Source of the DNA: Desulfobacterales bacterium
GTDB lineage: Bacteria > Desulfobacterota > Desulfobacteria > Desulfobacterales > SURF-7
Assembly (NCBI GenBank): GCA_046484745.1
Contig: JAWOIJ010000053.1
Coordinates: 45,468 to 109,467, forward strand
Length of the DNA: 64,000 nucleotides
Reading direction: 5' to 3'
Below, one piece after another: positions 1 through 64,000 of the stretch (position 1 is the first letter of the stretch; each line of letters begins with the position of its first letter). The notes under the pieces were generated by a model. It had not been told where the DNA came from. It saw only the letters and a program-made list of their open reading frames with translations, and did not search any database. The translations under genes were made by a program, and so were the position numbers.

Positions 1-1
1 A

Positions 2-1423
2 ACGGTCGAGGGCGTCATTACCAGCCGTGTTAAAGGCGGTTTTTCGGTGGATGTCGGTCTTCAGGCTTTCCTGCCGGGTTCACAGGCTGATTTGAGACCG
101 ATTCGCAACCTTGATGAGCTGGTGGGACAGACACTTTCTTTTAAGATATTGAAATATAATCGTAAACGAAGCAACATCGTTCTTTCCAGAAGGGCAATAC
201 TGGAAACGGAGCGAGAATCGAAAAGAGCTTCAACGCTTAAATCCATAGCGGAAGGTCAGGTAATGACCGGGGCTGTCAAAAACATTACCGAGTATGGTGT
301 GTTTGTGGATCTGGGCGGTGTTGACGGACTGTTGCATATCACCGATATTTCCTGGGGCCGGGTAAAACATCCATCCGAACTGTTTTCAATTGGTGATGAA
401 ATAGAAGTCAAGATTCTTTCGTTTGATCTTGAAAAAGAACGCGTTTCTCTGGGCATGAAACAGCTGACTCCGGATCCGTGGACAATCGCATCCGAAAAGT
501 ATGCAGTGGGTTCCAGGGTGACTGGCGTAGTTGTAAGCCTTACCGATTACGGGGCATTTATAGAGCTTGAAGAGGGTGTTGAAGGACTGATTCATGTTTC
601 GGAAATGTCCTGGACCCGAAAAATCAGACACCCCTCCAAAGTGGTTTCAGTCGGTGATACCATCGAGGCCGTGGTACTGGATCTGAAACCGGAAAACAGG
701 CGGATTTCACTCGGCATGAAACAGGTTGTGCCAAACCCGTGGGAAGTCATCAGTGAAAAGTATCCCATTGGGACGACCATCGAGGGCAAGATCAAGAATA
801 TCACCGATTTCGGGCTTTTCATCGGAATTGACAATGATATAGACGGCCTGGTTCATATTTCGGATATTTCATGGACCAAAAGAATCAAGCATCCGTCTGA
901 AGTGTATAAGAAGGGTGATCTGGTTCAGGCTATTGTTCTCGATATTGACAAGGAGAGTGAACGCTTTTCGCTTGGCATCAAGCAGCTTCAGTCTGATCCT
1001 TGGAAAACCGTCCAGGAGCGGTACGAAGTCGGCAAGGAGATATCCGGAATCATCACCAACATAACGGATTTCGGTATCTTTGTTGAGCTTGAGGAAGGGA
1101 TTGAGGGCCTGATCCATGTTTCCGAAATCAGCAAGGAAAAAGTCAAGACCCCTGTCGGACAATATAATGTGGGTGATGAACTGACCGCCAAGGTGATGAA
1201 TGTCAACACGGAAGAAAGAAGAATCGGCCTTTCAATCAAACGCCTTGAATTTGACGATGAAGAGAGCCTGCTCAAGGATTATGTGACCAACATGAAACCA
1301 GCCACCTCTTCTTTTGGTGAAATTTTGAGTGAAAGTCTTCAGGAAAAACTGAACGATAAAAATGGAGACGCTGGTTCGGCAGATAACAAGGAGACTTCGG
1401 GAGAGGAAGAAACCGGAGAGTAA
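2..1423 (+). CDS. rpsA: 30S ribosomal protein S1, 5'-truncated by window edge
   Basis: The frame is open from base 2 (TVEGVITSRVKGGFSVDVG...), so the track start at 47 is internal. One partial and four complete S1/OB repeats carry the recurring ITxxGxFVxL..GxxGLxHxSExSW pattern (ITEYGVFVDLGGVDGLLHITDISW, LTDYGAFIELEEGVEGLIHVSEMSW, ITDFGLFIGIDNDIDGLVHISDISW, ITDFGIFVELEEGIEGLIHVSEIS). Acidic tail. Confidence 0.95.
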   Translation, partial: TVEGVITSRVKGGFSVDVGLQAFLPGSQADLRPIRNLDELVGQTLSFKILKYNRKRSNIVLSRRAILETERESKRASTLKSIAEGQVMTGAVKNITEYGVFVDLGGVDGLLHITDISWGRVKHPSELFSIGDEIEVKILSFDLEKERVSLGMKQLTPDPWTIASEKYAVGSRVTGVVVSLTDYGAFIELEEGVEGLIHVSEMSWTRKIRHPSKVVSVGDTIEAVVLDLKPENRRISLGMKQVVPNPWEVISEKYPIGTTIEGKIKNITDFGLFIGIDNDIDGLVHISDISWTKRIKHPSEVYKKGDLVQAIVLDIDKESERFSLGIKQLQSDPWKTVQERYEVGKEISGIITNITDFGIFVELEEGIEGLIHVSEISKEKVKTPVGQYNVGDELTAKVMNVNTEERRIGLSIKRLEFDDEESLLKDYVTNMKPATSSFGEILSESLQEKLNDKNGDAGSADNKETSGEEETGE

Positions 1424-1459
1424 TTTTTTGGTAAAAACAGCTCTTTTGCTAACTTCATG

Positions 1460-1495
1460 AAAACGCCGGAAAATTCTTTTCCGGCGTTTTGTTTT
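1460..1495 (+). terminator. Rho-independent terminator after rpsA
   Basis: Perfect 14-nt stem aaaacgccggaaaa / ttttccggcgtttt with a ttc loop, followed by gtttt. Confidence 0.8.
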
Positions 1496-1542
1496 GATGC
1501 GCCCTCAAGGGCGGAGAGAGTATAAGAAGGAGTGAATTCAAT

Positions 1543-2436
1543 ATGTTTTCCCGCAGACATCCATATCTTTTTTTTATGATCGTAATGACGGCAACGCTTT
1601 GCAGCTTTGTCATTTTACTGTCCCTTATTTTTAAAGTAAGCACGACGGGGACCCAGTTTGTTTCCGGTGAAAAAGTCGGTGTTGTCGAGGTCACGGGCGT
1701 AATCCTGGACTCAAAAGAAATTATCGAAAATATCAAGACATTCCGGGAAGATAAAACTGTCAAGGCGATTGTCCTTCGTGTCGAATCTCCTGGCGGGGGC
1801 GTAGGCCCTTCGCAGGAAATATTTCATGAAGTCAGAAAAACGATTAAAAAGAAAAAGGTGGTTGCCTCCCTGGGGGCGGTTGCCGCATCCGGAGGATATT
1901 ATATTGCAGCCGGGGCAAATGGCGTTGTTGCAAACCCCGGAACGATAACCGGAAGTATCGGAGTTATCATGGGGTATACCAATTTCCAGGAAGTTTTTCA
2001 GAAAATCGGTCTGACACCGGTTGTCATCAAGAGCGGAGAGTTCAAGGATATTGGTTCACCGGTTCGGGAAATGACGGAAAAAGAAAAAAAGATTCTTCAG
2101 GGTTTTGTGGATCGCGTTCACCGGCAGTTTGTGAATGACGCTTCCAAAGGCAGGGGGATAGACCCTGAAAAGATGATGGCCCTGGCGGACGGCCGGATAT
2201 TTTCAGGTGAAGAGGCAAAGGAACTGGGGCTGATCGACCGGCTTGGCAACCTGGAAGATGCGGTTGCATGGGCTGGACGTCTTGGGGGAATCAAAGGAAA
2301 AATTTCAACCGTCTACCCGGAAGTAAAAGGGATTCCGATGCTGAGAGAGCTGATGAATTCATCGGTGAAGCACCTGACTGAGAGTGTTTTCAGATCGCAG
2401 ATATCGGCAGGCTATTTATACCAGCCGGGGCAGTAA
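1543..2436 (+). CDS. sppA: signal peptide peptidase SppA, 36K type (S49 family)
   Basis: N-terminal TM helix, then S49 signatures VESPGGGVGPS, ASLGAVAASGGYYIAAGA and GTITGSIGVIMG. 297 aa. Confidence 0.88.
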   Translation: MFSRRHPYLFFMIVMTATLCSFVILLSLIFKVSTTGTQFVSGEKVGVVEVTGVILDSKEIIENIKTFREDKTVKAIVLRVESPGGGVGPSQEIFHEVRKTIKKKKVVASLGAVAASGGYYIAAGANGVVANPGTITGSIGVIMGYTNFQEVFQKIGLTPVVIKSGEFKDIGSPVREMTEKEKKILQGFVDRVHRQFVNDASKGRGIDPEKMMALADGRIFSGEEAKELGLIDRLGNLEDAVAWAGRLGGIKGKISTVYPEVKGIPMLRELMNSSVKHLTESVFRSQISAGYLYQPGQ

Positions 2437-2450
2437 CCCTCCTTTCTCGG

Positions 2451-3059
2451 CTACTCAAACATGCTGACATCACCCTGGCCTTTACGAATGACCTCAGGCT
2501 CATCATCGATCATTTTGATCACGCTGGATGGCTTGCCCTCAATCGGTCCGCCGTCGATTACAATATCGATCATTCCGGCAAAATAGTCATGGATCAGTGA
2601 CGGATCATGAAACAGCGTTCCGTCCGGCTTTGTGGCACTTGTCGAGATGATTGAATTCCCGAGAGTCTCTACGAGCATAATGCAGATTTTATTGTCCGGA
2701 ACCCGAATCCCCGCGGTTTTTCTTTTTGTCAGCATGATTTTCGGAACCAGTCTGGACCCCTCCAGGATGAAGGTGTAAGGACCCGGCAGCAGGCGCCTCA
2801 TGGTTTTGTAAGCATAATTCGAAACCTTGGCATACTGGCTGATGTTTTTCAGGTCTGAGCAGATAAAGCTGAAGGGTTTGTTCCGGTCCCGCTGTTTCAG
2901 CTTGTATATTTTTTCAATCGCCCGTTTATTCATGATGTCGCAGCCGATACCGTAAAAGGTGTCGGTGGGATACGCGATGATGCCTCCACGTTTCAGGCAT
3001 TTGATAACCTGCAGAATCTGGCGCTCCTGGGGGTTGATGGGGTTGATTTGGATCAGCAT
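2451..3059 (-). CDS. tsaC: L-threonylcarbamoyladenylate synthase (YrdC/TsaC/Sua5 family)
   Basis: YrdC-domain motifs GGIIAYPTDTFYGIGCD, KxRDRNKPF and GIRVPD. The track ORF begins at GTG 3101; I prefer ATG 3059 (MLIQINP...), but the start is uncertain. Confidence 0.8.
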   Translation of the reverse strand: MLIQINPINPQERQILQVIKCLKRGGIIAYPTDTFYGIGCDIMNKRAIEKIYKLKQRDRNKPFSFICSDLKNISQYAKVSNYAYKTMRRLLPGPYTFILEGSRLVPKIMLTKRKTAGIRVPDNKICIMLVETLGNSIISTSATKPDGTLFHDPSLIHDYFAGMIDIVIDGGPIEGKPSSVIKMIDDEPEVIRKGQGDVSMFE

Positions 3060-3348
3060 ATGTTTTTTTGTTTTTAAACTTTTTTTGCCGTGTGTTTCCA
3101 CAAAACCGGAATCGTTTCATTCTTTTCCGGGCGATGCGTGGCTGTCGAAGTTCCGCATTTTGTCTGTCCGGAAATACTACTACAGACGGATATAAATTGA
3201 AAGCACGTATTTGCTGCGGGAGATTAATTATGGGCTGTCATGGGTCTATCCGTAACCTGTTTCAGTCAAATTAAAGATTGCTAAAGCAACCCCTATTTGC
3301 TATTCACCACGGATAAACCGTGTCGGCGGGAAATAGTATCTGCCTTGA

Positions 3349-4839
<1,491 letters not shown>

Positions 4840-4840
4840 T

Positions 4841-7800
4841 ATGTCTGACATCCATTCAACGTTCACCCATCTGCATGTCCACACCCAGTACAGTCTTCTG
4901 GATGGCGCCATAAGGCTTGATGCCCTTTTTGAACGTGCCGCCTCCTATGGAATGGATGCCATCGCGATGACCGATCACGGGACCATGTTCGGCGCCCTCG
5001 AATTTTATGAAAAGGCGGAAAAAGCGAAGATCAAACCCATAATCGGGTGTGAATGCTATCTGGCTCCCAGAACGATTTCAGACAAAACGCCTCTGGATAA
5101 TCGCAGGGTCAGTCACCTGGTATTGCTTGCTGAAAACCAGGAAGGATATCGAAATCTGTGCAAGCTGGCATCTATAGCACAACTTGAAGGTTTTTATTAT
5201 AGACCTCGGATAGATAAGGAGATTTTAAAAAAGTACAGCAAGGGATTGATCGGCCTGTCCGCCTGTCTTCACGGAGAGATTCCCGGGCTTATCCAGGAGA
5301 ACAAAATGGACCAGGCAGATCAGGCAGCCCGGTTCTATCTTGAGACGTTTGGAGAGGGGAACTTCTTTCTGGAGGTTCAGCACAACGGGATAGCGGTGCA
5401 GGAAAAAGTGAATCAGGCATTGCTGGATATGAGCAGTCGTCTGTCCATTCCCCTGGTGGCCACAAATGATTGCCATTACCTTGACAGGGAGGATGTGGAC
5501 GCCCACGACGTGCTCCTCTGCATTCAGACCGGAAAGACCGTAAACGAGTCTGATCGGTTCCGTTTCAGCACGGATCAGCTTTATTTTAAATCCGGACAGG
5601 AAATGATCGAAACCCTTGGACATTTTCCCGGTGCAATTGAAAATACATCCAGCATTGCAGACAGATGTCACATCGAGTTTGATTTCAATACCTATCATTT
5701 CCCTCAGTTTGAAGCGGATTCGGAAATTTCCGTGGAAGAGCTTTTTGAAACGGAAGTCCGAAAGGGGTATGCCAAACGGATACAGCAGATAAAAGCCAAA
5801 AATCCGAATATGGATCAGAATCTGTATGATGAACGCCTGAATTATGAAATCAAAACCATCAATGATATGAAATTTCCAGGATATTTTCTGATCGTGGCTG
5901 ATTTTATCCGTTATGGAAAAGAAAATAACGTCCCGGTGGGACCGGGAAGGGGATCTGCCGCAGGCAGTATGGTCGCTTATTCGCTTGGCATCACCGATCT
6001 CGACCCCATCGAGCACGGTCTGATTTTTGAGCGCTTCCTGAATCCCTCCCGTATCAGCATGCCGGATATTGATGTTGACTTCTGCATCAACGGCAGGGAA
6101 AAGGTTTTCAAATATGTTGTGGACCGTTACGGAGGCGGGGATTATGTTGCCCAGATCATCACCTTTGGAAAGCTGAAGACCCGGGCGGTGATTCGGGATG
6201 TGGGCCGTGCACTCGATATTCCGCTGGGCGAGGTGGATGCCATCGCAAAGATGGTTCCCGATGTGCTGAACATCAGTCTGGAAGATGCCCTTGAACAGGA
6301 GCCGAAACTGGTAGAACTTTCCGAGCAGAAACCGGAGATCGGCAAGCTGATCAAGATCTGCAGGGTGCTGGAGGGGCTTCCAAGGCACGCGTCCACCCAT
6401 GCCGCGGGGGTTGTCATCGGCGATAAACCGCTTGTTGAATATCTTCCGTTGTACAGGGGAAAAAAGGGCGAGGTCGTCACCCAGTTCGATATGAAGCGGG
6501 TCGAGCGGATCGGGCTGGTAAAGTTCGATTTTCTGGGACTTCGCAACCTCACGGTGATCGACAACACCCTGGCGCTGATTTCCGGTCAGGAGAAAACGCC
6601 TCCGGATCTTTTAAATATCGACTTTAATGATCCGGATACCTACGAACTGCTTTCCGCGGGCGATACAACCGGCGTGTTTCAACTGGAAAGCTCGGGCATG
6701 AAAAACCTCCTCCTCCGCCTGAAACCTGAAAATTTTGCCGATGTGACCGCACTTGTGGCTCTTTACCGTCCGGGGCCCCTCGACTCCGGGATGGTAAACG
6801 ATTATGTGGAGCGAAAACATGGCCGTGAGCCGGTGGAATACCTGCTGCCCGAACTCGAACCCATACTGAAGGAAACCTATGGGGTGATCCTGTATCAGGA
6901 GCAGGTAATGAAGATCGCCGGCGCCCTGGCGAAATACACCATGGCGGAAGCGGACGGTCTTCGGAAGGCCATGGGAAAGAAAATCACCTCGATGATGGAA
7001 AAGCATCGGGATCTTTTTATGAAAGGGGCGGAAGCCAACAACCTTCCTGCGGACAAGGCCGGAAGCATTTTTGACCTCATGAAAAAGTTCGGTGGTTACG
7101 GCTTCAACAAATCCCATAGCGCCGCATACGCGCTCATCGCATATCAGACAGCCTACCTGAAGGCCCATTTTCCCGTTGAGTTCATGGCAGCCCTTCTGAC
7201 CAGTGAAATGAATTCCATTGACGGGATCGTGAAATATATCGCCGAATGTCGCTCCCACTCCATTCAAATCCTCCCTCCGGATATCAATGAGAGCTATAAA
7301 GAGTTTACGGTTTCCGCATCCGGGATTCGATTCGGACTGGTTGCCGTGAAAAACGTCGGGGAAGGGGCAATTGAATCCATTATCAAGGAGCGGGAAAAGG
7401 GCGGTCCGTTTACCTCTCTTTTTGAGTTCTGCGAACGGGTGGATTTGCGGAAAGTCAACAAAAGGGTTTTTGAAAGCCTCATACAGTGCGGTGCTTTTGA
7501 TTCCACCGGAAATAAAAGGTCCCAGATGATGGCCTCTCTGGAGTCTGCCCTGGAATACGGACAGACGATTCAGAAAGAAAAGGCCGATCCGCAGATGAGC
7601 CTGTTCGATATCGGAGATTCCGCATTGACCATTAACGTGCCGCCCATGGCGGATGTTGAGGAATGGGATGAAAAGACGCGGCTGAATTTTGAAAAGGAAT
7701 CCCTTGGATTCTACGTATCCGGTCATCCTCTTGATCAGTATGAAGCACTTCTGGAAAAGTATACCAATGCAAATGCCCTGACGCTTGGAGAAGTTTCGGA

Positions 7801-8377
7801 TAAGGCGGCCGTGAGAATCGGAGGAACCATAAACAGCATCAAGACAATCCGAACCAAAAAGGGCGATTTAATGGCTTTTGTGAATATCGAAGATATGCAT
7901 GGGATGGTTGAGGCTGTTATTTTTCCAAAGGTTTATGAGGCGGTATCCGATTTTCTTGTCCAGGATTTTCCGGTTTTAATCCAGGGCGAAGCCCAGAAAG
8001 ATGAAAAGGGCGTCAAGCTGCTGGCAGAGTCGGTCATTCCCATGGAAAAGGCAGAGGAAACATGGACGGCAAGTGTTCATGTCACGGTTGACGTGACCAG
8101 CGCGGACAGGGGGACCCTTCAAAGTCTCCGGGAAATATTGGATCGGTATCCCGGGTCATGCACCGGGTTCATCCATCTTCAGGCTCCGGAGTCGACGGAA
8201 ACGGTTATCCGGCTGCCCGATGATCTCAAGTTGAACGCTACGCCTGAAATGATACGTGAGATCAACGGATTTCTGGGATATTCGGCTGTCGATACAAGAT
8301 GCAGTGACGTTACCCTCGCCTCACCCCAAAACAATGGTTATAACGGACCAAGACGGCGGAAATATGGTGCAGGATAA
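4841..8377 (+). CDS. dnaE: DNA polymerase III subunit alpha
   Basis: PHP domain HLHVHTQYSLLDG, PolIIIA core (PDIDVDF, GLVKFDFLGL, NKSHSAAYA), C-terminal OB fold. ATG 4841 sits 1 nt after the guaB stop; the track TTG 4832 overlaps guaB. Confidence 0.96.
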   Translation: MSDIHSTFTHLHVHTQYSLLDGAIRLDALFERAASYGMDAIAMTDHGTMFGALEFYEKAEKAKIKPIIGCECYLAPRTISDKTPLDNRRVSHLVLLAENQEGYRNLCKLASIAQLEGFYYRPRIDKEILKKYSKGLIGLSACLHGEIPGLIQENKMDQADQAARFYLETFGEGNFFLEVQHNGIAVQEKVNQALLDMSSRLSIPLVATNDCHYLDREDVDAHDVLLCIQTGKTVNESDRFRFSTDQLYFKSGQEMIETLGHFPGAIENTSSIADRCHIEFDFNTYHFPQFEADSEISVEELFETEVRKGYAKRIQQIKAKNPNMDQNLYDERLNYEIKTINDMKFPGYFLIVADFIRYGKENNVPVGPGRGSAAGSMVAYSLGITDLDPIEHGLIFERFLNPSRISMPDIDVDFCINGREKVFKYVVDRYGGGDYVAQIITFGKLKTRAVIRDVGRALDIPLGEVDAIAKMVPDVLNISLEDALEQEPKLVELSEQKPEIGKLIKICRVLEGLPRHASTHAAGVVIGDKPLVEYLPLYRGKKGEVVTQFDMKRVERIGLVKFDFLGLRNLTVIDNTLALISGQEKTPPDLLNIDFNDPDTYELLSAGDTTGVFQLESSGMKNLLLRLKPENFADVTALVALYRPGPLDSGMVNDYVERKHGREPVEYLLPELEPILKETYGVILYQEQVMKIAGALAKYTMAEADGLRKAMGKKITSMMEKHRDLFMKGAEANNLPADKAGSIFDLMKKFGGYGFNKSHSAAYALIAYQTAYLKAHFPVEFMAALLTSEMNSIDGIVKYIAECRSHSIQILPPDINESYKEFTVSASGIRFGLVAVKNVGEGAIESIIKEREKGGPFTSLFEFCERVDLRKVNKRVFESLIQCGAFDSTGNKRSQMMASLESALEYGQTIQKEKADPQMSLFDIGDSALTINVPPMADVEEWDEKTRLNFEKESLGFYVSGHPLDQYEALLEKYTNANALTLGEVSDKAAVRIGGTINSIKTIRTKKGDLMAFVNIEDMHGMVEAVIFPKVYEAVSDFLVQDFPVLIQGEAQKDEKGVKLLAESVIPMEKAEETWTASVHVTVDVTSADRGTLQSLREILDRYPGSCTGFIHLQAPESTETVIRLPDDLKLNATPEMIREINGFLGYSAVDTRCSDVTLASPQNNGYNGPRRRKYGAG

Positions 8378-8391
8378 CCGGCTTGCCGGGC

Positions 8392-9408
8392 TTACCAGAT
8401 AACACTCATCATGGTGCAGTTCAGTCCGCTTCCAATTCCCATCAGGGCGATATGATCTCCGGGTTTGAGCTTGTTTTCATCTTCTGCCATGCCAAGGGTG
8501 ATGGGGATGGCGGCCGGTCCGATGTTCCCCAGTGTATGAAAATTCAGATGCGCTTTTTCCGGAGTCAACCCGAGCCTTTTATTCAGGGCTTCCATATTCC
8601 GTGCGCTGACTTGGTGGGGGATGTAATGATCGATGGTTTCATCGCTCCAGTTTTCCAGGTTTTCGGAAGCCAGTTTCCAGGTTTGATATGCCAGTTCCAC
8701 GCCATGCGTCATCACACTGGCAGCATCGGCAATCATCTGGTCCTTGTGTCCGAAGCAGAGCCGGCAGTGCTGGGTGGCGGCCAGGCTCGCGGATCCTTTG
8801 ATAATATGGCTTGAATTTGAAATATCCCGATGGCTCAGGATTACGGCGGCTGCACCGGACCCCAGCGTCAGCGTGGCAAAATTGTTAAAGAAATCCCTTA
8901 CGGTGACTTCCCGTGACTGAAGGCGCCGGATGGTGGCTTCGATGGGTTCACGGGACCCCTCACCGGCAACCACGAGGCCGTATTTTATCATGCCGCTTTC
9001 GATCATGTTGATAATGGTATTCATTCCGGTCATGAAACCCAGACAGGCATTTCCGATGTCGAAATTCAGACAGCCGGGCGGAAGCCCGATATTGCCGTGT
9101 ACAAGGGCCGCAACCGAAGGCTCGATATAGTCCTTGCATACCGATGTGCTGATAAGGCATCCGATCTCTTCCGGATTGATGGAGGTGGCTTCAATCGCCT
9201 TTCGTGCGGCCTGTGTCGCCACATCGCTGGGCATCACACCCGGAGGCCAGAATCTGCGTTCACGGATTCCGGTAAGGCCCACAAGCTGCCCCGGGGGGAT
9301 TCGAAGGCGCGACATTGTCCCGGCTAGCTGCTCTTCAATAAATGCCGACGATATGCGATGGAGAGGAAGTTCATATGCCACTGATTCGATTGCTACACTG
9401 CCGCTCAT
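8392..9408 (-). CDS. 3-oxoacyl-ACP synthase III family (KAS III / FabH-like) condensing enzyme
   Basis: Thiolase fold with active-site Cys in DIGNACLGF, His in IPHQVSARN and Asn in LGNIGPAAIPI. ATG 9408 is preceded by AAGGAGA. The longer track ORF (to 9549) adds a non-homologous leader. Confidence 0.8.
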   Translation of the reverse strand: MSGSVAIESVAYELPLHRISSAFIEEQLAGTMSRLRIPPGQLVGLTGIRERRFWPPGVMPSDVATQAARKAIEATSINPEEIGCLISTSVCKDYIEPSVAALVHGNIGLPPGCLNFDIGNACLGFMTGMNTIINMIESGMIKYGLVVAGEGSREPIEATIRRLQSREVTVRDFFNNFATLTLGSGAAAVILSHRDISNSSHIIKGSASLAATQHCRLCFGHKDQMIADAASVMTHGVELAYQTWKLASENLENWSDETIDHYIPHQVSARNMEALNKRLGLTPEKAHLNFHTLGNIGPAAIPITLGMAEDENKLKPGDHIALMGIGSGLNCTMMSVIW

Positions 9409-9686
9409 AAAGGTGAATCTCCTTGCTTTGTAAAAAGAGAGGCAGATGCAAAAACCCTGAACGTTCTGAAAATGCCTCCGGAAACAGGATGCAAAGCCTG
9501 CTGTTGTTTGAACCATACATCCAAACGGATTGTTTTTCAATGGCTTCAATTTGTTCTCCCAATTCAGGGAAAAAAATGATAATATTGTTAGTTGGTTTTT
9601 TTCCGGGTTTCGGATAGACTGGATTCAGGAAGTTTGGTCCATGCCGGCAAAGGGGTTGCTAAAAAGTTTCATCTGGATTTTTAAAT

Positions 9687-10136
9687 ATGACAGAACCAAA
9701 AAAACCATTCTGGGAAAGAAAATCTCTTGAACAGATGACAATGGAAGAATGGGAGCTTCTTTGTGACGGCTGCGGCCGCTGCTGCCTTGAAAAGCTGATC
9801 GACGAGGATACGGGAAAGGTGTTTTATACCAGCGTGGCCTGCCGTCATCTGGATACATGGACCTGCAAATGCGTCCTGTACGAGGAGCGGGAAAGCGTTG
9901 TGCCGGACTGTCTGGTGATAAAGCCCGAAATGATTCGGAAACTCGACTGGCTGCCCGCAGCATGCGCCTACCGCAGGATCATGGAGGGGAGAGGTCTTGA
10001 ATGGTGGCATCCCCTGGTTTCCGGAGATGTCAATACCGTTCATCAGGCAGGGGTTTCCATCCGGGAAAAGGTTATTTCCGCAACATATGTTTCCGAGGAT
10101 GATCTGGATGCCTATATTATTGACCTTGAAATCTGA
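9687..10136 (+). CDS. ycgN: YcgN-family cysteine-cluster protein (UPF0260)
   Basis: PFWERKSLEQMTxEEWELLCDGCGRCCLEKL, then a second Cys group (ACRHLD..CKCVLYE) typical of the family. 149 aa. Confidence 0.8.
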   Translation: MTEPKKPFWERKSLEQMTMEEWELLCDGCGRCCLEKLIDEDTGKVFYTSVACRHLDTWTCKCVLYEERESVVPDCLVIKPEMIRKLDWLPAACAYRRIMEGRGLEWWHPLVSGDVNTVHQAGVSIREKVISATYVSEDDLDAYIIDLEI

Positions 10137-10167
10137 TTCGAATTTCAATACCAAAAAGGGATAAAAT

Positions 10168-12318
10168 ATGACGTTTTTAAAACCAAAAAGAATGCTTTTT
10201 CTGCTTGCCGCATTATTCTGCTGCCTGATCGCCATCAACAGCATCACCATGAACGGATGCGCACTGGAAAAGGTTTCCTCGGAACCCTCCTGCCCCCCGA
10301 TCCCCGACAGGGAAGATCCCCTGGTGTTTGTGCCTGAAAAAGATCACCCAAAGGTCTGTCTCGAGATCGTTGAATTTCTGAAGGACTATCATTACAGGCG
10401 CCTGGACCTGGACGACAAGCTTTCCGAGAGGGTGTTGAAAGAGCTAATCCGTTATCTGGACAGCAATCGCAGCTATTTTCTGAAATCCGATATCGATGAT
10501 TTTCAATCGGTGAAGCACTGCCTGGATGATGCCCTGCAGCAGGGCGACCTGAAGCCGGCGTTTGTCATTGGTAATCGGTATCAACGCCGGGTTATCGAAA
10601 GACTGGAATATGTAAACAGCCTGATCGAGGGCGGATTGAAAGATTTTGATTATGAGGTTGAAGAATATATTGAAGTGGAGCGTAAAAAATCTCCATGGCT
10701 GACAGGCAGTGCGGAGCTGGATGATCTCTGGCGGAAGCGCCTCAAGAATGAAGTGATCAATCTGAGGCTTGCCGGAAAACCACAGGATAATATTCTGGAA
10801 CTGCTCGGGAAAAAATATAAAAACCAGCTTCACCGGATGAAGCAGCGGGACAGTGAGGATGTGTTCCGGGTCTACATGAACGCTTTTGCGCAGACATTTG
10901 ATCCCCATACAGAGTATTTTTCGCCGCGGGTTTCTGAAAATTTTGACATTCAGATGAAGCTTTCCCTGGAAGGTATCGGGGCGCTTTTGCAGGGCAAGAA
11001 TGAATATACGCAAATCGTTCGTCTGATTCCCGCGGGGCCGGCGGACAAGTCCGGTCTTCTCAAACCGGGTGACCGGATTGTCGGGGTGGGACAGGGCGCT
11101 GAAAACGAGATTGTCAATGTGGTGGGCTGGCGTCTGGACGATGTTGTCGATATGATCCGGGGGCCTAAAAATACGTTGGTCCGTCTGGAGATTATTCCGG
11201 CTGACGCCGCGGATGATACCATGACAAAAATTATCAGCCTTACTCGAAATACCGTCAAACTGGAAGAACAGGCTGCCCATAAAAAACTGGTGACGTTTGA
11301 AAAAAACGGCTTGCAATACAAGATCGGCATTATCAACATTCCCACCTTTTATGTCGATTTCAACGCGTATCAGGAAGGCAAAAAAGATTTCCGCAGCACC
11401 ACCCGGGATGTCGAGCGTCTGTTGAAGGAACTCATCCGGGAAAAGGTGGATGGGATCATCATTGATCTTCGCGAAAACGGAGGCGGGGCTCTTCAGGAGG
11501 CAAATGCCCTGACAGGGCTTTTTATTGATGAAGGTCCGGTTGTTCAGGTCCGCGGTGAAAAAGGACGGTCCCGCACGCTTCAGGATCCCTATCCCGGCGT
11601 TGTTTACGGAGGCCCGCTCATGGTCATGATCAACCGGATGAGCGCGTCCGCTTCCGAGATTTTTGCAGGAGCCATTCAGGATTACAACCGGGGAATCGTG
11701 GTCGGAACCCAGTCCTTTGGCAAAGGTACGGTCCAATCCCTTCAAAAGCTTGAAAAGGGACAGTTAAAGATAACCCAGGGAAAATTTTACCGCGTTTCCG
11801 GGGAAAGCACCCAGAACCGGGGGATCATACCGGATATTGTTTTTCCGGAAATGTACGACAAGAGCCAGATCGGTGAGAGCGCTCTGCCGAACTCCCTGGT
11901 ATGGGACAGCATCGACAGGGTCCGGTATAAACCGCTCCCTGAAATTGCAGACACCATCAAAAGACTCGAAAAGCTCCATCAGGAAAGAAGCAAAGATGAT
12001 CCGGGCTTCAAGTATATTCTCGCGGGGATTGAGCGGTTGAAAAAAGTACGGAGCCAGAAAACCATATCCCTTAAGGAGTCTAGCCGGAAAAAGGAGAGGG
12101 AAGAGGCTGAAAACCTTCGGCTGGAGCTGGAAAATATGCGAAGATCCATCCAGGGGGAAAAGGTTCTTGCGAATGTCTCCGAACTGGAAGAGGTGGATGA
12201 GGACGAAATTCCGGATCCCGAAGACAAAAAGAATAAATTTGATCCGGTGATGACGGAAGCGGAACAGATCTTTCTGGATTATATCCGAACCACTGAAAAA
12301 ATGATCGCCAGCGGTTGA
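10168..12318 (+). CDS. prc: tail-specific (carboxy-terminal processing) protease, S41 family
   Basis: 716 aa. Signal peptide, long N-terminal helical domain, PDZ (LEGIGALL...PAGPADKSGLLKPGDRIVGV), S41 core (DLRENGGGAL, SASASEIFAGAIQDY, GTQSFGKGTVQ) and a charged C-terminal extension. Confidence 0.9.
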   Translation: MTFLKPKRMLFLLAALFCCLIAINSITMNGCALEKVSSEPSCPPIPDREDPLVFVPEKDHPKVCLEIVEFLKDYHYRRLDLDDKLSERVLKELIRYLDSNRSYFLKSDIDDFQSVKHCLDDALQQGDLKPAFVIGNRYQRRVIERLEYVNSLIEGGLKDFDYEVEEYIEVERKKSPWLTGSAELDDLWRKRLKNEVINLRLAGKPQDNILELLGKKYKNQLHRMKQRDSEDVFRVYMNAFAQTFDPHTEYFSPRVSENFDIQMKLSLEGIGALLQGKNEYTQIVRLIPAGPADKSGLLKPGDRIVGVGQGAENEIVNVVGWRLDDVVDMIRGPKNTLVRLEIIPADAADDTMTKIISLTRNTVKLEEQAAHKKLVTFEKNGLQYKIGIINIPTFYVDFNAYQEGKKDFRSTTRDVERLLKELIREKVDGIIIDLRENGGGALQEANALTGLFIDEGPVVQVRGEKGRSRTLQDPYPGVVYGGPLMVMINRMSASASEIFAGAIQDYNRGIVVGTQSFGKGTVQSLQKLEKGQLKITQGKFYRVSGESTQNRGIIPDIVFPEMYDKSQIGESALPNSLVWDSIDRVRYKPLPEIADTIKRLEKLHQERSKDDPGFKYILAGIERLKKVRSQKTISLKESSRKKEREEAENLRLELENMRRSIQGEKVLANVSELEEVDEDEIPDPEDKKNKFDPVMTEAEQIFLDYIRTTEKMIASG

Positions 12319-12463
12319 ATCCGGAAGAAGAATATTACACTGCCGGATAAACCAGCTTGAGGAAATGGGTTGAAAAAGCATCAACTGAAAAATTAAGATT
12401 ATATTGTTAACATATTTAAATAAAAATATATTTTTATCGTATAATCTTTCATGATTTTGTGAG

Positions 12464-12497
12464 AAAAAGACCGGAGTATCTGATCCGGTCTTTTTTT
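12464..12497. terminator. Hairpin plus T-run, potentially a bidirectional terminator
   Basis: agaccgga-N8-tccggtct flanked by an A-run upstream and a T7 run downstream. Lies about 150 nt past the prc stop inside an AT-rich spacer. Confidence 0.6.
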
Positions 12498-12670
12498 GTT
12501 TTTTCATTAAAAGTAAAATACTCAAAAATAAACTCAAAATAGATTATTTAATTTTAGACCATATATATATTTAAAATAAAGTTTAAAATTTTGAAATAAC
12601 CAAAATAATCCTTGAAAAAAAAAGAAAACTATGTCTTAAAAGTAAAAAATTTTATAAAAAGTGAAAAATT

Positions 12671-13225
12671 ATGGTTGAGACAAAAACTATAAAAATCGAT
12701 CAGGAGGTGTATAATGAATTAAAGAAACGAATACAGGAATTTAGCGATACGCCAAATTCAGTGCTTCGAAGAGTATTGAATATCAATTCTCCAGACAGAG
12801 CGAAATTCAAGCCTGACATCCCACGTCCGGAGAAAATTTCCAGCAAAAACATTAACGGAAGAATCGAAGGGGACAGGCAGCGGAGCCGACTTAAAAAAAT
12901 GTATGGCTCTCGGGTTGATGAATATCCCATGCTCTATCATGCCGGCTGGCCAAGGAGCGGAGCCACGATTCAAAAATACTCTTTTGGAATTCCGTTGAGG
13001 AAATTTGAAGACCAGATGAAACAGGGCGGTCTGATGATTTTTATCTGCGGCAAGGCAGAACAATCATTTTTTATACCGTGCAAATGGATCGCTGATCACA
13101 TGGGTTCTTTGAATGAAATTCCAAAACAGCTGAAATTCAACATTCCGGTTTCCGGAGAGAATTATTACTGGATGAACAAGAAGGATAACATCTGTATCAA
13201 CCATTTTAAGAATACATTGCCGTGA
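12671..13225 (+). CDS. hypothetical protein with an RHH-like N-terminus (unassigned family)
   Basis: 184-aa ORF after about 170 nt of almost pure A/T. The N-terminus KTIKIDQEVYNELKKRIQEFSDTPNSVLRRVLNI has a strand-helix-helix pattern like Arc/CopG. I do not recognise the C-terminal 110 aa. Confidence 0.5.
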   Translation: MVETKTIKIDQEVYNELKKRIQEFSDTPNSVLRRVLNINSPDRAKFKPDIPRPEKISSKNINGRIEGDRQRSRLKKMYGSRVDEYPMLYHAGWPRSGATIQKYSFGIPLRKFEDQMKQGGLMIFICGKAEQSFFIPCKWIADHMGSLNEIPKQLKFNIPVSGENYYWMNKKDNICINHFKNTLP

Positions 13226-13250
13226 AGAATCGATCATACCGGTCAACAAA

Positions 13251-13496
13251 ATGGAGGGGATGATGAGAATTTCACAGAATGCGGTAAAAAGGCTGCGGCA
13301 GCGGGGGTTTAAGGACGATTATGTCGATCTGATCGTCAACCATGGAACACCCTATGAAAAAGACGGGAACGTGGTGGAATACCGGCTGGATAAAAAGGAT
13401 ATCTCACGGATCATGCAGTCCCTGGATAAGTGCAAGAAAAAGGCGGTTCTGGTGGATACAAGCGCGAGCGAGATCATAACCGGCTATAATATCTGA
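13251..13496 (+). CDS. small DUF4258-like protein (putative toxin-fold), start uncertain
   Basis: The 81 aa ISQNAVKRLRQRGFKDDYVDLIVNHG...KKAVLVDTSASEIITGYNI resemble my recollection of the DUF4258 layout (xSxHAxERxxERGI...VVTVY). GGAGGGG just upstream favours ATG 13260/13263. Confidence 0.4.
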   Translation: MEGMMRISQNAVKRLRQRGFKDDYVDLIVNHGTPYEKDGNVVEYRLDKKDISRIMQSLDKCKKKAVLVDTSASEIITGYNI

Positions 13497-13562
13497 ATGG
13501 ATCAGGGCAGTTGCATGAGCTGTACACAAGGAATCCAGAACCGCGGGTAGCCGGATCACCGG

Positions 13563-14888
13563 TCAGGCAGACTCCAGATAGTTGGATATGCTGTCTGTAA
13601 TGGTTTCCCAGGTTTTCTTTCTTTTCTCGTCGTCTGTCTCCAGCAGGGTAATTCTGAACCCCTGCCTGGTGCAGCAGAAGCCTGTCAACGGCACGACACA
13701 GATCCCCGTCGCCCCAAGAAGATAATATACAAACCGTTTGTCCGGTTGCACATCCTTGACCTTTTCTTCAATAAACGCTTTTACATTCGGATCCGATATG
13801 GGAAGGGTCTGCCTGTTGTTGAGAACGTTGTTTTCGAACAGAATGGCATTGTAAAACGCCCCGTGGGCCCGGACAACCTGAATGCCTTTTACCCCGGAGA
13901 AAATCTCGTATGCCTCGTTGGCGCGTTTCTCGAAAATTTTTTTCCGCCTTTCCAGATGATCGATGTACCGGGGATCACCCATCACCAGGGGGATGGCATA
14001 CTGGGGCAGGCTGGTGGAGCATACCTCCAGCATTTTGGCATTGGTGATGCTTTGTATATAGTGCCGGAAGATTTGATGCTTGTCCTGGTTGAATATCTCA
14101 AGCCATCCGCAGCGTGCGCCGGGCCAGGGAAATTCTTTGGATATCCCCCGGAGAGCGATTCCCGGAACCTCGTCGCCGATCACTTCGCTCAGATGAACGG
14201 TTTCTGCGCCGTTGAAGACAATATGGGCGTATATCTCATCGCACAGGACAAAAATGCGGTACCGTCTTGCGATATCGATCATCTGCTCCAGAAAGGGTTT
14301 GGGATAGACCGCTCCGGTGGGATTGTCCGGGTTGATCAGGAGCATTCCCGCGATAGAGTCATTGTACTTGATCTTGTTTTCCAGATCTTCCAGGTCCGGC
14401 ATCCAGTTTTTGTCCGGATCGAGGTTATAGGTCAGGTGATCATAGCCGGAATGTGCCGCCTCTGCCGAAGAATGGGTGGAGTAGGCAGGTGACGGACCGA
14501 TCACCCGGGCTTCCCGTTTCAGGTAGGTGAAGATCTTGGCCACCGCATCCCCAAGGCCGTTAAAAAACAGGATGTCATCGGCGGTGATCTGATGGCCGCC
14601 CCGGAGGTTGACCAGTTCTGCCAGGAACTCCCGCGCTTCCATCACTCCCCGGGTATCGGTATAGCCGTAGGTTTTGTCTTCGGCAATAAGCCCTGCAAGG
14701 ATATCCTTGATCCATTTGGGGACCTCTTCCCCCTTCTGGATGGGATCTCCGATATTTTCCCAGATGATTTCCAGGCCGAGTTTTTCAAGTTCCCGGCCCA
14801 CGGCCACAATCTCGCGGATTTCATAGGTGAGCTTGCTCCAGCCCACATGTTCGATGTTTCGTCGGAGGGTGTTTTTTGGCATATCCAC
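13563..14888 (-). CDS. PLP-dependent aminotransferase, class I/II (alanine-aminotransferase-like)
   Basis: 441 aa. NPDNPTG, CDEIYAHIVF and the PLP-lysine context GISKEFPWPGARCGW. Confidence 0.85.
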   Translation of the reverse strand: MDMPKNTLRRNIEHVGWSKLTYEIREIVAVGRELEKLGLEIIWENIGDPIQKGEEVPKWIKDILAGLIAEDKTYGYTDTRGVMEAREFLAELVNLRGGHQITADDILFFNGLGDAVAKIFTYLKREARVIGPSPAYSTHSSAEAAHSGYDHLTYNLDPDKNWMPDLEDLENKIKYNDSIAGMLLINPDNPTGAVYPKPFLEQMIDIARRYRIFVLCDEIYAHIVFNGAETVHLSEVIGDEVPGIALRGISKEFPWPGARCGWLEIFNQDKHQIFRHYIQSITNAKMLEVCSTSLPQYAIPLVMGDPRYIDHLERRKKIFEKRANEAYEIFSGVKGIQVVRAHGAFYNAILFENNVLNNRQTLPISDPNVKAFIEEKVKDVQPDKRFVYYLLGATGICVVPLTGFCCTRQGFRITLLETDDEKRKKTWETITDSISNYLESA

Positions 14889-15263
14889 CTCAGATTAGGT
14901 TAATTTCTTCCAATGTCTTATCAAAGACAATGGTTTATTTCAAAGACAAAAAAGGAAAGCCGGAATATAGATCTGTCAGGTGCAGGTTGCAAGGGAAAAT
15001 TGATGATGGTCTACGTTAAACCAAAAGCTCACGCAAAGGCGCGAAGACGCGAAGATTTCTAATTGATTTTTAAGTCGTTATGGCATACTGGACAATAATA
15101 CCTGATTGCCCTGGCGTGGTTCGACCCAAATGAAACCGTTCAGGGAATAGCCCGTCAATTTACGTCATATGACAACCTTCGCACGCAAAATGGCTGTTTT
15201 ATAAAACGGCTATTAGGACATATAATCATTGTTCGGCAAACAACGATAGGAGCGTGTGCTCAC

Positions 15264-15806
15264 ATGAGAAAAATGAAGATCAGTAAAGCGTTTACGTTGA
15301 TCGAATCTGGTCCAGTTGTTCTTGTTACGACACATGACGGAAAGAAGAACAATATAATGACGATCTCGTGGACCATGGTGGTGGACTTTACGCCGATATT
15401 TGCCATGACCACTGGGCCATGGAACTATTCCTTTGCTGCTCTTCGTAAAACGAAGGAGTGTGTTATTGCATTTCCCACAGTTGACATGCTTGATAAGGTC
15501 GTTGGAGTGGGAACATGTTCCGGCGTTGATACAGACAAATTTGAAAAGTTCATGTTGACCCCCGTGAAGGGAAAGTATGTCAAAGCGCCCTTGATAAAAG
15601 AATGCATGGCGAATATTGAGTGTAAAGTTGTCGACATCGTCAAGAAGCACAATATCGTCGTCCTCGAAGGCGTTGCCGCGTACTTTGATAATTCACGAAA
15701 GGAGAAGCGAACTGTTCACGCAGTTGGCGATGGAACTTTTATAGTGGATGGGCGTAAGTTGGACCGAAAGAAAATGATGCACTCAAAAATCCCAGCTGGT
15801 CTCTAG
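15264..15806 (+). CDS. flavin reductase-like (FMN-binding split-barrel) protein
   Basis: GPVVLVTTHDGKKNNIMTISWTMVVDFTPIFAMTTGPWNYSFAALRKTKECVIAFP is typical of the flavin_reduct domain. 180 aa. Confidence 0.8.
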   Translation: MRKMKISKAFTLIESGPVVLVTTHDGKKNNIMTISWTMVVDFTPIFAMTTGPWNYSFAALRKTKECVIAFPTVDMLDKVVGVGTCSGVDTDKFEKFMLTPVKGKYVKAPLIKECMANIECKVVDIVKKHNIVVLEGVAAYFDNSRKEKRTVHAVGDGTFIVDGRKLDRKKMMHSKIPAGL

Positions 15807-15860
15807 TTTTATAACAGGGAAACTTGTTGGCAAGAGCAAATCATCATTATATTCCCAGGC

Positions 15861-16049
15861 ATGTCCGGCATTTTTCAATATTACGGAGTGTGCGGAATTT
15901 TGAAGGAACTGGACTCGTGGGTGAAACGAAGGCTCCGCTGTTATCTTTGGAAGCAACCGAACCCCCGTGGTACGTGTGATCCGTATGCCCGGTGGTGTAG
16001 GAGGAGAGGGGCTGCGAGGCCTCTCCCTATCCCGATTCTGCTCATTTAA
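15861..16049 (+). pseudogene. group II intron reverse-transcriptase/maturase C-terminal fragment
   Basis: YYGVCGILKELDSWVKRRLRCYLWKQ matches the conserved maturase segment (...ELDxWIRRRLRxxxWKQWK...). No RT domains lie upstream and the ORF ends in an unrelated Arg/Pro-rich tail. Confidence 0.5.
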
Positions 16050-16200
16050 CCTTGACAGTATGTACGGTATGGCGCGTTATTGAAAAATATGAGGTGAACT
16101 ATGCCGACATTATCAGCCACTGAAGCACGATCAAAATTATACCGCTTAATAGATCAAACCGCTTCGTCTCATGAACCAATTGTAATTACAAGCAAAAGAG
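16036..16200. repeat. Copy 1 of a ~165-bp duplication (yefM promoter and first 33 codons)
   Basis: Near-identical to 22240..22405: ttc(t/g)gctcattta..cttgaca..tgtacgg..tgaaaaatatgaggtgaactATGccgacattatcagcc...agcaaaagag, with one silent gat/gac difference in the coding part. Identity stops abruptly at 16200. Confidence 0.9.
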
Positions 16201-16298
16201 CCGAAACGCGCTGTCATTATTGGCAGCGGGTACATTGGCAAAGAAATGGTCGAGGCTCTCCAATGCTCTGGCTGTTCATTTGGAGCATGAAAAATTAA
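16101..16298 (+). pseudogene. truncated Phd/YefM antitoxin fused out of frame to foreign sequence
   Basis: The first 33 aa (MPTLSATEARSKLYRLIDQTASSHEPIVITSKR) are identical to the intact antitoxin at 22306. The remainder is unrelated read-through. Confidence 0.85.
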
Positions 16299-16380
16299 CC
16301 GAAGCGGACATTATCCTGATTGCCGCAGGGCGAGACCCTCTGTAGATTTGGCCGTGAAGACCGGTATCCAACTCGGTTAC
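16203..16380 (+). pseudogene. remnant of an FAD/NAD(P)-dependent pyridine-nucleotide-disulfide oxidoreductase
   Basis: Pieces sit in three shifting frames: KRAVIIGSGYIGKEMVEAL (NAD-binding GxGxxG), HLEHEKLTEADIILIAAGRDP and DLAVKTGIQLG. Stops and frame shifts separate them. Confidence 0.55.
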
Positions 16381-16395
16381 TTACTTTTGATGCTT

Positions 16396-17043
16396 TTACC
16401 TTCCGCCTTGGGACATTTCCGCTCTTGCCCGTTCAATCGCCGTTTCAAGTTCCTTAATGGCATATTTAAGATTGTCGCCGTCGCTGGCCACCCTTCTTGC
16501 GATGGGCGTAATCGCCTCGACCCCCTTGGATGTCAGGTCGTTTGAAAGGTACGTTTGAATTTCTGTGGCATCAGACACATAGGTCCTGAAAGCTTCTTTC
16601 ACGCCGATGCTGTTTAAGGGAATTTTGCCGTATATCTCGGCAAGTTCCATGCGACGTTGTTCACTGAGTTCCTGTATCCGCGGATTTTTGTATTTGCTGC
16701 CTTCCGTTTGCCATTCCTCGAAATAGTCCTTGCCCCGAGCTTTCATTTCATCGGCGTGTTTGGAAAATTTTTTCTCCATTTTCACGATTTTTGAAATATT
16801 GTCCGAATACAGATCAAAGGCCTTTTTCACATCGGATTGCCCCGACCGTGTCAGCTCGTCCAGGGAAGCACCGGCGGCATCGAGCTGTGCGACAATCAAT
16901 TTGATATCGTTGTCCACCGTCTGCATTGTTATCCTTGCTTCTTTTGACCGCTGCATTCCCGTTGTTGCGCAGCCTGCGATACTGATGGCCAAGACCGACA
17001 GCGCTGTAAGAAGGAACGCAACCGATTTGTTTGTTAGTTTCAT
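16396..17043 (-). CDS. lipoprotein, DUF2959-like
   Basis: Signal peptide with lipobox LAISIAGC, then a helical protein with a YFEEWQTEGSKYKNPRIQELSEQRR segment resembling the DUF2959 layout as I recall it. 215 aa. Confidence 0.6.
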   Translation of the reverse strand: MKLTNKSVAFLLTALSVLAISIAGCATTGMQRSKEARITMQTVDNDIKLIVAQLDAAGASLDELTRSGQSDVKKAFDLYSDNISKIVKMEKKFSKHADEMKARGKDYFEEWQTEGSKYKNPRIQELSEQRRMELAEIYGKIPLNSIGVKEAFRTYVSDATEIQTYLSNDLTSKGVEAITPIARRVASDGDNLKYAIKELETAIERARAEMSQGGR

Positions 17044-17376
17044 AGCGCACTCCTGTTTTTAAAATTTTTTTTTGTTTCCGGGCGTTTTATTCATTGGTTA
17101 ATATTAACTCAATTTTTGTGCCGGATTTTTAACATTCAGGATTGCGTATTCTATCATAATGATTTTTATCGATAATACGTTTATAATACATTCGCTGTCC
17201 GACCTCTGATTGCCCTGTAAAAAAGGGTCATATTTACCCTAAGGTCGTATATAATCTTTTTTTCAGGCCTTTTGGGAGTAGTGGGCGGCAGATGGCAAGG
17301 AGGGGTTGCAATTCATAATCGTTTTTTAGCTTCCGGATTGTGTAGAAAGCGGCCAAGACGACTTTGGGGACCGGTG

Positions 17377-17410
17377 AAAAAAATGGGGCGAGGGAAAGTC
17401 CCTCGTCCCA
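17377..17410 (-). terminator. Rho-independent terminator retained behind the IPTL-CTERM remnant
   Basis: On the minus strand gggacgaggga-ctt-tccctcgcccc is followed by attttttt. Confidence 0.7.
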
Positions 17411-17435
17411 TGCGCATGTTCCGGGAGAACTTGTT

Positions 17436-17585
17436 TTAGAAGTCCGCCTTCCTTTTCCTCAGGTAATAAATGGATGTGAGGCCCATAATCGTCATGAAGA
17501 TGATCATTCCCCACTCGAAAAGCGTGGGGATGGAAGTGGGAGAAGCAGCATTGATGACGAGGGTATATTGACTGGCTGGCTCGGC
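17436..17585 (-). pseudogene. 3' remnant of an IPTL-CTERM sorting-domain protein
   Basis: The minus-frame translation AEPASQYTLVINAASPTSIPTLFEWGMIIFMTIMGLTSIYYLRKRKADF* carries the IPTLxEWGM motif, a TM helix and a basic tail. The frame is closed by TGA only 49 codons upstream and has no start codon. Confidence 0.65.
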
Positions 17586-17623
17586 TCACCACGCATATCC
17601 CCAATAAAAGAGAACAGATGGCC

Positions 17624-17783
17624 AGATACTATGGCTACTACAGCAAAAAAATATTAAACCATCTCAATATTCGTGACGTCCACAACCATGGGCCGCGATC
17701 AGTCAGTACCGAAACAACACGCCCAGCTTGTTTATGTTGACGATTATTCGCAGGTCCCACCATACGATTACTGGACCCAGTAA
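17624..17783 (+). mobile_element. C-terminal remnant of an IS91-family-like (Y2/HUH) transposase
   Basis: RYYGYYSKKILNHLNIRDVHNHGPRS... and, after a +1 shift, VYVDDYSQVPPYDYWTQ*. This resembles the RYYGxxSN / ILxHLGLWD / acidic-aromatic tail of these transposases as I recall them. It is internally deleted and frameshifted. Confidence 0.4.
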
Positions 17784-17900
17784 AAAAACACTTGTCGCTT
17801 CATACCGGATGGCTGCGTCCAAAATCCGCGCATTCCGATTAGTGTTTTTAAAGATATTGTTGATATGTTTGTCAAAAGTTGATATTCCGAAGCGGATATT

Positions 17901-19598
17901 ATGAAAACCATGGCCACCCAGCTTTCTTTGCTGCTGCAAATTGATAGACGAAAAAGCAATGTCCGGCTGCTGATAAAATTCTGCCTGCTGCTCTTTTTCT
18001 TTTTTGTCCTTTACAGTGTTCTGTTTCATTTGCTGATGCTTTACGAGGGGCGCCAATACTCATGGATTACCGGTTTTTACTGGACCCTGACCACCATGTC
18101 CACCCTGGGTTTTGGAGATATCACCTTCACCAGCGACATGGGAAAATTGTTTTCAGTGGTGGTGCTTCTCAGCGGCATCATTTTTTTGCTGGTGATGCTG
18201 CCCTTTACCTTTATCCAGTTTTTTTACGCCCCCTGGCTGGAGGAGCAGAACAAGGCCCGGGCGCCGCGGGCAGTATCGGAGGATTTGTCCGGGCATGTGA
18301 TCCTGACTCATTTTGACGCGGTTACCGTAGCCCTGATCCAGAAGCTCGAACAATACGCCATCCGCTATATCATTCTGGTCCCCGATCTTCAGTCAGCCTT
18401 GAACTTACACGACCAGGGTTACCAGGTGGTATTCGGCGATCCGGATGACCCCCAGACCTATCACCGCCTTAATATCGATAAGGCAGCTATGGTAGTCGTC
18501 CTGAACGACGACATCGTCAGTACCAATATCATTTATACCATCCGGGAAACGAATGCCGGCGTGGTCACCGTGACCAATGCCGACAAGGAGGAATCTCTGG
18601 ATATTCTGGAGCTGGCAGGCAGCACACATGTCCTGCAACTGACCCGGATGCTGGGCCGGGCCCTGGCCCGTCGCGTGCATGGCGTCAGCATGGCCGCCAA
18701 TGTCATCGGCCGGTTTGATGAATTGCTGATTGCCGAGGCATCGGCCATGCGGACCTGGCTGGAGGGGAAAACGCTGGTCGAAAGCCGGCTGCGTCAGGTT
18801 GCCGGAGTAACGGTGGTGGGCCTCTGGGAACAGGGCCGGTTCATGATTCCCGGGCCCTCTTCCCGAATCGGAGAGTCAACCGTGCTGGTGCTGGCCGGGA
18901 CCAAGGCGCAACTGGATCAGTTTGACGACTCCATCGCCGGCAACCGGAGAGAGAATCCGAACAAAGGGCCGGTGGTCGTGCTCGGTGGCGGTCGTGTTGG
19001 CTTGGCGGTAGCCGATACCTTGCGGAGCCGGGGGATCGATTTCCGGGTCGTGGAGAAAAGGCCCGATATCGCGGCACATCATCCCCAGTTTATTGAAGGC
19101 AGCGCCGCGGATCTGGAAACGCTCAACAAGGCGGGCATTCATGAAACCGCCGCGGTGATCATCACCACGCATGATGACAACCTGAATATTTACCTGACCA
19201 TCTATATCCGCCAGCTCCGGCCGGATGTGCAGATCATCAGCCGGTCCAGCCTGGACCGCAACATCAATACCCTGCACCGGGCCGGCGCTAATCTGGTCAT
19301 GTCGTTCAGTTCTCTGCTGACCGCCACCATTTTGAATCTGCTGCAGCCGCAAAAGGTGCTGATGCTTTCCGAAGGACTTAATGTGTTTCGAACCGCCCTG
19401 AGTTCAAGGCTGACCAATAAGGCCTTGCGCGACTTCCCGATTCGTGAAGAAACGGGTTGCAGTGTTGTCGCCGTTAAACGAGGGGAGTCGCTGATTATTA
19501 ACCCGGACCCCGCCATCGTCCTTGAGCATGGAGACGAACTCCTGCTGATCGGATCGACGGATTCCGAAAAAAAATTCTTGGAGAACTATTCAGGTTAA
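17901..19598 (+). CDS. potassium channel protein with tandem RCK/TrkA domains
   Basis: Two TM helices flank the pore signature TMSTLGFGDITF (TLGFGD at 18102..18119). Two Rossmann-like RCK-N domains (VVLGGGRVG) and TrkA-C segments follow. The start could be an internal Met. Confidence 0.85.
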   Translation: MKTMATQLSLLLQIDRRKSNVRLLIKFCLLLFFFFVLYSVLFHLLMLYEGRQYSWITGFYWTLTTMSTLGFGDITFTSDMGKLFSVVVLLSGIIFLLVMLPFTFIQFFYAPWLEEQNKARAPRAVSEDLSGHVILTHFDAVTVALIQKLEQYAIRYIILVPDLQSALNLHDQGYQVVFGDPDDPQTYHRLNIDKAAMVVVLNDDIVSTNIIYTIRETNAGVVTVTNADKEESLDILELAGSTHVLQLTRMLGRALARRVHGVSMAANVIGRFDELLIAEASAMRTWLEGKTLVESRLRQVAGVTVVGLWEQGRFMIPGPSSRIGESTVLVLAGTKAQLDQFDDSIAGNRRENPNKGPVVVLGGGRVGLAVADTLRSRGIDFRVVEKRPDIAAHHPQFIEGSAADLETLNKAGIHETAAVIITTHDDNLNIYLTIYIRQLRPDVQIISRSSLDRNINTLHRAGANLVMSFSSLLTATILNLLQPQKVLMLSEGLNVFRTALSSRLTNKALRDFPIREETGCSVVAVKRGESLIINPDPAIVLEHGDELLLIGSTDSEKKFLENYSG

Positions 19599-19795
19599 AT
19601 GATCCAGACCGTAAAGTCCTGGCCGCTGTGGATCACCTTCTCGCTCACGCTTCCGATGAAAAATTCCTGAATCCGGGAGACTTCTTTGCGGCCAAGCACG
19701 ATCGCCCCGAAATCACCGTCCTCCGCTTCCCGGACAATTGCTTCCGAGCGGCTGTCAACGCCGCTGAGAATCTTTTCGGAAATACTCTCTGATCT
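19595..19795 (-). pseudogene. C-terminal remnant of a universal stress protein (UspA family)
   Basis: The minus-frame translation ...KILSGVDSRSEAIVREAEDGDFGAIVLGRKEVSRIQEFFIGSVSEKVIHSGQDFTVWII* matches the USP C-terminal half (G-x2-G-x9-GSVS). No start codon. It overlaps the GntR 3' end and the K+ channel stop. Confidence 0.55.
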
Positions 19796-20525
19796 TTCCC
19801 TGATACTGCAGCAGCAGCAGGCCGTATTTATTCAGCTCATCGAGGGTTTTCGCGAGACCGCCTCCGGAGAATTCATTCAGCAGCAAAATTTTGTAATCGA
19901 TGTGTTTTTTCAGATCATCGCCTGTGATCGCGTTGTAGATTATTTCGAGCATCCTCCGGCGAAGCGGTCGTGATGAATTGAAGAGAAGTATGATTATGAG
20001 GTTTTTCGTGGCCCTGGCCAGATAGTCCTGCTGAGCCAGTTCGAGATGTATGATTTTATCCATATCCCCGATATGATCTTTCTCCTGCGCGATCATGTTT
20101 ATCAGGATTTTGATATCCCTGGGGGATGTTTTTTTCGCGGCCATTTTGATGATCTCCGGCAGCACCGCTGTCCAGAACTCCCACAATTCATCAAACAGGT
20201 ATCGATCGATTTCAATATGGGAGTTCTCTTTTTCATGTGAAAGGGCGAGGATTCTCAGAAAATCAAGGCCGGCGTTATCAAGATAATCCCTGACATAAAT
20301 TCCGTCCCCCTGCCTTATTTCAAGCAGCTGCATGGATTCAATCTGCTTCAGTGCTACCCTCAGACTGGTGCGGTCAACTCCCAGTTCCTCTGAGAGCTTC
20401 ACTTCTGTCGGCAGCTTTGTTCCAGCCTCAAGCTTTCCGGTAAATATACTGTTCAGGATATGGCTGACCACTTTTTCATGGCGCTGAGCGGGTTTCTTCT
20501 GAGTTTTTCCATCGTTTTGATTCAT
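19755..20525 (-). CDS. GntR-family transcriptional regulator (FadR/FCD subfamily)
   Basis: wHTH LPTEVKLSEELGVDRTSLRVALKQIESMQLLEIRQGDGIYV plus a helical FCD-like C-domain. ATG 20525 has a GGAGG SD; the track start 20633 is upstream. Confidence 0.85.
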   Translation of the reverse strand: MNQNDGKTQKKPAQRHEKVVSHILNSIFTGKLEAGTKLPTEVKLSEELGVDRTSLRVALKQIESMQLLEIRQGDGIYVRDYLDNAGLDFLRILALSHEKENSHIEIDRYLFDELWEFWTAVLPEIIKMAAKKTSPRDIKILINMIAQEKDHIGDMDKIIHLELAQQDYLARATKNLIIILLFNSSRPLRRRMLEIIYNAITGDDLKKHIDYKILLLNEFSGGGLAKTLDELNKYGLLLLQYQGKIREYFRKDSQRR

Positions 20526-20675
20526 ACTGCCGGCCTCCAGCCCGTTATATATGAGATTATTTCGGGAATTTCCTTCATTTTGAAATGATTCTGTGATGAT
20601 GAAAAACTTACCACAGGGATCAGATTCATCCAATATTTATTCATCGAATTTTTTTTAAAGTTTTTTTAATTTCAG

Positions 20676-20704
20676 TTGACAAAGTTTAATTTATTTATTA
20701 GATT
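20676..20704 (+). promoter_or_regulatory. sigma70-like promoter in the GntR/MBL divergent region
   Basis: TTGACA (20676-20681), 17 nt, TAGATT. The surrounding AT-rich spacer has ttgacaa...ttgtcaa inverted repeats (20676 / ~20741) that could be the GntR operator. Confidence 0.4.
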
Positions 20705-20770
20705 GATTAAACTAATTATGCATATTGATATAATTAATTGTCAAGAAAATAATTCATGCGAGGTGAACTT

Positions 20771-21976
20771 ATGGCATTCCAGGGAGCTATTAAAGGACAC
20801 TTTCCGACTAAAGAGATCAACGAATCGAAAGTAATGGAGATCGCAGATGATATCTGGATGATCGAGGGCTATGTCTCAGACAGTTTTATCTTCAAGCCTC
20901 CCTCATCCAACTGTTTTATATTGAGAGACAACGATATGGTGCTGTTAATCGATACAGGGACATATCCCCATTACCGTGAAAAACTTCTGAAAATTCTTGA
21001 AAAATACAGGAAGACGGGAGCGAAGAAGCTCGTTCTCATGCTCACCCAGGGACATTTCGACCATGTCTGCAATAACGATATCATCCTCGAAGCTGGATAT
21101 GACGAGGTTCGTTTTTTTCTGCCCGAAGATGAAGTTGACACCTTTGATCTCTATAACCACTGGACAGGTGAATACAGGGAGGTCATGGATTATTACAATC
21201 CCTACAGAGAGATGACCTTCGCGTTTCCTACCGCGATGGTCAATATGGCCAGCAGGGTTTCGATGAATTTTACACAGCGGATGGTGGACAGAAGCATCGC
21301 CTCCCTTTTCAGGGGCATACGGACCATGTCTGAAAGTGTTGAAATTTTATCCAACACCGGCAGGGTAACGGTAAAATTCGGCGATGTGGAATTTATAGGC
21401 TGGGAAATCGGAAGATTTTTCGCTATCCATGATGCCACCCACAGCCCCGGTCATCTTTCATTTTACGATCCGAAACATAAAGTGTTCATCACGGGTGACG
21501 CTACGCTTGAGATTAATCCGCCGTTTTTCAACAGCAGCCTGAACAATTGCATTTCAATGATGAAAAAATTTAAGCGGTTCGCTGAGCTGGGTTATGTAAA
21601 AACCGCCACCGACTCCCACCGCAGTATCATGAACGCGACGCGTCTGATGGAGGCCGCCGGTCGGGAACCTCTGCACCGGCTCCAGGTGGTGAATACCATC
21701 GAAGGTAGTGACTGCGCGCAGTTTTACGCGTTTTTTGAAGAGTACTACACGGTATTAAGAAATGAGGTGCTTGCAGCCCTGAAACGGCGAAGAAACGCCA
21801 CGGTGCACCAGATCATTCAGGAACTGAAGGCCTCGAAAGAACCCTATATGCAGTTCAAGGTTTTTATCAGATTTCCAAAACTGCCGTCGCGGCTGGAAAT
21901 CCTCGTGGCAAATGTGCTGAAGGAGCAGAACATCCCCAGACGCAGAGAGGGGAACAAAATTATTTTTTCATTATGA
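20771..21976 (+). CDS. MBL-fold metallo-hydrolase family protein
   Basis: The beta-lactamase-fold motif region LMLTQGHFDHVCNND (QGHFDH at 21047..21064) has the first His of HxHxDH replaced by Gln. Later ATHSPGH and TGDA. SD GAGGTG precedes ATG 20771. Confidence 0.75.
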   Translation: MAFQGAIKGHFPTKEINESKVMEIADDIWMIEGYVSDSFIFKPPSSNCFILRDNDMVLLIDTGTYPHYREKLLKILEKYRKTGAKKLVLMLTQGHFDHVCNNDIILEAGYDEVRFFLPEDEVDTFDLYNHWTGEYREVMDYYNPYREMTFAFPTAMVNMASRVSMNFTQRMVDRSIASLFRGIRTMSESVEILSNTGRVTVKFGDVEFIGWEIGRFFAIHDATHSPGHLSFYDPKHKVFITGDATLEINPPFFNSSLNNCISMMKKFKRFAELGYVKTATDSHRSIMNATRLMEAAGREPLHRLQVVNTIEGSDCAQFYAFFEEYYTVLRNEVLAALKRRRNATVHQIIQELKASKEPYMQFKVFIRFPKLPSRLEILVANVLKEQNIPRRREGNKIIFSL

Positions 21977-22043
21977 GAGATGCCGCCCTCAGAGCGGTTA
22001 TATATGCTGTTCGTACAATAATCCGCGAAAGGAGGAAAGTGTA

Positions 22044-22232
22044 ATGCCAAACAGCATCCATATCCATCCGGCTGCCGGAAGTTCAGCGAAAAAATCAGGA
22101 GCCGATATCTGTGCTGAAATTCTAACGGGCTGCGGGATCGAATTGTTTTTCATTGAAGAGCACCGGCAGACCGAAAAGCTTAAGCAGGCCCTCGAGCTCA
22201 GAATCTTTAACCGGTTTATACAGACTGTATAA
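22044..22232 (+). CDS. small ORF (62 aa), possibly the N-terminal fragment of a larger enzyme
   Basis: Strong SD AAAGGAGGA 8 nt upstream. SGADICAEILTGCGIELFF weakly recalls the N-terminus of ThDP-dependent enzymes. The ORF ends inside a perfect 10-bp palindrome. Confidence 0.35.
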   Translation: MPNSIHIHPAAGSSAKKSGADICAEILTGCGIELFFIEEHRQTEKLKQALELRIFNRFIQTV

Positions 22233-22239
22233 ACATTGT

Positions 22240-22405
22240 TCGGCTCATTTAATCTTGACAATCTGTACGGCATGGCGTACGCTATTGAAAAATATGAGGT
22301 GAACTATGCCGACATTATCAGCCACTGAAGCACGATCAAAATTATACCGCTTAATAGACCAAACCGCTTCGTCTCATGAACCAATTGTAATTACAAGCAA
22401 AAGAG
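22240..22405. repeat. Copy 2 (intact context) of the ~165-bp yefM promoter/5' duplication
   Basis: See copy 1 at 16036..16200. Confidence 0.9.
22255..22283 (+). promoter_or_regulatory. yefM-yoeB promoter with overlapping palindromic operator candidate
   Basis: TTGACA (22255-22260), 17 nt, TACGCT. The spacer contains gtacggcatggcgtac (22265..22280), a 16-bp palindrome with 2 mismatches built on GTAC half-sites. Confidence 0.5.
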
Positions 22406-22548
22406 GTAATGCTGTTCTTTTGTCCGAAGAGGATTGGCGGGCAATCCAAGAGACAATGTATCTTTTGAATATTCCTGGTATGCGTGAGTCTATACGCGAA
22501 GGTTTAGAGATACCTGTTGAAGATTGCAAAGAGGAGCTGGATTGGTAA
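22306..22548 (+). CDS. yefM: type II antitoxin, Phd/YefM family
   Basis: MPTLSATEARSKLYRLIDQ...EPIVITSKRGNAVLLSEEDWRAIQETMYLL. 80 aa. SD GAGGTGA. Overlaps the toxin gene. Confidence 0.92.
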   Translation: MPTLSATEARSKLYRLIDQTASSHEPIVITSKRGNAVLLSEEDWRAIQETMYLLNIPGMRESIREGLEIPVEDCKEELDW

Positions 22549-22808
22549 ATTATAAGGTTGTGTTTACAAAACAAGCTCAAAAAGACGCGAAAAAATTATC
22601 CGCCTCTGGCCTCAAGGCAAATGCCGAGCAATTAATAGAAATTCTACGAGACAATCCTTATCAGACACCACCTTTCTACGAAAAACTTGTCGGGGATCTA
22701 TTTGGTGCTTATTCCTGCCGTATTAATATCCAGCATCGGTTGGTTTATGAAGTGATAGAGAATGAAAAAATAGTGAAAGTCATCCGAATGTGGACTCATT
22801 ATGAATAG
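22542..22808 (+). CDS. yoeB: type II toxin, Txe/YoeB family mRNA interferase
   Basis: NYKVVFTKQAQKDAKKL...NPYQTPPFYEKLVGDLFGAYSCRINIQHRLVYEV..EKIVKVIRMWTHYE. Start is either TTG 22542 or ATG 22524 (the track start). Confidence 0.9.
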   Translation: MVNYKVVFTKQAQKDAKKLSASGLKANAEQLIEILRDNPYQTPPFYEKLVGDLFGAYSCRINIQHRLVYEVIENEKIVKVIRMWTHYE

Positions 22809-22812
22809 CTGA

Positions 22813-22870
22813 GCAGAACAATGCCTTTCAGTCCGACTCGCTTCGCTCGCGGCTGAAGGCCACGTTAGCG
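22813..22870 (+). other. attC-like (integron cassette recombination site-like) imperfect palindrome
   Basis: gcagAACaatgcctttcagtccgac-tcgcttcgctcgc-ggctgaaggccacGTTagcg. AAC/GTT outer boxes, paired inner boxes with an unpaired base, GC-rich centre, 58 nt, 4 nt after the yoeB stop. Confidence 0.5.
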
Positions 22871-22919
22871 CAACAGCATCTCATTTAATTAAAGAAGGAA
22901 TAATAACTGGAGAGAAATT

Positions 22920-23246
22920 GTGAATAAATCTGACGAGGATAAAATCATTGACATATGTCGCAAAAGCGATGTTTCCATGATTGGAATTTTTGGATCCACG
23001 GCTAGAGGCGAGGCCACTGCATCAAGTGATATAGACCTTCTAATAAAGCTGTCCAAGCCGAAGAGTCTTCTCGCACTGGTAAAGCTTGAACGAAATCTTT
23101 CAGAAGCTATCGGAAAAAAAGCCGAAGAAGCCGGAATCCTCAGCCGGGCGCAGCAATGTACCCGCCAGATGATCGGAAATCGCTTTTCCGGCGGTATGGA
23201 CATAGAAGAAAAAGGACAGATTTATTGTTGCCTGGCAATCGCATGA
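22920..23246 (+). CDS. nucleotidyltransferase-domain (MNT-type) protein with a non-canonical C-terminus
   Basis: GTG start. GIFGSTARGEATASSDIDLLIK is the Pol-beta NTase motif (GS...DxD). After LSEAIGKK (A7 run at 23114..23120) the sequence no longer resembles the family. No HEPN/DUF86 partner follows. Confidence 0.7.
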   Translation: MNKSDEDKIIDICRKSDVSMIGIFGSTARGEATASSDIDLLIKLSKPKSLLALVKLERNLSEAIGKKAEEAGILSRAQQCTRQMIGNRFSGGMDIEEKGQIYCCLAIA

Positions 23247-23319
23247 AGATGGATTGCAATCCCGCCAGGCTCCATCACAGTCTCTTATACGAAACATTGA
23301 CGATCAAGGTAGATCCCTT

Positions 23320-23871
23320 ATGAATTTGCAGGTGCGCAAGGCACTCGCTTCAGACAGGCGTGCAATTTCGGATGTCGTCATTGCAGCATTCGGTGACGTG
23401 CAGGGGCAAGAAATCTCTGATTTAATTGTCGATTTACTGGAAGATCCGAGTGCGCACCCTGTGTCATCGTTTGTTGTGACTGCGGAGGATACGGTTGTTG
23501 GGCATATTCTATTCACACGTGCAAGGCTCAGACATTCTCAGCGAACTGTTTCTTCCACTATCCTTGCCCCTTTATCGGTACATCCGGAATATCAACATCA
23601 GGGTATCGGGGGGCAGCTTATTCAAGAAGGCCTGAACGAGTTGAAGGCAGCGGGTTTCGAACTGGTATTTGTGCTCGGCCATCCCGGCTATTACCCAAAG
23701 TATGGCTTTTCCGCTGCCGGGATTAAGGGATTTGATGCGCCGTACCCGATCCCGCCTGAGAATTCTGATGCCTGGATGGTTCAGGAACTTCATCCAGGGA
23801 TTATCGGCTGCGTCAGTGGTCAGGTAGTATGCGCCGATGCGCTCAATGATCCGAAGCATTGGCGAGAGTAA
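23320..23871 (+). CDS. GNAT-family N-acetyltransferase (COG3153-like)
   Basis: VHPEYQHQGIGGQLIQEGLNELKAAGFELVFVLGHPGYYPKYGF is the acetyl-CoA binding Q/RxxGxG/A motif with the family's typical tail. ATG 23320 (MNLQVRKA...). Confidence 0.85.
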   Translation: MNLQVRKALASDRRAISDVVIAAFGDVQGQEISDLIVDLLEDPSAHPVSSFVVTAEDTVVGHILFTRARLRHSQRTVSSTILAPLSVHPEYQHQGIGGQLIQEGLNELKAAGFELVFVLGHPGYYPKYGFSAAGIKGFDAPYPIPPENSDAWMVQELHPGIIGCVSGQVVCADALNDPKHWRE

Positions 23872-23970
23872 AAACGGGCGTATAATTGCATCCTGTGGAC
23901 TCAAGATTCGGATTTTAAGGATATACCGGATGTCAACCTGCCGGTCTTTAACATATAAAGGGTTCGAACA

Positions 23971-25500
23971 ATGGTAAAGAAAGCATCCGATCCAAAAAAG
24001 GATCTGCTGAAAGAACTGGATGAATTGCGCCGCCGGAAGAAAGAAATGGATGCGTTTCAAAAGCGTTGCCAGCAGGCGGAAGACGCTTTGCAGGCAATTG
24101 AAGAGAAAAACCGGGTATTGGGTGATAGTGCGCCGTTCGGCATCTTCACCATTGACCTGAAAGGGCGCATCACCGGCCTGAACCGCAAAACGCGGGAGAT
24201 GCTCCCGTGGCCTGAAAGTCAACCTCCCGAATCAATAAACATTTTTGAATTTCAGCCCTTGATTGATTCAGGAGTCAGTGATGATATCCGTCGCTGCCGG
24301 CAGACCGGAAAATCCATGATTCGCGATTATTCCTGCATCAACGATAATGGAAGTTGCCTGGAATTACGCTTTTACATAAGCCCTGTTGTCGATTCCACGG
24401 GTGACGTGTCCGGTGTCATGGCGTTTGTGGAGAACTTTACCAATTTGAAACTGGCTCAGGCAGCTGCCGTGGAAAGCGAAAAGCGCTATCACCTGTTATT
24501 CAAGTCAGCGCCCATTGCCATGATGGAACGGGATGCCTCTGAACTAAAAACCCATATTGAAGAGCTTCGTCAATCCGGTGTTTCCGATCTAAACCATTAC
24601 CTGCGGCAGCATCCCGAAGAAGTGCCGCATTGTATGTCACTCATTAAAACCGTTGACTGCAATGACGCGTTTTATGAACTGCTGGAGATAGAGGAGAAGA
24701 ACGTTCTGCGGTCGGGAATTCCTTTGATCGCGCTGGGCAGCGAATTTCAGCAGATGGCGAAAGAGATTATTCTGATGCTGGATCAGGGAACGATTCAACG
24801 GGAAAGAGAACAGACGATTTACACACTGACAGGAAAAGAGAAAAGTGTCCTTGTCCGAGCCCTGATTCTTGCAGGCCATGAAGAAACGTTCTCGCGGGTT
24901 GTAATTTCCCTGGTGGATATTACCAAACGCAAGCAAGCCGAAGAGACATTGCGAGCCAGTGAAAAAAGATTTCGTGAGCAGTCCCTTCGTGATAATTTGA
25001 CCTCCCTGTATAATCGGCGCTTTCTTTACCAGTCTCTGGCTGATCTGATCGAAACCGCCAGACACAATCAAACCCAGGTTTCCCTTCTCTTTATGGACAT
25101 GGACAACTTCAAGCAGGTTGTGGATACACACGGCCATTTAAACGGCAGCTATGCGATTCAGGAAGTCGCAAGCACCATCAAAAGCACTCTCGAATCACCG
25201 GCTTATGCCGTAGCCTACGCAGGCGACGAATTTGTCGTGGTTCTGCCGGGCCTGGACCAGCATCAGGCCGCAAGCAAGGCATCACAAATTCAATCTCAAA
25301 TTCAAGCGACAGATTATCTGCTAAGCAGAGGTGAATCGATACAGCTTCAAGCCAGCTGCGGCGTAGCCACTTTTCCCGAACATGCCTCCGACGTGGATTC
25401 GCTTTTATCCGCAGCAGATCACGCCTTGTTCTCCATCAAAAAAATCGGCAAAGGCGCCATCGGTTATTACAGAAACATCGATATTGTTTCCGATGTATAA
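23971..25500 (+). CDS. PAS-domain sensor protein with a GGDEF domain (motif AGDEF)
   Basis: N-terminal coiled coil and two PAS-like segments, then RDNLTSLYNRRFL...LFMDMDNFKQVVDTHGHLNGS...AYAGDEFVVVL. The signature pentapeptide reads AGDEF (25219..25233). Confidence 0.85.
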   Translation: MVKKASDPKKDLLKELDELRRRKKEMDAFQKRCQQAEDALQAIEEKNRVLGDSAPFGIFTIDLKGRITGLNRKTREMLPWPESQPPESINIFEFQPLIDSGVSDDIRRCRQTGKSMIRDYSCINDNGSCLELRFYISPVVDSTGDVSGVMAFVENFTNLKLAQAAAVESEKRYHLLFKSAPIAMMERDASELKTHIEELRQSGVSDLNHYLRQHPEEVPHCMSLIKTVDCNDAFYELLEIEEKNVLRSGIPLIALGSEFQQMAKEIILMLDQGTIQREREQTIYTLTGKEKSVLVRALILAGHEETFSRVVISLVDITKRKQAEETLRASEKRFREQSLRDNLTSLYNRRFLYQSLADLIETARHNQTQVSLLFMDMDNFKQVVDTHGHLNGSYAIQEVASTIKSTLESPAYAVAYAGDEFVVVLPGLDQHQAASKASQIQSQIQATDYLLSRGESIQLQASCGVATFPEHASDVDSLLSAADHALFSIKKIGKGAIGYYRNIDIVSDV

Positions 25501-25579
25501 AGTGCCTTTGAAAGAGCGGGTCCCTGTCCACGTGGTGAAACGATAATGTAATGAAAACAAGAAGGTGAGCAAACTCAAC

Positions 25580-26893
25580 ATGCGAATGAAATGGATTCGA
25601 TTGATCGTTCTACTGATTCCGGTGTTCTTCTGGTCGGTTCAGACCGGGACGGCGGAAATCAGACTCAGCCTTGACGATTGCATTGAAACCGCTCTGAAAA
25701 ATCAGCCGAGCATTCGTGCGGCCCAGGCAGATCTGTCAGCCGGCAAGGGCCGTGAAAAGCAGGCTGTCTCCCGCTATCTGCCCCGGATTACGGCAAGCAC
25801 GGGTTACTCGGAGGCGCATCAGGATGGCAGTGCCCTTGGGGAAACCGTTACCAAGAGCTACAGCACATCGCTGTCCCTCAATCAAACCATTTATGACTTC
25901 GGCCGGACCGGTAACGCCTATGATTCAGCTTGCCTGAGTACACGATCGGCGGAGTTGGAAGCGGAGCGGGTAAAGCAGGACGTGATCTTCAATGTGAAGC
26001 AGGCCTATTTTGATTTGCTCCAGGCTCAAAAACTTGTCATTCTCGCTCAAAAAACACTGGAACAGTCTGAAAGCCGTCTCAAACAGGCCGAAGCGTTCTA
26101 TCGGACCGGTTCCAAACCCATATTTGACGTAACCCGGGCCGAAGTAGAAGTGAACAGCATGCGGCTCGATCTTATCAACGCTGACAATCGTATGCGAATC
26201 AGCGGTATGACCTTGAACAACACCATGGGTGTCGATCCGGAAGGCCGAATCGAGATCGATGACAGCCTGACAATCTGGCCGGCCATCCCTTCCCTGGAAA
26301 AGATCAAGGCCGAGGCCATTGAAAATCGTCCGGATCTGCGTAAGGCTGAATCGGACATCGCGGCCATGGCAGCGCGCGTTCGGTCGGAAGAAGCGAATCA
26401 TCGCCCGGCTATTGCTCTCAACGGCAGCTATAACTGGGCGAACGGTACAACCGAAATGGGAATTTTCAAAGGGGATATTGAAAACAGCTGGAATGCGGGG
26501 ATCGCTCTTTCCATTCCCCTTTACGAAGGAGGTCTCACCTCCGGGAAGGTGAACGAGGCGAAATCAAACCTTCAGTCGCTCGAGGCGCAACGGGACACAC
26601 TCCGCCAGGCCATTATGGTCGACATAAGCAGATATTACGCGGATATGGAAAGCGCACGGGTCCGTATCGGGGTGATGGAGCGTTTTCTTCAAAAAGCAAC
26701 GGAAAATTTCGCCATTGCCCAGGGCCGATATGAGGAAGGCGTCGGGCTTTACATCGATGTGACGGATGCGCAGGTTTCATCGGTAAAGGCAGAGACGGAT
26801 TATGTACAGTCCCTGTATGATTTCCAGCTTGCTGCGGCGAGGCTTCTGAAGGCAATGGGAAAAGGGGAGCAACTACAAGGAATGGTGGAATGA
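25580..26893 (+). CDS. TolC-family outer-membrane efflux protein
   Basis: Signal peptide, then two OEP repeats (LSLDDCIETALKNQPSIRAAQ...; ...LEAQRD...). The track GTG 25565 is an alternative start. Confidence 0.88.
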   Translation: MRMKWIRLIVLLIPVFFWSVQTGTAEIRLSLDDCIETALKNQPSIRAAQADLSAGKGREKQAVSRYLPRITASTGYSEAHQDGSALGETVTKSYSTSLSLNQTIYDFGRTGNAYDSACLSTRSAELEAERVKQDVIFNVKQAYFDLLQAQKLVILAQKTLEQSESRLKQAEAFYRTGSKPIFDVTRAEVEVNSMRLDLINADNRMRISGMTLNNTMGVDPEGRIEIDDSLTIWPAIPSLEKIKAEAIENRPDLRKAESDIAAMAARVRSEEANHRPAIALNGSYNWANGTTEMGIFKGDIENSWNAGIALSIPLYEGGLTSGKVNEAKSNLQSLEAQRDTLRQAIMVDISRYYADMESARVRIGVMERFLQKATENFAIAQGRYEEGVGLYIDVTDAQVSSVKAETDYVQSLYDFQLAAARLLKAMGKGEQLQGMVE

Positions 26894-27990
26894 ATACTAT
26901 CGGCAAGCTGCTGAGAAGGAAATGGGTCTGGCTCCTGTTGATCGGGGCATTCGTTATCGCGGGATGGTGGGTGCTGGGCGGAAAGAAAGCAATCCCGGTC
27001 AAAATAACAGAACTCAAGCCCGATGAACTCCGCGTTATCGTGAATGCAACGACCACATCCACGGTCACGTCCGAAACAGAGGTCACCCTGTCGGCCCAGC
27101 GCACCGGACGGGTCGTCAAGCTTCCGGTTCAGGAGGGAGACATGGTCAAAGCCGGGGATCTCATTGCCCAGCTCGATTTGAGTGAGGAATCGGTTCAGAC
27201 CAGAAGCAACCTGGCCCAGAGCAAGGCGACCTATGAAGAGGCTGAAAAAAATAAAAACCGCGCGGAGGCTTTGTTCAACAAAGGCATGATCGCCCAGCAG
27301 GATCTGGATGCGGCACGCAGGACCCATGAAATCGCAAAGGCGCAATACCAGGCGGCCAAGGCCGATTCCGAAGTGAAACAGGAATACGCGATCATTCGAA
27401 CGCCTTTTGACGGCGTTGTCGCGAAGAAGTACACCGAGGTGGGTGAACTGCTGCTTCCGGGGAAGCAGATCGTGATGATTGTGGATCCGGAGAATATTTA
27501 TGTACTGGCCACCATCGATGAAGTCGACCTGGGCAGACTGCGCCTGGATCAGCCTGTCCGTATCACCATCGACGCCTTCCCGGCTGAAACGTTTCAAGGC
27601 TATGTGGGCCGGATATCACCCATTGTGAGCGGTGGCAAACTCGAAACCCGAACGGCGGATGTCTGGGTCTATTTCAATGAAAAACAGCCGAAGGTCAAGC
27701 CCGGGATGTCTGCGGACGTGGAGATATCGGTGATGACACTATCGAATGTCCTTTCCGTGCCTTCCCAGGCCGTCATCGAACGGGAAGGAAAAAAACAGAT
27801 TTATTGCGCCCAGGGAACGGCCCTGAAGCCGGGTGATGTGGCCGTGGCGAAATTAAAACCGGTTGAAGTGGGCGAGACCAATTGGAGTTTTACCCAGATA
27901 ACCGGAGGTCTTTCCGACGGGGAATATGTCATCACAACCCCTGAGGCCGAGGGGCTGCAGAACGGGGCAAAGGTGAAAATTGAACCATAG
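26890..27990 (+). CDS. efflux periplasmic adaptor subunit (HlyD/MacA-like membrane fusion protein)
   Basis: N-terminal TM anchor, lipoyl-like hairpin (VKLPVQEGDMVKAGDLIAQLD / IRTPFDGVVAKK), coiled-coil insert and beta-barrel C-terminus. ATGA overlap with the upstream gene. Confidence 0.88.
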   Translation: MNTIGKLLRRKWVWLLLIGAFVIAGWWVLGGKKAIPVKITELKPDELRVIVNATTTSTVTSETEVTLSAQRTGRVVKLPVQEGDMVKAGDLIAQLDLSEESVQTRSNLAQSKATYEEAEKNKNRAEALFNKGMIAQQDLDAARRTHEIAKAQYQAAKADSEVKQEYAIIRTPFDGVVAKKYTEVGELLLPGKQIVMIVDPENIYVLATIDEVDLGRLRLDQPVRITIDAFPAETFQGYVGRISPIVSGGKLETRTADVWVYFNEKQPKVKPGMSADVEISVMTLSNVLSVPSQAVIEREGKKQIYCAQGTALKPGDVAVAKLKPVEVGETNWSFTQITGGLSDGEYVITTPEAEGLQNGAKVKIEP

Positions 27991-28017
27991 AGACAAAAAG
28001 TACCCGGAAATTGTGCG

Positions 28018-28695
28018 ATGATCGAACTCGTCAATATAACCAAAACCTATCTCATGGGTTCGGTGGCGATCACCGTGCTCACGGATATTGTTCTGAACGT
28101 TCAACGCGGAGAGTTCATCGCCATTATGGGACCTTCCGGCTCGGGCAAATCGACCCTCATGAATATTTTGGGTTGCCTGGATCGGCCCACAAGCGGCGTC
28201 TACTATTTTGAGACTCGCGAAATCAGCACCCTGACGGATGATGAGCTGGCTTCGGTCCGAAACACAAAAATCGGATTCGTATTTCAGACCTTTAACCTGC
28301 TTCCGCGGTTTTCGGCATTGAAAAACGTTGAAGTGCCGCTGATCTACAGCGGCGTTCCGGCCCGGAGGCGCAGGGAACTGGCGCTGCCCCTGCTCGAAAA
28401 AGTTGGACTCGGAGAACGGATGCAGCATAAGCCTACAGAGTTGTCGGGCGGACAACAGCAGCGTGTGGCCATCGCCCGCGCCCTGGTGAACAATCCGCCC
28501 CTGCTTCTCGCCGATGAACCCACCGGCAACCTGGACAGCAGCTCGGGCGAAGAGATCCTGAAGATCCTGACGGGACTCAACCGCCAGGGAGTCACCGTCA
28601 TCATCGTGACGCATGATCCGGATGTTGCCGCCCAATGCAAACGGATCATCAACCTGAAGGACGGACGGATTCTGAATGATCAGGTGAATGCATGA
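28018..28695 (+). CDS. ABC transporter ATP-binding protein (MacB/LolD-type)
   Basis: Walker A GPSGSGKST, Q-loop, signature LSGGQQQRVAIARAL, Walker B LLLADEPTGNLD, H-loop VTHD. Confidence 0.93.
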   Translation: MIELVNITKTYLMGSVAITVLTDIVLNVQRGEFIAIMGPSGSGKSTLMNILGCLDRPTSGVYYFETREISTLTDDELASVRNTKIGFVFQTFNLLPRFSALKNVEVPLIYSGVPARRRRELALPLLEKVGLGERMQHKPTELSGGQQQRVAIARALVNNPPLLLADEPTGNLDSSSGEEILKILTGLNRQGVTVIIVTHDPDVAAQCKRIINLKDGRILNDQVNA

Positions 28696-29900
28696 ATTTC
28701 CTTGAAACCTTCCGGGTGGCCTTTGAGGCGATCCTGTCCAACAAGGTGCGTTCAGGGCTGACCATGCTCGGCGTCATCATCGGTGTCATGGCGGTGATTC
28801 TGCTTGTATCCATCGGTGAAGGTGCACGGACCTACATCACCAAAGAACTGACCGGACTCGGGACAAACCTTCTCATCATCACGCCCGGCAAGACCAGCAC
28901 CAGCGGGGGATTTCACCCGCCGTCGGCTGGAACCGTCCGCAAATTGACCTATGATGATTCATTGGCGCTCAAACGTCGCGCCTGGCTTTTAACCGACGCG
29001 GTCCCCATCGTGTTCGGGACGGGCAAGATTAAGTACGAAAACCTTGGGCGCGATACCAGCATAATCGGCACGACCAAGGAATTTGAACGCGTGCGGAATC
29101 TCTTTGTGGATACCGGTTCTTTCATATCTCAGGGGGATGTGGATTCCAAGGCCAAAGTTGTCGTCCTGGGTAGAACCGTAAAAGATGAACTGTTCGGAGA
29201 AGAAAGCCCGCTCGGAAAAATAGTCCGACTGGCAGATGCGCGTTACCGGGTTGTGGGCGTCATGCGGAAAAAGGGAACGAGTCTTGGATGGGATATCGAT
29301 GATGTGGTCTTCATTCCCGTGACGAGCGGCCAGGAGCTTTTCGATACCGACGGATTGTTCGAAATTCTCGCCTCCACGCCGCGGGCCGAGGATGTCGAGC
29401 GCGCCATCGATCAGGTAAAAAACATTCTCATCCGGCGCCATGCCCACAAGGAGGATTTTACCATCCAGACCCAGGGGGCTATTTTGGAGACCATGAACAC
29501 CATCCTCGGCGTATTGACCGCGGTGTTAGGCGGCATTGCCGGCATTTCGCTTCTGGTGGGGGGGATCGGCATCATGAACATCATGCTCGTTTCAGTGCGC
29601 GAACGTACACGGGAGATCGGAATCCGCAAGGCTCTCGGCGCCCGCAACCAGGACATCATGGCCCAATTCATCGTCGAGGCCATTACCCTGAGCGGCGCCG
29701 GCGGGGTTATCGGCATCTTTATCGGGGTCGGCCTGGCCTTTGTCATTCCTGTGTTCGTGACCGTTCTGCCTACCAGTGTCTCGGCCTGGTCCATTATCAT
29801 GGCCTTTACCTTTTCCGTTGCCGTCGGGGTGTTCTTCGGCGTTTACCCCGCGCGCAAGGCAGCTCTCCAGGATCCCATTCAGGCGCTTCGGTATGAGTAG
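28692..29900 (+). CDS. ABC transporter permease, MacB/FtsX-like
   Basis: TM1, a large periplasmic MacB_PCD-like domain, then an FtsX 3-TM bundle (REIGIRKALGARNQDIMAQF). Overlaps the ATPase gene by 4 nt. Confidence 0.9.
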   Translation: MNFLETFRVAFEAILSNKVRSGLTMLGVIIGVMAVILLVSIGEGARTYITKELTGLGTNLLIITPGKTSTSGGFHPPSAGTVRKLTYDDSLALKRRAWLLTDAVPIVFGTGKIKYENLGRDTSIIGTTKEFERVRNLFVDTGSFISQGDVDSKAKVVVLGRTVKDELFGEESPLGKIVRLADARYRVVGVMRKKGTSLGWDIDDVVFIPVTSGQELFDTDGLFEILASTPRAEDVERAIDQVKNILIRRHAHKEDFTIQTQGAILETMNTILGVLTAVLGGIAGISLLVGGIGIMNIMLVSVRERTREIGIRKALGARNQDIMAQFIVEAITLSGAGGVIGIFIGVGLAFVIPVFVTVLPTSVSAWSIIMAFTFSVAVGVFFGVYPARKAALQDPIQALRYE

Positions 29901-30064
29901 TACGGGTCTCTTTTAATATTTACTTGTATGACGTCAAAACGACAGGTTACGGGCACCCGGGGATAGAATATCCGAATCCCTGCGTGATCCATCACGTTGT
30001 TTCTTGTTTCTCCTGTGTTGTATCATTTTTAGATCCCGTTACCATTAAGGATCATTTCAATTCC

Positions 30065-30093
30065 TTGACACGCGACCGTAATTTGAATATAAA
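30065..30093 (+). promoter_or_regulatory. sigma70-like promoter upstream of the GMC oxidoreductase
   Basis: TTGACA, 17 nt, TATAAA. It would give a ~140-nt leader that contains gttttgtc...gacaaaac pairing. Confidence 0.45.
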
Positions 30094-30238
30094 AAGATAC
30101 TTGAAAAGCAAATTCCGATCACAGGTTTTGTCTGGTGTGAACCACGCAGACTGCCGACAAAACAGACAGTTCCGTCCGAATCGATGCAGCGTAAACCATA
30201 AACCAGGTTGTGTTTAAAATCTATCCATGAGGAAAGCC

Positions 30239-31540
30239 ATGAAGATCAGCAATCAAACGTTTGATGTTATCGTTGTTGGTTCCGGACCCGGCGGTGCCAC
30301 GGTGGCAAGAGATCTGGCAAAAAACGGTAAAAAGGTGCTTATCCTGGAACGCGGACAAAACGCGGAACTCAAAGGCGTATTCTGGCATTATATCCTTTAT
30401 CAATGCATCCCGTTTCAAAGTCTTCTGCTTACACCCCAGCTTCTGGGAATGGTGCGCGGGTTAATCACCGGCGGGAGTTCGGTTTTTTATTACGGTACCT
30501 GCTTTCCAGTGCCGTTCAGCATGCTTGAATCCCATGGTGTGGATATTCGCGGAGAGGTGGAGGAGATCCGCAAGGAGCTTCCCATCGGACCATTGAGGGA
30601 TGATATCATGGGGCCCAAGGCAAAACTGGTAATGAACAGCGCCCGGGCATTGGGATACAAATGGGACAAGCTTGATAAATTTATGGTTCAGGACAGGTTT
30701 GATCCTGATCAACATCCAGCGCATTTTTATTATGGCGATCCCAGGAAAGTGAAATGGAGCGCACGGTTGTTTGTCGAAGAAGCTCTTCAAGACGGCGCTG
30801 TACTGGTAAATCGCGCAAAAGTGAAACAGATAATTGTTGAGAACGGTAAGGCAATCGGGGTTGCGTTTTCCAGATGGGGCAGAAAACACACCGTTTTTGC
30901 ATCGAAGATCGTTGTGGCTGCCGGCGGTATCGGCTCTCCCGTTATTCTGAAAAATTCCGGAATATCCAAAGCCGGGGTTGATTTTTTCTTTGACCCCTTG
31001 ATTTCCGTGGTCGGCTACATCGACGGCATAGACAATAAACCGGAAATACCTATGTCTGCCGGAATGCATGTGCGCGAAGAAGGGTATATGATGACGGATA
31101 TGGACCTTCCAAAAATGCTGGATATGATCTTTACGCTTTCCGCCTTCCGGTTTCACAGGATTTTTTCCCATAAAAAAGCGGTCCGTATCATGGTTAAAAT
31201 AAGAGATGATCTGGGCGGGCGAATCGGAAACATGGGCGGCATACGAAAATGGTTGACACGAGACGATGAGAAAAGATTGCAAAGTGGATATAAACGGGCA
31301 GAGAAAATTCTTCGAAAAGCAGGCGCCAGGGAAATATTTAAAACATGGAGGCTGGCGTCTCATCCAGGCGGTACGGTAAAGATTGGAGAATGTGTGGACA
31401 CCAATCTGAAAACCGAATACGACAATCTTTATGTATGTGACTGTTCGGTTATGCCGGAAGCCTGGGGATTGCCGCCGACACTCACCATCCTCGGTCTTGC
31501 AAGGAGATTGTCGAAGCATTTGCTGGATCAGGACAGCTGA
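30239..31540 (+). CDS. GMC-family FAD-dependent oxidoreductase
   Basis: FDVIVVGSGPGGATVARDLAKNGKKVLILERG dinucleotide fold, a central GGIGSP segment and the C-terminal GMC_oxred_C-like LYVCDCSVMP. SD GAGGAAAG precedes ATG 30239. Confidence 0.82.
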   Translation: MKISNQTFDVIVVGSGPGGATVARDLAKNGKKVLILERGQNAELKGVFWHYILYQCIPFQSLLLTPQLLGMVRGLITGGSSVFYYGTCFPVPFSMLESHGVDIRGEVEEIRKELPIGPLRDDIMGPKAKLVMNSARALGYKWDKLDKFMVQDRFDPDQHPAHFYYGDPRKVKWSARLFVEEALQDGAVLVNRAKVKQIIVENGKAIGVAFSRWGRKHTVFASKIVVAAGGIGSPVILKNSGISKAGVDFFFDPLISVVGYIDGIDNKPEIPMSAGMHVREEGYMMTDMDLPKMLDMIFTLSAFRFHRIFSHKKAVRIMVKIRDDLGGRIGNMGGIRKWLTRDDEKRLQSGYKRAEKILRKAGAREIFKTWRLASHPGGTVKIGECVDTNLKTEYDNLYVCDCSVMPEAWGLPPTLTILGLARRLSKHLLDQDS

Positions 31541-31668
31541 CAGCCGCCTGAACCGGAGCCGTCCCGTTCGAGCCCCGAATGATCGGCAGAGACCGGCATG
31601 AGGCGCAGAAAGGGATGGTTGTTTTGCAACAAAAAGAATGATGATAACAATAGGGGAATGGTGAAAAA

Positions 31669-31956
31669 ATGGAAAAAATATTCAATGGAAAAAAAACAGC
31701 GAAATTGGGCACGAAAAAGAATCCTGCTGTTGTCAATGTACAAACAGAAAAAAGAGTGAAAGAACTGGGATCCGTATTTAAAAAAAATGGTTGGGAATAT
31801 ACCATTGAATTGGAGCCGGATAAACCCGAGGATATTGCAAACCTGGAGATATTGTTGAATCCCCAGAAAACAACGATTGTTGAAAAAAAAGTGGGCCGCA
31901 ATGAACCCTGCCCCTGTGGAAGCGGTAAAAAGTATAAAAAATGTTGTGGCGAATAA
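31669..31956 (+). CDS. SEC-C metal-binding motif protein
   Basis: C-terminal [18 protein letters not shown]. 95 aa. Confidence 0.75.
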
Positions 31957-32062
31957 GATTTTTTCATTCCGGGAATCAAGCCGCACATAACCACTTTCTT
32001 TGCAGTAATTCGAGATGTTACGGATAAATGGTCGGAAAGCCCATGCCAGGAGAGAGCAGATC

Positions 32063-32449
32063 ATGAAGAAAAACGATTCCAATAAAAACCGCGCGGAAAG
32101 CATCGTCGCCGAGGCACGCAGAAATCAAATGCAGCGTGAGCAGGGCTATCGAGAGCAGGCGCTCAAACTGTTTCCCCACATCTGCGGCCGCTGCGGACGT
32201 GAATTCAGCGGGAAACGGGTACGCGAACTCACCGTTCATCATAAGGATCACAACCACGACAACAACCCCCGGGATGGCAGTAACTGGGAGCTGCTTTGCC
32301 TCTACTGCCATGACAATGAACACTCACGACTTGAGGTTGCCGAAGCATACGATCACTCGGCGTCCTTCGAACCTTCGGAGTCTACATCTTCCGGTTTCAA
32401 AGCCTTTGCCGGACTCGATGCGCTGCTTAAACAAAAAAACAACAAATAG
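32063..32449 (+). CDS. yajD: YajD-family HNH endonuclease-like protein
   Basis: CGRCGREF...LTVHHKDHNHDNNPRDGSNWELLCLYCHDNEH. SD AGGAGAGA precedes ATG 32063; the track start 32015 is upstream. Confidence 0.8.
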   Translation: MKKNDSNKNRAESIVAEARRNQMQREQGYREQALKLFPHICGRCGREFSGKRVRELTVHHKDHNHDNNPRDGSNWELLCLYCHDNEHSRLEVAEAYDHSASFEPSESTSSGFKAFAGLDALLKQKNNK

Positions 32450-32796
32450 AACGGGCCATACGGCATGGCGGATAGGTGGCGCTGCAGAAGAAGAAAAGAA
32501 CGATGCATATGAACGCTGTTACCTGAAAACGAAGAGATGGTTGAAAAATCAGGGTGTAATAACCTGCCTGGATCATACTTAAAAACATAATTCGATCTGA
32601 AAAATACGATTATGATGCGAATAATGTGGTTTTGATGGCATGACCTATGGTAGAGAATAACATACGGTCGGATGACAATGGGATAAATCAGGTGGGAAAA
32701 AGCTGCGCTGTTGATGAGGTACTGCTTTTCTCTGCCGGTTATTTGAAACACCGGGTGATGTGAAATTTTTATAATTTATTACAAAAGGAGATTCGG

Positions 32797-33210
32797 ATGA
32801 AGATCTATGTGGGGAATTTGTCGTACGATGTCACCGAAGGGGACTTGCGGCAGGCGTTAGAAGAATTCGGGCAGGTTGAATCCGCCACCATTATAAAAGA
32901 CAAGTATAGTGGTCAATCAAAAGGATTTGGATTCGTGGAGATGCCCTCGAAAGATGAGGGGCAGTCTGCAATCGATGGCCTGAATGGCAAAGAATTCAAA
33001 GGAAGAACGCTTAACGTAAATGAGGCTCGCCCTCGAACTGAAAGTCGGGGCCCCAGAGGCGGACAGGGCGGCGGCAGAGGCGGACAGGGCGGCGGCAGAG
33101 GTGGACAAGGCGGCGGCAGAGGCGGTCAGGGCGGCGGAAGAGGTGGCCAGGGCGGCGGTGGCAGAGATGGTGATCGAGGAGGACCAAGAGGCGGCGGCCG
33201 CAGCTATTAA
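32797..33210 (+). CDS. RRM-domain RNA-binding protein with a C-terminal RGG/Gly-rich repeat tail
   Basis: RNP2 KIYVGNLSY and RNP1 KGFGFVEM, then a GGQGGGR x5 tail. SD AAAGGAGA. Confidence 0.9.
   Translation: MKIYVGNLSYDVTEGDLRQALEEFGQVESATIIKDKYSGQSKGFGFVEMPSKDEGQSAIDGLNGKEFKGRTLNVNEARPRTESRGPRGGQGGGRGGQGGGRGGQGGGRGGQGGGRGGQGGGGRDGDRGGPRGGGRSY
33058..33165 (+). repeat. In-frame 21-bp tandem repeat (about 5 units) encoding GGQGGGR
   Basis: ggcggacagggcggcggcaga repeated head-to-tail with a few synonymous or near-synonymous changes. The last unit is one codon longer. Confidence 0.9.
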
Positions 33211-33343
33211 CCATCAATATTCAACAGACCTGATTGCAATCATATGAAATTTTGTTTAAAATCTCTATGGCCTTCGGTTGTCACTAAAAAACTACTCCCA
33301 TAGATCAGAATAATCAAAAAAGTCAAATCTCCATCTTGAATTG

Positions 33344-33410
33344 CCTGGTTTGTAACCCCACGGTTCGCGCGTGGGGTTACAAACTGAAACCAGGGGCTTC
33401 GGGGCTTCGT
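33344..33410. repeat. Hairpin-containing intergenic repeat, copy A
   Basis: Perfect 11-bp stem gtaaccccacg / cgtggggttac (7-nt loop), extendable by cctggttt / aaaccagg, followed by caaactgaaaccaggggc. It shares cgtggggt..caaact.aaaccag.ggc with copy B at 37586. Confidence 0.6.
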
Positions 33411-33728
33411 GCTGTTTTCAAAGGCCGTTGCCCGCGAGTTGAATTTTCGCATCAGCTCGCCGCAGGCGGATCGTTGCGGGTGGTGGTTTGCCCGGATTTT
33501 TTTGTGCTTCGATATTTTTATTTTTCCGCAACTGCAAATTTTAAAACTGTTACAAATTATTGACGATTTTTAAATCTTCTGCTACCAGTATATTTCAACA
33601 CTGCTGCATTGAAACCGATCCTGCGGCACAGCTCAGAATCAGTCGGATTGGTTATGATATTTTCGATCGTATAAAAGTTGAGAACCGTTAATTGCACTGA
33701 ATACTACTATCCGAACAAGGTATCAAAA

Positions 33729-35201
33729 ATGTATAGAGAGGATTTTATAAAAGAGCTGAGATCAGAGCTGCTGGATCTGGTTGAGAAACATCTTTCACCG
33801 ATTGCAAAACGATATAATTACAGTGAGACGCCACTGGAAACCACCATCAGGTGGCGGCCTCTTGTGCTGGTTTTGGGCAATTATTCATCCGGAAAATCAG
33901 CACTGATCAATGAATTTTTAGGTGCGGATATTCAGGCGACCGGACAGGCGCCAACAGATGATTCGTTTACCATTCTGACGCATGGTGATGCTGACGCTTC
34001 TGTCAATCGTATTCATGTTACAGAAGAACGGGACGGCAAATACCTGCTGAATGATCCAAAATACCCTTTTCAGAATTTAAAAAGACACGGGCAGCGATTT
34101 GCTTCTCATTTCCGGCTGAAGAAGGTTAATTCACCCATACTGAAAAATTTTGCTCTCATCGATACACCCGGAATGCTGGACAGTATCGCCGAACAGGACA
34201 GGGGATATAACTTTCAGGAAGTAATCGGTGATCTGGCTCAGATCGCCGACCTTATTCTTGTGCTGTTTGATGCCCACAAGGCTGGAACCATTCGGGAGAC
34301 GCACATCAGCCTGAGAGATACCCTGCCTGCTCACACATTTGAAGATCGGGTAATTTTTGTGTTGAACCGTATTGATGAATGTTCATCCCTTGCGGATCTT
34401 CTTCGGGTTTATGGCACGCTTTGCTGGAATCTTTCTCAGATTACCGGCCGCAAAGATATTCCCATGATTCGGCTTACCTATTCACCCAGCGCAGCAGCCA
34501 ATTCCATGGATCAGCAAAATCCGGAAACCGGCTACCTGAGATATCTCAAGAACCAGAGAGAAGATTTGAAAAAGGCTGTACTGGAGGCTCCACGGCACCG
34601 GCTCGATAATCTGGCAAGTTTTGTTGAACTCCATTCAGAGCGGCTGTCTAATTATATTGAGGCACTTGTGAGCTATGGAAAGAAGCGTCGAAGGTTTTTT
34701 ATAAAACAATTTTTTATGGGGCTGTTTCCCAGCATCGGCGCCGGCGCGGCCGCAATGTCTCTTTTGCTCAATTTTGGATTGATGGGATGGTTTCCGCCTC
34801 CCGTGATGCTGGGTATCGGCGGCGGCATTTCCATTTTTTTCCTTTTTCTATGGTTAGCTTTTTTCAGCCGGATGCTGGTGAAACGGTTTCACAGAAAACA
34901 GGTAAAGAAGATCGATAACCTGGTTTCTCTGGACAATCAGAGTCTCCGGGACAGTTGGGCTGCTGTCCGGGATCTGGCAATAAAATATCTGGAAAAAACA
35001 GAGGGCAAATTTTCTCTGTGGCGTATGGAAGATGATTATTTCGCTGTCAAAAGAATCCTGGAAGAGGGAACAAAAGAAATTCGAGAGACAATCAGTGAAA
35101 TTGCAGCGATTCCCCCGGGTGAACGGGTAGACAATCCTCCAGGCCCTTTTCTATCCGCGCTTGCCAGACAGATGAATGAGCCCGATGCCGCTTTCCGATG
35201 A
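33729..35201 (+). CDS. EHD-like dynamin-superfamily NTPase with a C-terminal membrane hairpin
   Basis: P-loop GNYSSGKS (33876..33899), LIDTPGMLDS, RGYNF, LILVLFDAHK, VLNRID, LLRVYGTLCWNL. Two adjacent hydrophobic segments (...FFMGLFPSIGAGAAAMSLLLNFGLMGWFPPPVMLGIGGGISIFFLFLWLAFF...). The track start is TTG 33678; I prefer ATG 33729. Confidence 0.8.
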   Translation: MYREDFIKELRSELLDLVEKHLSPIAKRYNYSETPLETTIRWRPLVLVLGNYSSGKSALINEFLGADIQATGQAPTDDSFTILTHGDADASVNRIHVTEERDGKYLLNDPKYPFQNLKRHGQRFASHFRLKKVNSPILKNFALIDTPGMLDSIAEQDRGYNFQEVIGDLAQIADLILVLFDAHKAGTIRETHISLRDTLPAHTFEDRVIFVLNRIDECSSLADLLRVYGTLCWNLSQITGRKDIPMIRLTYSPSAAANSMDQQNPETGYLRYLKNQREDLKKAVLEAPRHRLDNLASFVELHSERLSNYIEALVSYGKKRRRFFIKQFFMGLFPSIGAGAAAMSLLLNFGLMGWFPPPVMLGIGGGISIFFLFLWLAFFSRMLVKRFHRKQVKKIDNLVSLDNQSLRDSWAAVRDLAIKYLEKTEGKFSLWRMEDDYFAVKRILEEGTKEIRETISEIAAIPPGERVDNPPGPFLSALARQMNEPDAAFR

Positions 35202-35262
35202 TACACCTTTACGGGTTTTGGAGTCGTTTTTCAATATGTGACAGGGAGGGCGGTGAGAACGG

Positions 35263-35667
35263 ATGAAAGGATCAAAGATGAAATCATTCATAAACGCGGC
35301 AATATCCATTCTTTTCCTGACCGGCATCATTTTGAGTTGTGAAAGTTCAAAGACCGAACTCTCCTTTCAGGACATTCCGCATTACCCCGCATCCATACCG
35401 GAGCAGCACATGGAAGGTTCCGGATTTTCCGAAACAGCAGGGGAGGAGCTTAAACTGCTTTCTACAACCGACCCGTTTAAAACCGTCGTCGCATTTTATA
35501 CGGATGAACTGAATCAATACAATCCGGAAGTCATATCCCAGGCTTCCGAACCGGGGCGGCAGACGGCAATAACCGTCAAGCAGGGAACAAAGGTGTTAAC
35601 CGTGGTAATCAAGGAGCATGGTAAGGAAGGAAGGGTTGTGATAACCCATATGGCTGCGGGGGAATGA
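35263..35667 (+). CDS. small lipoprotein, unknown function
   Basis: Signal peptide with lipobox GIILSC; about 110 aa mature. ATG 35278 is an alternative start. Confidence 0.6.
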   Translation: MKGSKMKSFINAAISILFLTGIILSCESSKTELSFQDIPHYPASIPEQHMEGSGFSETAGEELKLLSTTDPFKTVVAFYTDELNQYNPEVISQASEPGRQTAITVKQGTKVLTVVIKEHGKEGRVVITHMAAGE

Positions 35668-35790
35668 GTGTTTTTGTATAACATCCCTGATTGATTCCCG
35701 CAGCACATCGCTTAAGGAAAATTTAAAAATGAGAAAATGTTTCATTCAGAATATCCATCATTCTGGAAAAATCAATAAGGAATTCATCCC

Positions 35791-36960
35791 ATGAACATCA
35801 CGGTTAATTTTTCAAAACGGATTGAACGCATGCGGCAGGAAATGGAAAGGCAGGGCATCGATGTTTTCATCGGAACACGCATGGCCAGCGTCACTTTTGT
35901 CTCCGGGGCTTTTGTGCCGTGGCGGGGAGCGGTGGTTGTATCACGGGACGGATACACCGGGCTGGTCAATTTTCTGATAGATCAGGAGCGTGTAAAAGCC
36001 GAATCCTGGCTGGACAATGTTGTGGCCTATGCGCCTATTCCCGGAATGGACATGCTGGACATCGTTGTGAGCCAGATAAAGGCAAACGGTTTGGATAAGT
36101 CCAAAATCGGCGTGGAGCTAGGGCATTCACCCAGAGGAAATACAGGGTATCTGACATCCACCGAATATGACCTGCTCCGGGAAAACCTTTCAGAGGCGAC
36201 ATTTGTCAACTCTATTTCCGTGGTCGATCGGGCCGGATATATCAAGGACCCCGAAGAGATTATGCTCATGCGACAGGCCACGGCCATGGCCGACAGCGCT
36301 ATTGATGCTGTGCGCGAGGCTTTATGCATCGGAATGACCGAGGCCGAAGCAGCGGGGATCGGTGAAATGGAGCTGAGACGACTGGGCAGTGAATATCACT
36401 GGGCGGTAACCGGGTCCACCGAGGCGGCCTCGGGATACCGCACGGCCTACAACATGTGCGGTACCACACAGCCCACGGGTAAAATCCTGCAGGCCGGTGA
36501 TAACGTGATTGTCGACTTTCATCCAATGTACCGGACCTTCATGTCTGACCTGTCTCACAATTTCATTCTGGGAAAACCCACATCGGAGCAGCAGAAGCTG
36601 GCTGACGCCTTTCTGAGAGCAGCAATGAAACTGGTTGACTCCATGAAGGCCGGAAACACCGTGGGCCAAGTGTGGCATGCCGTAAATGATCAGCTCACCA
36701 AAGATGGATATATCCAGTTTGCCGTGCCGTTTTTCGGTCACGGTCTAGGTGTTCTGGGTCATGAGTGGTATCCGCCCATCGGAAACAGCGAAGAATATAT
36801 CAACATTGTCTTCGAAGAAAATGTTATCGAGGTTGGCTTTTTATCCATAACAATTCCGAAAGTAGGTGGTATGCGCCTGGAGTGCCCCATACGAGTTACG
36901 GCATCCGGCGGAGAGATGCTTTCATCCACGCCCCTTGCCGCGACCGTGATCGCTCTATAA
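35791..36960 (+). CDS. M24-family metallopeptidase (Xaa-Pro dipeptidase/creatinase-like)
   Basis: Creatinase-like N-domain plus a pita-bread C-domain with metal-ligand contexts VIVDFHP, FMSDLSHNF, FGHGLG and EENVIEVG. Confidence 0.8.
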   Translation: MNITVNFSKRIERMRQEMERQGIDVFIGTRMASVTFVSGAFVPWRGAVVVSRDGYTGLVNFLIDQERVKAESWLDNVVAYAPIPGMDMLDIVVSQIKANGLDKSKIGVELGHSPRGNTGYLTSTEYDLLRENLSEATFVNSISVVDRAGYIKDPEEIMLMRQATAMADSAIDAVREALCIGMTEAEAAGIGEMELRRLGSEYHWAVTGSTEAASGYRTAYNMCGTTQPTGKILQAGDNVIVDFHPMYRTFMSDLSHNFILGKPTSEQQKLADAFLRAAMKLVDSMKAGNTVGQVWHAVNDQLTKDGYIQFAVPFFGHGLGVLGHEWYPPIGNSEEYINIVFEENVIEVGFLSITIPKVGGMRLECPIRVTASGGEMLSSTPLAATVIAL

Positions 36961-36992
36961 TTTGTCCATACCAAAGACGGGAAAATCGGGAT

Positions 36993-37583
36993 ATGAAAAA
37001 TTTTCTGCTTTGCTTTGTCCCCTTTTTTGTGGCGGTTGACGCCGTCGGTGTGCTGCCCATTTTTCTTGGATTGACCGAGGGACTCGATTCCCGTCAGCGC
37101 AGACGCATTATCTTTCAATCTCTGATAACCGCATCCGCTGTTGCAATTATGTTCCTGCTTGGAGGGCCTTTTGTGCTGGCTCTTGTTGGCGTGGGTGTTT
37201 CTGATTTCATGCTGGCCGGCGGTATCCTGCTGCTCGCAATATCCCTTTCAGACCTTATTACAGGAGAGAAACGGCAACGGACAGTAGATCCTGATACGAT
37301 AGGGGCTGTACCCATAGGTGTTCCGTTAATCAGCGGACCGGCAGTATTGACCACCGCGGTTCTTCTCGCAAATGAGCATGGAATCGCTCCTGCTTCCGCT
37401 GCTTTGCTCGTGAATATCGGTATTGCCGGAGTTGTTTTTTCATTTGCAAAAGCCATCGAGCGTTTTCTGGGTAATGCCGGAAGTAAAACCCTGTCTAAGG
37501 TCGCAAGCCTTTTTCTGGCTTCAATTGCCGTTATGTTAATACGGAAGGGCATCTTCGAGATTTTACACGTTATGCCGAAATGA
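36993..37583 (+). CDS. MarC-family (UPF0056) integral membrane protein
   Basis: FVPFFVAVDAVGVLPIFLGLT..., six predicted TM helices, 196 aa. The track ORF from 36765 overlaps the M24 gene and is rejected. Confidence 0.85.
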   Translation: MKNFLLCFVPFFVAVDAVGVLPIFLGLTEGLDSRQRRRIIFQSLITASAVAIMFLLGGPFVLALVGVGVSDFMLAGGILLLAISLSDLITGEKRQRTVDPDTIGAVPIGVPLISGPAVLTTAVLLANEHGIAPASAALLVNIGIAGVVFSFAKAIERFLGNAGSKTLSKVASLFLASIAVMLIRKGIFEILHVMPK

Positions 37584-37585
37584 TT

Positions 37586-37650
37586 GTTTGAAATCAAACC
37601 TCACGCTATGCGTGGGGTCCGCAAACTTAAACCAGAGGCATTTCATGCCA
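37586..37650. repeat. Hairpin-containing intergenic repeat, copy B (possible terminator of the MarC gene)
   Basis: gtttgaaatcaaac, then cctcacgc-tat-gcgtgggg, then tccgcaaacttaaaccagaggc, then ggcat-ttc-atgcc and a T-rich run. It starts 3 nt after the stop. Confidence 0.55.
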
Positions 37651-37815
37651 TCTTTAATTTTTTCAATCAGGTATCAAGTTGATATTTTTATATTTGATTT
37701 CATATAGTTACGGTTTAGTTCTATCCCGGAATGGAAGTAATTTTTTTTTGAGATAGCTTGTAATAACCATTCGATAGGTTAACGTTGGAAATGATCCAAA
37801 AGAAAGGGATTCACC

Positions 37816-38619
37816 ATGTCAAACTTCACGGATAAAGTAGTCATCGTAACCGGGGCATCGGAAGGTATTGGACGAGCATTATGCCTCCTGCTTGCAGAAC
37901 GGAAAACAAAAATTGTTATCGCGGCCCGAAACAAAGAGCGATTGAATGAACTGGAGAAGGAGATTGAAGCCGCAGGAAGCATGGCGCTTACCGTTCCAAC
38001 CGATCTTACCGATGAAAGTGCCTGCAAAAATCTGATTGAGAAAGCAGCCGGTGAATTCGGACAGATCGATTTTTTGGTTAACAACGCGGGCAGAACCATG
38101 TGGACGCTGTTTGAAGAGATACAGGACACATCCATTTTTGAACAACTGATGCGGTTAAATTACCTCGGCTGTGTATATTGCACCTACTATGCGCTTCCCT
38201 ACCTGAAGAAGACCAGAGGGCTGATTGTCGGGATATCCAGCGTGGCAGGTCTTACCGGAGTCCCTACCAGAACAGCCTATTCCGCGACGAAGCACGCTTT
38301 ATTTGGATTTTTTGATTCATTGAGAATTGAATTGAAAGATACCGGAGTTGCGGTCACCATGGTTGCGCCTGATTTTGTTCTTTCAGAAATACACAAAAGG
38401 GCGCTTACCGGTTCAGGCGAACCCCTTGGAAAAAGCCCGCTTCAGGAATCCAGAATCATGACAGCCGAAAAATGCGCCTCCCTGATACTTGGCGCTATGG
38501 AAAAACGAGACCGGATTTTAATACCATCGTTACGGGGGAAACTGGGTCGCTGGATGAAGCTCATCGCGCCTTCTGTTGTGGATAAATTGGCGGCAAAGGC
38601 GATGGGAGAGAAGCCCTGA
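37816..38619 (+). CDS. SDR-family oxidoreductase (classical)
   Basis: TGASEGIGRA, NNAG and YSATKHAL (YxxxK). 267 aa. Confidence 0.9.
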   Translation: MSNFTDKVVIVTGASEGIGRALCLLLAERKTKIVIAARNKERLNELEKEIEAAGSMALTVPTDLTDESACKNLIEKAAGEFGQIDFLVNNAGRTMWTLFEEIQDTSIFEQLMRLNYLGCVYCTYYALPYLKKTRGLIVGISSVAGLTGVPTRTAYSATKHALFGFFDSLRIELKDTGVAVTMVAPDFVLSEIHKRALTGSGEPLGKSPLQESRIMTAEKCASLILGAMEKRDRILIPSLRGKLGRWMKLIAPSVVDKLAAKAMGEKP

Positions 38620-38784
38620 AGCGTTGAATACAAGGATCGGTTTTCCTCCATTTGATATCCCGCAGCGAACATGATACGTTCATATCCGTTATCAACGCAA
38701 AACAGACATTATTCCGTTAAAATTCGATGAAGGTGTTTTTCGCCGGTACGCTTTCAGCCGAAAACGAATGGATCAGCAGGAGAT

Positions 38785-39207
38785 ATGGAACACGCTGTCA
38801 ACGGAGGGGGCATGGAAAAAATGCAGTTGCGGCCGCATCATCTTTTTTGTGAGCGGTTCCTGAAGGTTGAACTTCCGGATCGTGGAGTCGAGTTCGGGCG
38901 GGTCCAGCAGAAAATTATCGATGTCATCGAATCCAATGATGATACTCTGGTGGAAATAATCGAAGGTGTTGATGAACTCTGCAGGGTTTGTCCGGATTTT
39001 CGGGATGACCGTTGTGAGAACGCATTCGGAGATGAAGATGCGGTCAGGAAATGGGATGGAATCATTATCAAGGGGATCGGCGTATCTTACGGAGAGATCA
39101 GGACTTCAGGCGAGTGGGGAAGGCTGATCGAAAAAAAAGCACCGCTGGACTTTTGCCGGAACCGGTGCCACTGGAACTCAATCTGTACCGTCTTCCAGTC
39201 GGGGTGA
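38785..39207 (+). CDS. DUF1284-domain protein
   Basis: LRPHHLFCERF near the N-terminus and CRVCPDFRDDRCEN are as I recall for DUF1284. Start options are 38785, 38812 and 38821. Confidence 0.65.
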   Translation: MEHAVNGGGMEKMQLRPHHLFCERFLKVELPDRGVEFGRVQQKIIDVIESNDDTLVEIIEGVDELCRVCPDFRDDRCENAFGDEDAVRKWDGIIIKGIGVSYGEIRTSGEWGRLIEKKAPLDFCRNRCHWNSICTVFQSG

Positions 39208-39228
39208 ATATCACTTTAACAACGCATC

Positions 39229-39534
39229 ATGAAATCGGTATATAAAAGTTCAATCATAAAAGCAGATCCCAAGTCTATCATGGATCGTTTCGGGCTTGTC
39301 CTGAAAAGTATGTTCAATTTCGGTCTGTTGAAACAAGAACAGATAAAGGATAATGAGATGATCCTTTTGGTCGAAGATTTTGATCCGGATTTTGAACTGT
39401 TTTATGATATCATTATCGGATGGCTGGAAAAATACATCGAATTATGCATGGGAAAACCGGTTCAGGCAACGTTCACTGAAAAATCATGGGAAGGAAATCC
39501 AGTGACCAGAATCAAGGTAACCTGGCCCGCCTGA
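39229..39534 (+). CDS. hypothetical protein
   Basis: 101-aa ORF tightly following the DUF1284 gene. No family recognised. Confidence 0.4.
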   Translation: MKSVYKSSIIKADPKSIMDRFGLVLKSMFNFGLLKQEQIKDNEMILLVEDFDPDFELFYDIIIGWLEKYIELCMGKPVQATFTEKSWEGNPVTRIKVTWPA

Positions 39535-39540
39535 ACGGCT

Positions 39541-40500
39541 TTACGGCTGCCGCCGGACAGATTTGAAAAAATCCCATATGATTTCGGCAGCATCGAAATT
39601 TTTGAGCGGGTCATTCCTGTTGAGTGTTGACGTATAATACTTCCCGGGCCAGTCATGCCCCCAGTTTTCGATAGCATAAAGAAGAACCGGGGATGATGTC
39701 TGACAATCCTTCCATTGCCAGAAATGAATGCGGTCTTTTAGAAGGTTTTTTTTCTCCGGCCGGGGAGTACAGCCATTGTTTCTGATCCAGAACTGAATCG
39801 ACTCTACCACGGATAGATAAACACGCGGCCCGCCCCGGTTCGGGCTTATTCCGCCGCCATAAGGAACTTCCCGGTCCGACAATCCATGAAATATGATCAT
39901 TGGAAGTGCCCTGACCGGATCGGGCGGCCGCCATTCCGGCACATCTTCGGATGCCTTTCCCCCGATGGAACCCGCAAGGGGAGCGGCTGCCGCCAGGAGA
40001 TCTCCTCGTTCCGCGGCAAATCGATAGGTAAACATTCCGCCGTTTGAAAAGCCTGCCATATAAACACGGTCGCGATCGATATTTAACCGGGTACAGGTTT
40101 CTTCAATGGCGGCAGCAACAAATCCGATGTCGTCGATGCCGTCGTCAGCCGCTTTTCCACAGCAGTGACCGGCATTCCAGTGCTGCAGAAAACCGAAAAG
40201 CCCGATACCGTTCGGATACATGACAACGAACCCTTCCCGATCCGCTACATCGCTGAAACCGGAAAATTTTTCCATTCCCTTTGCCGTATCAAAAGCGCCA
40301 TGAACAACAACCACCAGCGGCAAGGTGTTTTTCATGTCATAAGAAGGTGGAACATGAACCAGATAGGATCGTCGGAATCCTTCCGTCCAGTAATCCATGG
40401 TTCGCTCATATGTTTTTGATTCGGGAGGGATGTGCCCCTGCGGCAGCGTGGCCATGCATCCGGTTATCATGAAGATAATGATCAGGGAGATTGTTCTCAT
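39541..40500 (-). CDS. PHB-depolymerase-family esterase (LpqC/COG3509-like alpha/beta hydrolase)
   Basis: Lipoprotein-type signal (ITGC), PLVVVVHG, WNAGHCCG, nucleophile elbow GFSNGG and a late FHGLSD. Confidence 0.8.
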   Translation of the reverse strand: MRTISLIIIFMITGCMATLPQGHIPPESKTYERTMDYWTEGFRRSYLVHVPPSYDMKNTLPLVVVVHGAFDTAKGMEKFSGFSDVADREGFVVMYPNGIGLFGFLQHWNAGHCCGKAADDGIDDIGFVAAAIEETCTRLNIDRDRVYMAGFSNGGMFTYRFAAERGDLLAAAAPLAGSIGGKASEDVPEWRPPDPVRALPMIIFHGLSDREVPYGGGISPNRGGPRVYLSVVESIQFWIRNNGCTPRPEKKNLLKDRIHFWQWKDCQTSSPVLLYAIENWGHDWPGKYYTSTLNRNDPLKNFDAAEIIWDFFKSVRRQP

Positions 40501-40896
40501 CGGAAACTCCTCGGCCTTTTGATTTTACTTTTTTCAGAATACCAACCTGATCGCCGGTTTTGGAAAAACGAAATCCAGACACGCTTTCTCAAAACTTTGA
40601 ACCGATTGCAGATTCATTCTGATCAACGCTTGCGGGAAAGGGGGCATGCTCAACCAGGAATCCGGCTTGTGAACGGTGTGAAAATATATAACATAGATGA
40701 TGATTCGGATAAATGGTTTTCCGGAAAGGAACCTGAAACAACGAAATAATTTGAAATTGCAGACTTAAAATTGTATTCAGGGAACAGGCAGGTAATATAT
40801 CGCGCATGATCAGCAGGGTATGGTTACTCATAAAACACCTGCCGAAAAATGACGGTTGTTTTTTTAATCAGGTGCCACTGACACACGGAGATTGCA

Positions 40897-41670
40897 ATGG
40901 AATATCGCTATCTGACGATTACACGTGAAAAGCATATTGCCACGGTTATGTTGAATCGTCCGGAAAAGTTGAATACGTTGAATGTTGACATGATGAATGA
41001 AATCATTCAAGTCGCCGATGAACTTCAACAGGATGAGCAGACCCGTGTTGTTATTTTCACGGGCGCAGGCAGGCATTTCAGTGGTGGCGTTGATTTGACC
41101 GACATCAGGCAGATAAAAGTGATGACCGAGGGTTCGCTGCTGATGAAAAGTCGTTATCTCAAGATCGGTCCGAAACTGATTCGCGCGGTTTACGAGATCA
41201 GTCAGATCACCATTGCCGCGTTGAACGGTGCGGCTCTCGGCGGCGGCGCATGTATTGCCGCTGCCTGTGATTTTCGAATCGGCGCTGAAGATTGCCGTGT
41301 TGGTTATCCTGAAGTAAACCTCGGAATGAATTTAAGCTGGGGAGCACTGCCCATGTGTGTAAACCTTATCGGACCATCCAGGGCCAAACGCATGGTCATT
41401 CTCGCCCAGCAGGAAAACGCCCGGACTCTTTTGGATTGGGGGTTTCTGGATGAGGTCGTGCCGGGCGACCAGTTGCTTTTCCGGGCAGTCGAAATGGCTG
41501 AAACCTACGCGGCCCAGCCACCTGTCGCGGCCCAGATGGTAAAACAAAGCGTAAATGCCCTCTCTTCATCACTGCAGCAGGCAATCATGCACATGGATAC
41601 GGATCAGTATCTGCTTGCCGCTCACAGTGAGGACTTTGCGGAAAGGATTCAGGCTTTTTTTAAAAAATAA
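40897..41670 (+). CDS. enoyl-CoA hydratase/isomerase (crotonase) family protein
   Basis: LNRPEKLNTL, FTGAGRHFSGGVDL, IAALNGAALGGGACIAAACDFRI. 257 aa. Confidence 0.9.
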   Translation: MEYRYLTITREKHIATVMLNRPEKLNTLNVDMMNEIIQVADELQQDEQTRVVIFTGAGRHFSGGVDLTDIRQIKVMTEGSLLMKSRYLKIGPKLIRAVYEISQITIAALNGAALGGGACIAAACDFRIGAEDCRVGYPEVNLGMNLSWGALPMCVNLIGPSRAKRMVILAQQENARTLLDWGFLDEVVPGDQLLFRAVEMAETYAAQPPVAAQMVKQSVNALSSSLQQAIMHMDTDQYLLAAHSEDFAERIQAFFKK

Positions 41671-41746
41671 GAGTCTTGCCGCGGTAAGAAGTGCAAGGCT
41701 CGCCGGACTGAACTGAAAAGAAATCGCGATAAAGGGAGAATTGATT

Positions 41747-42364
41747 ATGAAGGTTCTTTTTTCACTGGGAGTTGCCGATATCCGGGAAACGCTGACCGGA
41801 ATCAAGTCAATTATCAGGGTGCTGGGGTTGGTTGAAGGCGTGAAGACGATAAACCATGCTTCCATCAAACATTTTGCGGCAATCATGAAGGGAGAGGGGA
41901 GTCAATATCCTGAAAAAGGAAAAAGGCGTGTCTGGTTTAAGCTGCACTATCTGAAACATGTGTATGAATATTTAAAAAAGAGAGATGACGCAACAGCCGA
42001 CCAGAAGGTGGAAAAAATCATCAAGGCATCGACCTTGCAGTTCATCGGCCAGATGATCCCGGCATCGTATCTTTTCACAAAAGAATTTATGTTGAATGCT
42101 GTATGGCAGAATATGGTGGAGAAGGATTACAATATTGAAGGCAGCGTCATGCCTCCTGAAGGAAATTCCATATCGGTGAACGTACGAAGATGTTTTTATG
42201 ATGAACTGTCCAGAGAGGTGGGTTTGATGCCGATTGCGGACAAGATGTGCAACGGTGATTTTATATTCTGGGAAACCTATCATCCGAATGTCAGATTTTC
42301 ACGAACCAAAACGTTAATCGGCGGTGATGACCATTGCAACCATACGATCACATGGGTTGAATAG
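41747..42364 (+). CDS. ATC-hydrolase-like (L-2-amino-thiazoline-4-carboxylate hydrolase domain) protein
   Basis: The C-terminal CFYDELSREVGLMPIADKMCNGDFIFWETYHPNVRFSRTKTLIGGDDHCNH matches my recollection of PF14196. SD AGGGAGA precedes ATG 41747. Confidence 0.6.
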   Translation: MKVLFSLGVADIRETLTGIKSIIRVLGLVEGVKTINHASIKHFAAIMKGEGSQYPEKGKRRVWFKLHYLKHVYEYLKKRDDATADQKVEKIIKASTLQFIGQMIPASYLFTKEFMLNAVWQNMVEKDYNIEGSVMPPEGNSISVNVRRCFYDELSREVGLMPIADKMCNGDFIFWETYHPNVRFSRTKTLIGGDDHCNHTITWVE

Positions 42365-42399
42365 CCCGGTAACTTTTTGATACGAGGAGAGACGAAAAG

Positions 42400-44781
42400 A
42401 TGCTGTTTTCTGCCGCCAATCAAGGGCCTTTTGTGACACAGCGAATATCTGAACTGAAGAAAACGGTACAGGAATATCGACCGGGAATCTGCACGGAACG
42501 GGCTCTGATCTGGACCAGCTATTTTAAAAAAACTGAAAATCGAAAGAAGCCTGTTTGCATCCAGATTGCGGAAGCTTTTAGGGAGGTCCTTGCAAAGAAG
42601 ACCATTAAAATTTATCCGGGTGAGCTTATTGTCGGCAACTTCACGTCAAAACGAGTCGGTGGCGAGATACAGCCTGAACTTCTTGGAATGCTGGTCATGG
42701 AGGATATCTTTAAATTTCCGCGGAGGAAAACAAATCCCCTTCAGATATCCGGCCGGGAAACATGGCAGCTTCTTAAAATCATTCCTTTCTGGATGTTTCG
42801 TTTTCTTGCTATCCGGGTTCACAAATCTCCTCTTGTGACAATACGAAAAATGCTCAGCCAGTTGAAATCCTATTTTTATGTGATGAATGAAGTCGGCGGC
42901 ATTGCTCACACGGTTCCGGATCATGAAAAACTGATCCGGATTGGAACAGAGGGAATTGTCAAAGAGGTATCGGAGTATCAGAGTCGATGCAGGAAGAACT
43001 CTGAGCAGTGGCATTTTTATGAGGCGGTAAAAATCAGCGCCCATGCCTTTGCCATGTTTTGCGGACGATACCGGCAGACGGCCCTGAAGATGGCGGAAGT
43101 CGAGCAAAACCCGGATGAAAAAGAAAATTTGATGACAATTGCAGATGGTTTCGAAACAGCGCCCGAGAAAGGGGCCTCTACCTTCCGGGAGGCTATTCAG
43201 ACAGCCTACCTGGCCCATATCGCAGTCATGCTGGAAAGCCTGGATAATTCCATTGGAATAGGCAGGATGGATCAATATCTTTTTCCCTATTATGATCAGG
43301 ATGTAAAAAGAGGAGTGCTGAGCCGTGAGCAGGCAAAGGACCTGATTGCTGCCTTTTCAATTAAAATGTGTGAACTGGTTCCCGTGTTTTCAGAAAGAAT
43401 CATCAATTTTCACGGAGGATTTTACAATGCCCAGGTCGTTGCTGTCGGTGGTTTAGACCGGGAAGGTAATGACGCGACAAATGAACTCAGCTATATTTTC
43501 CTCGAGGTGATGAATGAGCTCAGAATGAGGGAACCCAATTATCATGCCCGCCTGCATTTGGGCTCACCCCCGGAATTTATGGACAAGATCATATCCAATC
43601 TCTGCTCGGGATCGAATACACCGGCGCTTTATAATGACGGGGTTATCATCGAAACGATGGTCAAAAACGGTTACAGCCTGGAAGATGCGAGAAACTACAG
43701 CACAGTCGGATGCGTTGAGGCGATTTCACCGGGAAAGAGTTTCGCCTCCACCAATGCGGCAATGGTGAATGTCCCGATTATTCTTGAGCTGGCGCTAAAC
43801 CAGGGAAGGCGGTTTCACTCCATTATCCGTCAAGGGGCAAGTACTCTTCCGGTATCGAAGATGAAAACGATGGATGATGTGAAAAAAGCCTTTGAATCGC
43901 AGCTATGTTTCCAGATCAATAACCTTATCGAGGATCTCCAGGCGCTTGAACGCGCGAATATGAAGTACCATCCGACCCCCTTCACAAGCATGCTTCATGA
44001 CGGATGCATCGCATCGGGCAAATGCACCACCCAGGGCGGAGCCATTTATAATTTTTCAGGCATCCAGGCGGTTTCACCCATTGCGGCAGGAGATGGGCTT
44101 TACGCAATTGAGAAGGCTGTATTCAAGGATCGCAGGATTTCCCTGCCGGATCTGGTTCGTTTATTAAAAAGAAATATTGATGATCCGGAGCGGCTGGCCT
44201 ACTTGAAAGGACTCAAAAAATTCGGCAATGACGAGGAAGAAGTGGACAGGTGGTCTCTTTATGTTGTTGACGCGTTCAGGAAGTCGTTGAGCGGCTATGT
44301 CAATACACGGGGAGGAAAATATATCATGGGGATATACTCTGATACGATTCATGAGTTTTTCGGACGTATTACAGGCGCTCTTCCCTATGGGAGAAAAAAG
44401 GGAGAGAGTTTTTCTTCCGGTATCGCCCCGGGAAACGGATTTGACATTAATGGCCCAACCGCACTTTTCAATTCAGTCAATCGGTTTGATTTTACAGCCA
44501 TCGCAAACGGAATAAACTTTAATTTCAAGCTCAGCCCTCATACGGTAAGCAGTGAAACAGGACGGGCAGCCCTGTCCGGTTTGCTCAAGACCTATTTTAA
44601 AAGAGGGGGGATGCAGGTACAGACCAATGTACTGGATCCCGAAGAGCTGATCCGGGCGCGAAATCATCCTGAACAGTATCCGAATCTGCTTGTCAGGGTT
44701 TCCGGATACTCGGTCTATTTTAATGATCTGACCCCGGTGATGAAGGAAGAAATTATACGAAGAAGCACGCTGTCCGTATAG
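42400..44781 (+). CDS. glycyl-radical enzyme, PFL2/eliminase-type (GRE-1)
   Basis: 793 aa. Cys loop STVGCVE (Cys438 codon 43711..43713, Glu440). C-terminal glycyl radical motif LLVRVSGYSVYFNDL (Gly769 codon 44704..44706). Confidence 0.92.
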   Translation: MLFSAANQGPFVTQRISELKKTVQEYRPGICTERALIWTSYFKKTENRKKPVCIQIAEAFREVLAKKTIKIYPGELIVGNFTSKRVGGEIQPELLGMLVMEDIFKFPRRKTNPLQISGRETWQLLKIIPFWMFRFLAIRVHKSPLVTIRKMLSQLKSYFYVMNEVGGIAHTVPDHEKLIRIGTEGIVKEVSEYQSRCRKNSEQWHFYEAVKISAHAFAMFCGRYRQTALKMAEVEQNPDEKENLMTIADGFETAPEKGASTFREAIQTAYLAHIAVMLESLDNSIGIGRMDQYLFPYYDQDVKRGVLSREQAKDLIAAFSIKMCELVPVFSERIINFHGGFYNAQVVAVGGLDREGNDATNELSYIFLEVMNELRMREPNYHARLHLGSPPEFMDKIISNLCSGSNTPALYNDGVIIETMVKNGYSLEDARNYSTVGCVEAISPGKSFASTNAAMVNVPIILELALNQGRRFHSIIRQGASTLPVSKMKTMDDVKKAFESQLCFQINNLIEDLQALERANMKYHPTPFTSMLHDGCIASGKCTTQGGAIYNFSGIQAVSPIAAGDGLYAIEKAVFKDRRISLPDLVRLLKRNIDDPERLAYLKGLKKFGNDEEEVDRWSLYVVDAFRKSLSGYVNTRGGKYIMGIYSDTIHEFFGRITGALPYGRKKGESFSSGIAPGNGFDINGPTALFNSVNRFDFTAIANGINFNFKLSPHTVSSETGRAALSGLLKTYFKRGGMQVQTNVLDPEELIRARNHPEQYPNLLVRVSGYSVYFNDLTPVMKEEIIRRSTLSV

Positions 44782-44864
44782 AGGAAAGACCTCCTTAACA
44801 CTTTGAGTTAATTGATATTTAAGGATTGAATGAGATGAAAAGGCCATTCAGGATCGAAAAAAGC

Positions 44865-44893
44865 TTGACTCGCTATATATACTTTATATATAT
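44865..44893 (+). promoter_or_regulatory. sigma70-like promoter embedded in a (TA)n-rich tract upstream of the PadR gene
   Basis: TTGACT, 17 nt, ATATAT, inside ctatatatactttatatatatatattgtatatataaa. Confidence 0.45.
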
Positions 44894-44954
44894 ATATTGT
44901 ATATATAAATTCCATCCGGCTGGATGAACTAAAATCTATCAAATACAGGATGAT

Positions 44955-45497
44955 ATGGCGATAAAATATTCAATATTGGGGTTGCTGCACTATACGGACA
45001 TGCACGGGTATCGAATCAAAGAGCATATTGAGCGCAATTTCGGCCATATGTGGTCGATCAACTTCGGCCAGATATACCCGAATCTGAAAAAAATGAAGGC
45101 GGAAGGCTTGATTTCAATGACGGAAGTCATTCAAAACGGTGAAAAGGGACCGCCTCGAAAACGATATTCCATAACCCAAAAAGGAAGAGCGGAATTTATC
45201 AAATGGCTTGAGAGTTCACCTGAAAAAACGATGATTCTCAGGGATCCCTTTCTGATGCGTTTTGTTTTTTATGGATTCGGGGATTACCGGAGGTCGCTTG
45301 AAATGATCGAGAAACAGATTTCTGTCTATGAGAATCAGCTGGCAAGAAGGAGAGAAAACCTAAAAAAATGGCGTAAAAGAGGCATCTATGTCGAACTGAT
45401 ATCTGAGCTTGGAACCGATATGAATGAAATGATTCTGGAGTGGTTGAAACAGGCTAAAACAAAAATAATAGATCATTATAAAGAGGAAGTGAAATGA
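44955..45497 (+). CDS. PadR-family transcriptional regulator
   Basis: ILGLLHYTDMHGYRIKEHIERNFGHMWSINFGQIYPNLKKMKAEGLI wHTH plus a C-terminal helical domain. 180 aa. Confidence 0.88.
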   Translation: MAIKYSILGLLHYTDMHGYRIKEHIERNFGHMWSINFGQIYPNLKKMKAEGLISMTEVIQNGEKGPPRKRYSITQKGRAEFIKWLESSPEKTMILRDPFLMRFVFYGFGDYRRSLEMIEKQISVYENQLARRRENLKKWRKRGIYVELISELGTDMNEMILEWLKQAKTKIIDHYKEEVK

Positions 45498-46480
45498 ACT
45501 TCACTGGGATTTCCCTTGTAACCGGCGCCGGCGGTTTTATGGGCAGCCATGTTGTTGAACATCTCGCGGGAAAAGGCATCAAGGTAAGAGCGACGTCAAG
45601 GCCCAGAAAGGACCTGTCCTTTTTTGACAGACTTGGCGTAGAGTATGTTGCTGCGGATCTTACACGGCCGGAAACCCTTTCGCGACTTTTTGAAGGTGAC
45701 GTGGATCGCGTTTTTCATCTTGGCGCGATCTGTAATTTTTCCACCCCTTTTGAAAAACTCTATCCCACCAATGTCAAGGGGGTGGATAGCCTGACCGATC
45801 TTGCTCTTCAGCATGGTGTAAAAAGATTTATTCATGTCACCTCAACCAGTGTATATGGATATTATAAAGGAACACCTTTCAGGGAAACCGACAAGCCGGA
45901 TCCCATGGATGACTACGCGCGAAGTAAAAAGGAAGGCGAGGAGGTTGTTTTTAAAAAGCTCGCACAGGGGCTTCCGGCGGTTATTGTCCGTCCTCCTACT
46001 GTCTATGGCCCAAGATGTAATGACGGCGCGGGAAAAGTATTTTCAAGACCTTCGAAAATCAGCGCCTTTCCCGGAAGTGGAAAACAGCTTCTCGCAAATG
46101 TCAGAGCCGAAGATGTCGCCGCCGCACTGGAACATCTTTCCTGCCTGGATGATGCGGTGGGAGAGATTTATAATATCGCAGACGATACCAATCCGACACT
46201 TGAGGAAGCCTTGACACTTTCCGCGAAGACTTATACCACAACAGCCCCGAAACTGCACCTGCCGCTTTCCATTGTAAAATTTTCAACGATTCTGGATGGA
46301 TTTTTTTCCCGGCTGAGAGGTAAAATACCGGAGTTGGAATATGATGCGGTAAAGTATCTGTACTTTGATTATGTGGTTGATAATACGAAACTGAAAAATA
46401 CCGGTTTCGCCCTGCGATATCCGGATTTCAGGGAATCCATGGCGCAGCTGGGGAGGCGGTTCCAGCAAAGCCATGCGTAA
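45494..46480 (+). CDS. NAD-dependent epimerase/dehydratase (extended SDR) family protein
   Basis: VTGAGGFMGSHVVEHL, YARSKKEGE (YxxxK). ATGA overlap with padR. Confidence 0.85.
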   Translation: MNFTGISLVTGAGGFMGSHVVEHLAGKGIKVRATSRPRKDLSFFDRLGVEYVAADLTRPETLSRLFEGDVDRVFHLGAICNFSTPFEKLYPTNVKGVDSLTDLALQHGVKRFIHVTSTSVYGYYKGTPFRETDKPDPMDDYARSKKEGEEVVFKKLAQGLPAVIVRPPTVYGPRCNDGAGKVFSRPSKISAFPGSGKQLLANVRAEDVAAALEHLSCLDDAVGEIYNIADDTNPTLEEALTLSAKTYTTTAPKLHLPLSIVKFSTILDGFFSRLRGKIPELEYDAVKYLYFDYVVDNTKLKNTGFALRYPDFRESMAQLGRRFQQSHA

Positions 46481-46540
46481 AAGGTTCGTCATCGTGAAAC
46501 AGGAAGTCGTTACAGAAATGCATCGCGAACAGGAGGTCAT

Positions 46541-47371
46541 ATGAGTCAGATTGTTGTAATTACCGGCCTGGCCCAGGGAATGGGAAAAGAAATTGCCGAA
46601 ATGCTGGCGCGTTCCGGAGATAAAATTGCAGGTTTTGACGTTGATCCGGATGGGATCGCCAGCCTGAAGAAAACGCTTGATGGGATTGGCTGTGATAATC
46701 ACCTGGATGTCATTGATATTACCGACAGAGAAAAAATTCTGAAATTCCGCGACCAGGTACTCGAAAAATTCGGGAAGGTGGATACGGTGGTATCCAATGT
46801 CGGGATCGGCTTTTTCGGTCCTTTCGAAGAGATCGATCTGGAGAAAGCCTTGAAGTGTTTTGAAATCAACGTAATCGGAGCGTCCGCAATATTTCAGGCA
46901 TTTATTCCTTCCATGCGGAAGGCAGGCCGCGGTAAACTGATTGCCATGTCTTCGCTGGTAGGCCGGATACCCTTTCCCTTTGAATCCATTTATACGGCTA
47001 CCAAGTTTGCCATAGAAGGACTTGTCGAATCAATCAAGTATGAAGTAGAGCCTTTTGGAATCCGTACGGCTCTGATAGAGCCGGCACAGGTTTCTACCGA
47101 CTTTGCTGCAAAAATTCATGTGCTTCCTCCCGAAGGATCTCCATACCGCGAACGCGCAAAACGGTTTATCGACCGTGACAATGAACTGATCAAAACGGCA
47201 ACCACTCCTGTTGCTGCCGCAAAAAGAATCGTAAAAGTGATTCGGTCCGAAAAACCGAAACTTCATAACCAGGTTGATTTCATGAGTACTTTTTTTCTGT
47301 TTTTGAACTGGATATTGCCGAAAAAGATCAGGGATGTCATCCTGGTCAATCATATGGATATCAAGGTTTGA
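46541..47371 (+). CDS. SDR-family oxidoreductase
   Basis: ITGLAQGMGKEIA, SNVGIG, YTATKFAIEG (YxxxK). 276 aa. Confidence 0.85.
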   Translation: MSQIVVITGLAQGMGKEIAEMLARSGDKIAGFDVDPDGIASLKKTLDGIGCDNHLDVIDITDREKILKFRDQVLEKFGKVDTVVSNVGIGFFGPFEEIDLEKALKCFEINVIGASAIFQAFIPSMRKAGRGKLIAMSSLVGRIPFPFESIYTATKFAIEGLVESIKYEVEPFGIRTALIEPAQVSTDFAAKIHVLPPEGSPYRERAKRFIDRDNELIKTATTPVAAAKRIVKVIRSEKPKLHNQVDFMSTFFLFLNWILPKKIRDVILVNHMDIKV

Positions 47372-47425
47372 AATGATTTTGTTATGGGTCTGTCAGAAAA
47401 ATAATTTTAAACGCAAGGAGCCGTT

Positions 47426-49807
47426 ATGGAACCCGAACTGCTAACTCCCGAACAGATTGCCGAAGACCGTGTCGGAAGATTGAGGCAAAGGCTGATCAAC
47501 GCGCCGCAGGAAGTTTGTGTTGAAAGGGCCCGATATCTGACACAGGCCATGAAGGAAAACTGGGACAAAGACCATCTGACACGGATGAGTCTCGCGCTCG
47601 AGAAAATTCTGCACAACATTAGCATCGCCATCCGGGAGGATGAAATTATCGTGGGCTGCCGTACGAGCAAGCTGAAAGGCGCTCCGCTCTTCCCTGAAAA
47701 CAAGGTTCGATGGCTTGCAATCGATGTGGAAAATTTTGACAGGCGGATGGTTCAACGCGCACTCATACGGGAAAATGAAAAACAGGAGCTTTTGAATGAT
47801 ATTATTCCGTTCTGGGAAGGAAAAACCGTTGAAGACCGATATGAGGCACTCCTTCCGGATGAGATCGCGGAAGATGTGGATAAATATGTTTTTACCTTTA
47901 TGCTGCAAATAACCTATGGAATCGGCCATTTTACAATGGATCACGCCAAGGTTCTTGCCATGGGGCTTTCCGGAATCATTGACGAGGCACAAAACAGGCT
48001 GGGACTCCTTTCTGAAAAAGAGAAAGCTGGTGAAACCGGAAAGTTTTACGAATCGGTAATCCGATCTCTCCATGCGGCGATTCATTTTGCCCGAAGATTC
48101 TCGAAGCTGGCTTCACAGATGGCCGGAGAAGCGAATGATCCGGTCAGAAAAAAGGAACTGGAGGAGATCGCTCTGGTGTGCAGCCGGGTTCCTGAAAAAC
48201 CCGCTGAAACCTTTCATGAAGCGGTGCAGAGTTTCTTTTTTATTCATCTGATTTCTCAGATCGAATCCGGCGGAAATTCGATTTCACTGGGACGAATCGA
48301 TCAGGTTTTGTATCCTTTTTATAAAAAGGATCTGGAGAGCGGTAAGATTACGCCGGCTAAAGCAAGAGAGCTCCTCTCACTCCTTTTTCTCAAAATCGGA
48401 GAATTATGGAATGTGCTCGAAGAGGCTTATATCCCCGGCGGGGAGGGGACAGAGGGAAAAACAACGCAGAATGTCACTGTCGGGGGTATTGACAGAACCG
48501 GAGCCGATTCTACCAATGAGCTGAGCTATATCGGTCTGGATGCATATGCGGCTATCCGGACGGTCCAACCCAATTTTGGTGTACGCCTCAGTAAAAAATC
48601 TCCGGAGTTTTTCTTCATGAAGGCAATCGAGTATGCCAAAGACGGGGTTCTTCTTCACTTTCTCAATGACGATGCCATTGTTCCCTCTCTCATCCATGCC
48701 GGGCATGCAGAGGAGGATGCGAGAGACTACGGCGTTGTCGGCTGCCTGGAACCCAATGCGCAGGGGAAAACGTTCGGTTCCACATTTGCCGCGCAATTCA
48801 ACGGGTGCAAGTGCCTCGAATTCGCGTTGAGCAACGGGGTGGACAATATTTTCGGCTACACCTCCGGTCTTGAAACAGGCGATCCCGCCGATTTTAAAAC
48901 ATTTGAAGATGTCTGGTCGGCATATGACCGTCAGGTCATTCATTTTATCGGCCAGTTAACCGGTGGAATGGAGTGCCTTGACCGGGCAATCTCCGAACTG
49001 GTTCCGTCCCCGTTTGCTTCGGCAATGATCGAAGGCCCTCTTGAAAAAGGAATGGATCTCACAAAGGGCGGTGCCGTATACAACTCAACCGGGGTCCAGA
49101 TCATGGGCTTTTCCAATATAGCGGACAGCCTTTATGCGGTTAAAAAAATGGTGTTTGAGGAAAAGAAATTCTCGTTTGCCGATCTGGTCAAGTGGCTTTC
49201 GGACGACTGGATGGATGCAGAAGATAAACAGGTTTTTTTCCGAAACAAGGTTGAAAAATACGGCAATGACATCGGCCCGGTAGATGAGATGGCCGTGAAA
49301 GTAGCCGGGCATTTTTGTGATGTTCTTGAAAAATACCGCAATTTTCGAGGCGGAGCGTATTGGCCGGGAATTTTTTCCGTAGGGTTTCATATCACCATGG
49401 GCGCATTCACTGCAGCGACTCCAGACGGCAGGTTTGCCGGAGATGCTCTGGGAAACGGGGTTACGCCCAGCAATGGCCTTGCGGTCTCAGGTCCTACTGC
49501 GATTATGAATTCAGTCAGCAAGCTCCCCCTGCGGCGGATTTATAATGGAATGAATCTCAATATGCGTTTTCAGGGAAAAAAGATAAAAAGTCGTGACCTC
49601 ATGTCTCTGATAAAAACGTATTTTGGTAATGGAGGATTTCAGGTTCAATTCAACATGGTTGATTCCGATACGCTTCGAAATGCGCAGGCAAAGCCTGAGA
49701 GTTATCGGGATCTTGTTGTCAGGATCAGCGGATATTCCGGTATATTTATCAGCCTGAGCGATATCGCCCAGGATGAGATCATCAGAAGAACCGAATATGA
49801 AATGTAA
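47426..49807 (+). CDS. glycyl-radical enzyme, PFL2/eliminase-type (GRE-2), paralog of GRE-1
   Basis: 793 aa. Cys loop VVGCLEP (Cys440 codon 48743..48745, Glu442). Glycyl radical motif LVVRISGYSGIFISL (Gly769 codon 49730..49732). Confidence 0.92.
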   Translation: MEPELLTPEQIAEDRVGRLRQRLINAPQEVCVERARYLTQAMKENWDKDHLTRMSLALEKILHNISIAIREDEIIVGCRTSKLKGAPLFPENKVRWLAIDVENFDRRMVQRALIRENEKQELLNDIIPFWEGKTVEDRYEALLPDEIAEDVDKYVFTFMLQITYGIGHFTMDHAKVLAMGLSGIIDEAQNRLGLLSEKEKAGETGKFYESVIRSLHAAIHFARRFSKLASQMAGEANDPVRKKELEEIALVCSRVPEKPAETFHEAVQSFFFIHLISQIESGGNSISLGRIDQVLYPFYKKDLESGKITPAKARELLSLLFLKIGELWNVLEEAYIPGGEGTEGKTTQNVTVGGIDRTGADSTNELSYIGLDAYAAIRTVQPNFGVRLSKKSPEFFFMKAIEYAKDGVLLHFLNDDAIVPSLIHAGHAEEDARDYGVVGCLEPNAQGKTFGSTFAAQFNGCKCLEFALSNGVDNIFGYTSGLETGDPADFKTFEDVWSAYDRQVIHFIGQLTGGMECLDRAISELVPSPFASAMIEGPLEKGMDLTKGGAVYNSTGVQIMGFSNIADSLYAVKKMVFEEKKFSFADLVKWLSDDWMDAEDKQVFFRNKVEKYGNDIGPVDEMAVKVAGHFCDVLEKYRNFRGGAYWPGIFSVGFHITMGAFTAATPDGRFAGDALGNGVTPSNGLAVSGPTAIMNSVSKLPLRRIYNGMNLNMRFQGKKIKSRDLMSLIKTYFGNGGFQVQFNMVDSDTLRNAQAKPESYRDLVVRISGYSGIFISLSDIAQDEIIRRTEYEM

Positions 49808-49827
49808 TGGATAAAGGAAAAAATTGA

Positions 49828-50763
49828 ATGGAAAAGGTGATGACAATCAAAGAGGCGGTTTCCAGGTTTGTTCGATCAGGAGATTTCCTGTATATCGGCG
49901 GATATATCTGCAGACCTCCTTTCTCGGCGATTCATGAAATTATCAGGCAGGGGCTCAAGGATCTGACCATAACCCGATGCAATGCCGCTGATGATTTTGA
50001 CATGCTGATCGGCGCGGGCGCTGTAAAGCGTTTTATCGGGACATTTCTTTCCCTTGGGGTATATGGGCTTGGCCGCTGCTACAGGCGATCAATTGAAAAG
50101 GGAATTCCGCATAAGGTTGAAGTGGAAGAATACTCCAACCTGTCGCTTCCGATGATGCTTTTTGCAGGATCGATGGGGATGCCTTTTGTTCCGGTTAAAG
50201 ATATGGTGGGGACCGACCTTTTAAATGTCAGATCATTTATGGGGGACAACAAATACAAAATGATCGATTCTCCGTTTGATGGAAGCCCGACACTTCTGGT
50301 CCCGGCGCTGCACCCTGATGTCGCGATCATTCATGTACAGCAGGCTGACAAGTACGGCAATGCGCAGATATGGGGTATTGCCGGTGACTGTCAGGCAGGA
50401 GCCAATGCTGCCGAAAAGGTCATTGTTTCCTGTGAACGGATCGTTGACCGGGAGATAATCGGGAAAGACCCTTCGCGCACGATCGTTCCTTCTTTCAAGG
50501 TGGTGGCGGTTGTGGAAGAACCGTTTGGAGCTCATCCCGGGTATACTCCCGGATTTTATGATGTGGATTTTTCATACGGTTATCTGTATCAGCAGGCCTC
50601 CAATACGGTTGACGGGTTTAATGATTTTTTAAAAGAATGGGTATATGACATAGAAGACCGGAATGCATACATACAGCATTTCATTGAACGCTTCGGGTAT
50701 GAGGTATTCAGCAAGCTTCAGGCGGATTTTGATTACAGCTATCCGGTTAGCTATGCCTATTAA
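49828..50763 (+). CDS. CoA-transferase subunit A (family I, glutaconate-CoA-transferase-like)
   Basis: MTIKEAVSRFVRSGDFLYIGGY and ALHPDVAIIHVQQADKYGNAQIWG are typical of the alpha subunit. Confidence 0.82.
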   Translation: MEKVMTIKEAVSRFVRSGDFLYIGGYICRPPFSAIHEIIRQGLKDLTITRCNAADDFDMLIGAGAVKRFIGTFLSLGVYGLGRCYRRSIEKGIPHKVEVEEYSNLSLPMMLFAGSMGMPFVPVKDMVGTDLLNVRSFMGDNKYKMIDSPFDGSPTLLVPALHPDVAIIHVQQADKYGNAQIWGIAGDCQAGANAAEKVIVSCERIVDREIIGKDPSRTIVPSFKVVAVVEEPFGAHPGYTPGFYDVDFSYGYLYQQASNTVDGFNDFLKEWVYDIEDRNAYIQHFIERFGYEVFSKLQADFDYSYPVSYAY

Positions 50764-50805
50764 AGATAATTAAAAACTTTTTAAAGCTTCTTGCGGAGTG
50801 GAAAC

Positions 50806-51606
50806 ATGACAAACAGTTTGAAGGAATATATCAAACCGGAGTTGATGGCGTGCTGCGGGGCAAGGGAAATCAAAGACAATGATATTGTTATCGTGGGCAC
50901 CGGCTTTCCGACCATGTCCGCCAATATCGCCAAGCAGACACACGCACCGAATGTAATATTGATGCAGGAATCCGGCGTGATCGATGCCCGGCCCAAACGG
51001 CCGGCGCTGTCAGTCGGAGATCCCTGTCTTAACCCGGGCGCGGCAATGGTGGGAGGGCTTCTGGAAATTATGGGAATGTGCCTTCAGGCCGGATGGGTTG
51101 ACGTAGGTTTTCTGTCCGGAAGCCAGGTAGACAAGTTCGGAAATATCAACACCACGGTAATTGGTGATTATCACAAACCCAAAAGCCGTCTGCCCGGAAG
51201 CGGAGGTGCGAATCCAATCGGATCCCTGGTGAAAAGGACATTGATCATTGCGTTGCATGACAAAAGACGGCTGGCGGGAAAAGTCGATTTTATTACGACA
51301 CCCGGCTATATTGACGGGCCCGATGCAAGACGGAAATGGGGACTTCCGCCGGAGACCGGTCCGGAATGTATTATTACGAATAAAGCGGTATTGAGGTTTG
51401 ATTCGGAGAGCCGGGAGGCTTATCTGGCTTCTTTTCATCCCGGATCTTCGGTAGAGGAAATCCTTGAAAACACCCCCTGGGACCTCAAGGTCGCGGAAGA
51501 TGTTCATGAAACAGAACCGCCCACGGTTGAAGAGCTGAAAGCGATTCGGGAGGTGCTGGATCCCCACAGAATGATCAGTATGTATGAAAAGCGCGGATAT
51601 GTATAG
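50806..51606 (+). CDS. CoA-transferase subunit B (family I)
   Basis: VGTGFPT, candidate catalytic Glu in LMQESGVID, DKFGNINTTVIG, PGSGGANPI. SD GGAGTGG precedes ATG 50806; the track TTG 50791 is upstream. Confidence 0.82.
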   Translation: MTNSLKEYIKPELMACCGAREIKDNDIVIVGTGFPTMSANIAKQTHAPNVILMQESGVIDARPKRPALSVGDPCLNPGAAMVGGLLEIMGMCLQAGWVDVGFLSGSQVDKFGNINTTVIGDYHKPKSRLPGSGGANPIGSLVKRTLIIALHDKRRLAGKVDFITTPGYIDGPDARRKWGLPPETGPECIITNKAVLRFDSESREAYLASFHPGSSVEEILENTPWDLKVAEDVHETEPPTVEELKAIREVLDPHRMISMYEKRGYV

Positions 51607-51708
51607 AACCAGTTCCATCAATGATTTTTAAAATCCGTTTCGGTTATACTGTCTAAATTTTGTCCGGCATTAAACGGGATGGATATTTGACCTGTAATGG
51701 AGGAATCA

Positions 51709-53076
51709 ATGGATCATACCAGAAAGCTGGCTGATTTTTGTTCAGACCTGTCACTTAAGGAACTCCCCCCGGAAGTCATTCACATGGCAAAACGATGCGT
51801 GCTGGATTATATCGCCAACATTTACGGTTCACTTCAACTCGATGCGGTACAGCGGGTGATCTCATACATCAAGACGATTCAAAAAAACGGGGATACAACC
51901 GTTCTGGGCTGTGATTTTAAAACCAGCATACATCTGGCCGCTTTTATTAACGGTACCACCGCAGAGGCCATAGAAGCGCAGGATGGCGTCCGTTTTGGAG
52001 GCAACCATCCCTGTGCGGCCGTCATCCCGGCAGCTTTTGCCGTGGCGGAACAAAGAAATTCAGGCGGCGGCAGATTCATAGAAGCGGTGGTTGCCGGATA
52101 TGAGGCGGCCAACAGACCGGCTGCCGCCATGCATCCCTGGCATACACTTTCAGGGTTTCTGCCAACAGGGACTTGTGGCACATTCGGAGCGGCAGCAGCA
52201 GCAGCCAAACTCAGCGATTTTACCGCAGACCAGATGTTGAATGCCATTGCAAACGCGGGCTATATTCTTCCCATTTCCATGGCGGAACATTTAATGGGAG
52301 GATATACCATAAAAATCGTTCAGGGCGGACAGGCGGCCGGTGCCGGAATTATGGCTTCCGGTCTTGCCGGAGCTGGTCTTACCGGCACCCCCTTTGTTCT
52401 TGAAGGCTCCGAACTGAACGGAGGGTTCACCAAGATCACCACGCAGGTAGCGCCGAAATTTAATCTGATCTCCGATGACCTGGGAAAGAAATATTCCATC
52501 ATGGATGTCTATTTCAAACCCTATACAGCCTGCCGGCATACCCATGGTGCAGCCCAGGCAGCCCTTGAACTGGCAAGGGAAAATAAAATTGGACCGGAAG
52601 ATGTTAAAACCGTTGAAGTACATACATACGGAATCGCGGAACTGGCTGTTGGAAAAGGCGTAGCGGAAAATGATACTTTTGTATCCGCCCAGTTCTCTAT
52701 TCCCTATGTTGTTGCCGTGTGCCTGTCAGATGGCGAACTCGGTCCGAAACAGCTTACGGAAAAGAGACTGGCGGATTCCAACCTGATCGAGCTTTCCAGA
52801 AAGATTCGTGTAACAACAGACGAAAAACTGAACCAGGCATATCCGGATAAAACCAGCAGCCGGATTGAAGTCTGCTTGAAAAATGGAGAAATCCTGAAAA
52901 AGCAGATTGATATTCCAAAAGGAGATCCGCGGGATCCAATGGATGTGGATGACATTGCCGCAAAGATTAAAAATTTTGCAGACCAACGCGATCCTCAGAA
53001 GCTCGATGAACTGATCGGGATGATCCTCGAGCTTGAAAAGGTGGACAGTGTTCGAAGAATTATAGAAATGATTTAA
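51709..53076 (+). CDS. MmgE/PrpD-family protein (2-methylcitrate-dehydratase superfamily)
   Basis: LADFCSDLSLKELPPEVIHMAKRCVLDYIAN and FKPYTACRHTHGAAQAAL are characteristic of the family. Confidence 0.85.
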   Translation: MDHTRKLADFCSDLSLKELPPEVIHMAKRCVLDYIANIYGSLQLDAVQRVISYIKTIQKNGDTTVLGCDFKTSIHLAAFINGTTAEAIEAQDGVRFGGNHPCAAVIPAAFAVAEQRNSGGGRFIEAVVAGYEAANRPAAAMHPWHTLSGFLPTGTCGTFGAAAAAAKLSDFTADQMLNAIANAGYILPISMAEHLMGGYTIKIVQGGQAAGAGIMASGLAGAGLTGTPFVLEGSELNGGFTKITTQVAPKFNLISDDLGKKYSIMDVYFKPYTACRHTHGAAQAALELARENKIGPEDVKTVEVHTYGIAELAVGKGVAENDTFVSAQFSIPYVVAVCLSDGELGPKQLTEKRLADSNLIELSRKIRVTTDEKLNQAYPDKTSSRIEVCLKNGEILKKQIDIPKGDPRDPMDVDDIAAKIKNFADQRDPQKLDELIGMILELEKVDSVRRIIEMI

Positions 53077-53142
53077 TGCAGGCTCTGGTCTGAATTTTTG
53101 CCGGAACCCTGTAGAAGGATCGACAATATACAAGGAGGACAA

Positions 53143-54303
53143 ATGGACTTTAGTTTGAACAAAGAACAGACCATGTTGATACAGTCTCTTCAGGATATGG
53201 GAAAAAGAGAAAAGTTCACGGAACTTGCCGCGGAAACAGACAGAACAGGGGAATTCCCTCATTATTTAATGCAAAAGTATGCGGAGATGGGGCTGATCGG
53301 CATGTCTCTTTCCCCGGAGTACGGAGGAGAAGGCGAACCTTCACTCACGGCCATTCTGGCTATTGAAGCACTGGCAAAATACAGTCCCATGATTGCCGCA
53401 CCTGTTTTCGAGTCCAATGTCGGTCCGGTCAGGGTGATTGACATGTTCGGCACTGATGAACAGAAAAAGCGTATTATTCCCGGTGTCTGTAAAGGAGAGT
53501 TCAGCGTATCGGTCTGCATGACGGAGCCGGAGGCAGGTTCGGACCTGACGTCTCTTTCCACGATACTTGAAAAAAAGGATGGCCATTATGTTCTAAATGG
53601 CCGGAAATCCTTTATCACAGGTGGCGGTATGGCCAGTCATTATCTGGTTTATACCCGATTTGGTGATGTAAAGGGATATAAGGGCATCGGTGCGGTTATT
53701 GTCGAAAAGGGAACGCCCGGCTTCAGCTTCGGGAAACAGGAAGAGTTCATGGGGCTCCGCGGGATGCCTTCATGTGATCTTTTTTTTGACGACGTTGCTG
53801 TTCCGGAGGAAAATATCGTCATCCGCCAGGGTGATTTCGGCAACCTCATGCTGACTTTTGATATCGAGCGATGCGGGAATGCCGCGATGTGCCTTGGAAT
53901 CGCCGGCGGCGCTCTCGATTTTGCCAGGGCCTATGCTCTGGAGAGAAAAGCGTTTGGCCGTCCGATCTGCGAATTTCAGGATATTCAGTTTATGATCGCG
54001 GACATGGCCATGAAACTCGATGCGGCCCGTCTTCTTGTATATCGCGCTGCAAACGGGGCGGGCCAGGGGCTGCCGTCAATCTATGAAGCTTCCATGGGAA
54101 AATGTTTTGCCAATGAGATGGTGCGGGAGGTTACGGATAAGGCCATGCAGATACTGGGAGGCTACGGATACAGCAAAGAATTTCCCGTTGAACGGATGCT
54201 CCGGGACAGCCGGGCATGGGGCGTGGCCGGGGGAACCCTTCAGATGCTGAAGGTGACCATGGCCAGTATTGTTTTCGGCAGGCGCTTTGACCAGAGAAAA
54301 TAG
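53143..54303 (+). CDS. acyl-CoA dehydrogenase
   Basis: MTEPEAGSDL, KSFITGG and the catalytic-base context GGYGYSKEFPVERMLRDSR. SD AGGAGG precedes ATG 53143. Confidence 0.9.
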   Translation: MDFSLNKEQTMLIQSLQDMGKREKFTELAAETDRTGEFPHYLMQKYAEMGLIGMSLSPEYGGEGEPSLTAILAIEALAKYSPMIAAPVFESNVGPVRVIDMFGTDEQKKRIIPGVCKGEFSVSVCMTEPEAGSDLTSLSTILEKKDGHYVLNGRKSFITGGGMASHYLVYTRFGDVKGYKGIGAVIVEKGTPGFSFGKQEEFMGLRGMPSCDLFFDDVAVPEENIVIRQGDFGNLMLTFDIERCGNAAMCLGIAGGALDFARAYALERKAFGRPICEFQDIQFMIADMAMKLDAARLLVYRAANGAGQGLPSIYEASMGKCFANEMVREVTDKAMQILGGYGYSKEFPVERMLRDSRAWGVAGGTLQMLKVTMASIVFGRRFDQRK

Positions 54304-54399
54304 GCTGCCGGCTGGAAAACAACGATTTCAATTCATGAATGTGACGTCGATAAGCAATCGACTTGACATTGAGAACCATTTCACCTCAGGGAGGGATTT

Positions 54400-54840
54400 A
54401 TGAGCGAGTATTATCGTGATGCAGATCATCTTTTGGAGATATACGATTATTTTTTATCCAATGTGCTTCAGGACAAGAAGATCGGGCCGAAAATGGCGAA
54501 ATCGAACATCATTATCAAGTTTATATACACCGATCCGGATTGTGAAATCACAATTGATTTTAAAAATCCGCCGGAAAAAGAAGGCTACTTCGGCAACTTT
54601 TATCTGGGACCGACTCCTCTTAAAGAAGATGTATGGTCCAAACAGAGCGCGGATCACTCGCATCGATTCTGGCATGGTTTTGAAAATCCGATCGCGGCGG
54701 TTACGAGAGGGAAGGTAAGGCAGGGCGGAAAGATAACGGCCATGCTGAAACTGCTGCCTGTTGTCAAGCCCACCTTTAAAAGGTTCCCGGAGATTCTGAA
54801 GGAAATGGGTTACGAAAATCTGATCGTTCATAAAAAATAA
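54400..54840 (+). CDS. SCP2 (sterol-carrier-protein-2-like) lipid-binding domain protein
   Basis: IIIKFIYTDPDCEITIDF...AVTRGKVRQGGKITAMLKLLPV resembles the SCP2 fold pattern. 146 aa. Confidence 0.55.
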   Translation: MSEYYRDADHLLEIYDYFLSNVLQDKKIGPKMAKSNIIIKFIYTDPDCEITIDFKNPPEKEGYFGNFYLGPTPLKEDVWSKQSADHSHRFWHGFENPIAAVTRGKVRQGGKITAMLKLLPVVKPTFKRFPEILKEMGYENLIVHKK

Positions 54841-54886
54841 AAAAGACCTGGCTTATCAATCAAAATGTTGTCTGCAGGAGTCAATT

Positions 54887-56755
54887 ATGAAAGGCAATAC
54901 AGGGAAAATCATCGAGATTGATCTCAGCACTGAAAAGTTTAACATAACGGATCTGCCTGAAGCGTACTACAAAAAATATATCGGGGGAAGCGGTCTTGCC
55001 GCTAAATATTTCTGGGGAAAGGCTGATTTTAATGCGGAGCCATTGTCCGAAGGCGCCATGCTTCTGTTCATGAACGGGCCTTTTGCCGGCCTTAAACTAT
55101 CCGGGGCAAGCAGAAACTGTGTGGCAGGACGATCTCCTCTTACCGGAAATTGGGGAGATTCCTCCTGTGGCGGATATTTTGCTCCTGAGCTTCGATATGC
55201 CGGGTATGATGGTATCGCCATAACCGGCAAAGCAAAATCACCCGTTATTATTGATATCCACGGAAAAACAATTCAGCTGCTGGATGCCGCCAAGTATTGG
55301 GGCAGGGGAATCGAAGATACCAACAATGGCCTGAAAGCGGAATTCGGGAAGGATTGCCGAACGCTGGTTATCGGACCTTCCGGAGAAAACGGTGTCCGGT
55401 ATTCCTGTATCATCGGCGAGGGGCATCACACCTTTGGAAGAGCCGGCTATGGAGCGGTGATGGGCTCGAAAAATCTGAAGGCGATCACGGTAAAGGCTGA
55501 ACAGAGAAAAATGGATCTCGCCGACCCGGAGAAATATCAGGCGCTGCGAAAGGAGATCAATGAAGGGATTCGCAATTCGATGACTGCAGAAGTACTTCAT
55601 GAACTCGGAACGTCCGCCAAACTGGAAGTCGGTGTCTATGATGGTGATGTCCCCATCAGGAACTGGACATCAAACTACTGGGAGGAGATGGCTGAAGCCT
55701 TGACCGGAAGCACCCTTGCCGAAAAATATCTCACCCGAAGGGGATCCTGCGCTTTCTGCAGTATCGCCTGCAAGCGGATTGTGGAAGTAAAGGAGGGGCC
55801 GTTTCATATTCCCGAAGGTCCCGGACCTGAGTATGAGACCATTGTCTCTTTTGGCGCGCTCCTGGGATCAATGGATCTGGCGGCTGTGTGCAAAGCCGGA
55901 CGCGTATGCAATGACCTGGGATTGGACACCATATCCGCCGGCGGAACCATCGCGTGGGCAATGGAAGCCTTTGAAAAAGGGGATCTGACGGTTGAAGATA
56001 CCGATGGTGTGACGATTGCCTGGGGTGATATGAAAACAGTTATTGATGTTCTTCTGCCGGGTATTGCCGCTAAAAAAGGAAAACTCGGCGCCCTTCTCGC
56101 TGACGGGAGTGTCGCGGCAGCTAAAAAAATCGGAAAAGATTCGATTCGATACACGGCCCATTCAAAAGGCCTCGAAGCTCCGATGCATGACCCGAGAGGC
56201 GGGGGGCACGGAATGGCTCTTACTTACGCTGTCAGTCCCAGAGGCGGTTGCCATGTTTCAAGCCCGATGCTTTCGATAGAGGCCGGCGCCCGTTACTATC
56301 CGGAGATTGATTTTGAATATGATCTGGAGCCCATGACAGACGAAAACAAACCAGAGGCTGCCGTTACCGCCATCGAACTCGGAAGCATTGAAAACAGTGC
56401 CTGCTATTGCGAGTTCGCAGACCGGGAGATAACCATGCCCCAGTGGGTTGGCCTGTTTAACACCGTCGCGGGATATCCATGGGATATCAAAGAAATGATG
56501 CGGTCCGGCAGGAGAGTTTTTTATCTGAAGCGCATGATTAACTACCTGTATGGCCGCCGGGCGGCTGATGATGACCTGACGCCCAGAATGCTGTCAAAGG
56601 CAGTTGATGGAGAGCCCGAAGGAATCGAAATCAATTTCAGCGGGATGAAAAACAAGTTCTATCAGCTCACCAGACTTGATCCTGAAAAAGGAATCCCCGT
56701 CAAAGAATGTCTCCGGGAATACGATATGGAGCAGGAAGCTGAAAGGGTGTGGTGA
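54887..56755 (+). CDS. aldehyde:ferredoxin oxidoreductase (tungstopterin AOR family), AOR-1
   Basis: N-terminal YIGGSGLAAKYFW, GRSPLTG, [4Fe-4S] ligands in GSCAFCSIAC, the DTISAG pterin-binding segment and C-terminal AFOR_C. Confidence 0.9.
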   Translation: MKGNTGKIIEIDLSTEKFNITDLPEAYYKKYIGGSGLAAKYFWGKADFNAEPLSEGAMLLFMNGPFAGLKLSGASRNCVAGRSPLTGNWGDSSCGGYFAPELRYAGYDGIAITGKAKSPVIIDIHGKTIQLLDAAKYWGRGIEDTNNGLKAEFGKDCRTLVIGPSGENGVRYSCIIGEGHHTFGRAGYGAVMGSKNLKAITVKAEQRKMDLADPEKYQALRKEINEGIRNSMTAEVLHELGTSAKLEVGVYDGDVPIRNWTSNYWEEMAEALTGSTLAEKYLTRRGSCAFCSIACKRIVEVKEGPFHIPEGPGPEYETIVSFGALLGSMDLAAVCKAGRVCNDLGLDTISAGGTIAWAMEAFEKGDLTVEDTDGVTIAWGDMKTVIDVLLPGIAAKKGKLGALLADGSVAAAKKIGKDSIRYTAHSKGLEAPMHDPRGGGHGMALTYAVSPRGGCHVSSPMLSIEAGARYYPEIDFEYDLEPMTDENKPEAAVTAIELGSIENSACYCEFADREITMPQWVGLFNTVAGYPWDIKEMMRSGRRVFYLKRMINYLYGRRAADDDLTPRMLSKAVDGEPEGIEINFSGMKNKFYQLTRLDPEKGIPVKECLREYDMEQEAERVW

Positions 56756-56825
56756 TTGGTTAGGGCGGTTGTCAGAAAAACGTTCCGTTTCGATGCGCCG
56801 AAGATGATGAACCTCATTTGCTGGT

Positions 56826-56948
56826 TTACGGATGTTGATCGTTTCTAAACTCGCTTTGCTGAAATTAAAAAACTCAGCCGCTGCGCGGCTTCAAACAGTT
56901 TTAATTTCAATGCTCCGCTTCGTTAAGAAACGACAACAACATCCGTAA
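56826..56948. repeat. 123-nt imperfect long inverted repeat between convergent transcription units
   Basis: The left arm ttacggatgttgatcgtttct...gctgaaattaaaa pairs with the right arm ttttaatttcaatgc...agaaacgacaacaacatccgtaa. The apex is agccg-ctgcg-cggct. Confidence 0.7.
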
Positions 56949-57232
56949 AAGGCTTCACTCGGTTTCATCCTCTTCGGATTCAATCGGAATAGAATTATGA
57001 CAATCATTATAAAGCTGGTTTTAAAAATTCCCTTTGAGGGGGAGACACTGAAAACAAGACCGGCAAAAGATATGTTGTCCACAGGCATCCTGCAGAACAG
57101 CCAATACACACTTGATCCGGAAGTTCGTTTTGAAAACAATGCAAAAATCTATACCGTGACCACTCAATCCGGTAAATTCACTGTTCGCGGTGATGTTATG
57201 CTCCGAAGATTTTGGCAGAACTGAAGCGATAG

Positions 57233-57802
57233 CTAAGGGTAGATTGTACTCAGGTAAAAGATCGAGTCTTCTTTTTTAATAAATATATTGAAGTAAATTT
57301 CATTACCTGCATTTTGGATAATCCTTTCCAAATCAATTAATCCATTTGAATCTGAGACGCTATTTTCTATGGTTTTTTTACTTGAGGTTTGAATGATTAA
57401 TTTTTCACCCGGACCAGGTTGTTGCTCACCACAAAGTACGATCCGACCTGTTTGGACGTTCCCATGATGTTTTTTTTCTGTTCCTGCTGCTTCCGCCCAC
57501 GCCCGTTGCAATACAAAACTGCCTACATGCGGTGTGGCTATTGCCGCTGGTGTTGCGAGAACCGCTGCCGCTTCGATGGCACGCTTCTTTTTTTCCTTGT
57601 AAACCTCCATTTCTTCCTGCATCTCCATACATATGGGCTGCTTTACCAGGAAAAATTGACCGGCTTTTGTTTCAAGCTTATATGCATACGTGATTTGTTC
57701 ACCCGCATACTTTTCCCCTTTAACGATCTCGGCTTCTGCATAGGCGGTGAAGAAAAATATGATAAAGAACAAAAAAAGTGAGCGAATTTTATTGGTCTTC
57801 AT
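57233..57802 (-). CDS. secreted hypothetical protein
   Basis: 189 aa. Signal peptide ...FFFTAYAEA. No family recognised. Confidence 0.5.
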   Translation of the reverse strand: MKTNKIRSLFLFFIIFFFTAYAEAEIVKGEKYAGEQITYAYKLETKAGQFFLVKQPICMEMQEEMEVYKEKKKRAIEAAAVLATPAAIATPHVGSFVLQRAWAEAAGTEKKHHGNVQTGRIVLCGEQQPGPGEKLIIQTSSKKTIENSVSDSNGLIDLERIIQNAGNEIYFNIFIKKEDSIFYLSTIYP

Positions 57803-57843
57803 TCTGATATCCTTTCATGACGACCGGTGTTCTGGTTTAACGA

Positions 57844-58671
57844 CTACTCCAGGACCGGGAACATTCCTTTTTCATGCATTATTGCAAGGCCATAATACGA
57901 AAGGCCGAAATTAATAACCGTCTTTTCACTTGTATACGGAGCAGGGTCCTTTTTTATGACAAAAGAATAAATCTGTTTGAACGGATAAGCCCTATCCTTT
58001 GGAGATCGTTTGTCTATGGTTAAAATTTTTATGGATTCTTCACCGGTAAGAGCGCCATTGGTCATAAAGGATATAGAGCCGGGTTTTTCTTGGACCTCCT
58101 CGATAACGGCAACAGAACGGTCAACGATTACATCATATTTGATCTCTCTCATCTGCATCACATTCATCCTGAAATTCTGATACGCTCCTGTCTCTTCTCC
58201 TGGAACAATAACTTCTATTTTCCGGTCTGCCCCTCCAAGTTCTTTCCAGTTGGACAGCCGTCCGCTGAAGATATCCCGTATTTGGTTCAATGAGAGATTG
58301 CTCAAGAGGCACGGCGTACCCGTTCCGGAATTAACATTTGTGAAAACCGCAATGGAATCGTAACAAAAGGGGATTTCAATATACCCCTTCTTTTTCAGTT
58401 CATCAGGCACTCCGAGTGAAATCAATGCGATATCGCTCGCATCATTGACCAGCCGATCCAACGCTTTGTGCGATGGGCCATTATAGATCTGAACAGGAAT
58501 CCCGAAAAAATTTTGAAAATCGATTACGATTTGTTTCCCATATGCTTTTGCAATCTGAGAAGAACAGGCAAAGCGAATACCTGAATTCGCATATGCCGGT
58601 AAAATAAGAATTGTAAAAAACAGCAGTGATAGCAGATTACAAAAGAGAAACATTGAAATAAATTTTTTCAT
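57844..58671 (-). CDS. PstS-like periplasmic substrate-binding domain protein (PBP_like_2)
   Basis: Signal peptide. LSLNQIRDIFSGRLSNWKELGG is the hallmark phosphate-binding-protein-family segment. No permease or ATPase genes are adjacent. Confidence 0.65.
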   Translation of the reverse strand: MKKFISMFLFCNLLSLLFFTILILPAYANSGIRFACSSQIAKAYGKQIVIDFQNFFGIPVQIYNGPSHKALDRLVNDASDIALISLGVPDELKKKGYIEIPFCYDSIAVFTNVNSGTGTPCLLSNLSLNQIRDIFSGRLSNWKELGGADRKIEVIVPGEETGAYQNFRMNVMQMREIKYDVIVDRSVAVIEEVQEKPGSISFMTNGALTGEESIKILTIDKRSPKDRAYPFKQIYSFVIKKDPAPYTSEKTVINFGLSYYGLAIMHEKGMFPVLE

Positions 58672-58996
58672 ATTTATTTCTCCTGATTAAGCAATTGAGT
58701 ATTGGAGTAAACCAGCACCAGCACGACGGATGGCTATAATTGGGAGAAAACCATACATTAGAATTGAAATAGATTGTGAAAACTTTAACGCAGCTATCAA
58801 TAAGTTGTCAAATGAAAAAAGAATGGCAAACCGTCCGGGATCGTTTCTCCTGCCATTAACAATGCCGACTATGGTATCGTTAATTCCATACAGGTTGTGA
58901 CAACTTCTGAAATTGACGCATTTCTCATTACGGAAGTGATAAGAATGAATCACCTGATAAAAAATCCGCGAATTGCCGATATCGTATACTTGATTT

Positions 58997-59224
58997 TTAC
59001 AAAATAACCATGGTTATGGCATCTGTCGGACAATCCTCCGCGCAACTTCCGCAACCGGTGCAAACAGATTCATTCAGCAGGTTTGGATACTTATGGTTTG
59101 GTATGCCGCCGCTTGCCACGGACATGGACAGACAGTCCACCGGACACGTATCAATGCATATTACGCACGAGTTGCATTTTTTGATGTTAAACTGGGGGAT
59201 TTTCTTTTCCTTATTGTTCGTCAT
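58997..59224 (-). CDS. 2x[4Fe-4S] ferredoxin
   Basis: CNSCVICIDTCP and CTGCGSCAEDCP. 75 aa. Confidence 0.9.
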   Translation of the reverse strand: MTNNKEKKIPQFNIKKCNSCVICIDTCPVDCLSMSVASGGIPNHKYPNLLNESVCTGCGSCAEDCPTDAITMVIL

Positions 59225-59284
59225 GCCGAGTACCTCATTTTTATTGCCACCGGATTGGTTTATTGCCCATGGTCGCCTTCATCA

Positions 59285-61279
59285 TTATGAATCTTTTTTT
59301 GAATCTTCGAGGCCAAGCCGGTTGAGTGATGAAGCCGAAGGCTCTCCGGTTTGGGGATCCCAGCCAAATTCTCGCCAGTAGTCCGACATCATGGTTTCCA
59401 GATCCACGGTGCGGCCTTTGTTTGCGCCCTCCTTTCGGGGCGGCAGCCCCAGGGCGCGCGGAGCGGCTTTTACTTCCCCTGGTTTGATTCCGTGCTTGAC
59501 ATTAAATGCCTGACGCAGGGTCTGAATCCGTGCTCCGATTTCCATATATTCCTCCGGGGTTTTATTCCACCCGGTGGCCGCGTTGAACCACTCAAAAACA
59601 GGAAAGCGAGGGGTTCCCATAAAAGCCGCAAACAAACAGGCACCGGCTCCATTTAAGAGGCTCATGTATTTACTGCATGCCGCACCCATGGCGGCCTTTG
59701 CTTCATCAGCCACATACTTTTTGTCTTTATGATAAATCATGGAAAAGAGCCCGAATCTGGGAACATTTTTTACCCGTTTCCAGAGCTGATACATTTCGTA
59801 ATACATCTGGGATCCAATGGTGTGTCTGCCGGGTGTCGGTTCAACGGCATAGTGAAGGTTGTAACCGGGATCATTTCGGCCATCATGCATCGGCAGGTCC
59901 TGGCCACCCACCTGGGAAGCATATTGCATGGCATTCAGCCCCAGTTTTTCCGCAGCCTTTTTGGATCCGTCCGCCAGAAGATCCCCGATCCCTTCCCGCT
60001 CGATCATTTTTTTCAGCAGGGCAATAATGGCTTCGGTGTTGCCCCAGCTTAGTTCAAGCCCATCGGTGTCTTCGGTGGTCAGCAGCGCTTTTTCAAAGCA
60101 TTCAATGGCAAATGCAACTGCCGAGCCTGCGGAAATGGTATCCATTCCCGCCCGGTTCAGCAGTTCGTTCATATAAAAAAGGCTGTCCGGGTCTTCATTC
60201 ATGCACAGGCCGCCAAGTGCCAAAACCGTTTCATATTCGGGTTTGTGGGTTTCACTGAATTCCCCTCCGGTTTTACCTTTGATTGCACATATGCCGCCGC
60301 AGCCCAGGGGGCAGGAATAGCAGTGATATTTAACCATTTCACATTCCGTAAACACATCGGGATTTATCGGTTTTGACTTTTTGGGCCCGAAATCCTTATT
60401 GCTTCCCAACCAGTTTTTAACCGGTGCATCACCCATTTCGATGCTGGCCTGATTCATACTGACGGTTCCCCATTTCCGCAGCATGATTTTATACAGAAGA
60501 CCATCCTGTACCATCTGGGTGGGCAATATTCGAAGCAGTGCGCCAAGGTAAGCCGTCATGGGGCCGGATAGAAACGGCGGCTGAAACTGGACCCATTTAT
60601 TGCACTTTTTGCTCAGCTTTTTCATTTCGTCACGGTTATGGGGAATCACTTTTTTAACGCCTGATAAAACCACCGCTTTCAGTTTTTTAGAACCCATTAC
60701 CGCGCCCAAACCCGAACGGGCGGCCATTCGTCCTCTGTCGTTTGAAATTCCTGAAATCAGGGAAAGCTTCTCACCTGCCGGGCCAATGCAGACGATACGG
60801 GGCTTTTTTTTAGCGGTAGATCGTTCAAGCAGAATTTCTTCCGTTTCAATGGCGTCTTTGCCCCAGAGATCAGAGGCATCCCGAAGCTCCGCCTTTCCTT
60901 TTTCTATGGATAGATAAACCGGTTTTTCACTGATACCGGTAAAAAAGATTCCATCATAACCGCATCTTTTAATCGCCGGTGAAAATGTTCCGCCGCAATT
61001 GGCATCACCCCATCCTCCGGTCAAAGGAGATTTGCCCACCACCATCCAGCGTCCGGTAAACAGACTTCCTGTGCCGGTCAGCAGACCGGATACAAAACCG
61101 AGCATATTTTCCGGCCCAAGAGGTTCCGCGTCTTTCGGAATGTTTTTGTACAGCATGTAAGCGCCCAGACCCAGGCCGGAGAGAACTTTTTCATAGACTT
61201 CATCCGGAATGACTTCCTCCTGAATCTGACCGCTGCTTAAATCCACCCGCAGCACTTTGCCCATATATGCGTGTCCCAT
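59285..61279 (-). CDS. aldehyde:ferredoxin oxidoreductase (tungstopterin AOR family), AOR-2
   Basis: LSGLGLGAYMLY, GKSPLTGGWGDANCGG, Cys cluster YHCYSCPLGCGG, DTISAGSAVAFA. 664 aa. SD AAGGAGAGGA. Confidence 0.9.
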   Translation of the reverse strand: MGHAYMGKVLRVDLSSGQIQEEVIPDEVYEKVLSGLGLGAYMLYKNIPKDAEPLGPENMLGFVSGLLTGTGSLFTGRWMVVGKSPLTGGWGDANCGGTFSPAIKRCGYDGIFFTGISEKPVYLSIEKGKAELRDASDLWGKDAIETEEILLERSTAKKKPRIVCIGPAGEKLSLISGISNDRGRMAARSGLGAVMGSKKLKAVVLSGVKKVIPHNRDEMKKLSKKCNKWVQFQPPFLSGPMTAYLGALLRILPTQMVQDGLLYKIMLRKWGTVSMNQASIEMGDAPVKNWLGSNKDFGPKKSKPINPDVFTECEMVKYHCYSCPLGCGGICAIKGKTGGEFSETHKPEYETVLALGGLCMNEDPDSLFYMNELLNRAGMDTISAGSAVAFAIECFEKALLTTEDTDGLELSWGNTEAIIALLKKMIEREGIGDLLADGSKKAAEKLGLNAMQYASQVGGQDLPMHDGRNDPGYNLHYAVEPTPGRHTIGSQMYYEMYQLWKRVKNVPRFGLFSMIYHKDKKYVADEAKAAMGAACSKYMSLLNGAGACLFAAFMGTPRFPVFEWFNAATGWNKTPEEYMEIGARIQTLRQAFNVKHGIKPGEVKAAPRALGLPPRKEGANKGRTVDLETMMSDYWREFGWDPQTGEPSASSLNRLGLEDSKKDS

Positions 61280-61290
61280 ATCCTCTCCTT

Positions 61291-62478
61291 TTACCAGGTG
61301 TAGGCTTCATTCAGTACATTCAAGGCGTCCTTTTCATCCATTTCCAGGGGATTAAAAGTCAGCGTACCGTCATTGATGGCCGTTTGTGCAATGCTTTCCA
61401 GCTGGCTTCTGGACACACCGGCCTCTTTTAAATTTCGAGGCAGACCACAGAGATCATGAAGGGTCTGCTGCAGCTTTCGAACCAGCACAATTGTTCTTGC
61501 CGCCCGCCGTTCTTCGGGCATTTTGGTATACTCTTCCATGCCGCCAAAGGGGAGCAATAGCTCGGCCACATATTTTTTCGTTTTTTCAAGATTGTATTCC
61601 AGTCCGATGGGTAAAAATATCGACATGGCCATGCCATGTGGTATGTGGCAGATTGCACCGACGGAATGCCCCAGCGCATGAACCATCCCGCACATGGAAT
61701 TGGAAAAGGCAGCCCCTGCCATGGTCGAAGCATTGGCCATGGCTGAACGGGCATTCTCGTCATTCCCGTCCTCTACCGCTTTGCACAGGTTTTCGCTGAT
61801 CAGCTTGATGGCGGCAAATGCATAGGCATCGCTCAAGGGATTTTTTTGCAGACAGGTGTATGACTCCATGGCATGGGTCAACGCATCCATGCCGGTGGCA
61901 GCCGTGATATGCGGCGGCATGGTTATGGTCATGCGTGGATCGAGTATGGCAACTTTGGGAAACAGAAGATGGGAGGCAAAACCCATTTTTACATTTTTTT
62001 CCGTATTCTTTATCACGGCGGCAAGGGTTACCTCTGACCCGGTTCCGGCTGTTGTGGGAATAACGACAAACGGCTGCATCGGTTTTTTCAGTCTGTCCGC
62101 GCCTTCAAATTCCATCAAATCATTGGAATTTTCACTGATCACGATGTTGACGCCCTTGGCGGTATCAATGGGGGAACCACCTCCGACAGCCACGATGGCA
62201 TCACAGCCGTTTTCACGGTAAACCGTTACAATGTCGTTCACCACTTTAGTGGATGAATCCGGCGGAACATCGTCATAAATGGCACCGATGGTCATGCCGG
62301 AACTGTCAAACGCGGTTTTGACATGCTTCATCAATCCGGCCTTTACCACTCCCTTGTCGCTGATAATGATCGGCCGGTTCACCCCCAGCTGATCAAGCTC
62401 ATAAGGAAGATTATCAAGTGCCTTTTTCCCTGACAGAATCTTTACGGGATTAAAAAATTCATAATAGCTGGGCAGCAT
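61291..62478 (-). CDS. iron-containing (group III) alcohol dehydrogenase
   Basis: VAVGGGSPIDTAKG, TTAGTGSEVT and metal-His contexts DALTHAMES and HALGHSVGAICHIPHG. Confidence 0.92.
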   Translation of the reverse strand: MLPSYYEFFNPVKILSGKKALDNLPYELDQLGVNRPIIISDKGVVKAGLMKHVKTAFDSSGMTIGAIYDDVPPDSSTKVVNDIVTVYRENGCDAIVAVGGGSPIDTAKGVNIVISENSNDLMEFEGADRLKKPMQPFVVIPTTAGTGSEVTLAAVIKNTEKNVKMGFASHLLFPKVAILDPRMTITMPPHITAATGMDALTHAMESYTCLQKNPLSDAYAFAAIKLISENLCKAVEDGNDENARSAMANASTMAGAAFSNSMCGMVHALGHSVGAICHIPHGMAMSIFLPIGLEYNLEKTKKYVAELLLPFGGMEEYTKMPEERRAARTIVLVRKLQQTLHDLCGLPRNLKEAGVSRSQLESIAQTAINDGTLTFNPLEMDEKDALNVLNEAYTW

Positions 62479-62536
62479 AATTGGCTCCTATGGTATGAGG
62501 TTATTTTTGATGGTTTCACAAAAAGTCCATTTTCGG

Positions 62537-63061
62537 TTATAGCCCGAAAGGCACGCCGATAACATTGACGACAACTTTAGTCATCATTTTTTTCAGCGTT
62601 AACGGCGGCACCCGTTTAAGCAAACGTTTGCAGATAAATTTCGGATAAAGAAGTGTTAACAGGGTGTTCAGGCAGCGGGTAAATGCCATCGCGTAGGCAA
62701 TGTCGCCTTTAACCGTCATTCTTCGCTCTGCAAATGCCTGAGCTGAGCCTATCTGAGGGGTCAGTACCAGAAAAGCACATTCAAGATTCTTAAAATTAAC
62801 CACCAGGTCGCCATCATCATATTTTGTACCGCGGTATTTAAGCCGGCCATTTATTTTTTTCATTGCCATTCGCGGGCCAAAAGGCAGAACATTCATAATG
62901 ATGATAAACCCTTCGGGCCATGCGGAAACTTCTTTTTTGATGTCTGAATCGTGTCTGGCTCCCGACTGAAAGGCCCGCCCCAAAACCATGAATACGATTT
63001 TGGCTATCAGGGCTTTAAACCATTTTTTCCCCGGTTTGATCGGGCGATATTTTTTACCCAT
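62537..63061 (-). CDS. hypothetical protein, possibly SCP2-like
   Basis: 174 aa from ATG 63061 (SD GGAAGGAG). AFAERRMTVKGDIAYAMAFTRCLN resembles the terminal helix region of SCP2 domains. Weak call. Confidence 0.45.
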   Translation of the reverse strand: MGKKYRPIKPGKKWFKALIAKIVFMVLGRAFQSGARHDSDIKKEVSAWPEGFIIIMNVLPFGPRMAMKKINGRLKYRGTKYDDGDLVVNFKNLECAFLVLTPQIGSAQAFAERRMTVKGDIAYAMAFTRCLNTLLTLLYPKFICKRLLKRVPPLTLKKMMTKVVVNVIGVPFGL

Positions 63062-63224
63062 GATGACTCCTTCCATATTGAATTTCAGTATTCCCGAAAG
63101 CTGACGAAAACCGCTACCATTACCCGGAGGGTTGCTTTTGATCCGGGCATCCGATCCCTTTGTTTCCATTCCGGATGATAATTCCCAAAACGGCAGAGAA
63201 TACGATATTGGACCGATAAGGTGG

Positions 63225-63791
63225 CTATCGTGCCATTTTTAATAAATAGCGGACGATATCCTTGACCGCAATATTCTGGATTTTCAGCATGGATTGAATG
63301 ATGAGACCATCCAGAACCGCTACCAGTATGGTTGCAAGAACTTCGAAATCGCTCTGTCCCGGAAGGATTTTTTCAAGGCCTTCTTCCATGGTTTCAAACC
63401 AGTGCCGATAAGTTGCAATAAACCTTTCTTTCAAAACCTTGTTTTCAGTCAGGGCCTCCCGGATCAGGTAAAGATGCAGCCGGCTTCTGGTTTCCGCCTG
63501 TAATATGGTTTCCACCATGGCGGTTAAAACCGTTTCAGGAGATGGCGGCTCTTCGATCCGGTCAATCAGCATAAACAGATCATTTGAGATCTGTTCGATG
63601 TGATCCACCGCGATATCAAAAATCAGGTCATTTTTCGTTGCGTAATAATAGTACAGGGTGCCCTTGCTGATACCGATTTCACGCGCGATATCCGACAGGC
63701 TGGCATTATCGATCCCTTTTTGAATGATCAGGCGGGTTGCACCATCGATAATTGTCTTTTTTTTCTGAACATGTTTGTTATTGGGCGCCAT
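63225..63791 (-). CDS. TetR/AcrR-family transcriptional regulator
   Basis: N-terminal HTH ASLSDIAREIGISKGTLYYYYATKNDL plus a helical ligand-binding domain. 188 aa. Confidence 0.92.
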   Translation of the reverse strand: MAPNNKHVQKKKTIIDGATRLIIQKGIDNASLSDIAREIGISKGTLYYYYATKNDLIFDIAVDHIEQISNDLFMLIDRIEEPPSPETVLTAMVETILQAETRSRLHLYLIREALTENKVLKERFIATYRHWFETMEEGLEKILPGQSDFEVLATILVAVLDGLIIQSMLKIQNIAVKDIVRYLLKMAR

Positions 63792-64000
63792 TTTTCTCCA
63801 AAATTCGGCCAGCCGGCCGAATCATGAATTCTTCTAACATGATGCCCTGAATTCTGTCAAGAGGTTCCAGATCGTTATCGGCGGTTGCGGGAAAGTGAGT
63901 AAAACCATCTTTGACGACCTGTTTCTTTTTTCATGGTTCCCCTGCGGTTCAACAGCTCTTTTTATATCGTTGACACACAATTTTTTCTTGAATATACAAA

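What the first reader, a model, noticed from the sequence alone, without database searches (positions are those of the whole stretch)
22813..22870. attC-like recombination site after yoeB in a cassette-like run (TA, MNT, GNAT) with no integrase in view
**Seen:** four nt after the yoeB stop lies gcagAACaatgcctttcagtccgac tcgcttcgctcgc ggctgaaggccacGTTagcg (58 nt). It has outer AAC...GTT boxes, inner complementary boxes gcctttcag / ctgaaggc with one unpaired base, and a GC-rich variable centre.

**Established:** integron attC sites are 55-140-nt imperfect palindromes with R'' (RYYYAAC) and R' (GTTRRRY) boxes and extrahelical bases. Cassettes in sedentary chromosomal integrons typically encode toxin-antitoxin pairs, acetyltransferases and small unknowns. 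As I recall it, the layout also closely resembles the classic aadA-type attC (..AACAA..CAAGCCGAC..GC-rich..GGCTT..GCGTTAG..).

**Inference:** the compact, same-strand, promoter-poor genes here (yefM-yoeB, MNT, GNAT) may be relics of an integron cassette array or a CALIN-type element.

**Caveats:** the R boxes are degenerate (GCAGAAC, GTTAGCG), I found only one convincing site, and there is no intI.
Basis: partly seen in the sequence, partly recalled or inferred. Interest (0 to 1): 0.6.

Follow-up and report, generated by a model that had tools for sequence, protein, structure and literature searches.

The report
Lone integron attC after toxin-antitoxin cassette
The 58-base hairpin after yoeB is a genuine integron cassette recombination site (attC) left in a decayed chromosomal integron of a Desulfobacterales genome; it is a well-supported but ordinary example of a known kind of element.

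Summary
The sequence is as described. It starts four bases after the yoeB stop, at 22813-22870 on the + strand.

I built a covariance model from 20 attC sites that lie next to full-length integron integrase genes in related genomes. None of those sites is homologous to this one.
- The model hits this site and nothing else in the 64-kb window (33.5 bits, E about 1e-5).
- As a control, it finds exactly the aadA1 attC in 50 kb of plasmid R100 (52.8 bits).
- It finds nothing in 80 kb of other DNA.

Comparative evidence agrees:
- A same-genus genome carries yoeB plus this site, and its homology to the window stops exactly at GTT.
- The same yefM-yoeB pair is a cassette between two strong attC sites in another genus.
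- The same attC body follows unrelated genes in attC arrays of Anaerolineaceae, Latescibacterota and Desulfobulbaceae genomes.

The cassette's left boundary is a hairpin ending in GTT. Elsewhere in this genome that hairpin directly follows 3' fragments of intI. Downstream lie a truncated MNT gene, a GNAT gene whose relatives are cassettes, and a vapC remnant.

The locus is a decayed integron that formally counts as a SALIN. I found no intact intI in the assembly. This scan had not noted this attC on other DNA.

The parts
22813..22870 (+). attC site of the yefM-yoeB cassette. R'' is GCAGAAC (AAC at 22817-22819). L'' is GCCTT-T-CAG-T-CCG-A-C. The loop is about 11-14 nt. L' is CGGCTGAAGGC. R' is GTTAGCG (GTT at 22864-22866), with the crossover expected between G22864 and T22865.
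   Evidence: R2 33.5 bits, the only hit in the window; homology break at GTT against G002:C58; the same body in 7 other genomes; covariation at 2 stem pairs.
22239..22864 (+). The yefM-yoeB gene cassette, crossover to crossover (626 nt). It starts TTCGGC and ends at the G of R'. It has a -35-like TTGACA and a GTAC-rich palindrome upstream of yefM.
   Evidence: The left boundary is shared with own-genome loci C26 and C60 and with the duplicate at 16036. The right boundary is shared with G002:C58. An 82%-identical cassette lies between two attC sites in G006:C33.
22306..22548 (+). yefM antitoxin gene (80 aa)
   Evidence: Pfam PhdYeFM_antitox, 71.3 bits
22524..22808 (+). yoeB / ParE-RelE superfamily toxin gene; the true start is probably a few codons inside this ORF.
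   Evidence: Pfam ParE_toxin 37.8 bits and YoeB_toxin 32.4 bits
22203..22240 (+). Left junction element, ATCTTTAACCGGTTTATACAGACTGTATAAACATTGTT. Its first 8 nt match the last codons and stop of intI fragments elsewhere in the genome. A 9-bp perfect hairpin follows, then CATTG|TT. It is an attI-like or mini-attC recombination junction.
   Evidence: 98-100% identical to C26(-)4497-4538, C60(+)14002-14039 and C78(-)2536-2567, each straight after a 3' intI fragment. Sequences diverge after GTT. R2 scores it at noise level (7.6 bits).
22044..22232 (+). Chimeric 62-aa ORF. An N-terminal stub of an unrelated gene runs into the intI-end/hairpin sequence, which marks the deletion that removed intI.
   Evidence: No Pfam match. 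Homology to the intI-end loci begins only at 22203.
22920..23119 (+). 5' two-thirds of an MNT-type nucleotidyltransferase gene, cut after ..EAIGKK. The HEPN partner and any attC are missing.
   Evidence: Pfam Polbeta / NTP_transf_2 cover residues 8-67 only. A 79%-identical full MNT-HEPN pair lies in G034:C65, and homology ends at 23119.
23320..23871 (+). GNAT acetyltransferase gene, a cassette-type gene that has lost its attC.
   Evidence: Pfam Acetyltransf_9/7/1. Relatives at 54-56% aa identity in G021:C27 and G027:C429 are directly followed by attC sites of 30.6 and 41.7 bits.
23874..23936 (+). 3' remnant of a vapC (PIN) toxin gene, starting two bases after the GNAT stop.
   Evidence: 95% identical to the end of an intact vapBC pair upstream of the same diguanylate cyclase gene in G002:C8. 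G002 has a further ~255 bp with an attC-like sequence that is deleted here.
16036..16200 (+). Second copy of the first 165 nt of the cassette. It begins exactly at the TT of the crossover (TTCTGCTCATTT..) and abuts a group II intron maturase-like fragment.
   Evidence: 95% identity to 22239-22405; boundary read; ORF 15807-16049.

Best explanation
Positions 22813-22870 are the attC recombination site of a yefM-yoeB toxin-antitoxin gene cassette.

Mechanism, inferred from established integron biology: the bottom strand folds into an imperfect hairpin. This hairpin has an AAC/GTT R box, an unpaired spacer, an L stem with extrahelical bases, and a small loop. An integron integrase cleaves it between the bases that read G|TT on the top strand. 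The 626-nt cassette (22239-22864) can thereby be excised as a circle or inserted.

The cassette sits first in a decayed chromosomal integron whose integrase gene pointed the same way as the cassettes. Only the last few bases of intI and the junction hairpin (22203-22240) survive. The cassettes after the attC are eroded: a truncated MNT gene, a GNAT gene without an attC, and a vapC stub. No intact intI is in the assembly, so the site is probably dormant unless an integrase is supplied in trans.

The TA pair has what looks like its own promoter, read by eye, so it could be expressed without the integron promoter. That it stabilises this stretch is an inference from what is known of TA cassettes in sedentary integrons.
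For: Shown here:
1. Covariance model R2 was built from 20 attC sites in arrays beside full-length TIGR02249 integrases in related genomes. It gives 33.5 bits and E 1.2e-5 on the + strand, the only hit in 64 kb. As a positive control it finds only the aadA1 attC in 50 kb of R100, at 52.8 bits. It finds nothing in 80.7 kb of other DNA.
2. The site's geometry matches the clade's attC sites. An extra base sits 9 nt after AAC, and the conserved GAC has a bulged A about 16-17 nt after AAC. All bulges lie on the R''-L'' arm.
3. G002:C58 (same genus) has yoeB plus this site at 95% identity, and homology stops at GTT.
4. G006:C33 has the TA pair at 82% identity between attC sites of 44.3 and 49.1 bits.
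5. The same attC body follows unrelated ORFs in 7 genomes from several phyla, inside multi-attC arrays in 3 of them. Two stem pairs show compensatory changes.
6. The left boundary G|TT is shared with loci that follow intI fragments. Co-directional attC sites lie downstream of two other such fragments, C78 and C52.
7. A co-directional intI, TA cassette and attC array exists in G028:C19. This layout is known from Treponema (PMC3607928).
8. The flanking genes are cassette relics.
Against: - Only one attC is detectable at this locus.
- The fold is not more stable than shuffled sequence.
- The extrahelical bases are T, A, A rather than the textbook G and T.
- The intI trace is only 8 nt plus a hairpin. 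My model does not score the hairpin as an attC (7.6 bits), and it does not look like known attI sites.
- IntegronFinder's own model was not run.
- Homology among TA cassettes of different genera ends at the AAC of R'', not at G|TT. The attC body therefore has a separate history that the standard exchange does not explain.
- No recombination activity has been tested.
Confidence: 0.85

Rival explanations
1. The attC is genuine, but the cassette arrived alone by integrase-mediated insertion into a non-classical genomic site (attC x attG). It would then be a true SALIN, not the remains of an array that decayed in place.
For: Only one attC is found at the locus. Loot et al. show that such insertions are frequent and that SALINs outnumber CALINs (bioRxiv 10.1101/2022.09.11.507474). 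The hairpin with GTT could have served as a secondary target.
Against: The DNA on both sides is itself integron-derived.
- The left junction follows intI fragments at four other loci, with a different cassette after the same G|TT.
- The right side carries a truncated MNT gene, a GNAT whose relatives are cassettes, and a vapC stub. At the same chromosomal place in G002, intact vapBC is followed by an attC-like sequence.
Confidence: 0.1
2. The site is an ordinary transcription terminator, a repeated extragenic palindrome, or a chance hairpin after yoeB, unrelated to integrons.
For: It lies just after a stop codon. Its fold energy is no better than shuffled sequence. Rfam has no match.
Against: - There is no T-run, and the terminator scan makes no call.
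- No other copy exists in the genome, so it is not a REP-type repeat.
- The attC model gives E 1.2e-5 with strand specificity.
- Homology breaks exactly at GTT.
- The identical body lies in attC arrays of other phyla.
Confidence: 0.03

Closest known systems
attC (59-base element) of the aadA1 cassette, class 1 integron In2 of plasmid R100
   Same: Both are about 58-60 nt long. Both have the AACAAT start, the ..CCGAC box with a bulged A, a GC-rich centre, GCGGCT, and ..CGTTAG at the end. They share 42 of 61 aligned positions. Both are hit by the same model over its full length.
   Different: The R boxes are GCAGAAC / GTTAGCG, not the RYYYAAC / GTTRRRY consensus. The bulged bases are T, A, A on the bottom strand. 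The setting is chromosomal and sedentary in a sulfate-reducer lineage. The cargo is a toxin-antitoxin pair, not a resistance gene.
SALIN / CALIN elements (attC sites lacking an integron integrase; Cury et al. 2016, PMC4889954; Loot et al., bioRxiv 10.1101/2022.09.11.507474)
   Same: An attC-bearing cassette with no integrase gene nearby, in a genome that also has other attC clusters.
   Different: A recognisable trace of the platform survives next to it (the intI end plus junction). Cury et al. found intI pseudogenes near only 15 of 279 CALINs. That trace, with the cassette relics on both sides, favours decay in place over de novo insertion.
Toxin-antitoxin cassettes of sedentary chromosomal integrons (Vibrio super-integron type)
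   Same: A type II TA pair with what looks like its own promoter, packaged as a cassette with an attC in a chromosomal array.
   Different: Here the TA cassette is first after the junction. The same is true at two sister loci of this genome (higBA) and in G028:C19 (Phd-ParE). A stabilising role was not tested here.
Treponema-type integrons with intI transcribed towards attI and the cassettes (PMC3607928)
   Same: The integrase remnant and the cassettes point the same way, and the recombination junction lies just past the 3' end of intI.
   Different: Most related genomes I examined have the usual divergent layout. The junction here is a perfect hairpin that overlaps the intI stop codon. No intact copy of this integrase is available.

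Membership tests
integron attC site | Conserved triplets AAC (R'') and GTT (R') at the two ends | tested here: met
   AAC at 22817-22819 and GTT at 22864-22866, aligned to the model's R boxes.
integron attC site | Imperfect inverted repeat L''/L' separated from the R boxes by an unpaired spacer, with a variable centre; total length about 50-150 nt | tested here: met
   58 nt. The spacers are AAT and CAC. The stem is GCCTT-CAG-CCG / CGG-CTG-AAGGC. The loop is 11-14 nt.
integron attC site | Extrahelical bases on the R''-L'' arm of the folded bottom strand, which give strand choice | tested here: met
   The bottom-strand minimum-energy fold has three single-base bulges (T, A, A), all on that arm. 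Their positions match 20 reference sites: an extra base at +9 and the A of GAC at about +16/17. The textbook G is replaced by A.
integron attC site | Significant score against an attC covariance model | tested here: met
   My model R2 gives 33.5 bits and E 1.2e-5, with controls. The IntegronFinder model was not available, so that exact test was not run.
integron attC site | Cassette boundaries fall at G|TT, and R'' is complementary to the R' formed when the cassette is circular | tested here: met
   Homology to G002 ends at GTT. The cassette starts at TT after CATTG. GCAGAAC against GTTCGGC matches at 6 of 7 positions, and G006 and G021 start with TTCTGC, a 7 of 7 match.
integron attC site | Recombined by an integron integrase as a single-stranded folded substrate | not testable with these tools
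   Needs an in vivo or in vitro recombination assay.
complete integron | intI gene with the IntI-specific domain next to the attC sites | tested here: not met
   TIGR02249 has no match in the window. The own genome holds only fragments. Only 8 nt of an intI end remain, at 22203-22210.
CALIN (IntegronFinder default) | At least two attC sites clustered without an integrase | tested here: not met
   There is one attC in the window. The rest of contig C93 has four more, but about 60 kb away on the other strand. The locus fits SALIN.
intrinsic terminator | GC-rich stem followed by a T-run | tested here: not met
   No call at the site in the scan. The tail reads AGCGCAACAGC.

The most novel reading that the evidence does not exclude
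This lineage may have an integron type in which the primary insertion site is a perfect hairpin that overlaps the intI stop codon. It would be a folded, attC-like site in place of a duplex attI. The integrase is co-directional with the cassettes, and a toxin-antitoxin cassette is regularly first.

Five loci of this genome carry the hairpin after intI fragments cut at different points. Three of them have different TA cassettes joined at the same G|TT.

Related to this, the attC body and the gene part of the cassette have separate histories that break at the AAC of R''. This hints at exchange at the inverse core as well as at G|TT.
Probability: 0.25. Interest if true: 0.55.

Novelty: new member of a known kind. 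Interest (0 to 1): 0.3.

Why it matters
The finding documents, with base-level boundaries, how a chromosomal integron decays into a single surviving cassette. It gives a case where a lone attC can be traced to a former platform rather than to a stray insertion; both origins are under discussion for SALINs.

It also shows one attC type shared between Desulfobacterota, Chloroflexota and Latescibacterota genomes, which points to cassette traffic across phyla in anoxic sediments.

For annotation, the site should be labelled attC. The 62-aa ORF and the 108-aa MNT ORF should be treated as deletion artefacts.

Tried and rejected
- **Rfam**, at gathering and at permissive thresholds, found nothing at the site.
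- **BLAST of the site against the own genome** and against plasmids gave no informative matches, so it is not a repeated element.
- **A crude AAC..GTT plus stem scanner** gave many palindromic false positives. I used it only to harvest candidates.
- **MAFFT alignments of attC sites** were structurally inconsistent. I bootstrapped model R1 from trimmed sites, with one N padding column in five rows, and then rebuilt R2 from natural sequences only.
- **The whole-genome run of R2 through the genome search** scored only 150 of 736 candidates and did not list the candidate. The genome-wide attC list is therefore incomplete.
- **A second attC near the MNT or GNAT genes:** none above noise.
- **Reading the site on the minus strand:** rejected. 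The bulges would then lie on the wrong arm, and the homology to G002 runs through the whole site to GTT.
- **A group II intron RNA next to the duplicated cassette start:** no Rfam match.
- **An empty-site comparison:** synteny upstream of the diguanylate cyclase gene is not kept in other genera, so none could be made.

Full report
**Observation.** The 58-nt sequence is present as described at 22813-22870 on the + strand. It starts four bases after the yoeB stop (TAG at 22806-22808). AAC is at 22817-22819 and GTT at 22864-22866. Pfam confirms the neighbouring genes:
- yefM at 22306-22548;
- a YoeB/ParE-type toxin, ending at 22808;
- an MNT-type nucleotidyltransferase whose match covers only residues 8-67;
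- a GNAT at 23320-23871;
- a metallo-beta-lactamase-fold gene upstream and a PAS-GGDEF gene downstream.

Folding alone does not single the site out. The energy is -9 kcal/mol, with z = -0.4 on the top strand and -0.2 on the bottom strand. The predicted bottom-strand fold does have the attC layout. It shows an AAC/GTT helix, unpaired spacers, an L stem and three single-base bulges (T, A, A). All the bulges lie on the arm next to R''.

**Is it more than chance?** Rfam has nothing here. The IntegronFinder model was not available, so I built my own.
- The own genome and 13 of 30 relatives have matches to the NCBIfam integron integrase model TIGR02249 above its cut-off.
- Beside full-length integrases in G014, G021, G015, G019 and G029 lie arrays of AAC..GTT palindromes on the expected strand.
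- These sites share a fixed geometry. An extra base lies about 9 nt after AAC. A conserved GAC has a bulged A about 16-17 nt after AAC. The candidate shares both features.
- MAFFT could not align the sites consistently. I therefore bootstrapped model R1 from ten trimmed sites, collected natural sites with it, and rebuilt model R2 from 20 natural sites. None of them is homologous to the candidate.

| Test | Result |
|---|---|
| R1 on the window | 22813-22870 (+), 20.9 bits, E 0.022; only hit |
| R2 on the window plus three loci | 33.5 bits, E 1.2e-5; full model length; only hit in the window |
| R2, filters off, 15000-26000 | next best below 10 bits |
| R2 on 50 kb of plasmid R100 | one hit: the aadA1 attC, 52.8 bits |
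| R2 on 80.7 kb of other DNA | no hit at E <= 1 |

The candidate shares 42 of 61 aligned positions with the aadA1 attC. Shuffles give 32.7 +/- 2.6, with a maximum of 41 in 2000. The terminator scan makes no call at the site. The site has no other copy in the genome.

**Comparative evidence for a cassette boundary.**
- *Same genus.* G002 contig C58 is labelled an uncultured Desulfobacterales MAG. It carries yoeB and this site at 95% identity. The two sequences part exactly after GTT: window ..GGCCACGTT|AGCGCAAC against G002 ..GGCCATCGTT|GAGGTTTC.
- *Another genus.* In G006, the yefM-yoeB pair (82% nucleotide identity) sits between attC sites of 44.3 and 49.1 bits, inside an array of at least four.
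- *R-box complementarity.* The cassette starts G|TTCTGC in G006 and G021, and G|TTCGGC in the window. These are the reverse complement of its own R'' (GCAGAAC), exact in the first case and with one mismatch in the second. That is expected once a cassette is circularised. It explains why R'' and the adjacent R' look poorly matched in the linear array.
- *Other phyla.* A pattern search over one genome per species found the same attC body (CAGTCCGACTCGCTTCGCTCGCGGCTG) behind unrelated ORFs in seven genomes. These include Anaerolineaceae, Latescibacterota and Desulfobulbaceae MAGs. In three of them it lies in arrays of 3 to 10 attC sites, on the array's strand.
- *Covariation.* Across the eight copies, 95.8% of the proposed pairs are formed, against 19-41% when the partner columns are slid. 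Two stem positions show compensatory changes.

**The left boundary and the missing integrase.** Positions 22203-22240 read ATCTTTAACCGGTTTATACAGACTGTATAAACATTGTT.
- The stretch recurs at 98-100% identity at own-genome loci C26, C60 and C78, and as a one-mismatch copy of the hairpin at C52.
- At all four loci it directly follows a 3' fragment of an integron integrase gene, ending ..TTMIYTHVLNKG.LGVRSPVDDL*. The stop codon lies in the TTTAAC.
- The integrase fragments are cut at five different 5' points. In the window only 8 nt remain, fused to the stub of another gene. This produces the spurious 62-aa ORF.
- After CATTG|TT the loci diverge: yefM-yoeB in the window, and two different higBA pairs in C26 and C60.
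- The internal duplicate of the cassette start at 16036 also begins exactly at TT.
- Downstream of the fragments in C78 and C52 lie co-directional attC sites.
- A relative, G028:C19, shows the intact version of this layout. Its intI is followed in the same direction by a Phd-ParE cassette and at least seven attC sites. The co-directional layout is documented for Treponema (PMC3607928).
- Most relatives have the usual divergent layout, and so do two other loci of this genome, C29 and C39.
- tblastn with a full-length IntI finds only fragments in this assembly. The assembly is 95% complete in 107 contigs.

What the hairpin is remains open. It could be an attI, a mini-attC or a terminator used as a secondary site. 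My model does not score it as an attC (7.6 bits). It was not found in the 30 related genomes searched.

**The right side.**
- After G|TT the next unit starts TTAGCG and encodes an MNT gene. Its homology to a full MNT-HEPN pair in G034 ends at 23119.
- About 200 nt of unassigned sequence follows, then the GNAT gene.
- GNAT relatives (52-56% aa identity) occur only in four genomes of other families. In two of them an attC follows directly, at 30.6 and 41.7 bits.
- Two bases after the GNAT stop begins a 63-nt remnant of a vapC gene.
- In G002 an intact vapBC pair (PIN and MazE-type) with an attC-like sequence lies at the same place, upstream of the orthologous diguanylate cyclase gene. About 255 bp present in G002 are deleted in the window.

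The stretch 21977-23970 is therefore a worn-down cassette array in which one attC survives.

**Genome context.** R2 finds more than 20 other attC sites in the stretches of the own genome that I fetched. They include three beside the internally deleted intI on C29. Four lie on the minus strand at C93:2937-6979, about 60 kb from the candidate on the same contig. The rest of contig C93 has none.

**Mechanism and status.** Integron attC sites act as folded bottom strands. The integrase cleaves them at the position that reads G|TT on the top strand (Cury et al. 2016; Loot et al.). From this established biology I infer that the site once allowed excision and insertion of the 626-nt TA cassette. Whether it is still active is unknown, because no intact integrase is assembled. 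Under current naming it is a SALIN. The relics on both sides favour decay in place over stray insertion at a genomic site.

**Unexplained.** The TA cassettes of different genera are alike up to and including R''. The attC bodies after AAC are unrelated, yet the window's attC body is nearly identical in distant phyla. Gene part and attC body therefore have separate histories, with a break at the inverse core. Exchange at G|TT alone does not predict that.

**Verdict.** This is a new member of a known kind, of modest interest. The open questions are the hairpin junction and the break at R''.

Noticed in passing
window 22203-22240; own genome C26:4497-4538(-), C60:14002-14039(+), C78:2536-2567(-), C52:41311-41342(-): A perfect hairpin, GGTTTATACAGNCTGTATAAAC, directly follows five 3' intI fragments of different length. 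Three loci continue CATTG|TT plus a TA cassette and two continue CCGGAAA... . C78 has a second hairpin copy about 130 nt further on, ending TATTGGTTATGC. The hairpin was not found in 30 related genomes.
   Followed up: partly
own genome, (C15:102855-103547, C29:4999-5451, C26, C27, C39, C78, C105): Every integron integrase copy in the assembly is a fragment or carries an internal deletion, yet the genome holds more than 20 attC sites. It looks like a graveyard of integrons, unless an intact copy is unassembled.
   Followed up: partly
G000:C93:2937-6979 (same contig, about 40 kb before the window start): Four attC sites lie on the minus strand (16.8-35 bits). This is a CALIN on the same contig.
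   Followed up: no
window 22817-22819 compared with G006:C33, G016:C29, G021:C31: Homology among the yefM-yoeB cassettes ends at the AAC of R''. The attC body after it differs, or is absent, in the other genera.
   Followed up: partly
window 15807-16049 and 16036-16380: A group II intron maturase-like fragment (..WVKRRLRCYLWKQ..) abuts the duplicated cassette start, which begins at the TT of the crossover. No intron RNA match was found in Rfam. Group IIC introns are known to target attC sites.
   Followed up: partly
L066 = G001:C130:1-1060: In a same-genus genome, an intI 3' part is followed directly and co-directionally by a lexA gene.
   Followed up: no
G002:C8 about 36176-35921 (locus L019, reverse strand): An attC-like sequence (AAATTCAGCCGAC..GGCTGATTT) follows vapC but lacks the AAC and GTT triplets. 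This ~255-bp stretch is deleted in the window between two GGATGT/GCATGT repeats.
   Followed up: no

Follow-up and report, generated by a model that had tools for sequence, protein, structure and literature searches.

An EHD-like dynamin-family protein with a membrane hairpin in a Desulfobacterales bacterium is a new member of the published bacterial EHD-like/MfnL family

Introduction

EHD proteins are central to endocytic recycling and to caveolae, and a prokaryotic origin of these proteins bears on the rise of eukaryotic membrane trafficking. Is such a relative encoded by a Desulfobacterales bacterium? Within a 64,000-nucleotide stretch of its genome (contig JAWOIJ010000053.1; hereafter, the window), an earlier note made from the sequence alone had picked out one gene as a bacterial EHD-like ATPase with a transmembrane (TM) hairpin where EHDs have the EH domain, and had suggested membrane scission, membrane repair, or phage defense as its role.

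The answer given here joins two threads of the literature. Schaffer et al. 2020 (PMC7016017) described bacterial relatives of EHDs and sarcalumenin with a C-terminal pair of TM helices, as a computational mention inside a paper on the ER calcium store; subfamilies, nucleotide determinants, and the position of the hairpin are not analyzed in its main text. The second thread concerns TbMfnL (Tb927.7.2410) of the Trypanosoma brucei mitochondrion, which has a G domain and two C-proximal TM helices, has its anchor in the inner mitochondrial membrane and faces the matrix, and on overexpression increases mitochondrial branching, an effect abolished by the G1 mutation K141A (bioRxiv 10.1101/2023.06.28.546890). 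Its knockout or knockdown was without phenotype in one study and caused mitochondrial fenestration in another. For bacterial homologs, the authors of the preprint predicted a location in the plasma membrane with the protein facing the cytosol; homologs are given there for the PVC group and Proteobacteria, Desulfobacterales are absent, and EHD is not mentioned. The link between EHD and MfnL is not drawn in the MfnL literature. A further literature match to "EHD-like" (PMC9723716) concerned Ehd hydrogenases and was discarded.

Results and discussion

A stand-alone gene with the motifs of EHD proteins

The open frame spans positions 33678..35201 of the forward strand, and the ATG at 33729 was taken as the start codon, since homologs open with MYRE at 100% coverage and the ATG is preceded, at a distance of 9 nt, by AAGG. 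A Pfam scan of the encoded protein returned Dynamin_N and MMR_HSR1 alone, with no EH or EF-hand match, in agreement with the earlier note, which had reported the EH domain as missing. An NCBIfam scan yielded no family-specific model, only GTPase matches far below threshold. Rfam and tRNA scans of the full window found nothing, and a promoter/terminator scan gave background level.

The nine motifs quoted in the earlier note are all present in the translation, and the nine EHD motifs that it had set beside them all occur in mouse EHD2, collinear and in the order stated; at the level of sequence, the agreement between the window protein and EHD2 is far above chance. The motifs GxYSxGK[ST], PT-D-F, DTPG, RGY-F, LFDAHK, and YGxLxW are common to the window protein and EHD1-4/RME-1 (2QPT, 4CID, 5MTV, 7SOX). 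Feature positions are collected in Table 1.

Table 1. Positions of the gene and of the predicted protein features in the window. Residue numbers refer to the encoded protein, and invariance to an alignment of 35 homologs.
Feature	Residues	Position	Strand	Evidence
MfnL-type/EHD-like dynamin-family gene	490 aa	33729..35201 (including stop)	+	ORF; Pfam Dynamin_N 2.9e-18; EHD2 2.6e-30
N-terminal helix, part of composite helical domain	3-28	33735..33812	+	AF2 model; aligns with EHD2 14-40
G1/P-loop, GNYSSGKS	50-57	33876..33899	+	Invariant; aligns with EHD2 GQYSTGKT
G2 Thr, in APTDDSF	T76	33954..33956	+	Invariant; aligns with EHD2 EPTTDCF
YPF, at EHD KPF loop (oligomer interface-2)	112-114	34062..34070	+	P113 and F114 invariant; aligned with EHD2 KPF
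G3, DTPG	145-148	34161..34172	+	Invariant; aligned with EHD2 DTPG
G4 variant, NRID + Glu217	213-217	34365..34379	+	EHD equivalent is NKAD + Met
YGTLCW, helix comparable to EHD alpha6	228-233	34410..34427	+	W233 invariant, comparable to EHD2 W238
Stalk helix (comparable to EHD alpha8), ending in KKRRR (318-322)	287-324	34587..34700	+	
TM hairpin: TM1, WFPPP turn, TM2	TM1 325-352; TM2 358-381	34701..34871	+	Kyte-Doolittle; AF2 model
Returning helices of helical domain	382-459	34872..35105	+	Helices 357-393, 404-424, 430-459; pLDDT 80-90

EHDs are the closest solved relatives, and MfnL-type proteins are closer

When searched by phmmer against the PDB, the window protein found EHD2 as its top solved relative (2.6e-30, query residues 3-318), followed by EHD4 (1.8e-28); the next-best match was a Campylobacter dynamin-like protein (DLP) at 1.2e-4, and other dynamin-like proteins were at least 20 orders of magnitude weaker than EHD2. 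A family profile likewise put EHD2 ahead among solved structures, at 1.8e-32 as compared to 0.011 for the best non-EHD dynamin-family protein, SynDLP, and 0.07 for BDLP. An AF2 model with a pLDDT of 79, for which a shallow alignment (35 sequences, 58-90% identity) was the input, was matched best by EHD4 in Foldseek (5mtv, E 1.4e-15, TM-score of 0.64 on the target, 476 columns, ∼20% identity), followed by a second tier of IniA, BDLP, and mitofusin at 1e-8 to 1e-6 (best, 1.1e-8). From a viral fold library, generic giant-virus dynamins and nothing else were returned. The profile search and structure prediction that the earlier note had proposed thus both put an EHD on top, and its assignment of the protein to the dynamin superfamily, with a specific tie to EHD and not to BDLP, DynA, LeoA, or IniA, is borne out by sequence, profile, and predicted fold alike. 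BDLP, mitofusin/Fzo1, and atlastin show a far weaker likeness (sequence E ≥0.07; fold E 1e-8 to 1e-6), and their dimer and oligomer interfaces are unlike those predicted for the window protein; BDLPs, moreover, mostly occur in tandem pairs, whereas the window gene is single.

The wide margin by which EHD2 and EHD4 lead the solved relatives favors the view of the earlier note that the gene encodes a true prokaryotic EHD, one that cuts membranes at the expense of ATP like EHD1/RME-1. Against this view stands the greater closeness of the protein to the MfnL type: it scores ∼108-109 bits against EHD2 but 160 bits against an MfnL-type protein of Trypanosoma rangeli (BLASTP, 3e-47, 32% identity). 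The description "closest to EHD" therefore holds among solved structures and not beyond them. EHD2 itself is matched more strongly by another bacterial subfamily, at up to 166 bits as compared to 109 for the window protein, and the best solved relative of the T. rangeli protein is likewise EHD2/4 (1e-28).

An hhalign comparison with a profile of subfamily B, trypanosomatid, and dinoflagellate sequences gave a probability of 100% and an E value of 8e-84 over 432 columns, and the alignment (query 7-461 against 105-595) takes in both the hairpin and the C-terminal helices. Judged from this alignment, the homology of the window protein to trypanosomatid MfnL-type proteins is full-length. The trypanosomatid match, P0248, is a putative ortholog of TbMfnL, as judged by layout, size, P-loop lysine position, and primer-derived peptides and not by a direct alignment. 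It is a 612-residue protein with an N-terminal extension, a TM pair, and its P-loop lysine at position 150 (K141 in TbMfnL), and two hexapeptides encoded by Tb927.7.2410 primers, FGIHFV and ILMFDP, match it at 205-210 and 275-280. MfnL proteins have the same layout as the window protein, namely a G domain, then two C-proximal TM helices in succession, then a helical tail, but the eukaryotic ones carry a mitochondrial targeting peptide or N-terminal extension that the window protein lacks. The TM-pair architecture also agrees with that of the bacterial EHD/sarcalumenin relatives described in PMC7016017. Since both the family and its architecture have been published (PMC7016017; bioRxiv 10.1101/2023.06.28.546890), the window protein is a new member of the bacterial EHD-like/MfnL family and not a discovery; it adds a member and some detail, and no new concept.

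The G domain keeps the motifs G1-G3 and departs from EHD at G4

All of the motifs G1-G4 are present in the G domain. At G4, R214, I215, D216, E217, and C218 are invariant among the 35 homologs and N213 is almost so, and among representatives of the window subfamily G4 begins with NR in 22 of 23, with Glu next in 21 of 23. In EHDs, the published determinant of ATP use is the methionine straight after G4 (PMC5084822). With NRID-Glu in place of NKAD-Met, ATP specificity is not implied for the window protein, and the label "ATPase" given in the earlier note is unsupported; GTP may be the likelier nucleotide. The exchange of the guanine-excluding methionine for an invariant glutamate, together with that of the G4 lysine for arginine, also speaks against a true EHD.

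The deviation of G4 from the canonical NKxD might instead mark a pseudo-enzyme, that is, a static scaffold on which nucleotide is bound and not turned over, and a matrix-side dynamin-like pseudoenzyme is named in the MfnL preprint (bioRxiv 10.1101/2023.06.28.546890). However, the P-loop Lys/Ser, the switch-I Thr, and DTPG are invariant, a pattern that argues for catalysis, and we regard a pseudo-enzyme as very improbable.

The YPF of the window protein aligns with the KPF loop, which contributes to oligomer interface-2 in EHDs (PMC9741607); the PF is in common, but the NPF part of the EHD loop KPFxxxNPF is missing. Of the representatives of the two subfamilies, 20 of 23 and 68 of 70 carry YGxLxW, and EHD2 W238, at the position of W233, belongs to the EHD-specific dimer interface-1 (PMC9741607). 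By alignment, the EHD-type dimer interface-1 helix with its conserved tryptophan is retained. The dimer-helix tryptophan, the PF of the KPF loop, RGY-F, and LFDAHK are the shared features that favor a true EHD.

A TM hairpin lies where EHD2 inserts into the membrane

As in EHDs (PMC9741607), the helical domain is predicted to be composite, formed by an N-terminal helix (residues 3-28) and by the helices that follow the G domain (287-459), and the Foldseek columns to EHD4 span both the G and the helical domains. The EHD2 profile alignment does not extend past the G domain, so that it is the fold match, and not sequence, that equates the helices after the hairpin with EHD alpha9-12. In the AF2 model the stalk runs unbroken into TM1 as a single helix (287-348), and query residues 301-318 align with EHD2 300-315, just ahead of EHD2 F322/K324/K327-329. 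The two adjoining hydrophobic segments that the earlier note had seen at 34.70-34.88 kb were found at 34701-34871, with Kyte-Doolittle peaks of 1.7 and 2.2 and basic flanks (KKRRR and KRFHRKQVKK); they are modeled as helix, 8-residue turn, and helix, and are co-located in almost all full-length representatives. Both ends of the hairpin are predicted to be cytoplasmic. In the returning helices, F387, Q404, D408, W410, G426, R452, and E453 are conserved among the 35 homologs.

The hairpin does not stand in place of the EH domain, as had been proposed: it starts at most ∼7 residues from the position of EHD2 Phe322, and ∼100 residues of conserved helix come after it. Rather, the linker and EH domain that EHD1-4/RME-1 carry are simply missing, and the hairpin (residues 325-381) occupies the membrane-inserting tip of the EHD2 helical domain, where EHDs have their peripheral, reversible polybasic/Phe322 loop. 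With attachment by a TM hairpin, permanent and not reversible, the recruitment and release cycle of EHDs does not apply as such. Given the lack of an EH domain as well, a true prokaryotic EHD appears improbable.

Genomic context offers no partner and argues against a defense role

As the earlier note had stated, the gene stands alone, with no second DLP alongside it in the window; the same holds for 79 of the 80 related loci. The small lipoprotein gene that it had also pointed out does follow, as an ORF with a lipobox-like ILSC at 35263-35667, but it has no counterpart in any of these 80 loci. None of nine window neighbors was matched by tblastn in the 80 related loci, and de novo clustering of neighbors found, as the commonest, a PLP-enzyme-like protein in at most 14 of 80. 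We conclude from these two results that there is no operon partner and that the lipoprotein is incidental; with no conserved neighbors, the genomic context gives no functional hint.

Bacterial DLPs in general offer a precedent, cited in the TbMfnL preprint (bioRxiv 10.1101/2023.06.28.546890), for membrane-damage surveillance and repair or for anti-phage activity of the kind associated with DynA, IniA, or LeoABC, and PADLOC did return LeoBC (1.5e-7, residues 271-458) and LeoA (7e-5). These matches, however, are weak and generic, as any DLP would give. The window contains neither a Leo-type three-gene operon nor a tandem or fused DLP pair and has the character of housekeeping chromosome, and the conserved neighbors include no defense genes. 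Hundreds of Desulfobacterales species have the gene, conserved and single, which suits a core cellular role better than it suits a patchily distributed defense gene. Surveillance or defense is thus unlikely, and the phage defense raised in the earlier note finds no backing beyond the LeoBC/LeoA matches.

A proposed role in shaping the cytoplasmic membrane

In our judgment, the window gene probably encodes a stand-alone integral inner-membrane dynamin of the bacterial EHD-like clade, the same family as MfnL of trypanosomes and other protists, that shapes the cytoplasmic membrane from inside in a nucleotide-driven manner. We infer the dimerization, oligomerization, membrane topology, and nucleotide preference of the protein. 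The hairpin would fix it in the cytoplasmic membrane so that the G domain and stalk lie in the cytoplasm, and would act both as an anchor and as a curvature-inducing wedge. A constitutive dimer may form via the alpha6 helix; nucleotide binding would then pair the G domains of adjacent dimers into filaments or rings that line the membrane from within, and hydrolysis would reset the assembly. The outcome would be a cytoplasmic membrane shaped, connected, or maintained from inside, and by analogy the side of action would be topologically equal to that of TbMfnL on the mitochondrial inner membrane. A protein with a permanent anchor that retains both the dimer helix specific to EHDs and their stalk geometry would offer a simple, genetically isolated system for the study of EHD-type membrane bending.

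Two subfamilies and a wide distribution

The window subfamily is distinguished by GNYSSGKS and NRxD-E, whereas MfnL-type members from trypanosomatids, dinoflagellates, Myxococcales, and Bradymonadales have GNHSxGKS and NKxD. In a neighbor-joining tree without outgroup (103 representatives plus an EHD2 fragment), EHD2 is about equidistant from both subfamilies (1.78 and 1.73) and was grouped with subfamily B in only 25 of 50 bootstraps. It is possible, if rather doubtful, that the TM-hairpin family is the prokaryotic stock of both mitochondrial MfnL and the cytosolic EHDs, the latter by reduction of the hairpin to the Phe322/poly-Lys loop and gain of an EH domain, with the NRxD-Glu subfamily of Desulfobacterales and Zetaproteobacteria having a nucleotide specificity or regulation unlike both. 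An exhaustive search gave 174 clusters at E ≤1e-30, and the gene is present in at least 542 species genomes; cultured Desulfosarcina species are among its carriers, which makes experiments feasible.

Gene, fold and kinship to EHD proteins

The open reading frame 33678..35201 (+) contains an ATG at 33729, from which a product of 490 residues is read. Close homologs begin with MYRE and align with 100% coverage, and an AAGG lies 9 nt 5' of this ATG; the gene is therefore 33729-35201, as the earlier note had placed it. All window motifs quoted in that note are present in the translation, and all the EHD motifs it listed were found in mouse EHD2, in identical order, in a HMMER alignment.

The proposed kinship to the eukaryotic EH-domain-containing dynamin-related ATPases (EHD1-4/RME-1) was borne out by phmmer, by profile search and by Foldseek on a predicted model. 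Against all PDB chains, phmmer returned EHD2 (2.6e-30, query 3-318 against EHD2 14-315) and EHD4 (1.8e-28), with a Campylobacter dynamin-like protein (DLP) as runner-up at 1.2e-4 and IniA and Drp1 at ~1. The gap was wider for a profile of 35 homologs (EHD2 1.8e-32, SynDLP 0.011, BDLP 0.07). At the level of sequence, the EHD likeness is far above chance. An AlphaFold2 model built from a 35-sequence alignment (mean pLDDT 79, pTM 0.68) matched EHD4 first in the PDB (5mtv, E 1.4e-15, target-normalised TM-score 0.64, 476 columns), next EHD4 on membranes (7sox) and EHD2 (4cid, 2qpt), and after the EHDs IniA, BDLP, Campylobacter DLPs and mitofusins at 1e-8 to 1e-6.

A transmembrane hairpin at the stalk tip

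The earlier note had described a transmembrane (TM) hairpin in place of the EH domain. The hairpin is present in both the hydropathy profile and the predicted model, and the EH domain is indeed missing, as the only Pfam matches are Dynamin_N and MMR_HSR1. The two hydrophobic stretches are linked by WFPPP and flanked on their outer sides by KKRRR and KRFHRKQVKK, as would be expected if both ends of the hairpin lay in the cytoplasm. The substitution itself did not hold. The EHD2 alignment stops at query Y316-G-K318, equivalent to EHD2 Y313-L-K315, and the bacterial KKRRR-FF-TM1 segment starts within ~7 residues of the position of the EHD stalk tip. The hairpin is therefore an enlarged, permanently inserted form of that tip, and the protein just lacks the EH domain together with its linker.

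Features of the EHD-like protein and of the window
Feature	Position	Strand	Basis or content
N-terminal helix	aa 3-28		AlphaFold2 model
G domain	between N-terminal helix and helix 287-348		AlphaFold2 model
Single unbroken helix entering TM1	aa 287-348		AlphaFold2 model
Turn of 8 residues	after helix 287-348		AlphaFold2 model
Returning helix	aa 357-393		AlphaFold2 model
Two more helices	aa 404-424, 430-459		AlphaFold2 model
Two adjoining hydrophobic stretches	aa 325-352, 358-381 (34701-34871)		Hydropathy
LeoBC match	aa 271-458 (34539-35102)		Best PADLOC match
Two small adjoining genes	31669-32449	+	95-aa protein with SEC-C zinc motif at its end; 144-aa HNH-motif protein
RRM_1 RNA-binding protein	32797-33210	+	E 1.3e-23; C-terminal tail of five tandem GGQGGGRG repeats
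Lipoprotein-like ORF, 134 aa	35263-35667	+	62 nt 3' of dynamin gene; signal-peptide-like N-terminus, lipobox-like ILSC
Candidate catabolic genes	42400-56755	+	With those at 59285-62478: two paralogous 793-aa glycyl-radical (PFL-like) enzymes; NAD-dependent epimerase/dehydratase-family protein, CoA-transferase, MmgE/PrpD protein, acyl-CoA dehydrogenase; two aldehyde:ferredoxin oxidoreductases, Fe-alcohol dehydrogenase
Candidate catabolic genes	59285-62478	-	See preceding row

EHD-specific motifs kept and lost

Among 35 homologs that are 58-90% identical, the P-loop GNYSSGKS, T76 and DTPG are invariant; a non-catalytic scaffold is a less well supported reading of a protein with these residues. 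R158-G-Y160 and F180-D-x-H-K184, the counterparts of EHD RGYDF and LFDAHK, are equally invariant. The same holds for P113-F114, which lines up with the KPF loop making up oligomer interface-2 of EHDs, and for W233, the counterpart in the alignment of EHD2 W238, a Trp conserved in the dimer interface-1 specific to EHDs (PMC9741607).

The fourth nucleotide-binding motif (G4) differs. The Met that immediately follows NKxD in EHDs is what makes them ATPases, as it blocks the amino group of guanine (PMC5084822); here the motif is N-R-I-D followed by Glu-Cys, each invariant or nearly so in the 35 homologs. Because this Met is absent, the ATPase label of the earlier note is not justified from sequence. 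A true EHD-like ATP-driven scission enzyme, which the residues aligned with the EHD interfaces would suit, is likewise less well supported.

Two bacterial subfamilies

A word-indexed search put the number of homologs at 1,863 or more; the 120 best (59-90% identity) come from Thermodesulfobacteriota or 'Deltaproteobacteria' MAGs and are named 'dynamin family protein' by NCBI and, in some cases and automatically, 'EH domain-containing protein 1' by JGI. When one genome per species was scanned, at least 542 genomes had relatives; each of the best 80 belongs to Desulfobacterales, among them the cultured species Desulfosarcina widdelii, D. alkanivorans and D. cetonica. At thresholds of E<=1e-30, E<=1e-10 and E<=1e-3, exhaustive HMMER over 1.84 billion representatives returned 174, 751 and 1,677 clusters, respectively.

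The best 150 representatives fall into two subfamilies. Subfamily A, to which the window protein belongs and which is also present in Zetaproteobacteria and other Pseudomonadota MAGs, has GNYSSGKS and a G4 that begins with NR (22/23) and continues with Glu (21/23); subfamily B, from Myxococcales, Bradymonadales and Wenzhouxiangella, has GNHSxGKS and NKxD (70/70) with a variable next residue. Judged by these motifs, the window protein belongs to a distinct NRxD-Glu subfamily. Hydrophobic segments C-terminal to the G domain are found in nearly all full-length members of both, and the YGxLxW dimer-helix motif in 20 of 23 and 68 of 70, respectively. An EHD2 fragment scores a median of ~111 bits in either subfamily, with 109 bits for the window protein and up to 166 for some subfamily B members, and in a rough neighbor-joining tree, not decisive for want of an outgroup, EHD2 is about equidistant from both, leaning weakly to B. 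On these results the window protein is a member of a bacterial sister group of EHD, and not EHD's single closest bacterial relative.

The family has been described twice

Among the best matches, several long representatives are eukaryotic, namely Trypanosoma rangeli P0248 (612 aa), Porcisia hertigi P0226 (598 aa), and proteins of Symbiodinium (auto-named 'EHD2') and of another dinoflagellate. TbMfnL (Tb927.7.2410), a mitochondrial protein of Trypanosoma brucei, was presented as founder of a 'new' dynamin family; its targeting peptide of 41 aa is followed by a G domain and, near the C-terminus, by two consecutive TM helices, and it is a matrix-facing protein anchored in the mitochondrial inner membrane (10.1101/2023.06.28.546890). 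Its homologs were reported from kinetoplastids, euglenids, diplonemids, dinoflagellates, stramenopiles and haptophytes, and from bacteria of the PVC group and Proteobacteria (Myxococcales, Gammaproteobacteria); overexpression approximately doubles mitochondrial junctions, an effect abolished by the P-loop (G1) mutation K141A (10.1101/2023.06.28.546890).

The window protein matches P0248 (3e-47, 160 bits, 32% identity) better than it does EHD2. Profile-profile comparison with subfamily B plus eukaryotic members (probability 100%, E 8e-84) aligns query 7-461 with P0248 105-595, across the hairpin and C-terminal helices. The best solved relatives of P0248 are EHD2/4 (1e-28; next 4e-3). It resembles TbMfnL in size, N-terminal extension, TM pair and P-loop lysine (150 against K141), and two Tb927.7.2410 primers (PMC4560804) encode FGIHFV and ILMFDP, matched in order by FGMHFV (205-210) and LLVFDP (275-280). 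Architecture and primer-encoded peptides, the means of comparison here, are supportive, not proof, of P0248 as a putative TbMfnL ortholog.

EHD and sarcalumenin have been assigned a bacterial origin in a study that also describes EHD relatives of bacteria carrying two TM helices at the C-terminal end (Schaffer et al. 2020, PMC7016017). Taken with the MfnL preprint and the matches, the window protein thus belongs to a family published twice, as bacterial EHD relatives and as MfnL; the term EHD has zero occurrences in the preprint (10.1101/2023.06.28.546890). Family and architecture are already in the literature, to which the window protein adds a new member; the present analysis makes the minor contribution of connecting the two lines of work.

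P0248 carries NKVD followed by Met (residues 309-314), as in the ATP-specific EHDs; 7 of 70 subfamily B representatives share the arrangement. The preprint's GTPase label for TbMfnL derives only from the K141A mutant, so TbMfnL-type proteins might use ATP. P0227 and P0263, Symbiodinium members of the TM-hairpin family auto-annotated as 'EHD2' in UniProt/NCBI, have the bacterial/MfnL-type P-loop GNHSxGKS, and the name is likely a misnomer.

Proposed mechanism

The analysis establishes that the window protein has a complete G domain and residues aligned with the EHD dimer and oligomer motifs, that its predicted fold is EHD-like with a TM hairpin where the stalk ends, and that it is homologous to MfnL-type proteins over its full length. 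It would reside in the cytoplasmic membrane, keeping both termini, the G domain and the stalk on the cytoplasmic side, and would dimerize through the alpha6 helix. Nucleotide-dependent G-domain pairing between dimers would then assemble filaments or rings along the inner face of the membrane, to be reset by hydrolysis, as modeled for the EHD cycle (PMC9741607), with the hairpin doubling as anchor and wedge in the inner leaflet. TbMfnL acts from the matrix side, which is topologically equivalent, and by this analogy the output would be membrane shaping or interconnection. We regard this mechanism as probable overall. Family and architecture are near certain, far more so than the cellular role, because TbMfnL loss-of-function phenotypes contradict each other.

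Genomic context

De novo clustering of neighbors in 80 related loci revealed no second DLP near the homolog in 79 of them, in agreement with the stand-alone gene described earlier, and the commonest neighbor occurred in at most 14 of the 80. None of the window neighbors (GMC oxidoreductase, SEC-C protein, HNH protein, RRM protein, lipoprotein-like ORF, M24 peptidase, MarC-like protein, SDR) recurs beside a homolog in these loci. The lipoprotein-like ORF, to which the earlier note had drawn attention, has no Pfam or NCBIfam match and is absent beside the homolog in 80/80, which leaves its relevance unsupported.

Phage defence, also raised in that note, found little backing: PADLOC matches to the window protein are weak and generic (LeoBC 1.5e-7, LeoA 7e-5), and the other genes of the window are those of an ordinary chromosome (ribosomal protein S1, IMPDH, DnaE, Tsp, MacB-type efflux, anaerobic catabolic genes). 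The window as a whole has no Rfam or tRNA matches. Nothing suggests a mobile element or defence island, and a damage-repair or defence dynamin is less well supported than the membrane-shaping protein proposed here. Weak PADLOC matches of the SEC-C and HNH proteins (PDC-S12/E2, ZorE) are probably due to short motifs alone.

The LeoBC match covers the stalk, hairpin and return helices, not the G domain, so the membrane-proximal half may have a common origin with the paddle region found in bacterial dynamins of the LeoB/C type. The genes around the PFL-like pair look like an anaerobic catabolic cluster, and the RRM_1 protein is similar to glycine-rich RNA-binding proteins of eukaryotes and cyanobacteria.

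Follow-up and report, generated by a model that had tools for sequence, protein, structure and literature searches.

What do two glycyl-radical enzymes (GREs) contribute to a locus that holds no activase gene? The question is raised by 64,000 nucleotides of DNA from a Desulfobacterales bacterium, a stretch referred to here as the window, in which a first-pass annotation described two GRE genes interleaved with genes for CoA-ester metabolism. The core feature is best explained as a self-contained, PadR-controlled catabolic operon (44862-56755) around the enzyme that we call GRE2, and the genes preceding it (40897-44781) form a separate, lineage-specific add-on around a second, distantly related enzyme, GRE1. 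All features described below lie on the forward strand. Pfam upheld every earlier assignment of the neighbours of the two GREs (crotonase, ATC_hydrolase, PadR, Epimerase-type SDR, adh_short SDR, two CoA_trans subunits, MmgE/PrpD, ACAD and AOR), and base composition gives no support to the label "island" for 40897-56755.

Two distantly related GREs

GRE1 (42400-44781) and GRE2 (47426-49807) are both intact reading frames of 793 aa, with the coordinates and motifs originally described. Each has a PFL-like Pfam match (E 1e-157 for GRE1, 2e-191 for GRE2) and a Gly_radical match (8e-30 and 2e-26). The Cys loop reads VGC438-V-E440 in GRE1 and VGC440-L-E442 in GRE2, and the Gly loops are RVSG769YSVYF and RISG769YSGIF. 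These residue numbers hold in an alignment of 242 sequences, the key residues being Cys438, Glu440, His170 and Gly769 in GRE1 and Cys440, Glu442, His168 and Gly769 in GRE2. With just 35% identity between the two proteins, their equal length is a coincidence, and the description of the pair as paralogous is acceptable in a distant sense but not for a recent duplication. The Cys-x-Glu motif, put forward earlier as the mark of an eliminase, is indeed present in both, but it is no proof of elimination when taken alone, because GRE decarboxylases and a newer GRE isomerase class retain it as well.

Both enzymes lie outside the characterised clades, in separate clades that each lack a characterised member. 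Neither reaches the NCBIfam equivalogs HpfG, HpsG, HypD, CutC, PflD, IAD, HPAD or PflB, with scores about half the cut-offs; against TIGR01774 (cut-off 678) GRE1 falls below with 600 bits and GRE2 above with 694. The best PDB match of GRE1 is the function-unknown A. fulgidus PFL2 (2f3o). GRE1 itself is 33% identical to glycerol dehydratase and falls in the Asn452/Asp648 subclade.

Do the two enzymes then serve one pathway, on related substrates or successive intermediates, as had been suggested? GRE1 is preceded by a crotonase-family enoyl-CoA hydratase/isomerase (ECH, 40897-41670; ECH_1, E 1.7e-48) that reaches no NCBIfam equivalog, and by a 207-aa ATC_hydrolase-family protein (ATCh, 41741-42364; PF14196, E 1.1e-13) with no NCBIfam match. 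Only the closest relatives (L001, L009, L012, L022) have ECH ahead of GRE1; L019 and L021 carry ECH genes after the operon, which are unrelated. The ATCh gene lies directly 5' of GRE1 in the window's own lineage only, and the GRE1 relatives in L010 and L091 (73-74% identity) have no such gene beside them. The one-pathway idea is thus left without backing, since the ECH-ATCh-GRE1 module is confined to the closest relatives and sits upstream of the GRE2 operon's own promoter and operator; the operon is kept without GRE1 in about 20 lineages.

An operon conserved around GRE2

The GRE2 operon is seen in about 20 independent lineages of sulfate-reducing Desulfobacterota and was found in 22 non-redundant loci (Desulfobacterales, Desulfosudis, Ca. 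Desulfacyla, Syntrophales and Zymogenaceae); neighbours were compared using ORFs of at least 90 aa. Nine genes follow a fixed order: PadR, extended SDR, classical SDR, GRE2, the two subunits of a glutaconate-type CoA-transferase, an MmgE/PrpD-like protein, an acyl-CoA dehydrogenase and an SCP2-fold protein, usually followed by an aldehyde:ferredoxin oxidoreductase (AOR) or an aldehyde dehydrogenase (ALDH). GRE2 is the anchor of this operon and belongs to a discrete Desulfobacterota Cys-x-Glu/His GRE clade. Orthologues are 64-98% identical and the next relatives no more than 39%, and in all 120 sequence clusters of the clade (67-93% identity) the Gly, Cys, Glu and His never vary, and neither do 25 further residues of the pocket segments.

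At the start of the operon, upstream of padR, a promoter-like TTGACT precedes a candidate operator, an AT-rich palindrome (44862-44912; TATATACTTTATATATA / TATATATTGTATATATA). A 17-mer at this candidate has four overlapping matches, against 0.03 expected in the window; of the 173 loci fetched, 12 have the exact 17-mer, every one of them GRE2-orthologous, and in these it sits upstream of padR or of a symporter that precedes padR (a GltS-type symporter in L023 and L096). PadR would be the protein that binds it. The padR gene (44955-45497; PadR, E 8e-19, plus Vir_act_alpha_C) keeps its position in 16 of the 22 loci, and its stop overlaps the start of the extended SDR gene.

That SDR (45494-46480, 328 aa) is of the epimerase / 3-beta-HSD / NAD_binding_4 type (Epimerase E 4e-33, NAD_binding_4 E 1e-21, 3Beta_HSD E 5e-18); its best NCBIfam model, HpnA, scores 110 bits, far below cut-off, and a PDB sequence search gave no close relative. 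The classical SDR (46541-47371, 276 aa; adh_short, E 2e-42) is nearest to PRK06179, PRK06182 and ketodihydrosphingosine reductase, all under cut-off, and its best PDB match is human 17-beta-HSD1 (E 4e-28). Each SDR is found in 19 of the 22 loci. The CoA-transferase alpha subunit (49828-50763; CoA_trans) matches GctA (PDB 1poi, E 5.5e-58) and is 76-98% identical among orthologous loci, with the beta subunit (50791-51606; CoA_trans, E 2.5e-33) conserved beside it. The beta subunit carries a QESG motif, which we take to be the catalytic Glu site of Gct-type enzymes.

The MmgE/PrpD-family gene (51697-53076; MmgE_PrpD_N and _C) and the CoA-transferase are present together or absent together across loci, and in one lineage an AMP-forming acyl-CoA ligase of the PRK06187 fatty-acid type substitutes for both. 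Among solved structures, iminodisuccinate epimerase and IRG1 / cis-aconitate decarboxylase come nearest to the MmgE/PrpD-like protein (E 1e-28 to 1e-15). As a PrpD orthologue it was rejected, the PrpD equivalogs scoring 32-54 bits against cut-offs of 458-950.

The acyl-CoA dehydrogenase-fold protein (ACAD, 53098-54303; Pfam N, M and C domains) probably starts at Met16 (53143), because its orthologues have 386-388 aa. It stays below the cut-offs of its best NCBIfam models, scoring 349 bits with 3-sulfinopropanoyl-CoA desulfinase and 339 bits with acryloyl-CoA reductase AcrC. The arrangement of its base is non-canonical, the Glu of YEGT being replaced (AGGT) and a Glu standing in FDIER, and orthologues keep both features.

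The 146-aa protein that follows (54400-54840) gave no Pfam match even at E 10 and no NCBIfam or PDB sequence match, and its 392 homologues are all labelled "hypothetical". The earlier SCP2 call is nevertheless right, because its AlphaFold model (pLDDT 93) matches SCP2 domains in Foldseek, best 1ikt at E 5e-7; by sequence the protein falls outside every described family. The gene is present in 13 of the 22 loci, each time after ACAD or GRE2. The last gene in the window's lineage encodes an AOR of the tungsten/molybdenum pterin type (54887-56755; AFOR_N E 7e-68, AFOR_C E 3e-102), with orthologues at the equivalent place in L001, L007, L021, L095 and L097; an ALDH replaces or accompanies it in L007, L014 and L015. 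A TRAP system closes the operon in L004-L006. Across orthologous loci there is no conserved thiolase, and ECH is not constant.

A proposed activation in trans and route through an aldehyde

The absence of an activase gene, noted in the first-pass annotation, held up. None of about 50 ORFs scanned in the window has a Radical_SAM or Fer4_12 domain, and a six-frame scan of the whole 64 kb found no plausible gene with a C-x3-C-x2-C motif, whose sole occurrence lies in an open frame of 101 codons that shares its DNA with a GNAT gene. The comparative loci, searched out to 10 kb around orthologous GRE2 genes, show that this is a property of the GRE2 clade and not an artefact of where the window ends: an activase is nearby at 1 of 32 GRE2 loci versus 104 of 140 other GRE loci, and at 1 of 24 versus 69 of 87 when only loci of at least 12 kb are counted (Fisher p 1e-11). 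GRE1 likewise has no activase in cis. A canonical activase does adjoin a GRE1-like gene on another contig of the metagenome sample that yielded MAG SURF_7, activases are present elsewhere in related metagenome bins, and Gly loops overlap between the GRE clades (RVSGYSA in both). Activation of GRE2 in trans is plausible. The same lack of an activase might be read as a sign of relic GREs, or of GREs that never become activated, in a chance juxtaposition of genes. Such decay is very hard to reconcile with full-length reading frames, catalytic residues invariant throughout the clade, gene order and an operator conserved across orders of Desulfobacterota, and the activases in related bins, and we regard it as highly improbable.

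We favour, with a probability of roughly one half, a route in which GRE2 is a trans-activated 1,2-eliminase whose aldehyde product is oxidised, CoA-activated and dehydrogenated. GRE2 would be functional, its glycyl radical installed by an activase whose gene lies at another site in the genome. Judging from the conserved residues, the Cys440 thiyl radical would take hydrogen from a hydroxyl-bearing carbon, Glu442 would deprotonate the hydroxyl and His168 would protonate the leaving group on the adjacent carbon, as in glycerol and propanediol dehydratase, giving an aldehyde. The two SDRs may adjust the redox state of the alcohol or its stereochemistry; the aldehyde would be oxidised by AOR or, in other lineages, by ALDH, the Gct-type CoA-transferase (the AMP-forming ligase in one lineage) would activate the acid, and ACAD would dehydrogenate the acyl-CoA. 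The SCP2-fold protein may bind something hydrophobic, and the MmgE/PrpD-like protein would work beside the CoA-transferase. The order of oxidation, CoA activation and dehydrogenation is suggested by the gene replacements between lineages, and for all catalytic steps we argue from homology and gene order. The scheme first proposed for the cluster fits these data, in that AOR or ALDH, CoA-transferase or AMP ligase, and ACAD travel with GRE2.

We expect the substrate to be of the 1,2-diol type, in part non-polar and perhaps carrying an anionic group. A hydrophobic ligand is hinted at by the SCP2 fold, the 17-beta-HSD-like SDR and the fatty-acid-type ligase, and an anionic one by the GltS-type symporter and the TRAP system.

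The substrate clues pull in two directions, the anion transporters, the short-chain-like ACAD and the Gct-type transferase in one, and the SCP2 fold, steroid-type SDRs, the fatty-acid-type ligase and an aromatic pocket in the other.

Some of these features would also suit one of the newer Cys-x-Glu enzyme types, a lyase or an isomerase, in which hydrogen is abstracted next to a hydroxyl and a leaving group (alkoxide, amine or thiolate) is then expelled; an ether, C-N or C-S bond would be broken, as happens in YbiW/PflD, HplG, CutC or HpsG. The freed fragment, for example a lipophilic alcohol, would pass to an aldehyde through the SDRs, to an acid through AOR or ALDH, and then to a CoA ester that is dehydrogenated. 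Isomerases retain Cys-x-Glu, and ring-ether cleavage by GREs is established; this reading accounts for two alcohol dehydrogenase-type genes preceding GRE2, which resemble lipophilic-alcohol dehydrogenases (17-beta-HSD1; NAD_binding_4 / thioester-reductase type), and it draws on the SCP2 fold, the ligase and the aromatic pocket. GRE2, however, scores lower with PflD (456 bits), YbiW (402), HplG (370), CutC (about 371-438) and HpsG/IslA (328-343) than with the glycerol dehydratase of C. butyricum, its best PDB match (568 bits, 39% identity), or propanediol dehydratase (533 bits). Moreover, the His that protonates the leaving hydroxyl in glycerol dehydratase is invariant in the GRE2 clade, and anion transporters in the regulon misfit a neutral lipid ether. 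We consider such cleavage unlikely, though worth keeping in view.

Could GRE2, GRE1 or both instead add fumarate, as non-canonical X-succinate synthase-like enzymes of the kind proposed for A. fulgidus PflD? The function of that protein (PFL2/PflD), the best solved relative of GRE1, is debated between dehydratase and alkylsuccinate synthase. CoA-transferase, ACAD, ECH and the SDR pair would then form a bbs-like beta-oxidation of a substituted succinate, the bbs set having a CoA-transferase, ACAD, hydratase and SDR pair; the PrpD-like protein, whose epimerase and decarboxylase relatives act on substituted succinates, could serve for example as an epimerase, and the SCP2 fold and hydrophobic pocket would suit a hydrophobic co-substrate. 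The scores of GRE2 with BSS-alpha (267 bits) and MasD (252) are nevertheless far from the 568 bits with glycerol dehydratase, and the His and Glu of the dehydratases are present in both GREs. At what we take to be the fumarate-binding Arg position of BSS, GRE2 has Phe and GRE1 has Asn. The operon has no conserved small-subunit genes (among ORFs of at least 90 aa) and no thiolase, and the conserved AOR or ALDH would be left without a role. Fumarate addition therefore strikes us as distinctly improbable.

GRE2 beside the diol dehydratases

In support of the 1,2-eliminase route, the characterised enzymes nearest to GRE2 are the C-O eliminases glycerol and propanediol dehydratase. Might GRE2 simply be a divergent member of that pair in an ordinary C3 route? 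A diol would then give propionaldehyde or 3-hydroxypropionaldehyde, next the acid and its CoA ester (propionyl- or 3-hydroxypropionyl-CoA), and acryloyl-CoA and propionyl-CoA would be interconverted. The best PDB matches of GRE2, and AcrC among the nearest models of ACAD, are in favour, and Gct-type transferases accept propionate and acrylate. Against this, GRE2 is only 39% identical to glycerol dehydratase; typical diol-dehydratase loci have microcompartment shell genes and an activase, neither of which was found near GRE2; and a C3 diol needs no two SDRs, SCP2-fold protein, PrpD-like protein or anion transporters. Together with the pocket differences below, this makes a C3 route rather doubtful.

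As the first-pass annotation supposed, no characterised GRE pathway matches the cluster: a review of June 2026 that covers every characterised GRE has nothing like it. The conserved GRE2 operon probably marks an unstudied anaerobic breakdown route.

In glycerol dehydratase the C2 hydroxyl is protonated by His164 and the C1 hydroxyl deprotonated by Glu435 (PMC13450708). GRE2 keeps the dehydratase Cys, Glu and His, but its pocket differs by H281N, Y339T, W445S, H446T, D447F and Y640F, the polar lining of glycerol dehydratase giving way to invariant aromatic or small residues (Phe, Trp, Thr and Asn line the pocket), and a short insertion bears invariant Glu340, Glu343 and Lys345. The substrate is therefore probably not glycerol. 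At the Tyr339 position propanediol dehydratase is also less polar (Phe, where GRE2 has Thr), a point in favour of the C3 route; Asp447, His281 and Tyr640, however, are kept in both diol enzymes and all replaced in GRE2, with invariant replacements. Asp447 is conserved in the aligned propanediol dehydratase and 9rco sequences and is Phe in GRE2, whose chemistry may therefore differ from simple dehydration.

Relation of the two glycyl-radical enzymes

Glycyl-radical enzymes (GREs) carry out difficult bond cleavages of anaerobic metabolism. Members of the superfamily combine a PFL-like domain, a ten-stranded barrel, with a glycine-radical domain at the C-terminus; their marks are a Gly in an RVxG[FWY] fingerprint and a catalytic Cys on the Cys loop. 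The two GREs of the window, GRE1 (42400-44781) and GRE2 (47426-49807), both on the plus strand, are called as ORFs of 793 residues each, and both match the Pfam PFL-like and Gly_radical families (PF02901 and PF01228; E values of 1e-157 and 8e-30 for GRE1, 2e-191 and 2e-26 for GRE2). The motifs listed in the first-pass annotation are present at the positions it gave (VGC438-V-E440 and RVSG769YSVYF in GRE1; VGC440-L-E442 and RISG769YSGIF in GRE2). The numbering holds in a 242-sequence alignment, in which the Gly and Cys fingerprints are invariant across 119-120 homologues per clade. The Cys-x-Glu motif is likewise present and invariant in both enzymes, and its Glu is predicted to contact the substrate. 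An invariant His (His168 in GRE2, His170 in GRE1) aligns with His164 of glycerol dehydratase. A June 2026 review (PMC13450708) describes the Glu of Cys-x-Glu as hydrogen-bonding the substrate hydroxyl, and proposes His164 as the residue that protonates the leaving hydroxyl.

The adjacent Cys pair of PFL proper is absent from both enzymes, in which a Gly precedes the Cys (VGC-V-E and VGC-L-E), and both score 135-139 bits with the model of PFL proper (TIGR01255) against a cut-off of 994. Neither reaches any of the NCBIfam equivalogs HpfG, HpsG, HypD, CutC, PflD/PRK09983, IAD, HPAD or PflB; HpfG is the top model for both (571 bits for GRE2 and 458 for GRE1, cut-off 1000), with the rest further below. 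GRE2 is a member of none of the eliminase and isomerase types that the review lists as characterised (GD, PD, HpfG, HypD, HpyG, HpzG, CutC, IseG/IslA, HpsG, HplG, YbiW and PflD; PMC13450708).

How closely are the two enzymes related to each other? They share 35% identity, about the distance of either to any characterised GRE, so the common length of 793 residues is a coincidence. They had been treated at first as a functional pair, which is wrong: nothing ties GRE1 to GRE2 beyond their adjacency in the window's lineage. The relatives of GRE1 at 73-74% identity lie in unrelated gene contexts, one of them directly after an acyl-CoA ligase gene, and at the locus L013 a third kind of GRE occupies GRE1's spot upstream of padR. 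The best solved relative of GRE1 is Archaeoglobus fulgidus PFL2 (458 bits); GRE1 keeps the Cys, Glu and His, and its pocket signature is its own.

The GRE2 operon and its variants

GRE2 belongs to an operon (44862-56755) that runs from padR through an extended and a classical SDR, GRE2, the two CoA-transferase subunits, a PrpD-like protein, an acyl-CoA dehydrogenase-fold protein (ACAD) and a 146-residue protein to an aldehyde:ferredoxin-type oxidoreductase (AOR). Upstream of padR, TTGACT is followed by an AT-rich palindrome (44862-44912), a putative promoter and operator, the candidate operator having the form TATATAC-N4-TATATA. The 17-mer TATATACTTTNTATATA, with 0.03 matches expected, is unexpected in the window. 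It recurs exactly in 12 of the 173 fetched comparison loci, all 12 of them GRE2-orthologous, and at 0 of the 140 loci with other GREs; variants of it can be seen in further lineages. At two loci (L023 and L096) the motif stands upstream of a GltS-family symporter gene that itself precedes padR, which places the symporter inside the regulon. The conserved putative control region at padR argues for a promoter and an operator that belong to the GRE2 operon itself, so that the upstream unit of crotonase (ECH), ATC_hydrolase-like gene and GRE1 (40897-44781) would lie outside it. A promoter consensus scan across the cluster gave the same counts as shuffled sequence and was of no help in defining transcription units; nor did a terminator scan define them, with its modest excess (31 versus 18.9 ± 3.9 in shuffles). 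No Rfam family and no tRNA was found in the whole window that might have given an RNA clue to a cofactor or ligand.

Hundreds of sequence clusters at 67-93% identity to GRE2 came up in a protein search, most of them from metagenome bins of Desulfobacterota, and the clade is abundant, with members from marine, hypersaline and subsurface representatives of that phylum. Across genomes that represent their species, orthologue identity spans 64-98% before a drop to 39% or less, a gap that makes the GRE2 clade discrete. When all fetched loci were compared with the window's proteins, 32 proved orthologous (22 non-redundant), with a common order of PadR, extended SDR, classical SDR, GRE2, CoA-transferase A and B, PrpD-like protein, ACAD and SCP2-fold protein. 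The operon is carried by Desulfobacterales, among them a MAG of Desulfosudis oleivorans, and by Ca. Desulfacyla, Syntrophales and Zymogenaceae; D. oleivorans, the 2.25-Mb contig Ga0611991_0011, GCA_964578935.1 and GCA_018829445.1 are examples of carriers whose genomes are complete or nearly so.

The variation comes mainly after the SCP2-fold gene, which is followed by an AOR gene in the window and in L001, L007, L021, L095 and L097, by an ALDH gene in L007, L014 and L015, and by a TRAP transporter in one lineage. The ALDH subtype was uninformative as a substrate clue, its best matches being betaine- or aminobutyraldehyde-dehydrogenase-like and all below cut-off. In the Desulfacyla-type loci (L016, L018 and L097), the CoA-transferase and PrpD-like genes are absent, and an AMP-forming ligase that passes the cut-off of PRK06187 (long-chain-fatty-acid-CoA ligase) is encoded between the SCP2-fold and AOR genes. 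The best support for the order aldehyde, acid, CoA ester for the ACAD comes from these two swaps, of AOR with ALDH and of the transferase with a ligase. The joint loss of the PrpD-like and transferase genes suggests that the role of the PrpD-like protein is coupled to the transferase and is not a step of every variant. Two lineages carry further genes just upstream of padR: a glycerophosphodiester phosphodiesterase and an ADP-forming acyl-CoA synthetase in L021 (4008-7310), and a corrinoid methyltransferase pair with B12-binding and URO-D-like domains in L004/L005 (4567-7168). These may hint at substrate supply, or may be unrelated neighbours.

Pfam bears out every neighbour family named at the outset (crotonase, ATC_hydrolase-like, PadR, epimerase-type SDR, classical SDR, CoA_trans twice, MmgE/PrpD, ACAD and AOR). 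The 146-residue protein matches no sequence family, and Pfam, its SCP2 model included, is silent even at E 10. Its AlphaFold model (pLDDT 93, pTM 0.87) has the SCP2 alpha/beta fold, and Foldseek returned 38 matches at E of 0.001 or less, mostly SCP2 domains, the top ones at 5e-7, with target-normalised TM up to 0.77; among them are the SCP2-like C-terminal domains of alkylsulfatases and UbiJ-SCP2. Of the window's proteins sought by exact sequence, GRE1, GRE2, a TetR regulator and an Fe-alcohol dehydrogenase gave nothing; the 146-residue protein alone has a 100% match, in an NCBI Desulfobacterales MAG, on a contig of 119.9 kb. The CoA-transferase alpha subunit is clearly of the glutaconate-CoA-transferase (Gct) type (1poi, E 5.5e-58), and the solved structure closest to the classical SDR is human 17-beta-HSD1. 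The MmgE/PrpD-family protein is not a PrpD orthologue (32-54 bits against PrpD equivalog cut-offs of 458-950); the solved structures nearest to it are those of iminodisuccinate epimerase and cis-aconitate decarboxylase. In the ACAD (53098-54303), AGGT replaces YEGT with loss of the canonical catalytic Glu, a change conserved in the orthologues at about 20 loci. The Glu of an FDIER segment, also conserved in the orthologues, may serve as the base, in what we take to be the isovaleryl-CoA dehydrogenase arrangement. NCBIfam ranks 3-sulfinopropanoyl-CoA desulfinase and acryloyl-CoA reductase highest for this ACAD, both with scores far under their cut-offs; together with the altered Glu, this means that the enzyme may be something other than a plain dehydrogenase.

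Outside the cluster the window holds ordinary chromosomal genes, among them rpsA, sppA, guaB, dnaE and those for a tail-specific protease and an efflux pump, and base composition shows no break between them and the cluster. Facing the operon on the minus strand is a second alcohol/aldehyde module (57233-63791) that encodes a TetR regulator (63225-63791), a 210-residue protein (62537-63169), an Fe-alcohol dehydrogenase (61291-62478), a second AOR (59285-61279), a PstS/PBP_like_2 binding protein (57844-58671) and a 189-residue protein. The 210-residue protein may be a second SCP2 protein, its matches being borderline (E 0.013 with Pfam, 0.03 with BLASTP). The binding protein might bind an oxyanion such as tungstate or molybdate. 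Divergent to the ECH gene, in the window and otherwise only in its closest relatives (L001, L009 and L022), lies a minus-strand esterase gene (39541-40500) whose product scores 166 bits with the NCBIfam model of the extracellular short-chain-length PHA depolymerase type-1 catalytic domain (cut-off 150). Further upstream, at 25565-29900 and 33678-35201, are a complete MacAB/TolC-type efflux set (OEP, HlyD, ABC ATPase and FtsX permease) and a bacterial dynamin-like GTPase, with no apparent link to the cluster.

Absence of an activase beside GRE2

In the GRE superfamily, the cognate radical-SAM activating enzyme is usually encoded beside the GRE gene. A six-frame scan of the 64 kb found the motif C-x3-C-x2-C only once, at 23421-23723, in a Cys-rich frame of 101 codons that overlaps a GNAT acetyltransferase ORF (23254-23871) and was judged a chance frame. 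Domain scans of roughly 50 window ORFs revealed no radical-SAM protein, and the original observation that the window holds no activase thus stands.

Is this an accident of one contig? Activases were sought at the fetched loci by BLAST with the canonical activase of L093 as probe, and secondarily by the CxxxCxxC motif. They were found at 104 of the 140 other PFL2-like GRE loci (69 of 87 when only loci of at least 12 kb are counted), versus 1 of the 32 GRE2-orthologous loci (1 of 24 of at least 12 kb; Fisher p ~1e-11). At the sole exception, L013, the activase follows a different GRE, of 839 residues, just upstream of padR. The absence of a cis activase is a property of the GRE2 clade.

The L013 segment (35-7349, from the Desulfobacteraceae MAG SURF_7) places the 839-residue GRE and its own activase directly upstream of the padR-GRE2 operon, together with an SDR gene and a 2-hydroxyglutaryl-CoA-dehydratase D-component gene, in the position that ECH, the ATC_hydrolase-like gene and GRE1 hold in the window. 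The activase-bearing contig L093 comes from the same metagenome sample as this L013 contig. Beside its activase-bearing GRE1-like gene, L093 encodes (14527-18536) a TetR regulator, a 253-residue protein with a faint SCP2 match, an aminotransferase and a split transketolase; the GRE1/GRE2 group here shows a further case of an SCP2-like gene next to a GRE.

The GRE1 family is divided in the same respect. Its alignment shows a clear-cut switch of an acidic pocket residue between two states, with Asp452/Val648 in 82 sequence clusters and Asn452/Asp648 in 37, and this split coincides with the presence versus absence of an adjacent activase in the loci examined. In GRE1's own subclade (Asn452/Asp648, 66-97% identical), each of three independent contexts (the window lineage, L010 and L091) lacks a cis activase, whereas in the sister subclade (Asp452/Val648, 57-63% identical) an activase lies immediately upstream in 4 of 5 loci. 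Candidates for a disguised activase were rejected: the 207- and 307-residue neighbours at L010 are a membrane protein and a Nudix-like protein, and a 279-residue Fer4 protein at L091 is without the N-terminal CxxxCxxC.

How, then, would GRE2 be activated? The Gly loop RVSGYSA is found in some members of the GRE2 clade, in the majority of the GRE1 family and in the activase-adjacent P0193, and according to the review, activase specificity is tied to the Gly loop and cross-activation between similar loops occurs (PMC13450708). Given these overlapping loops, the simplest reading is that an activase encoded at another GRE locus activates GRE2 in trans. The service of several GREs by one activase is barely studied (PMC13450708), and this clade offers a natural test of how many GREs one activase can serve.

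Predicted chemistry and comparison with known systems

The best solved relatives of GRE2 are glycerol dehydratase (568 bits, 39% identity) and propanediol dehydratase (533 bits), and the second among the rival explanations by weight is that GRE2 is a divergent version of one or the other. Its pocket argues for another substrate. Relative to glycerol dehydratase, the swaps H281N, Y339T, W445S, H446T, D447F and Y640F are invariant. The glycerol dehydratase residues His281, Tyr339, Asp447 and Tyr640, which flank the Cys loop and barrel strands and probably touch the far end of glycerol, are Asn284, Thr347, Phe454 and Phe650 in GRE2 and Asn283, Ala344, Asn452 and Tyr646 in GRE1. GRE2 also has a five-residue insertion, with Glu340, Glu343 and Lys345 invariant, and further invariant residues near the pocket segments (Phe169, Phe450, Trp646, Phe654 and His655). 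That GRE2 is a dead relic carries the least weight of the rivals; the missing activase might suggest it; against it, Cys440, Glu442, His168 and Ser285 are invariant in 120 of 120 clade members. The alignment fits an eliminase with the same catalytic apparatus and a different, partly non-polar substrate.

After the diol dehydratases, the next solved relatives of GRE2 are 9rco (an unannotated structure), A. fulgidus PFL2 and PflD, and GRE2 might be a PflD-type fumarate-adding enzyme with bbs-like downstream genes. Similarity to the BSS and MASS alpha subunits is weak (267 and 252 bits for GRE2, 150 and 193 for GRE1), and among ORFs of at least 90 residues the operon has no further conserved one that could encode a beta or gamma subunit, the small Fe-S subunits of X-succinate synthases; we rank this reading third among the rivals. 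Sulfonates were also considered. The HpfG and desulfinase top matches prompted the idea of DHPS or 3-sulfopropionate as substrate, which was down-weighted because GRE2 seemingly has no Arg/Gln anchor for a sulfonate and because a likely catalytic Glu is retained in the ACAD. The C-S-cleaving sulfonate GREs (IslA/IseG/HpsG) anchor the sulfonate by two Arg and one Gln (PMC13450708); the corresponding GRE2 positions, numbered through an offset via glycerol dehydratase only, are Tyr164, His168 and Phe650-Gly653.

We propose that trans-activated GRE2 would carry out a 1,2-elimination on a hydroxylated substrate to give an aldehyde, which AOR or ALDH would oxidise; the Gct-type transferase or the ligase would then form the CoA ester on which the ACAD would act. 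The two SDRs would set the alcohol/ketone state or stereochemistry, and the SCP2-fold and PrpD-like proteins would have auxiliary roles. The rival with most weight holds that GRE2 is a lyase or isomerase and that a released fragment is oxidised; the oxidation and CoA-activation genes could serve such a fragment as well, and the invariant His at the position of the leaving-hydroxyl proton donor speaks for the elimination that we favour.

The clues to the substrate conflict. The GltS and TRAP transporters, the Gct-type transferase and the short-chain-like ACAD point to a small anion; the SCP2 fold, steroid-type SDRs, fatty-acid-type ligase, aromatic pocket and PadR regulator point to a hydrophobic moiety. 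As a conjecture, both sets of clues would fit an amphipathic hydroxy compound or a 3-substituted propane-1,2-diol. Our boldest proposal, to which we give roughly one chance in eight, is that the operon encodes an undescribed anaerobic route for 3-substituted propane-1,2-diols (X-CH2-CHOH-CH2OH, with X hydrophobic or ether-linked), and that a single activase, encoded at a different GRE locus, serves both the GRE2 clade and the GRE1 subclade. A glyceryl ether freed from ether lipids would be an example of such a substrate. GRE2 would dehydrate the diol to 3-X-propanal, AOR/ALDH and the CoA-transferase or ligase would yield 3-X-propionyl-CoA, and the unusual ACAD would oxidise or eliminate at the alpha/beta position with release of X, perhaps helped by the PrpD-like protein or ECH. 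If this is true, sulfate reducers could break otherwise inert C-O (or C-S, C-N) bonds.

The first-pass outline, of a novel, eliminase-like system without an activase in which an aldehyde is processed to a CoA ester, was right as an outline, its chemistry being predicted. The GRE2 operon appears to be a new and widespread variant of GRE eliminase pathways, consistently and unusually without a cis activase and, again, with predicted chemistry. A literature search on GREs with these partner genes or taxa found no account of this cluster; a limonene paper that came up as a match deals with a classical succinate synthase. Whole GRE clades are still without assigned function (PMC13450708), and the GRE2 clade brings ready hypotheses in its fixed operon, recognisable operator, alternative genes for one step and invariant unusual pocket. 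Its substrate, once identified, would add a route of carbon degradation in sulfate-reducing sediments.

Among known systems, the B12-independent glycerol dehydratase DhaB1 of Clostridium butyricum (1r8w/1r9d) and the propanediol dehydratase of Roseburia inulinivorans (5i2a) have the same full-length fold as GRE2 and share with it the Gly loop, the Cys-x-Glu loop, the leaving-hydroxyl His and Ser282. The GRE2 loci differ in having no adjacent activase and no microcompartment genes, and the operon differs by its two SDRs, Gct-type CoA-transferase, PrpD-like protein, ACAD, SCP2-fold protein and AOR. A. fulgidus PFL2/PflD (AF1449, 2f3o), whose activase gene is presumably next door, resembles GRE1 in its single Cys, its Cys-x-Glu loop and the His at the His164 position. 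The match is remote at 458 bits full-length, and AF1449 has Asp at the Asp447 position where GRE1 has Asn452, with an Asp at 648; the function of AF1449 is still debated (PMC13450708). The DHPS dehydratase HpfG follows the same pathway logic as proposed for GRE2, in that a GRE converts a 3-substituted propane-1,2-diol into an aldehyde by loss of water, before oxidation or reduction of that aldehyde (PMC13450708), although both GREs fall far under its cut-off. Finally, the bbs (benzylsuccinate beta-oxidation) and DmdBCD (DMSP demethylation) modules resemble the operon in activating an acid by CoA-transferase or ligase and in their ACAD, crotonase and SDRs; like the operon, they process what an unusual first step has produced. 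The likeness is one of gene types. The operon departs from them in its family I, Gct-type transferase (that of bbs is family III), the lack of a thiolase and the relocated base of its ACAD.
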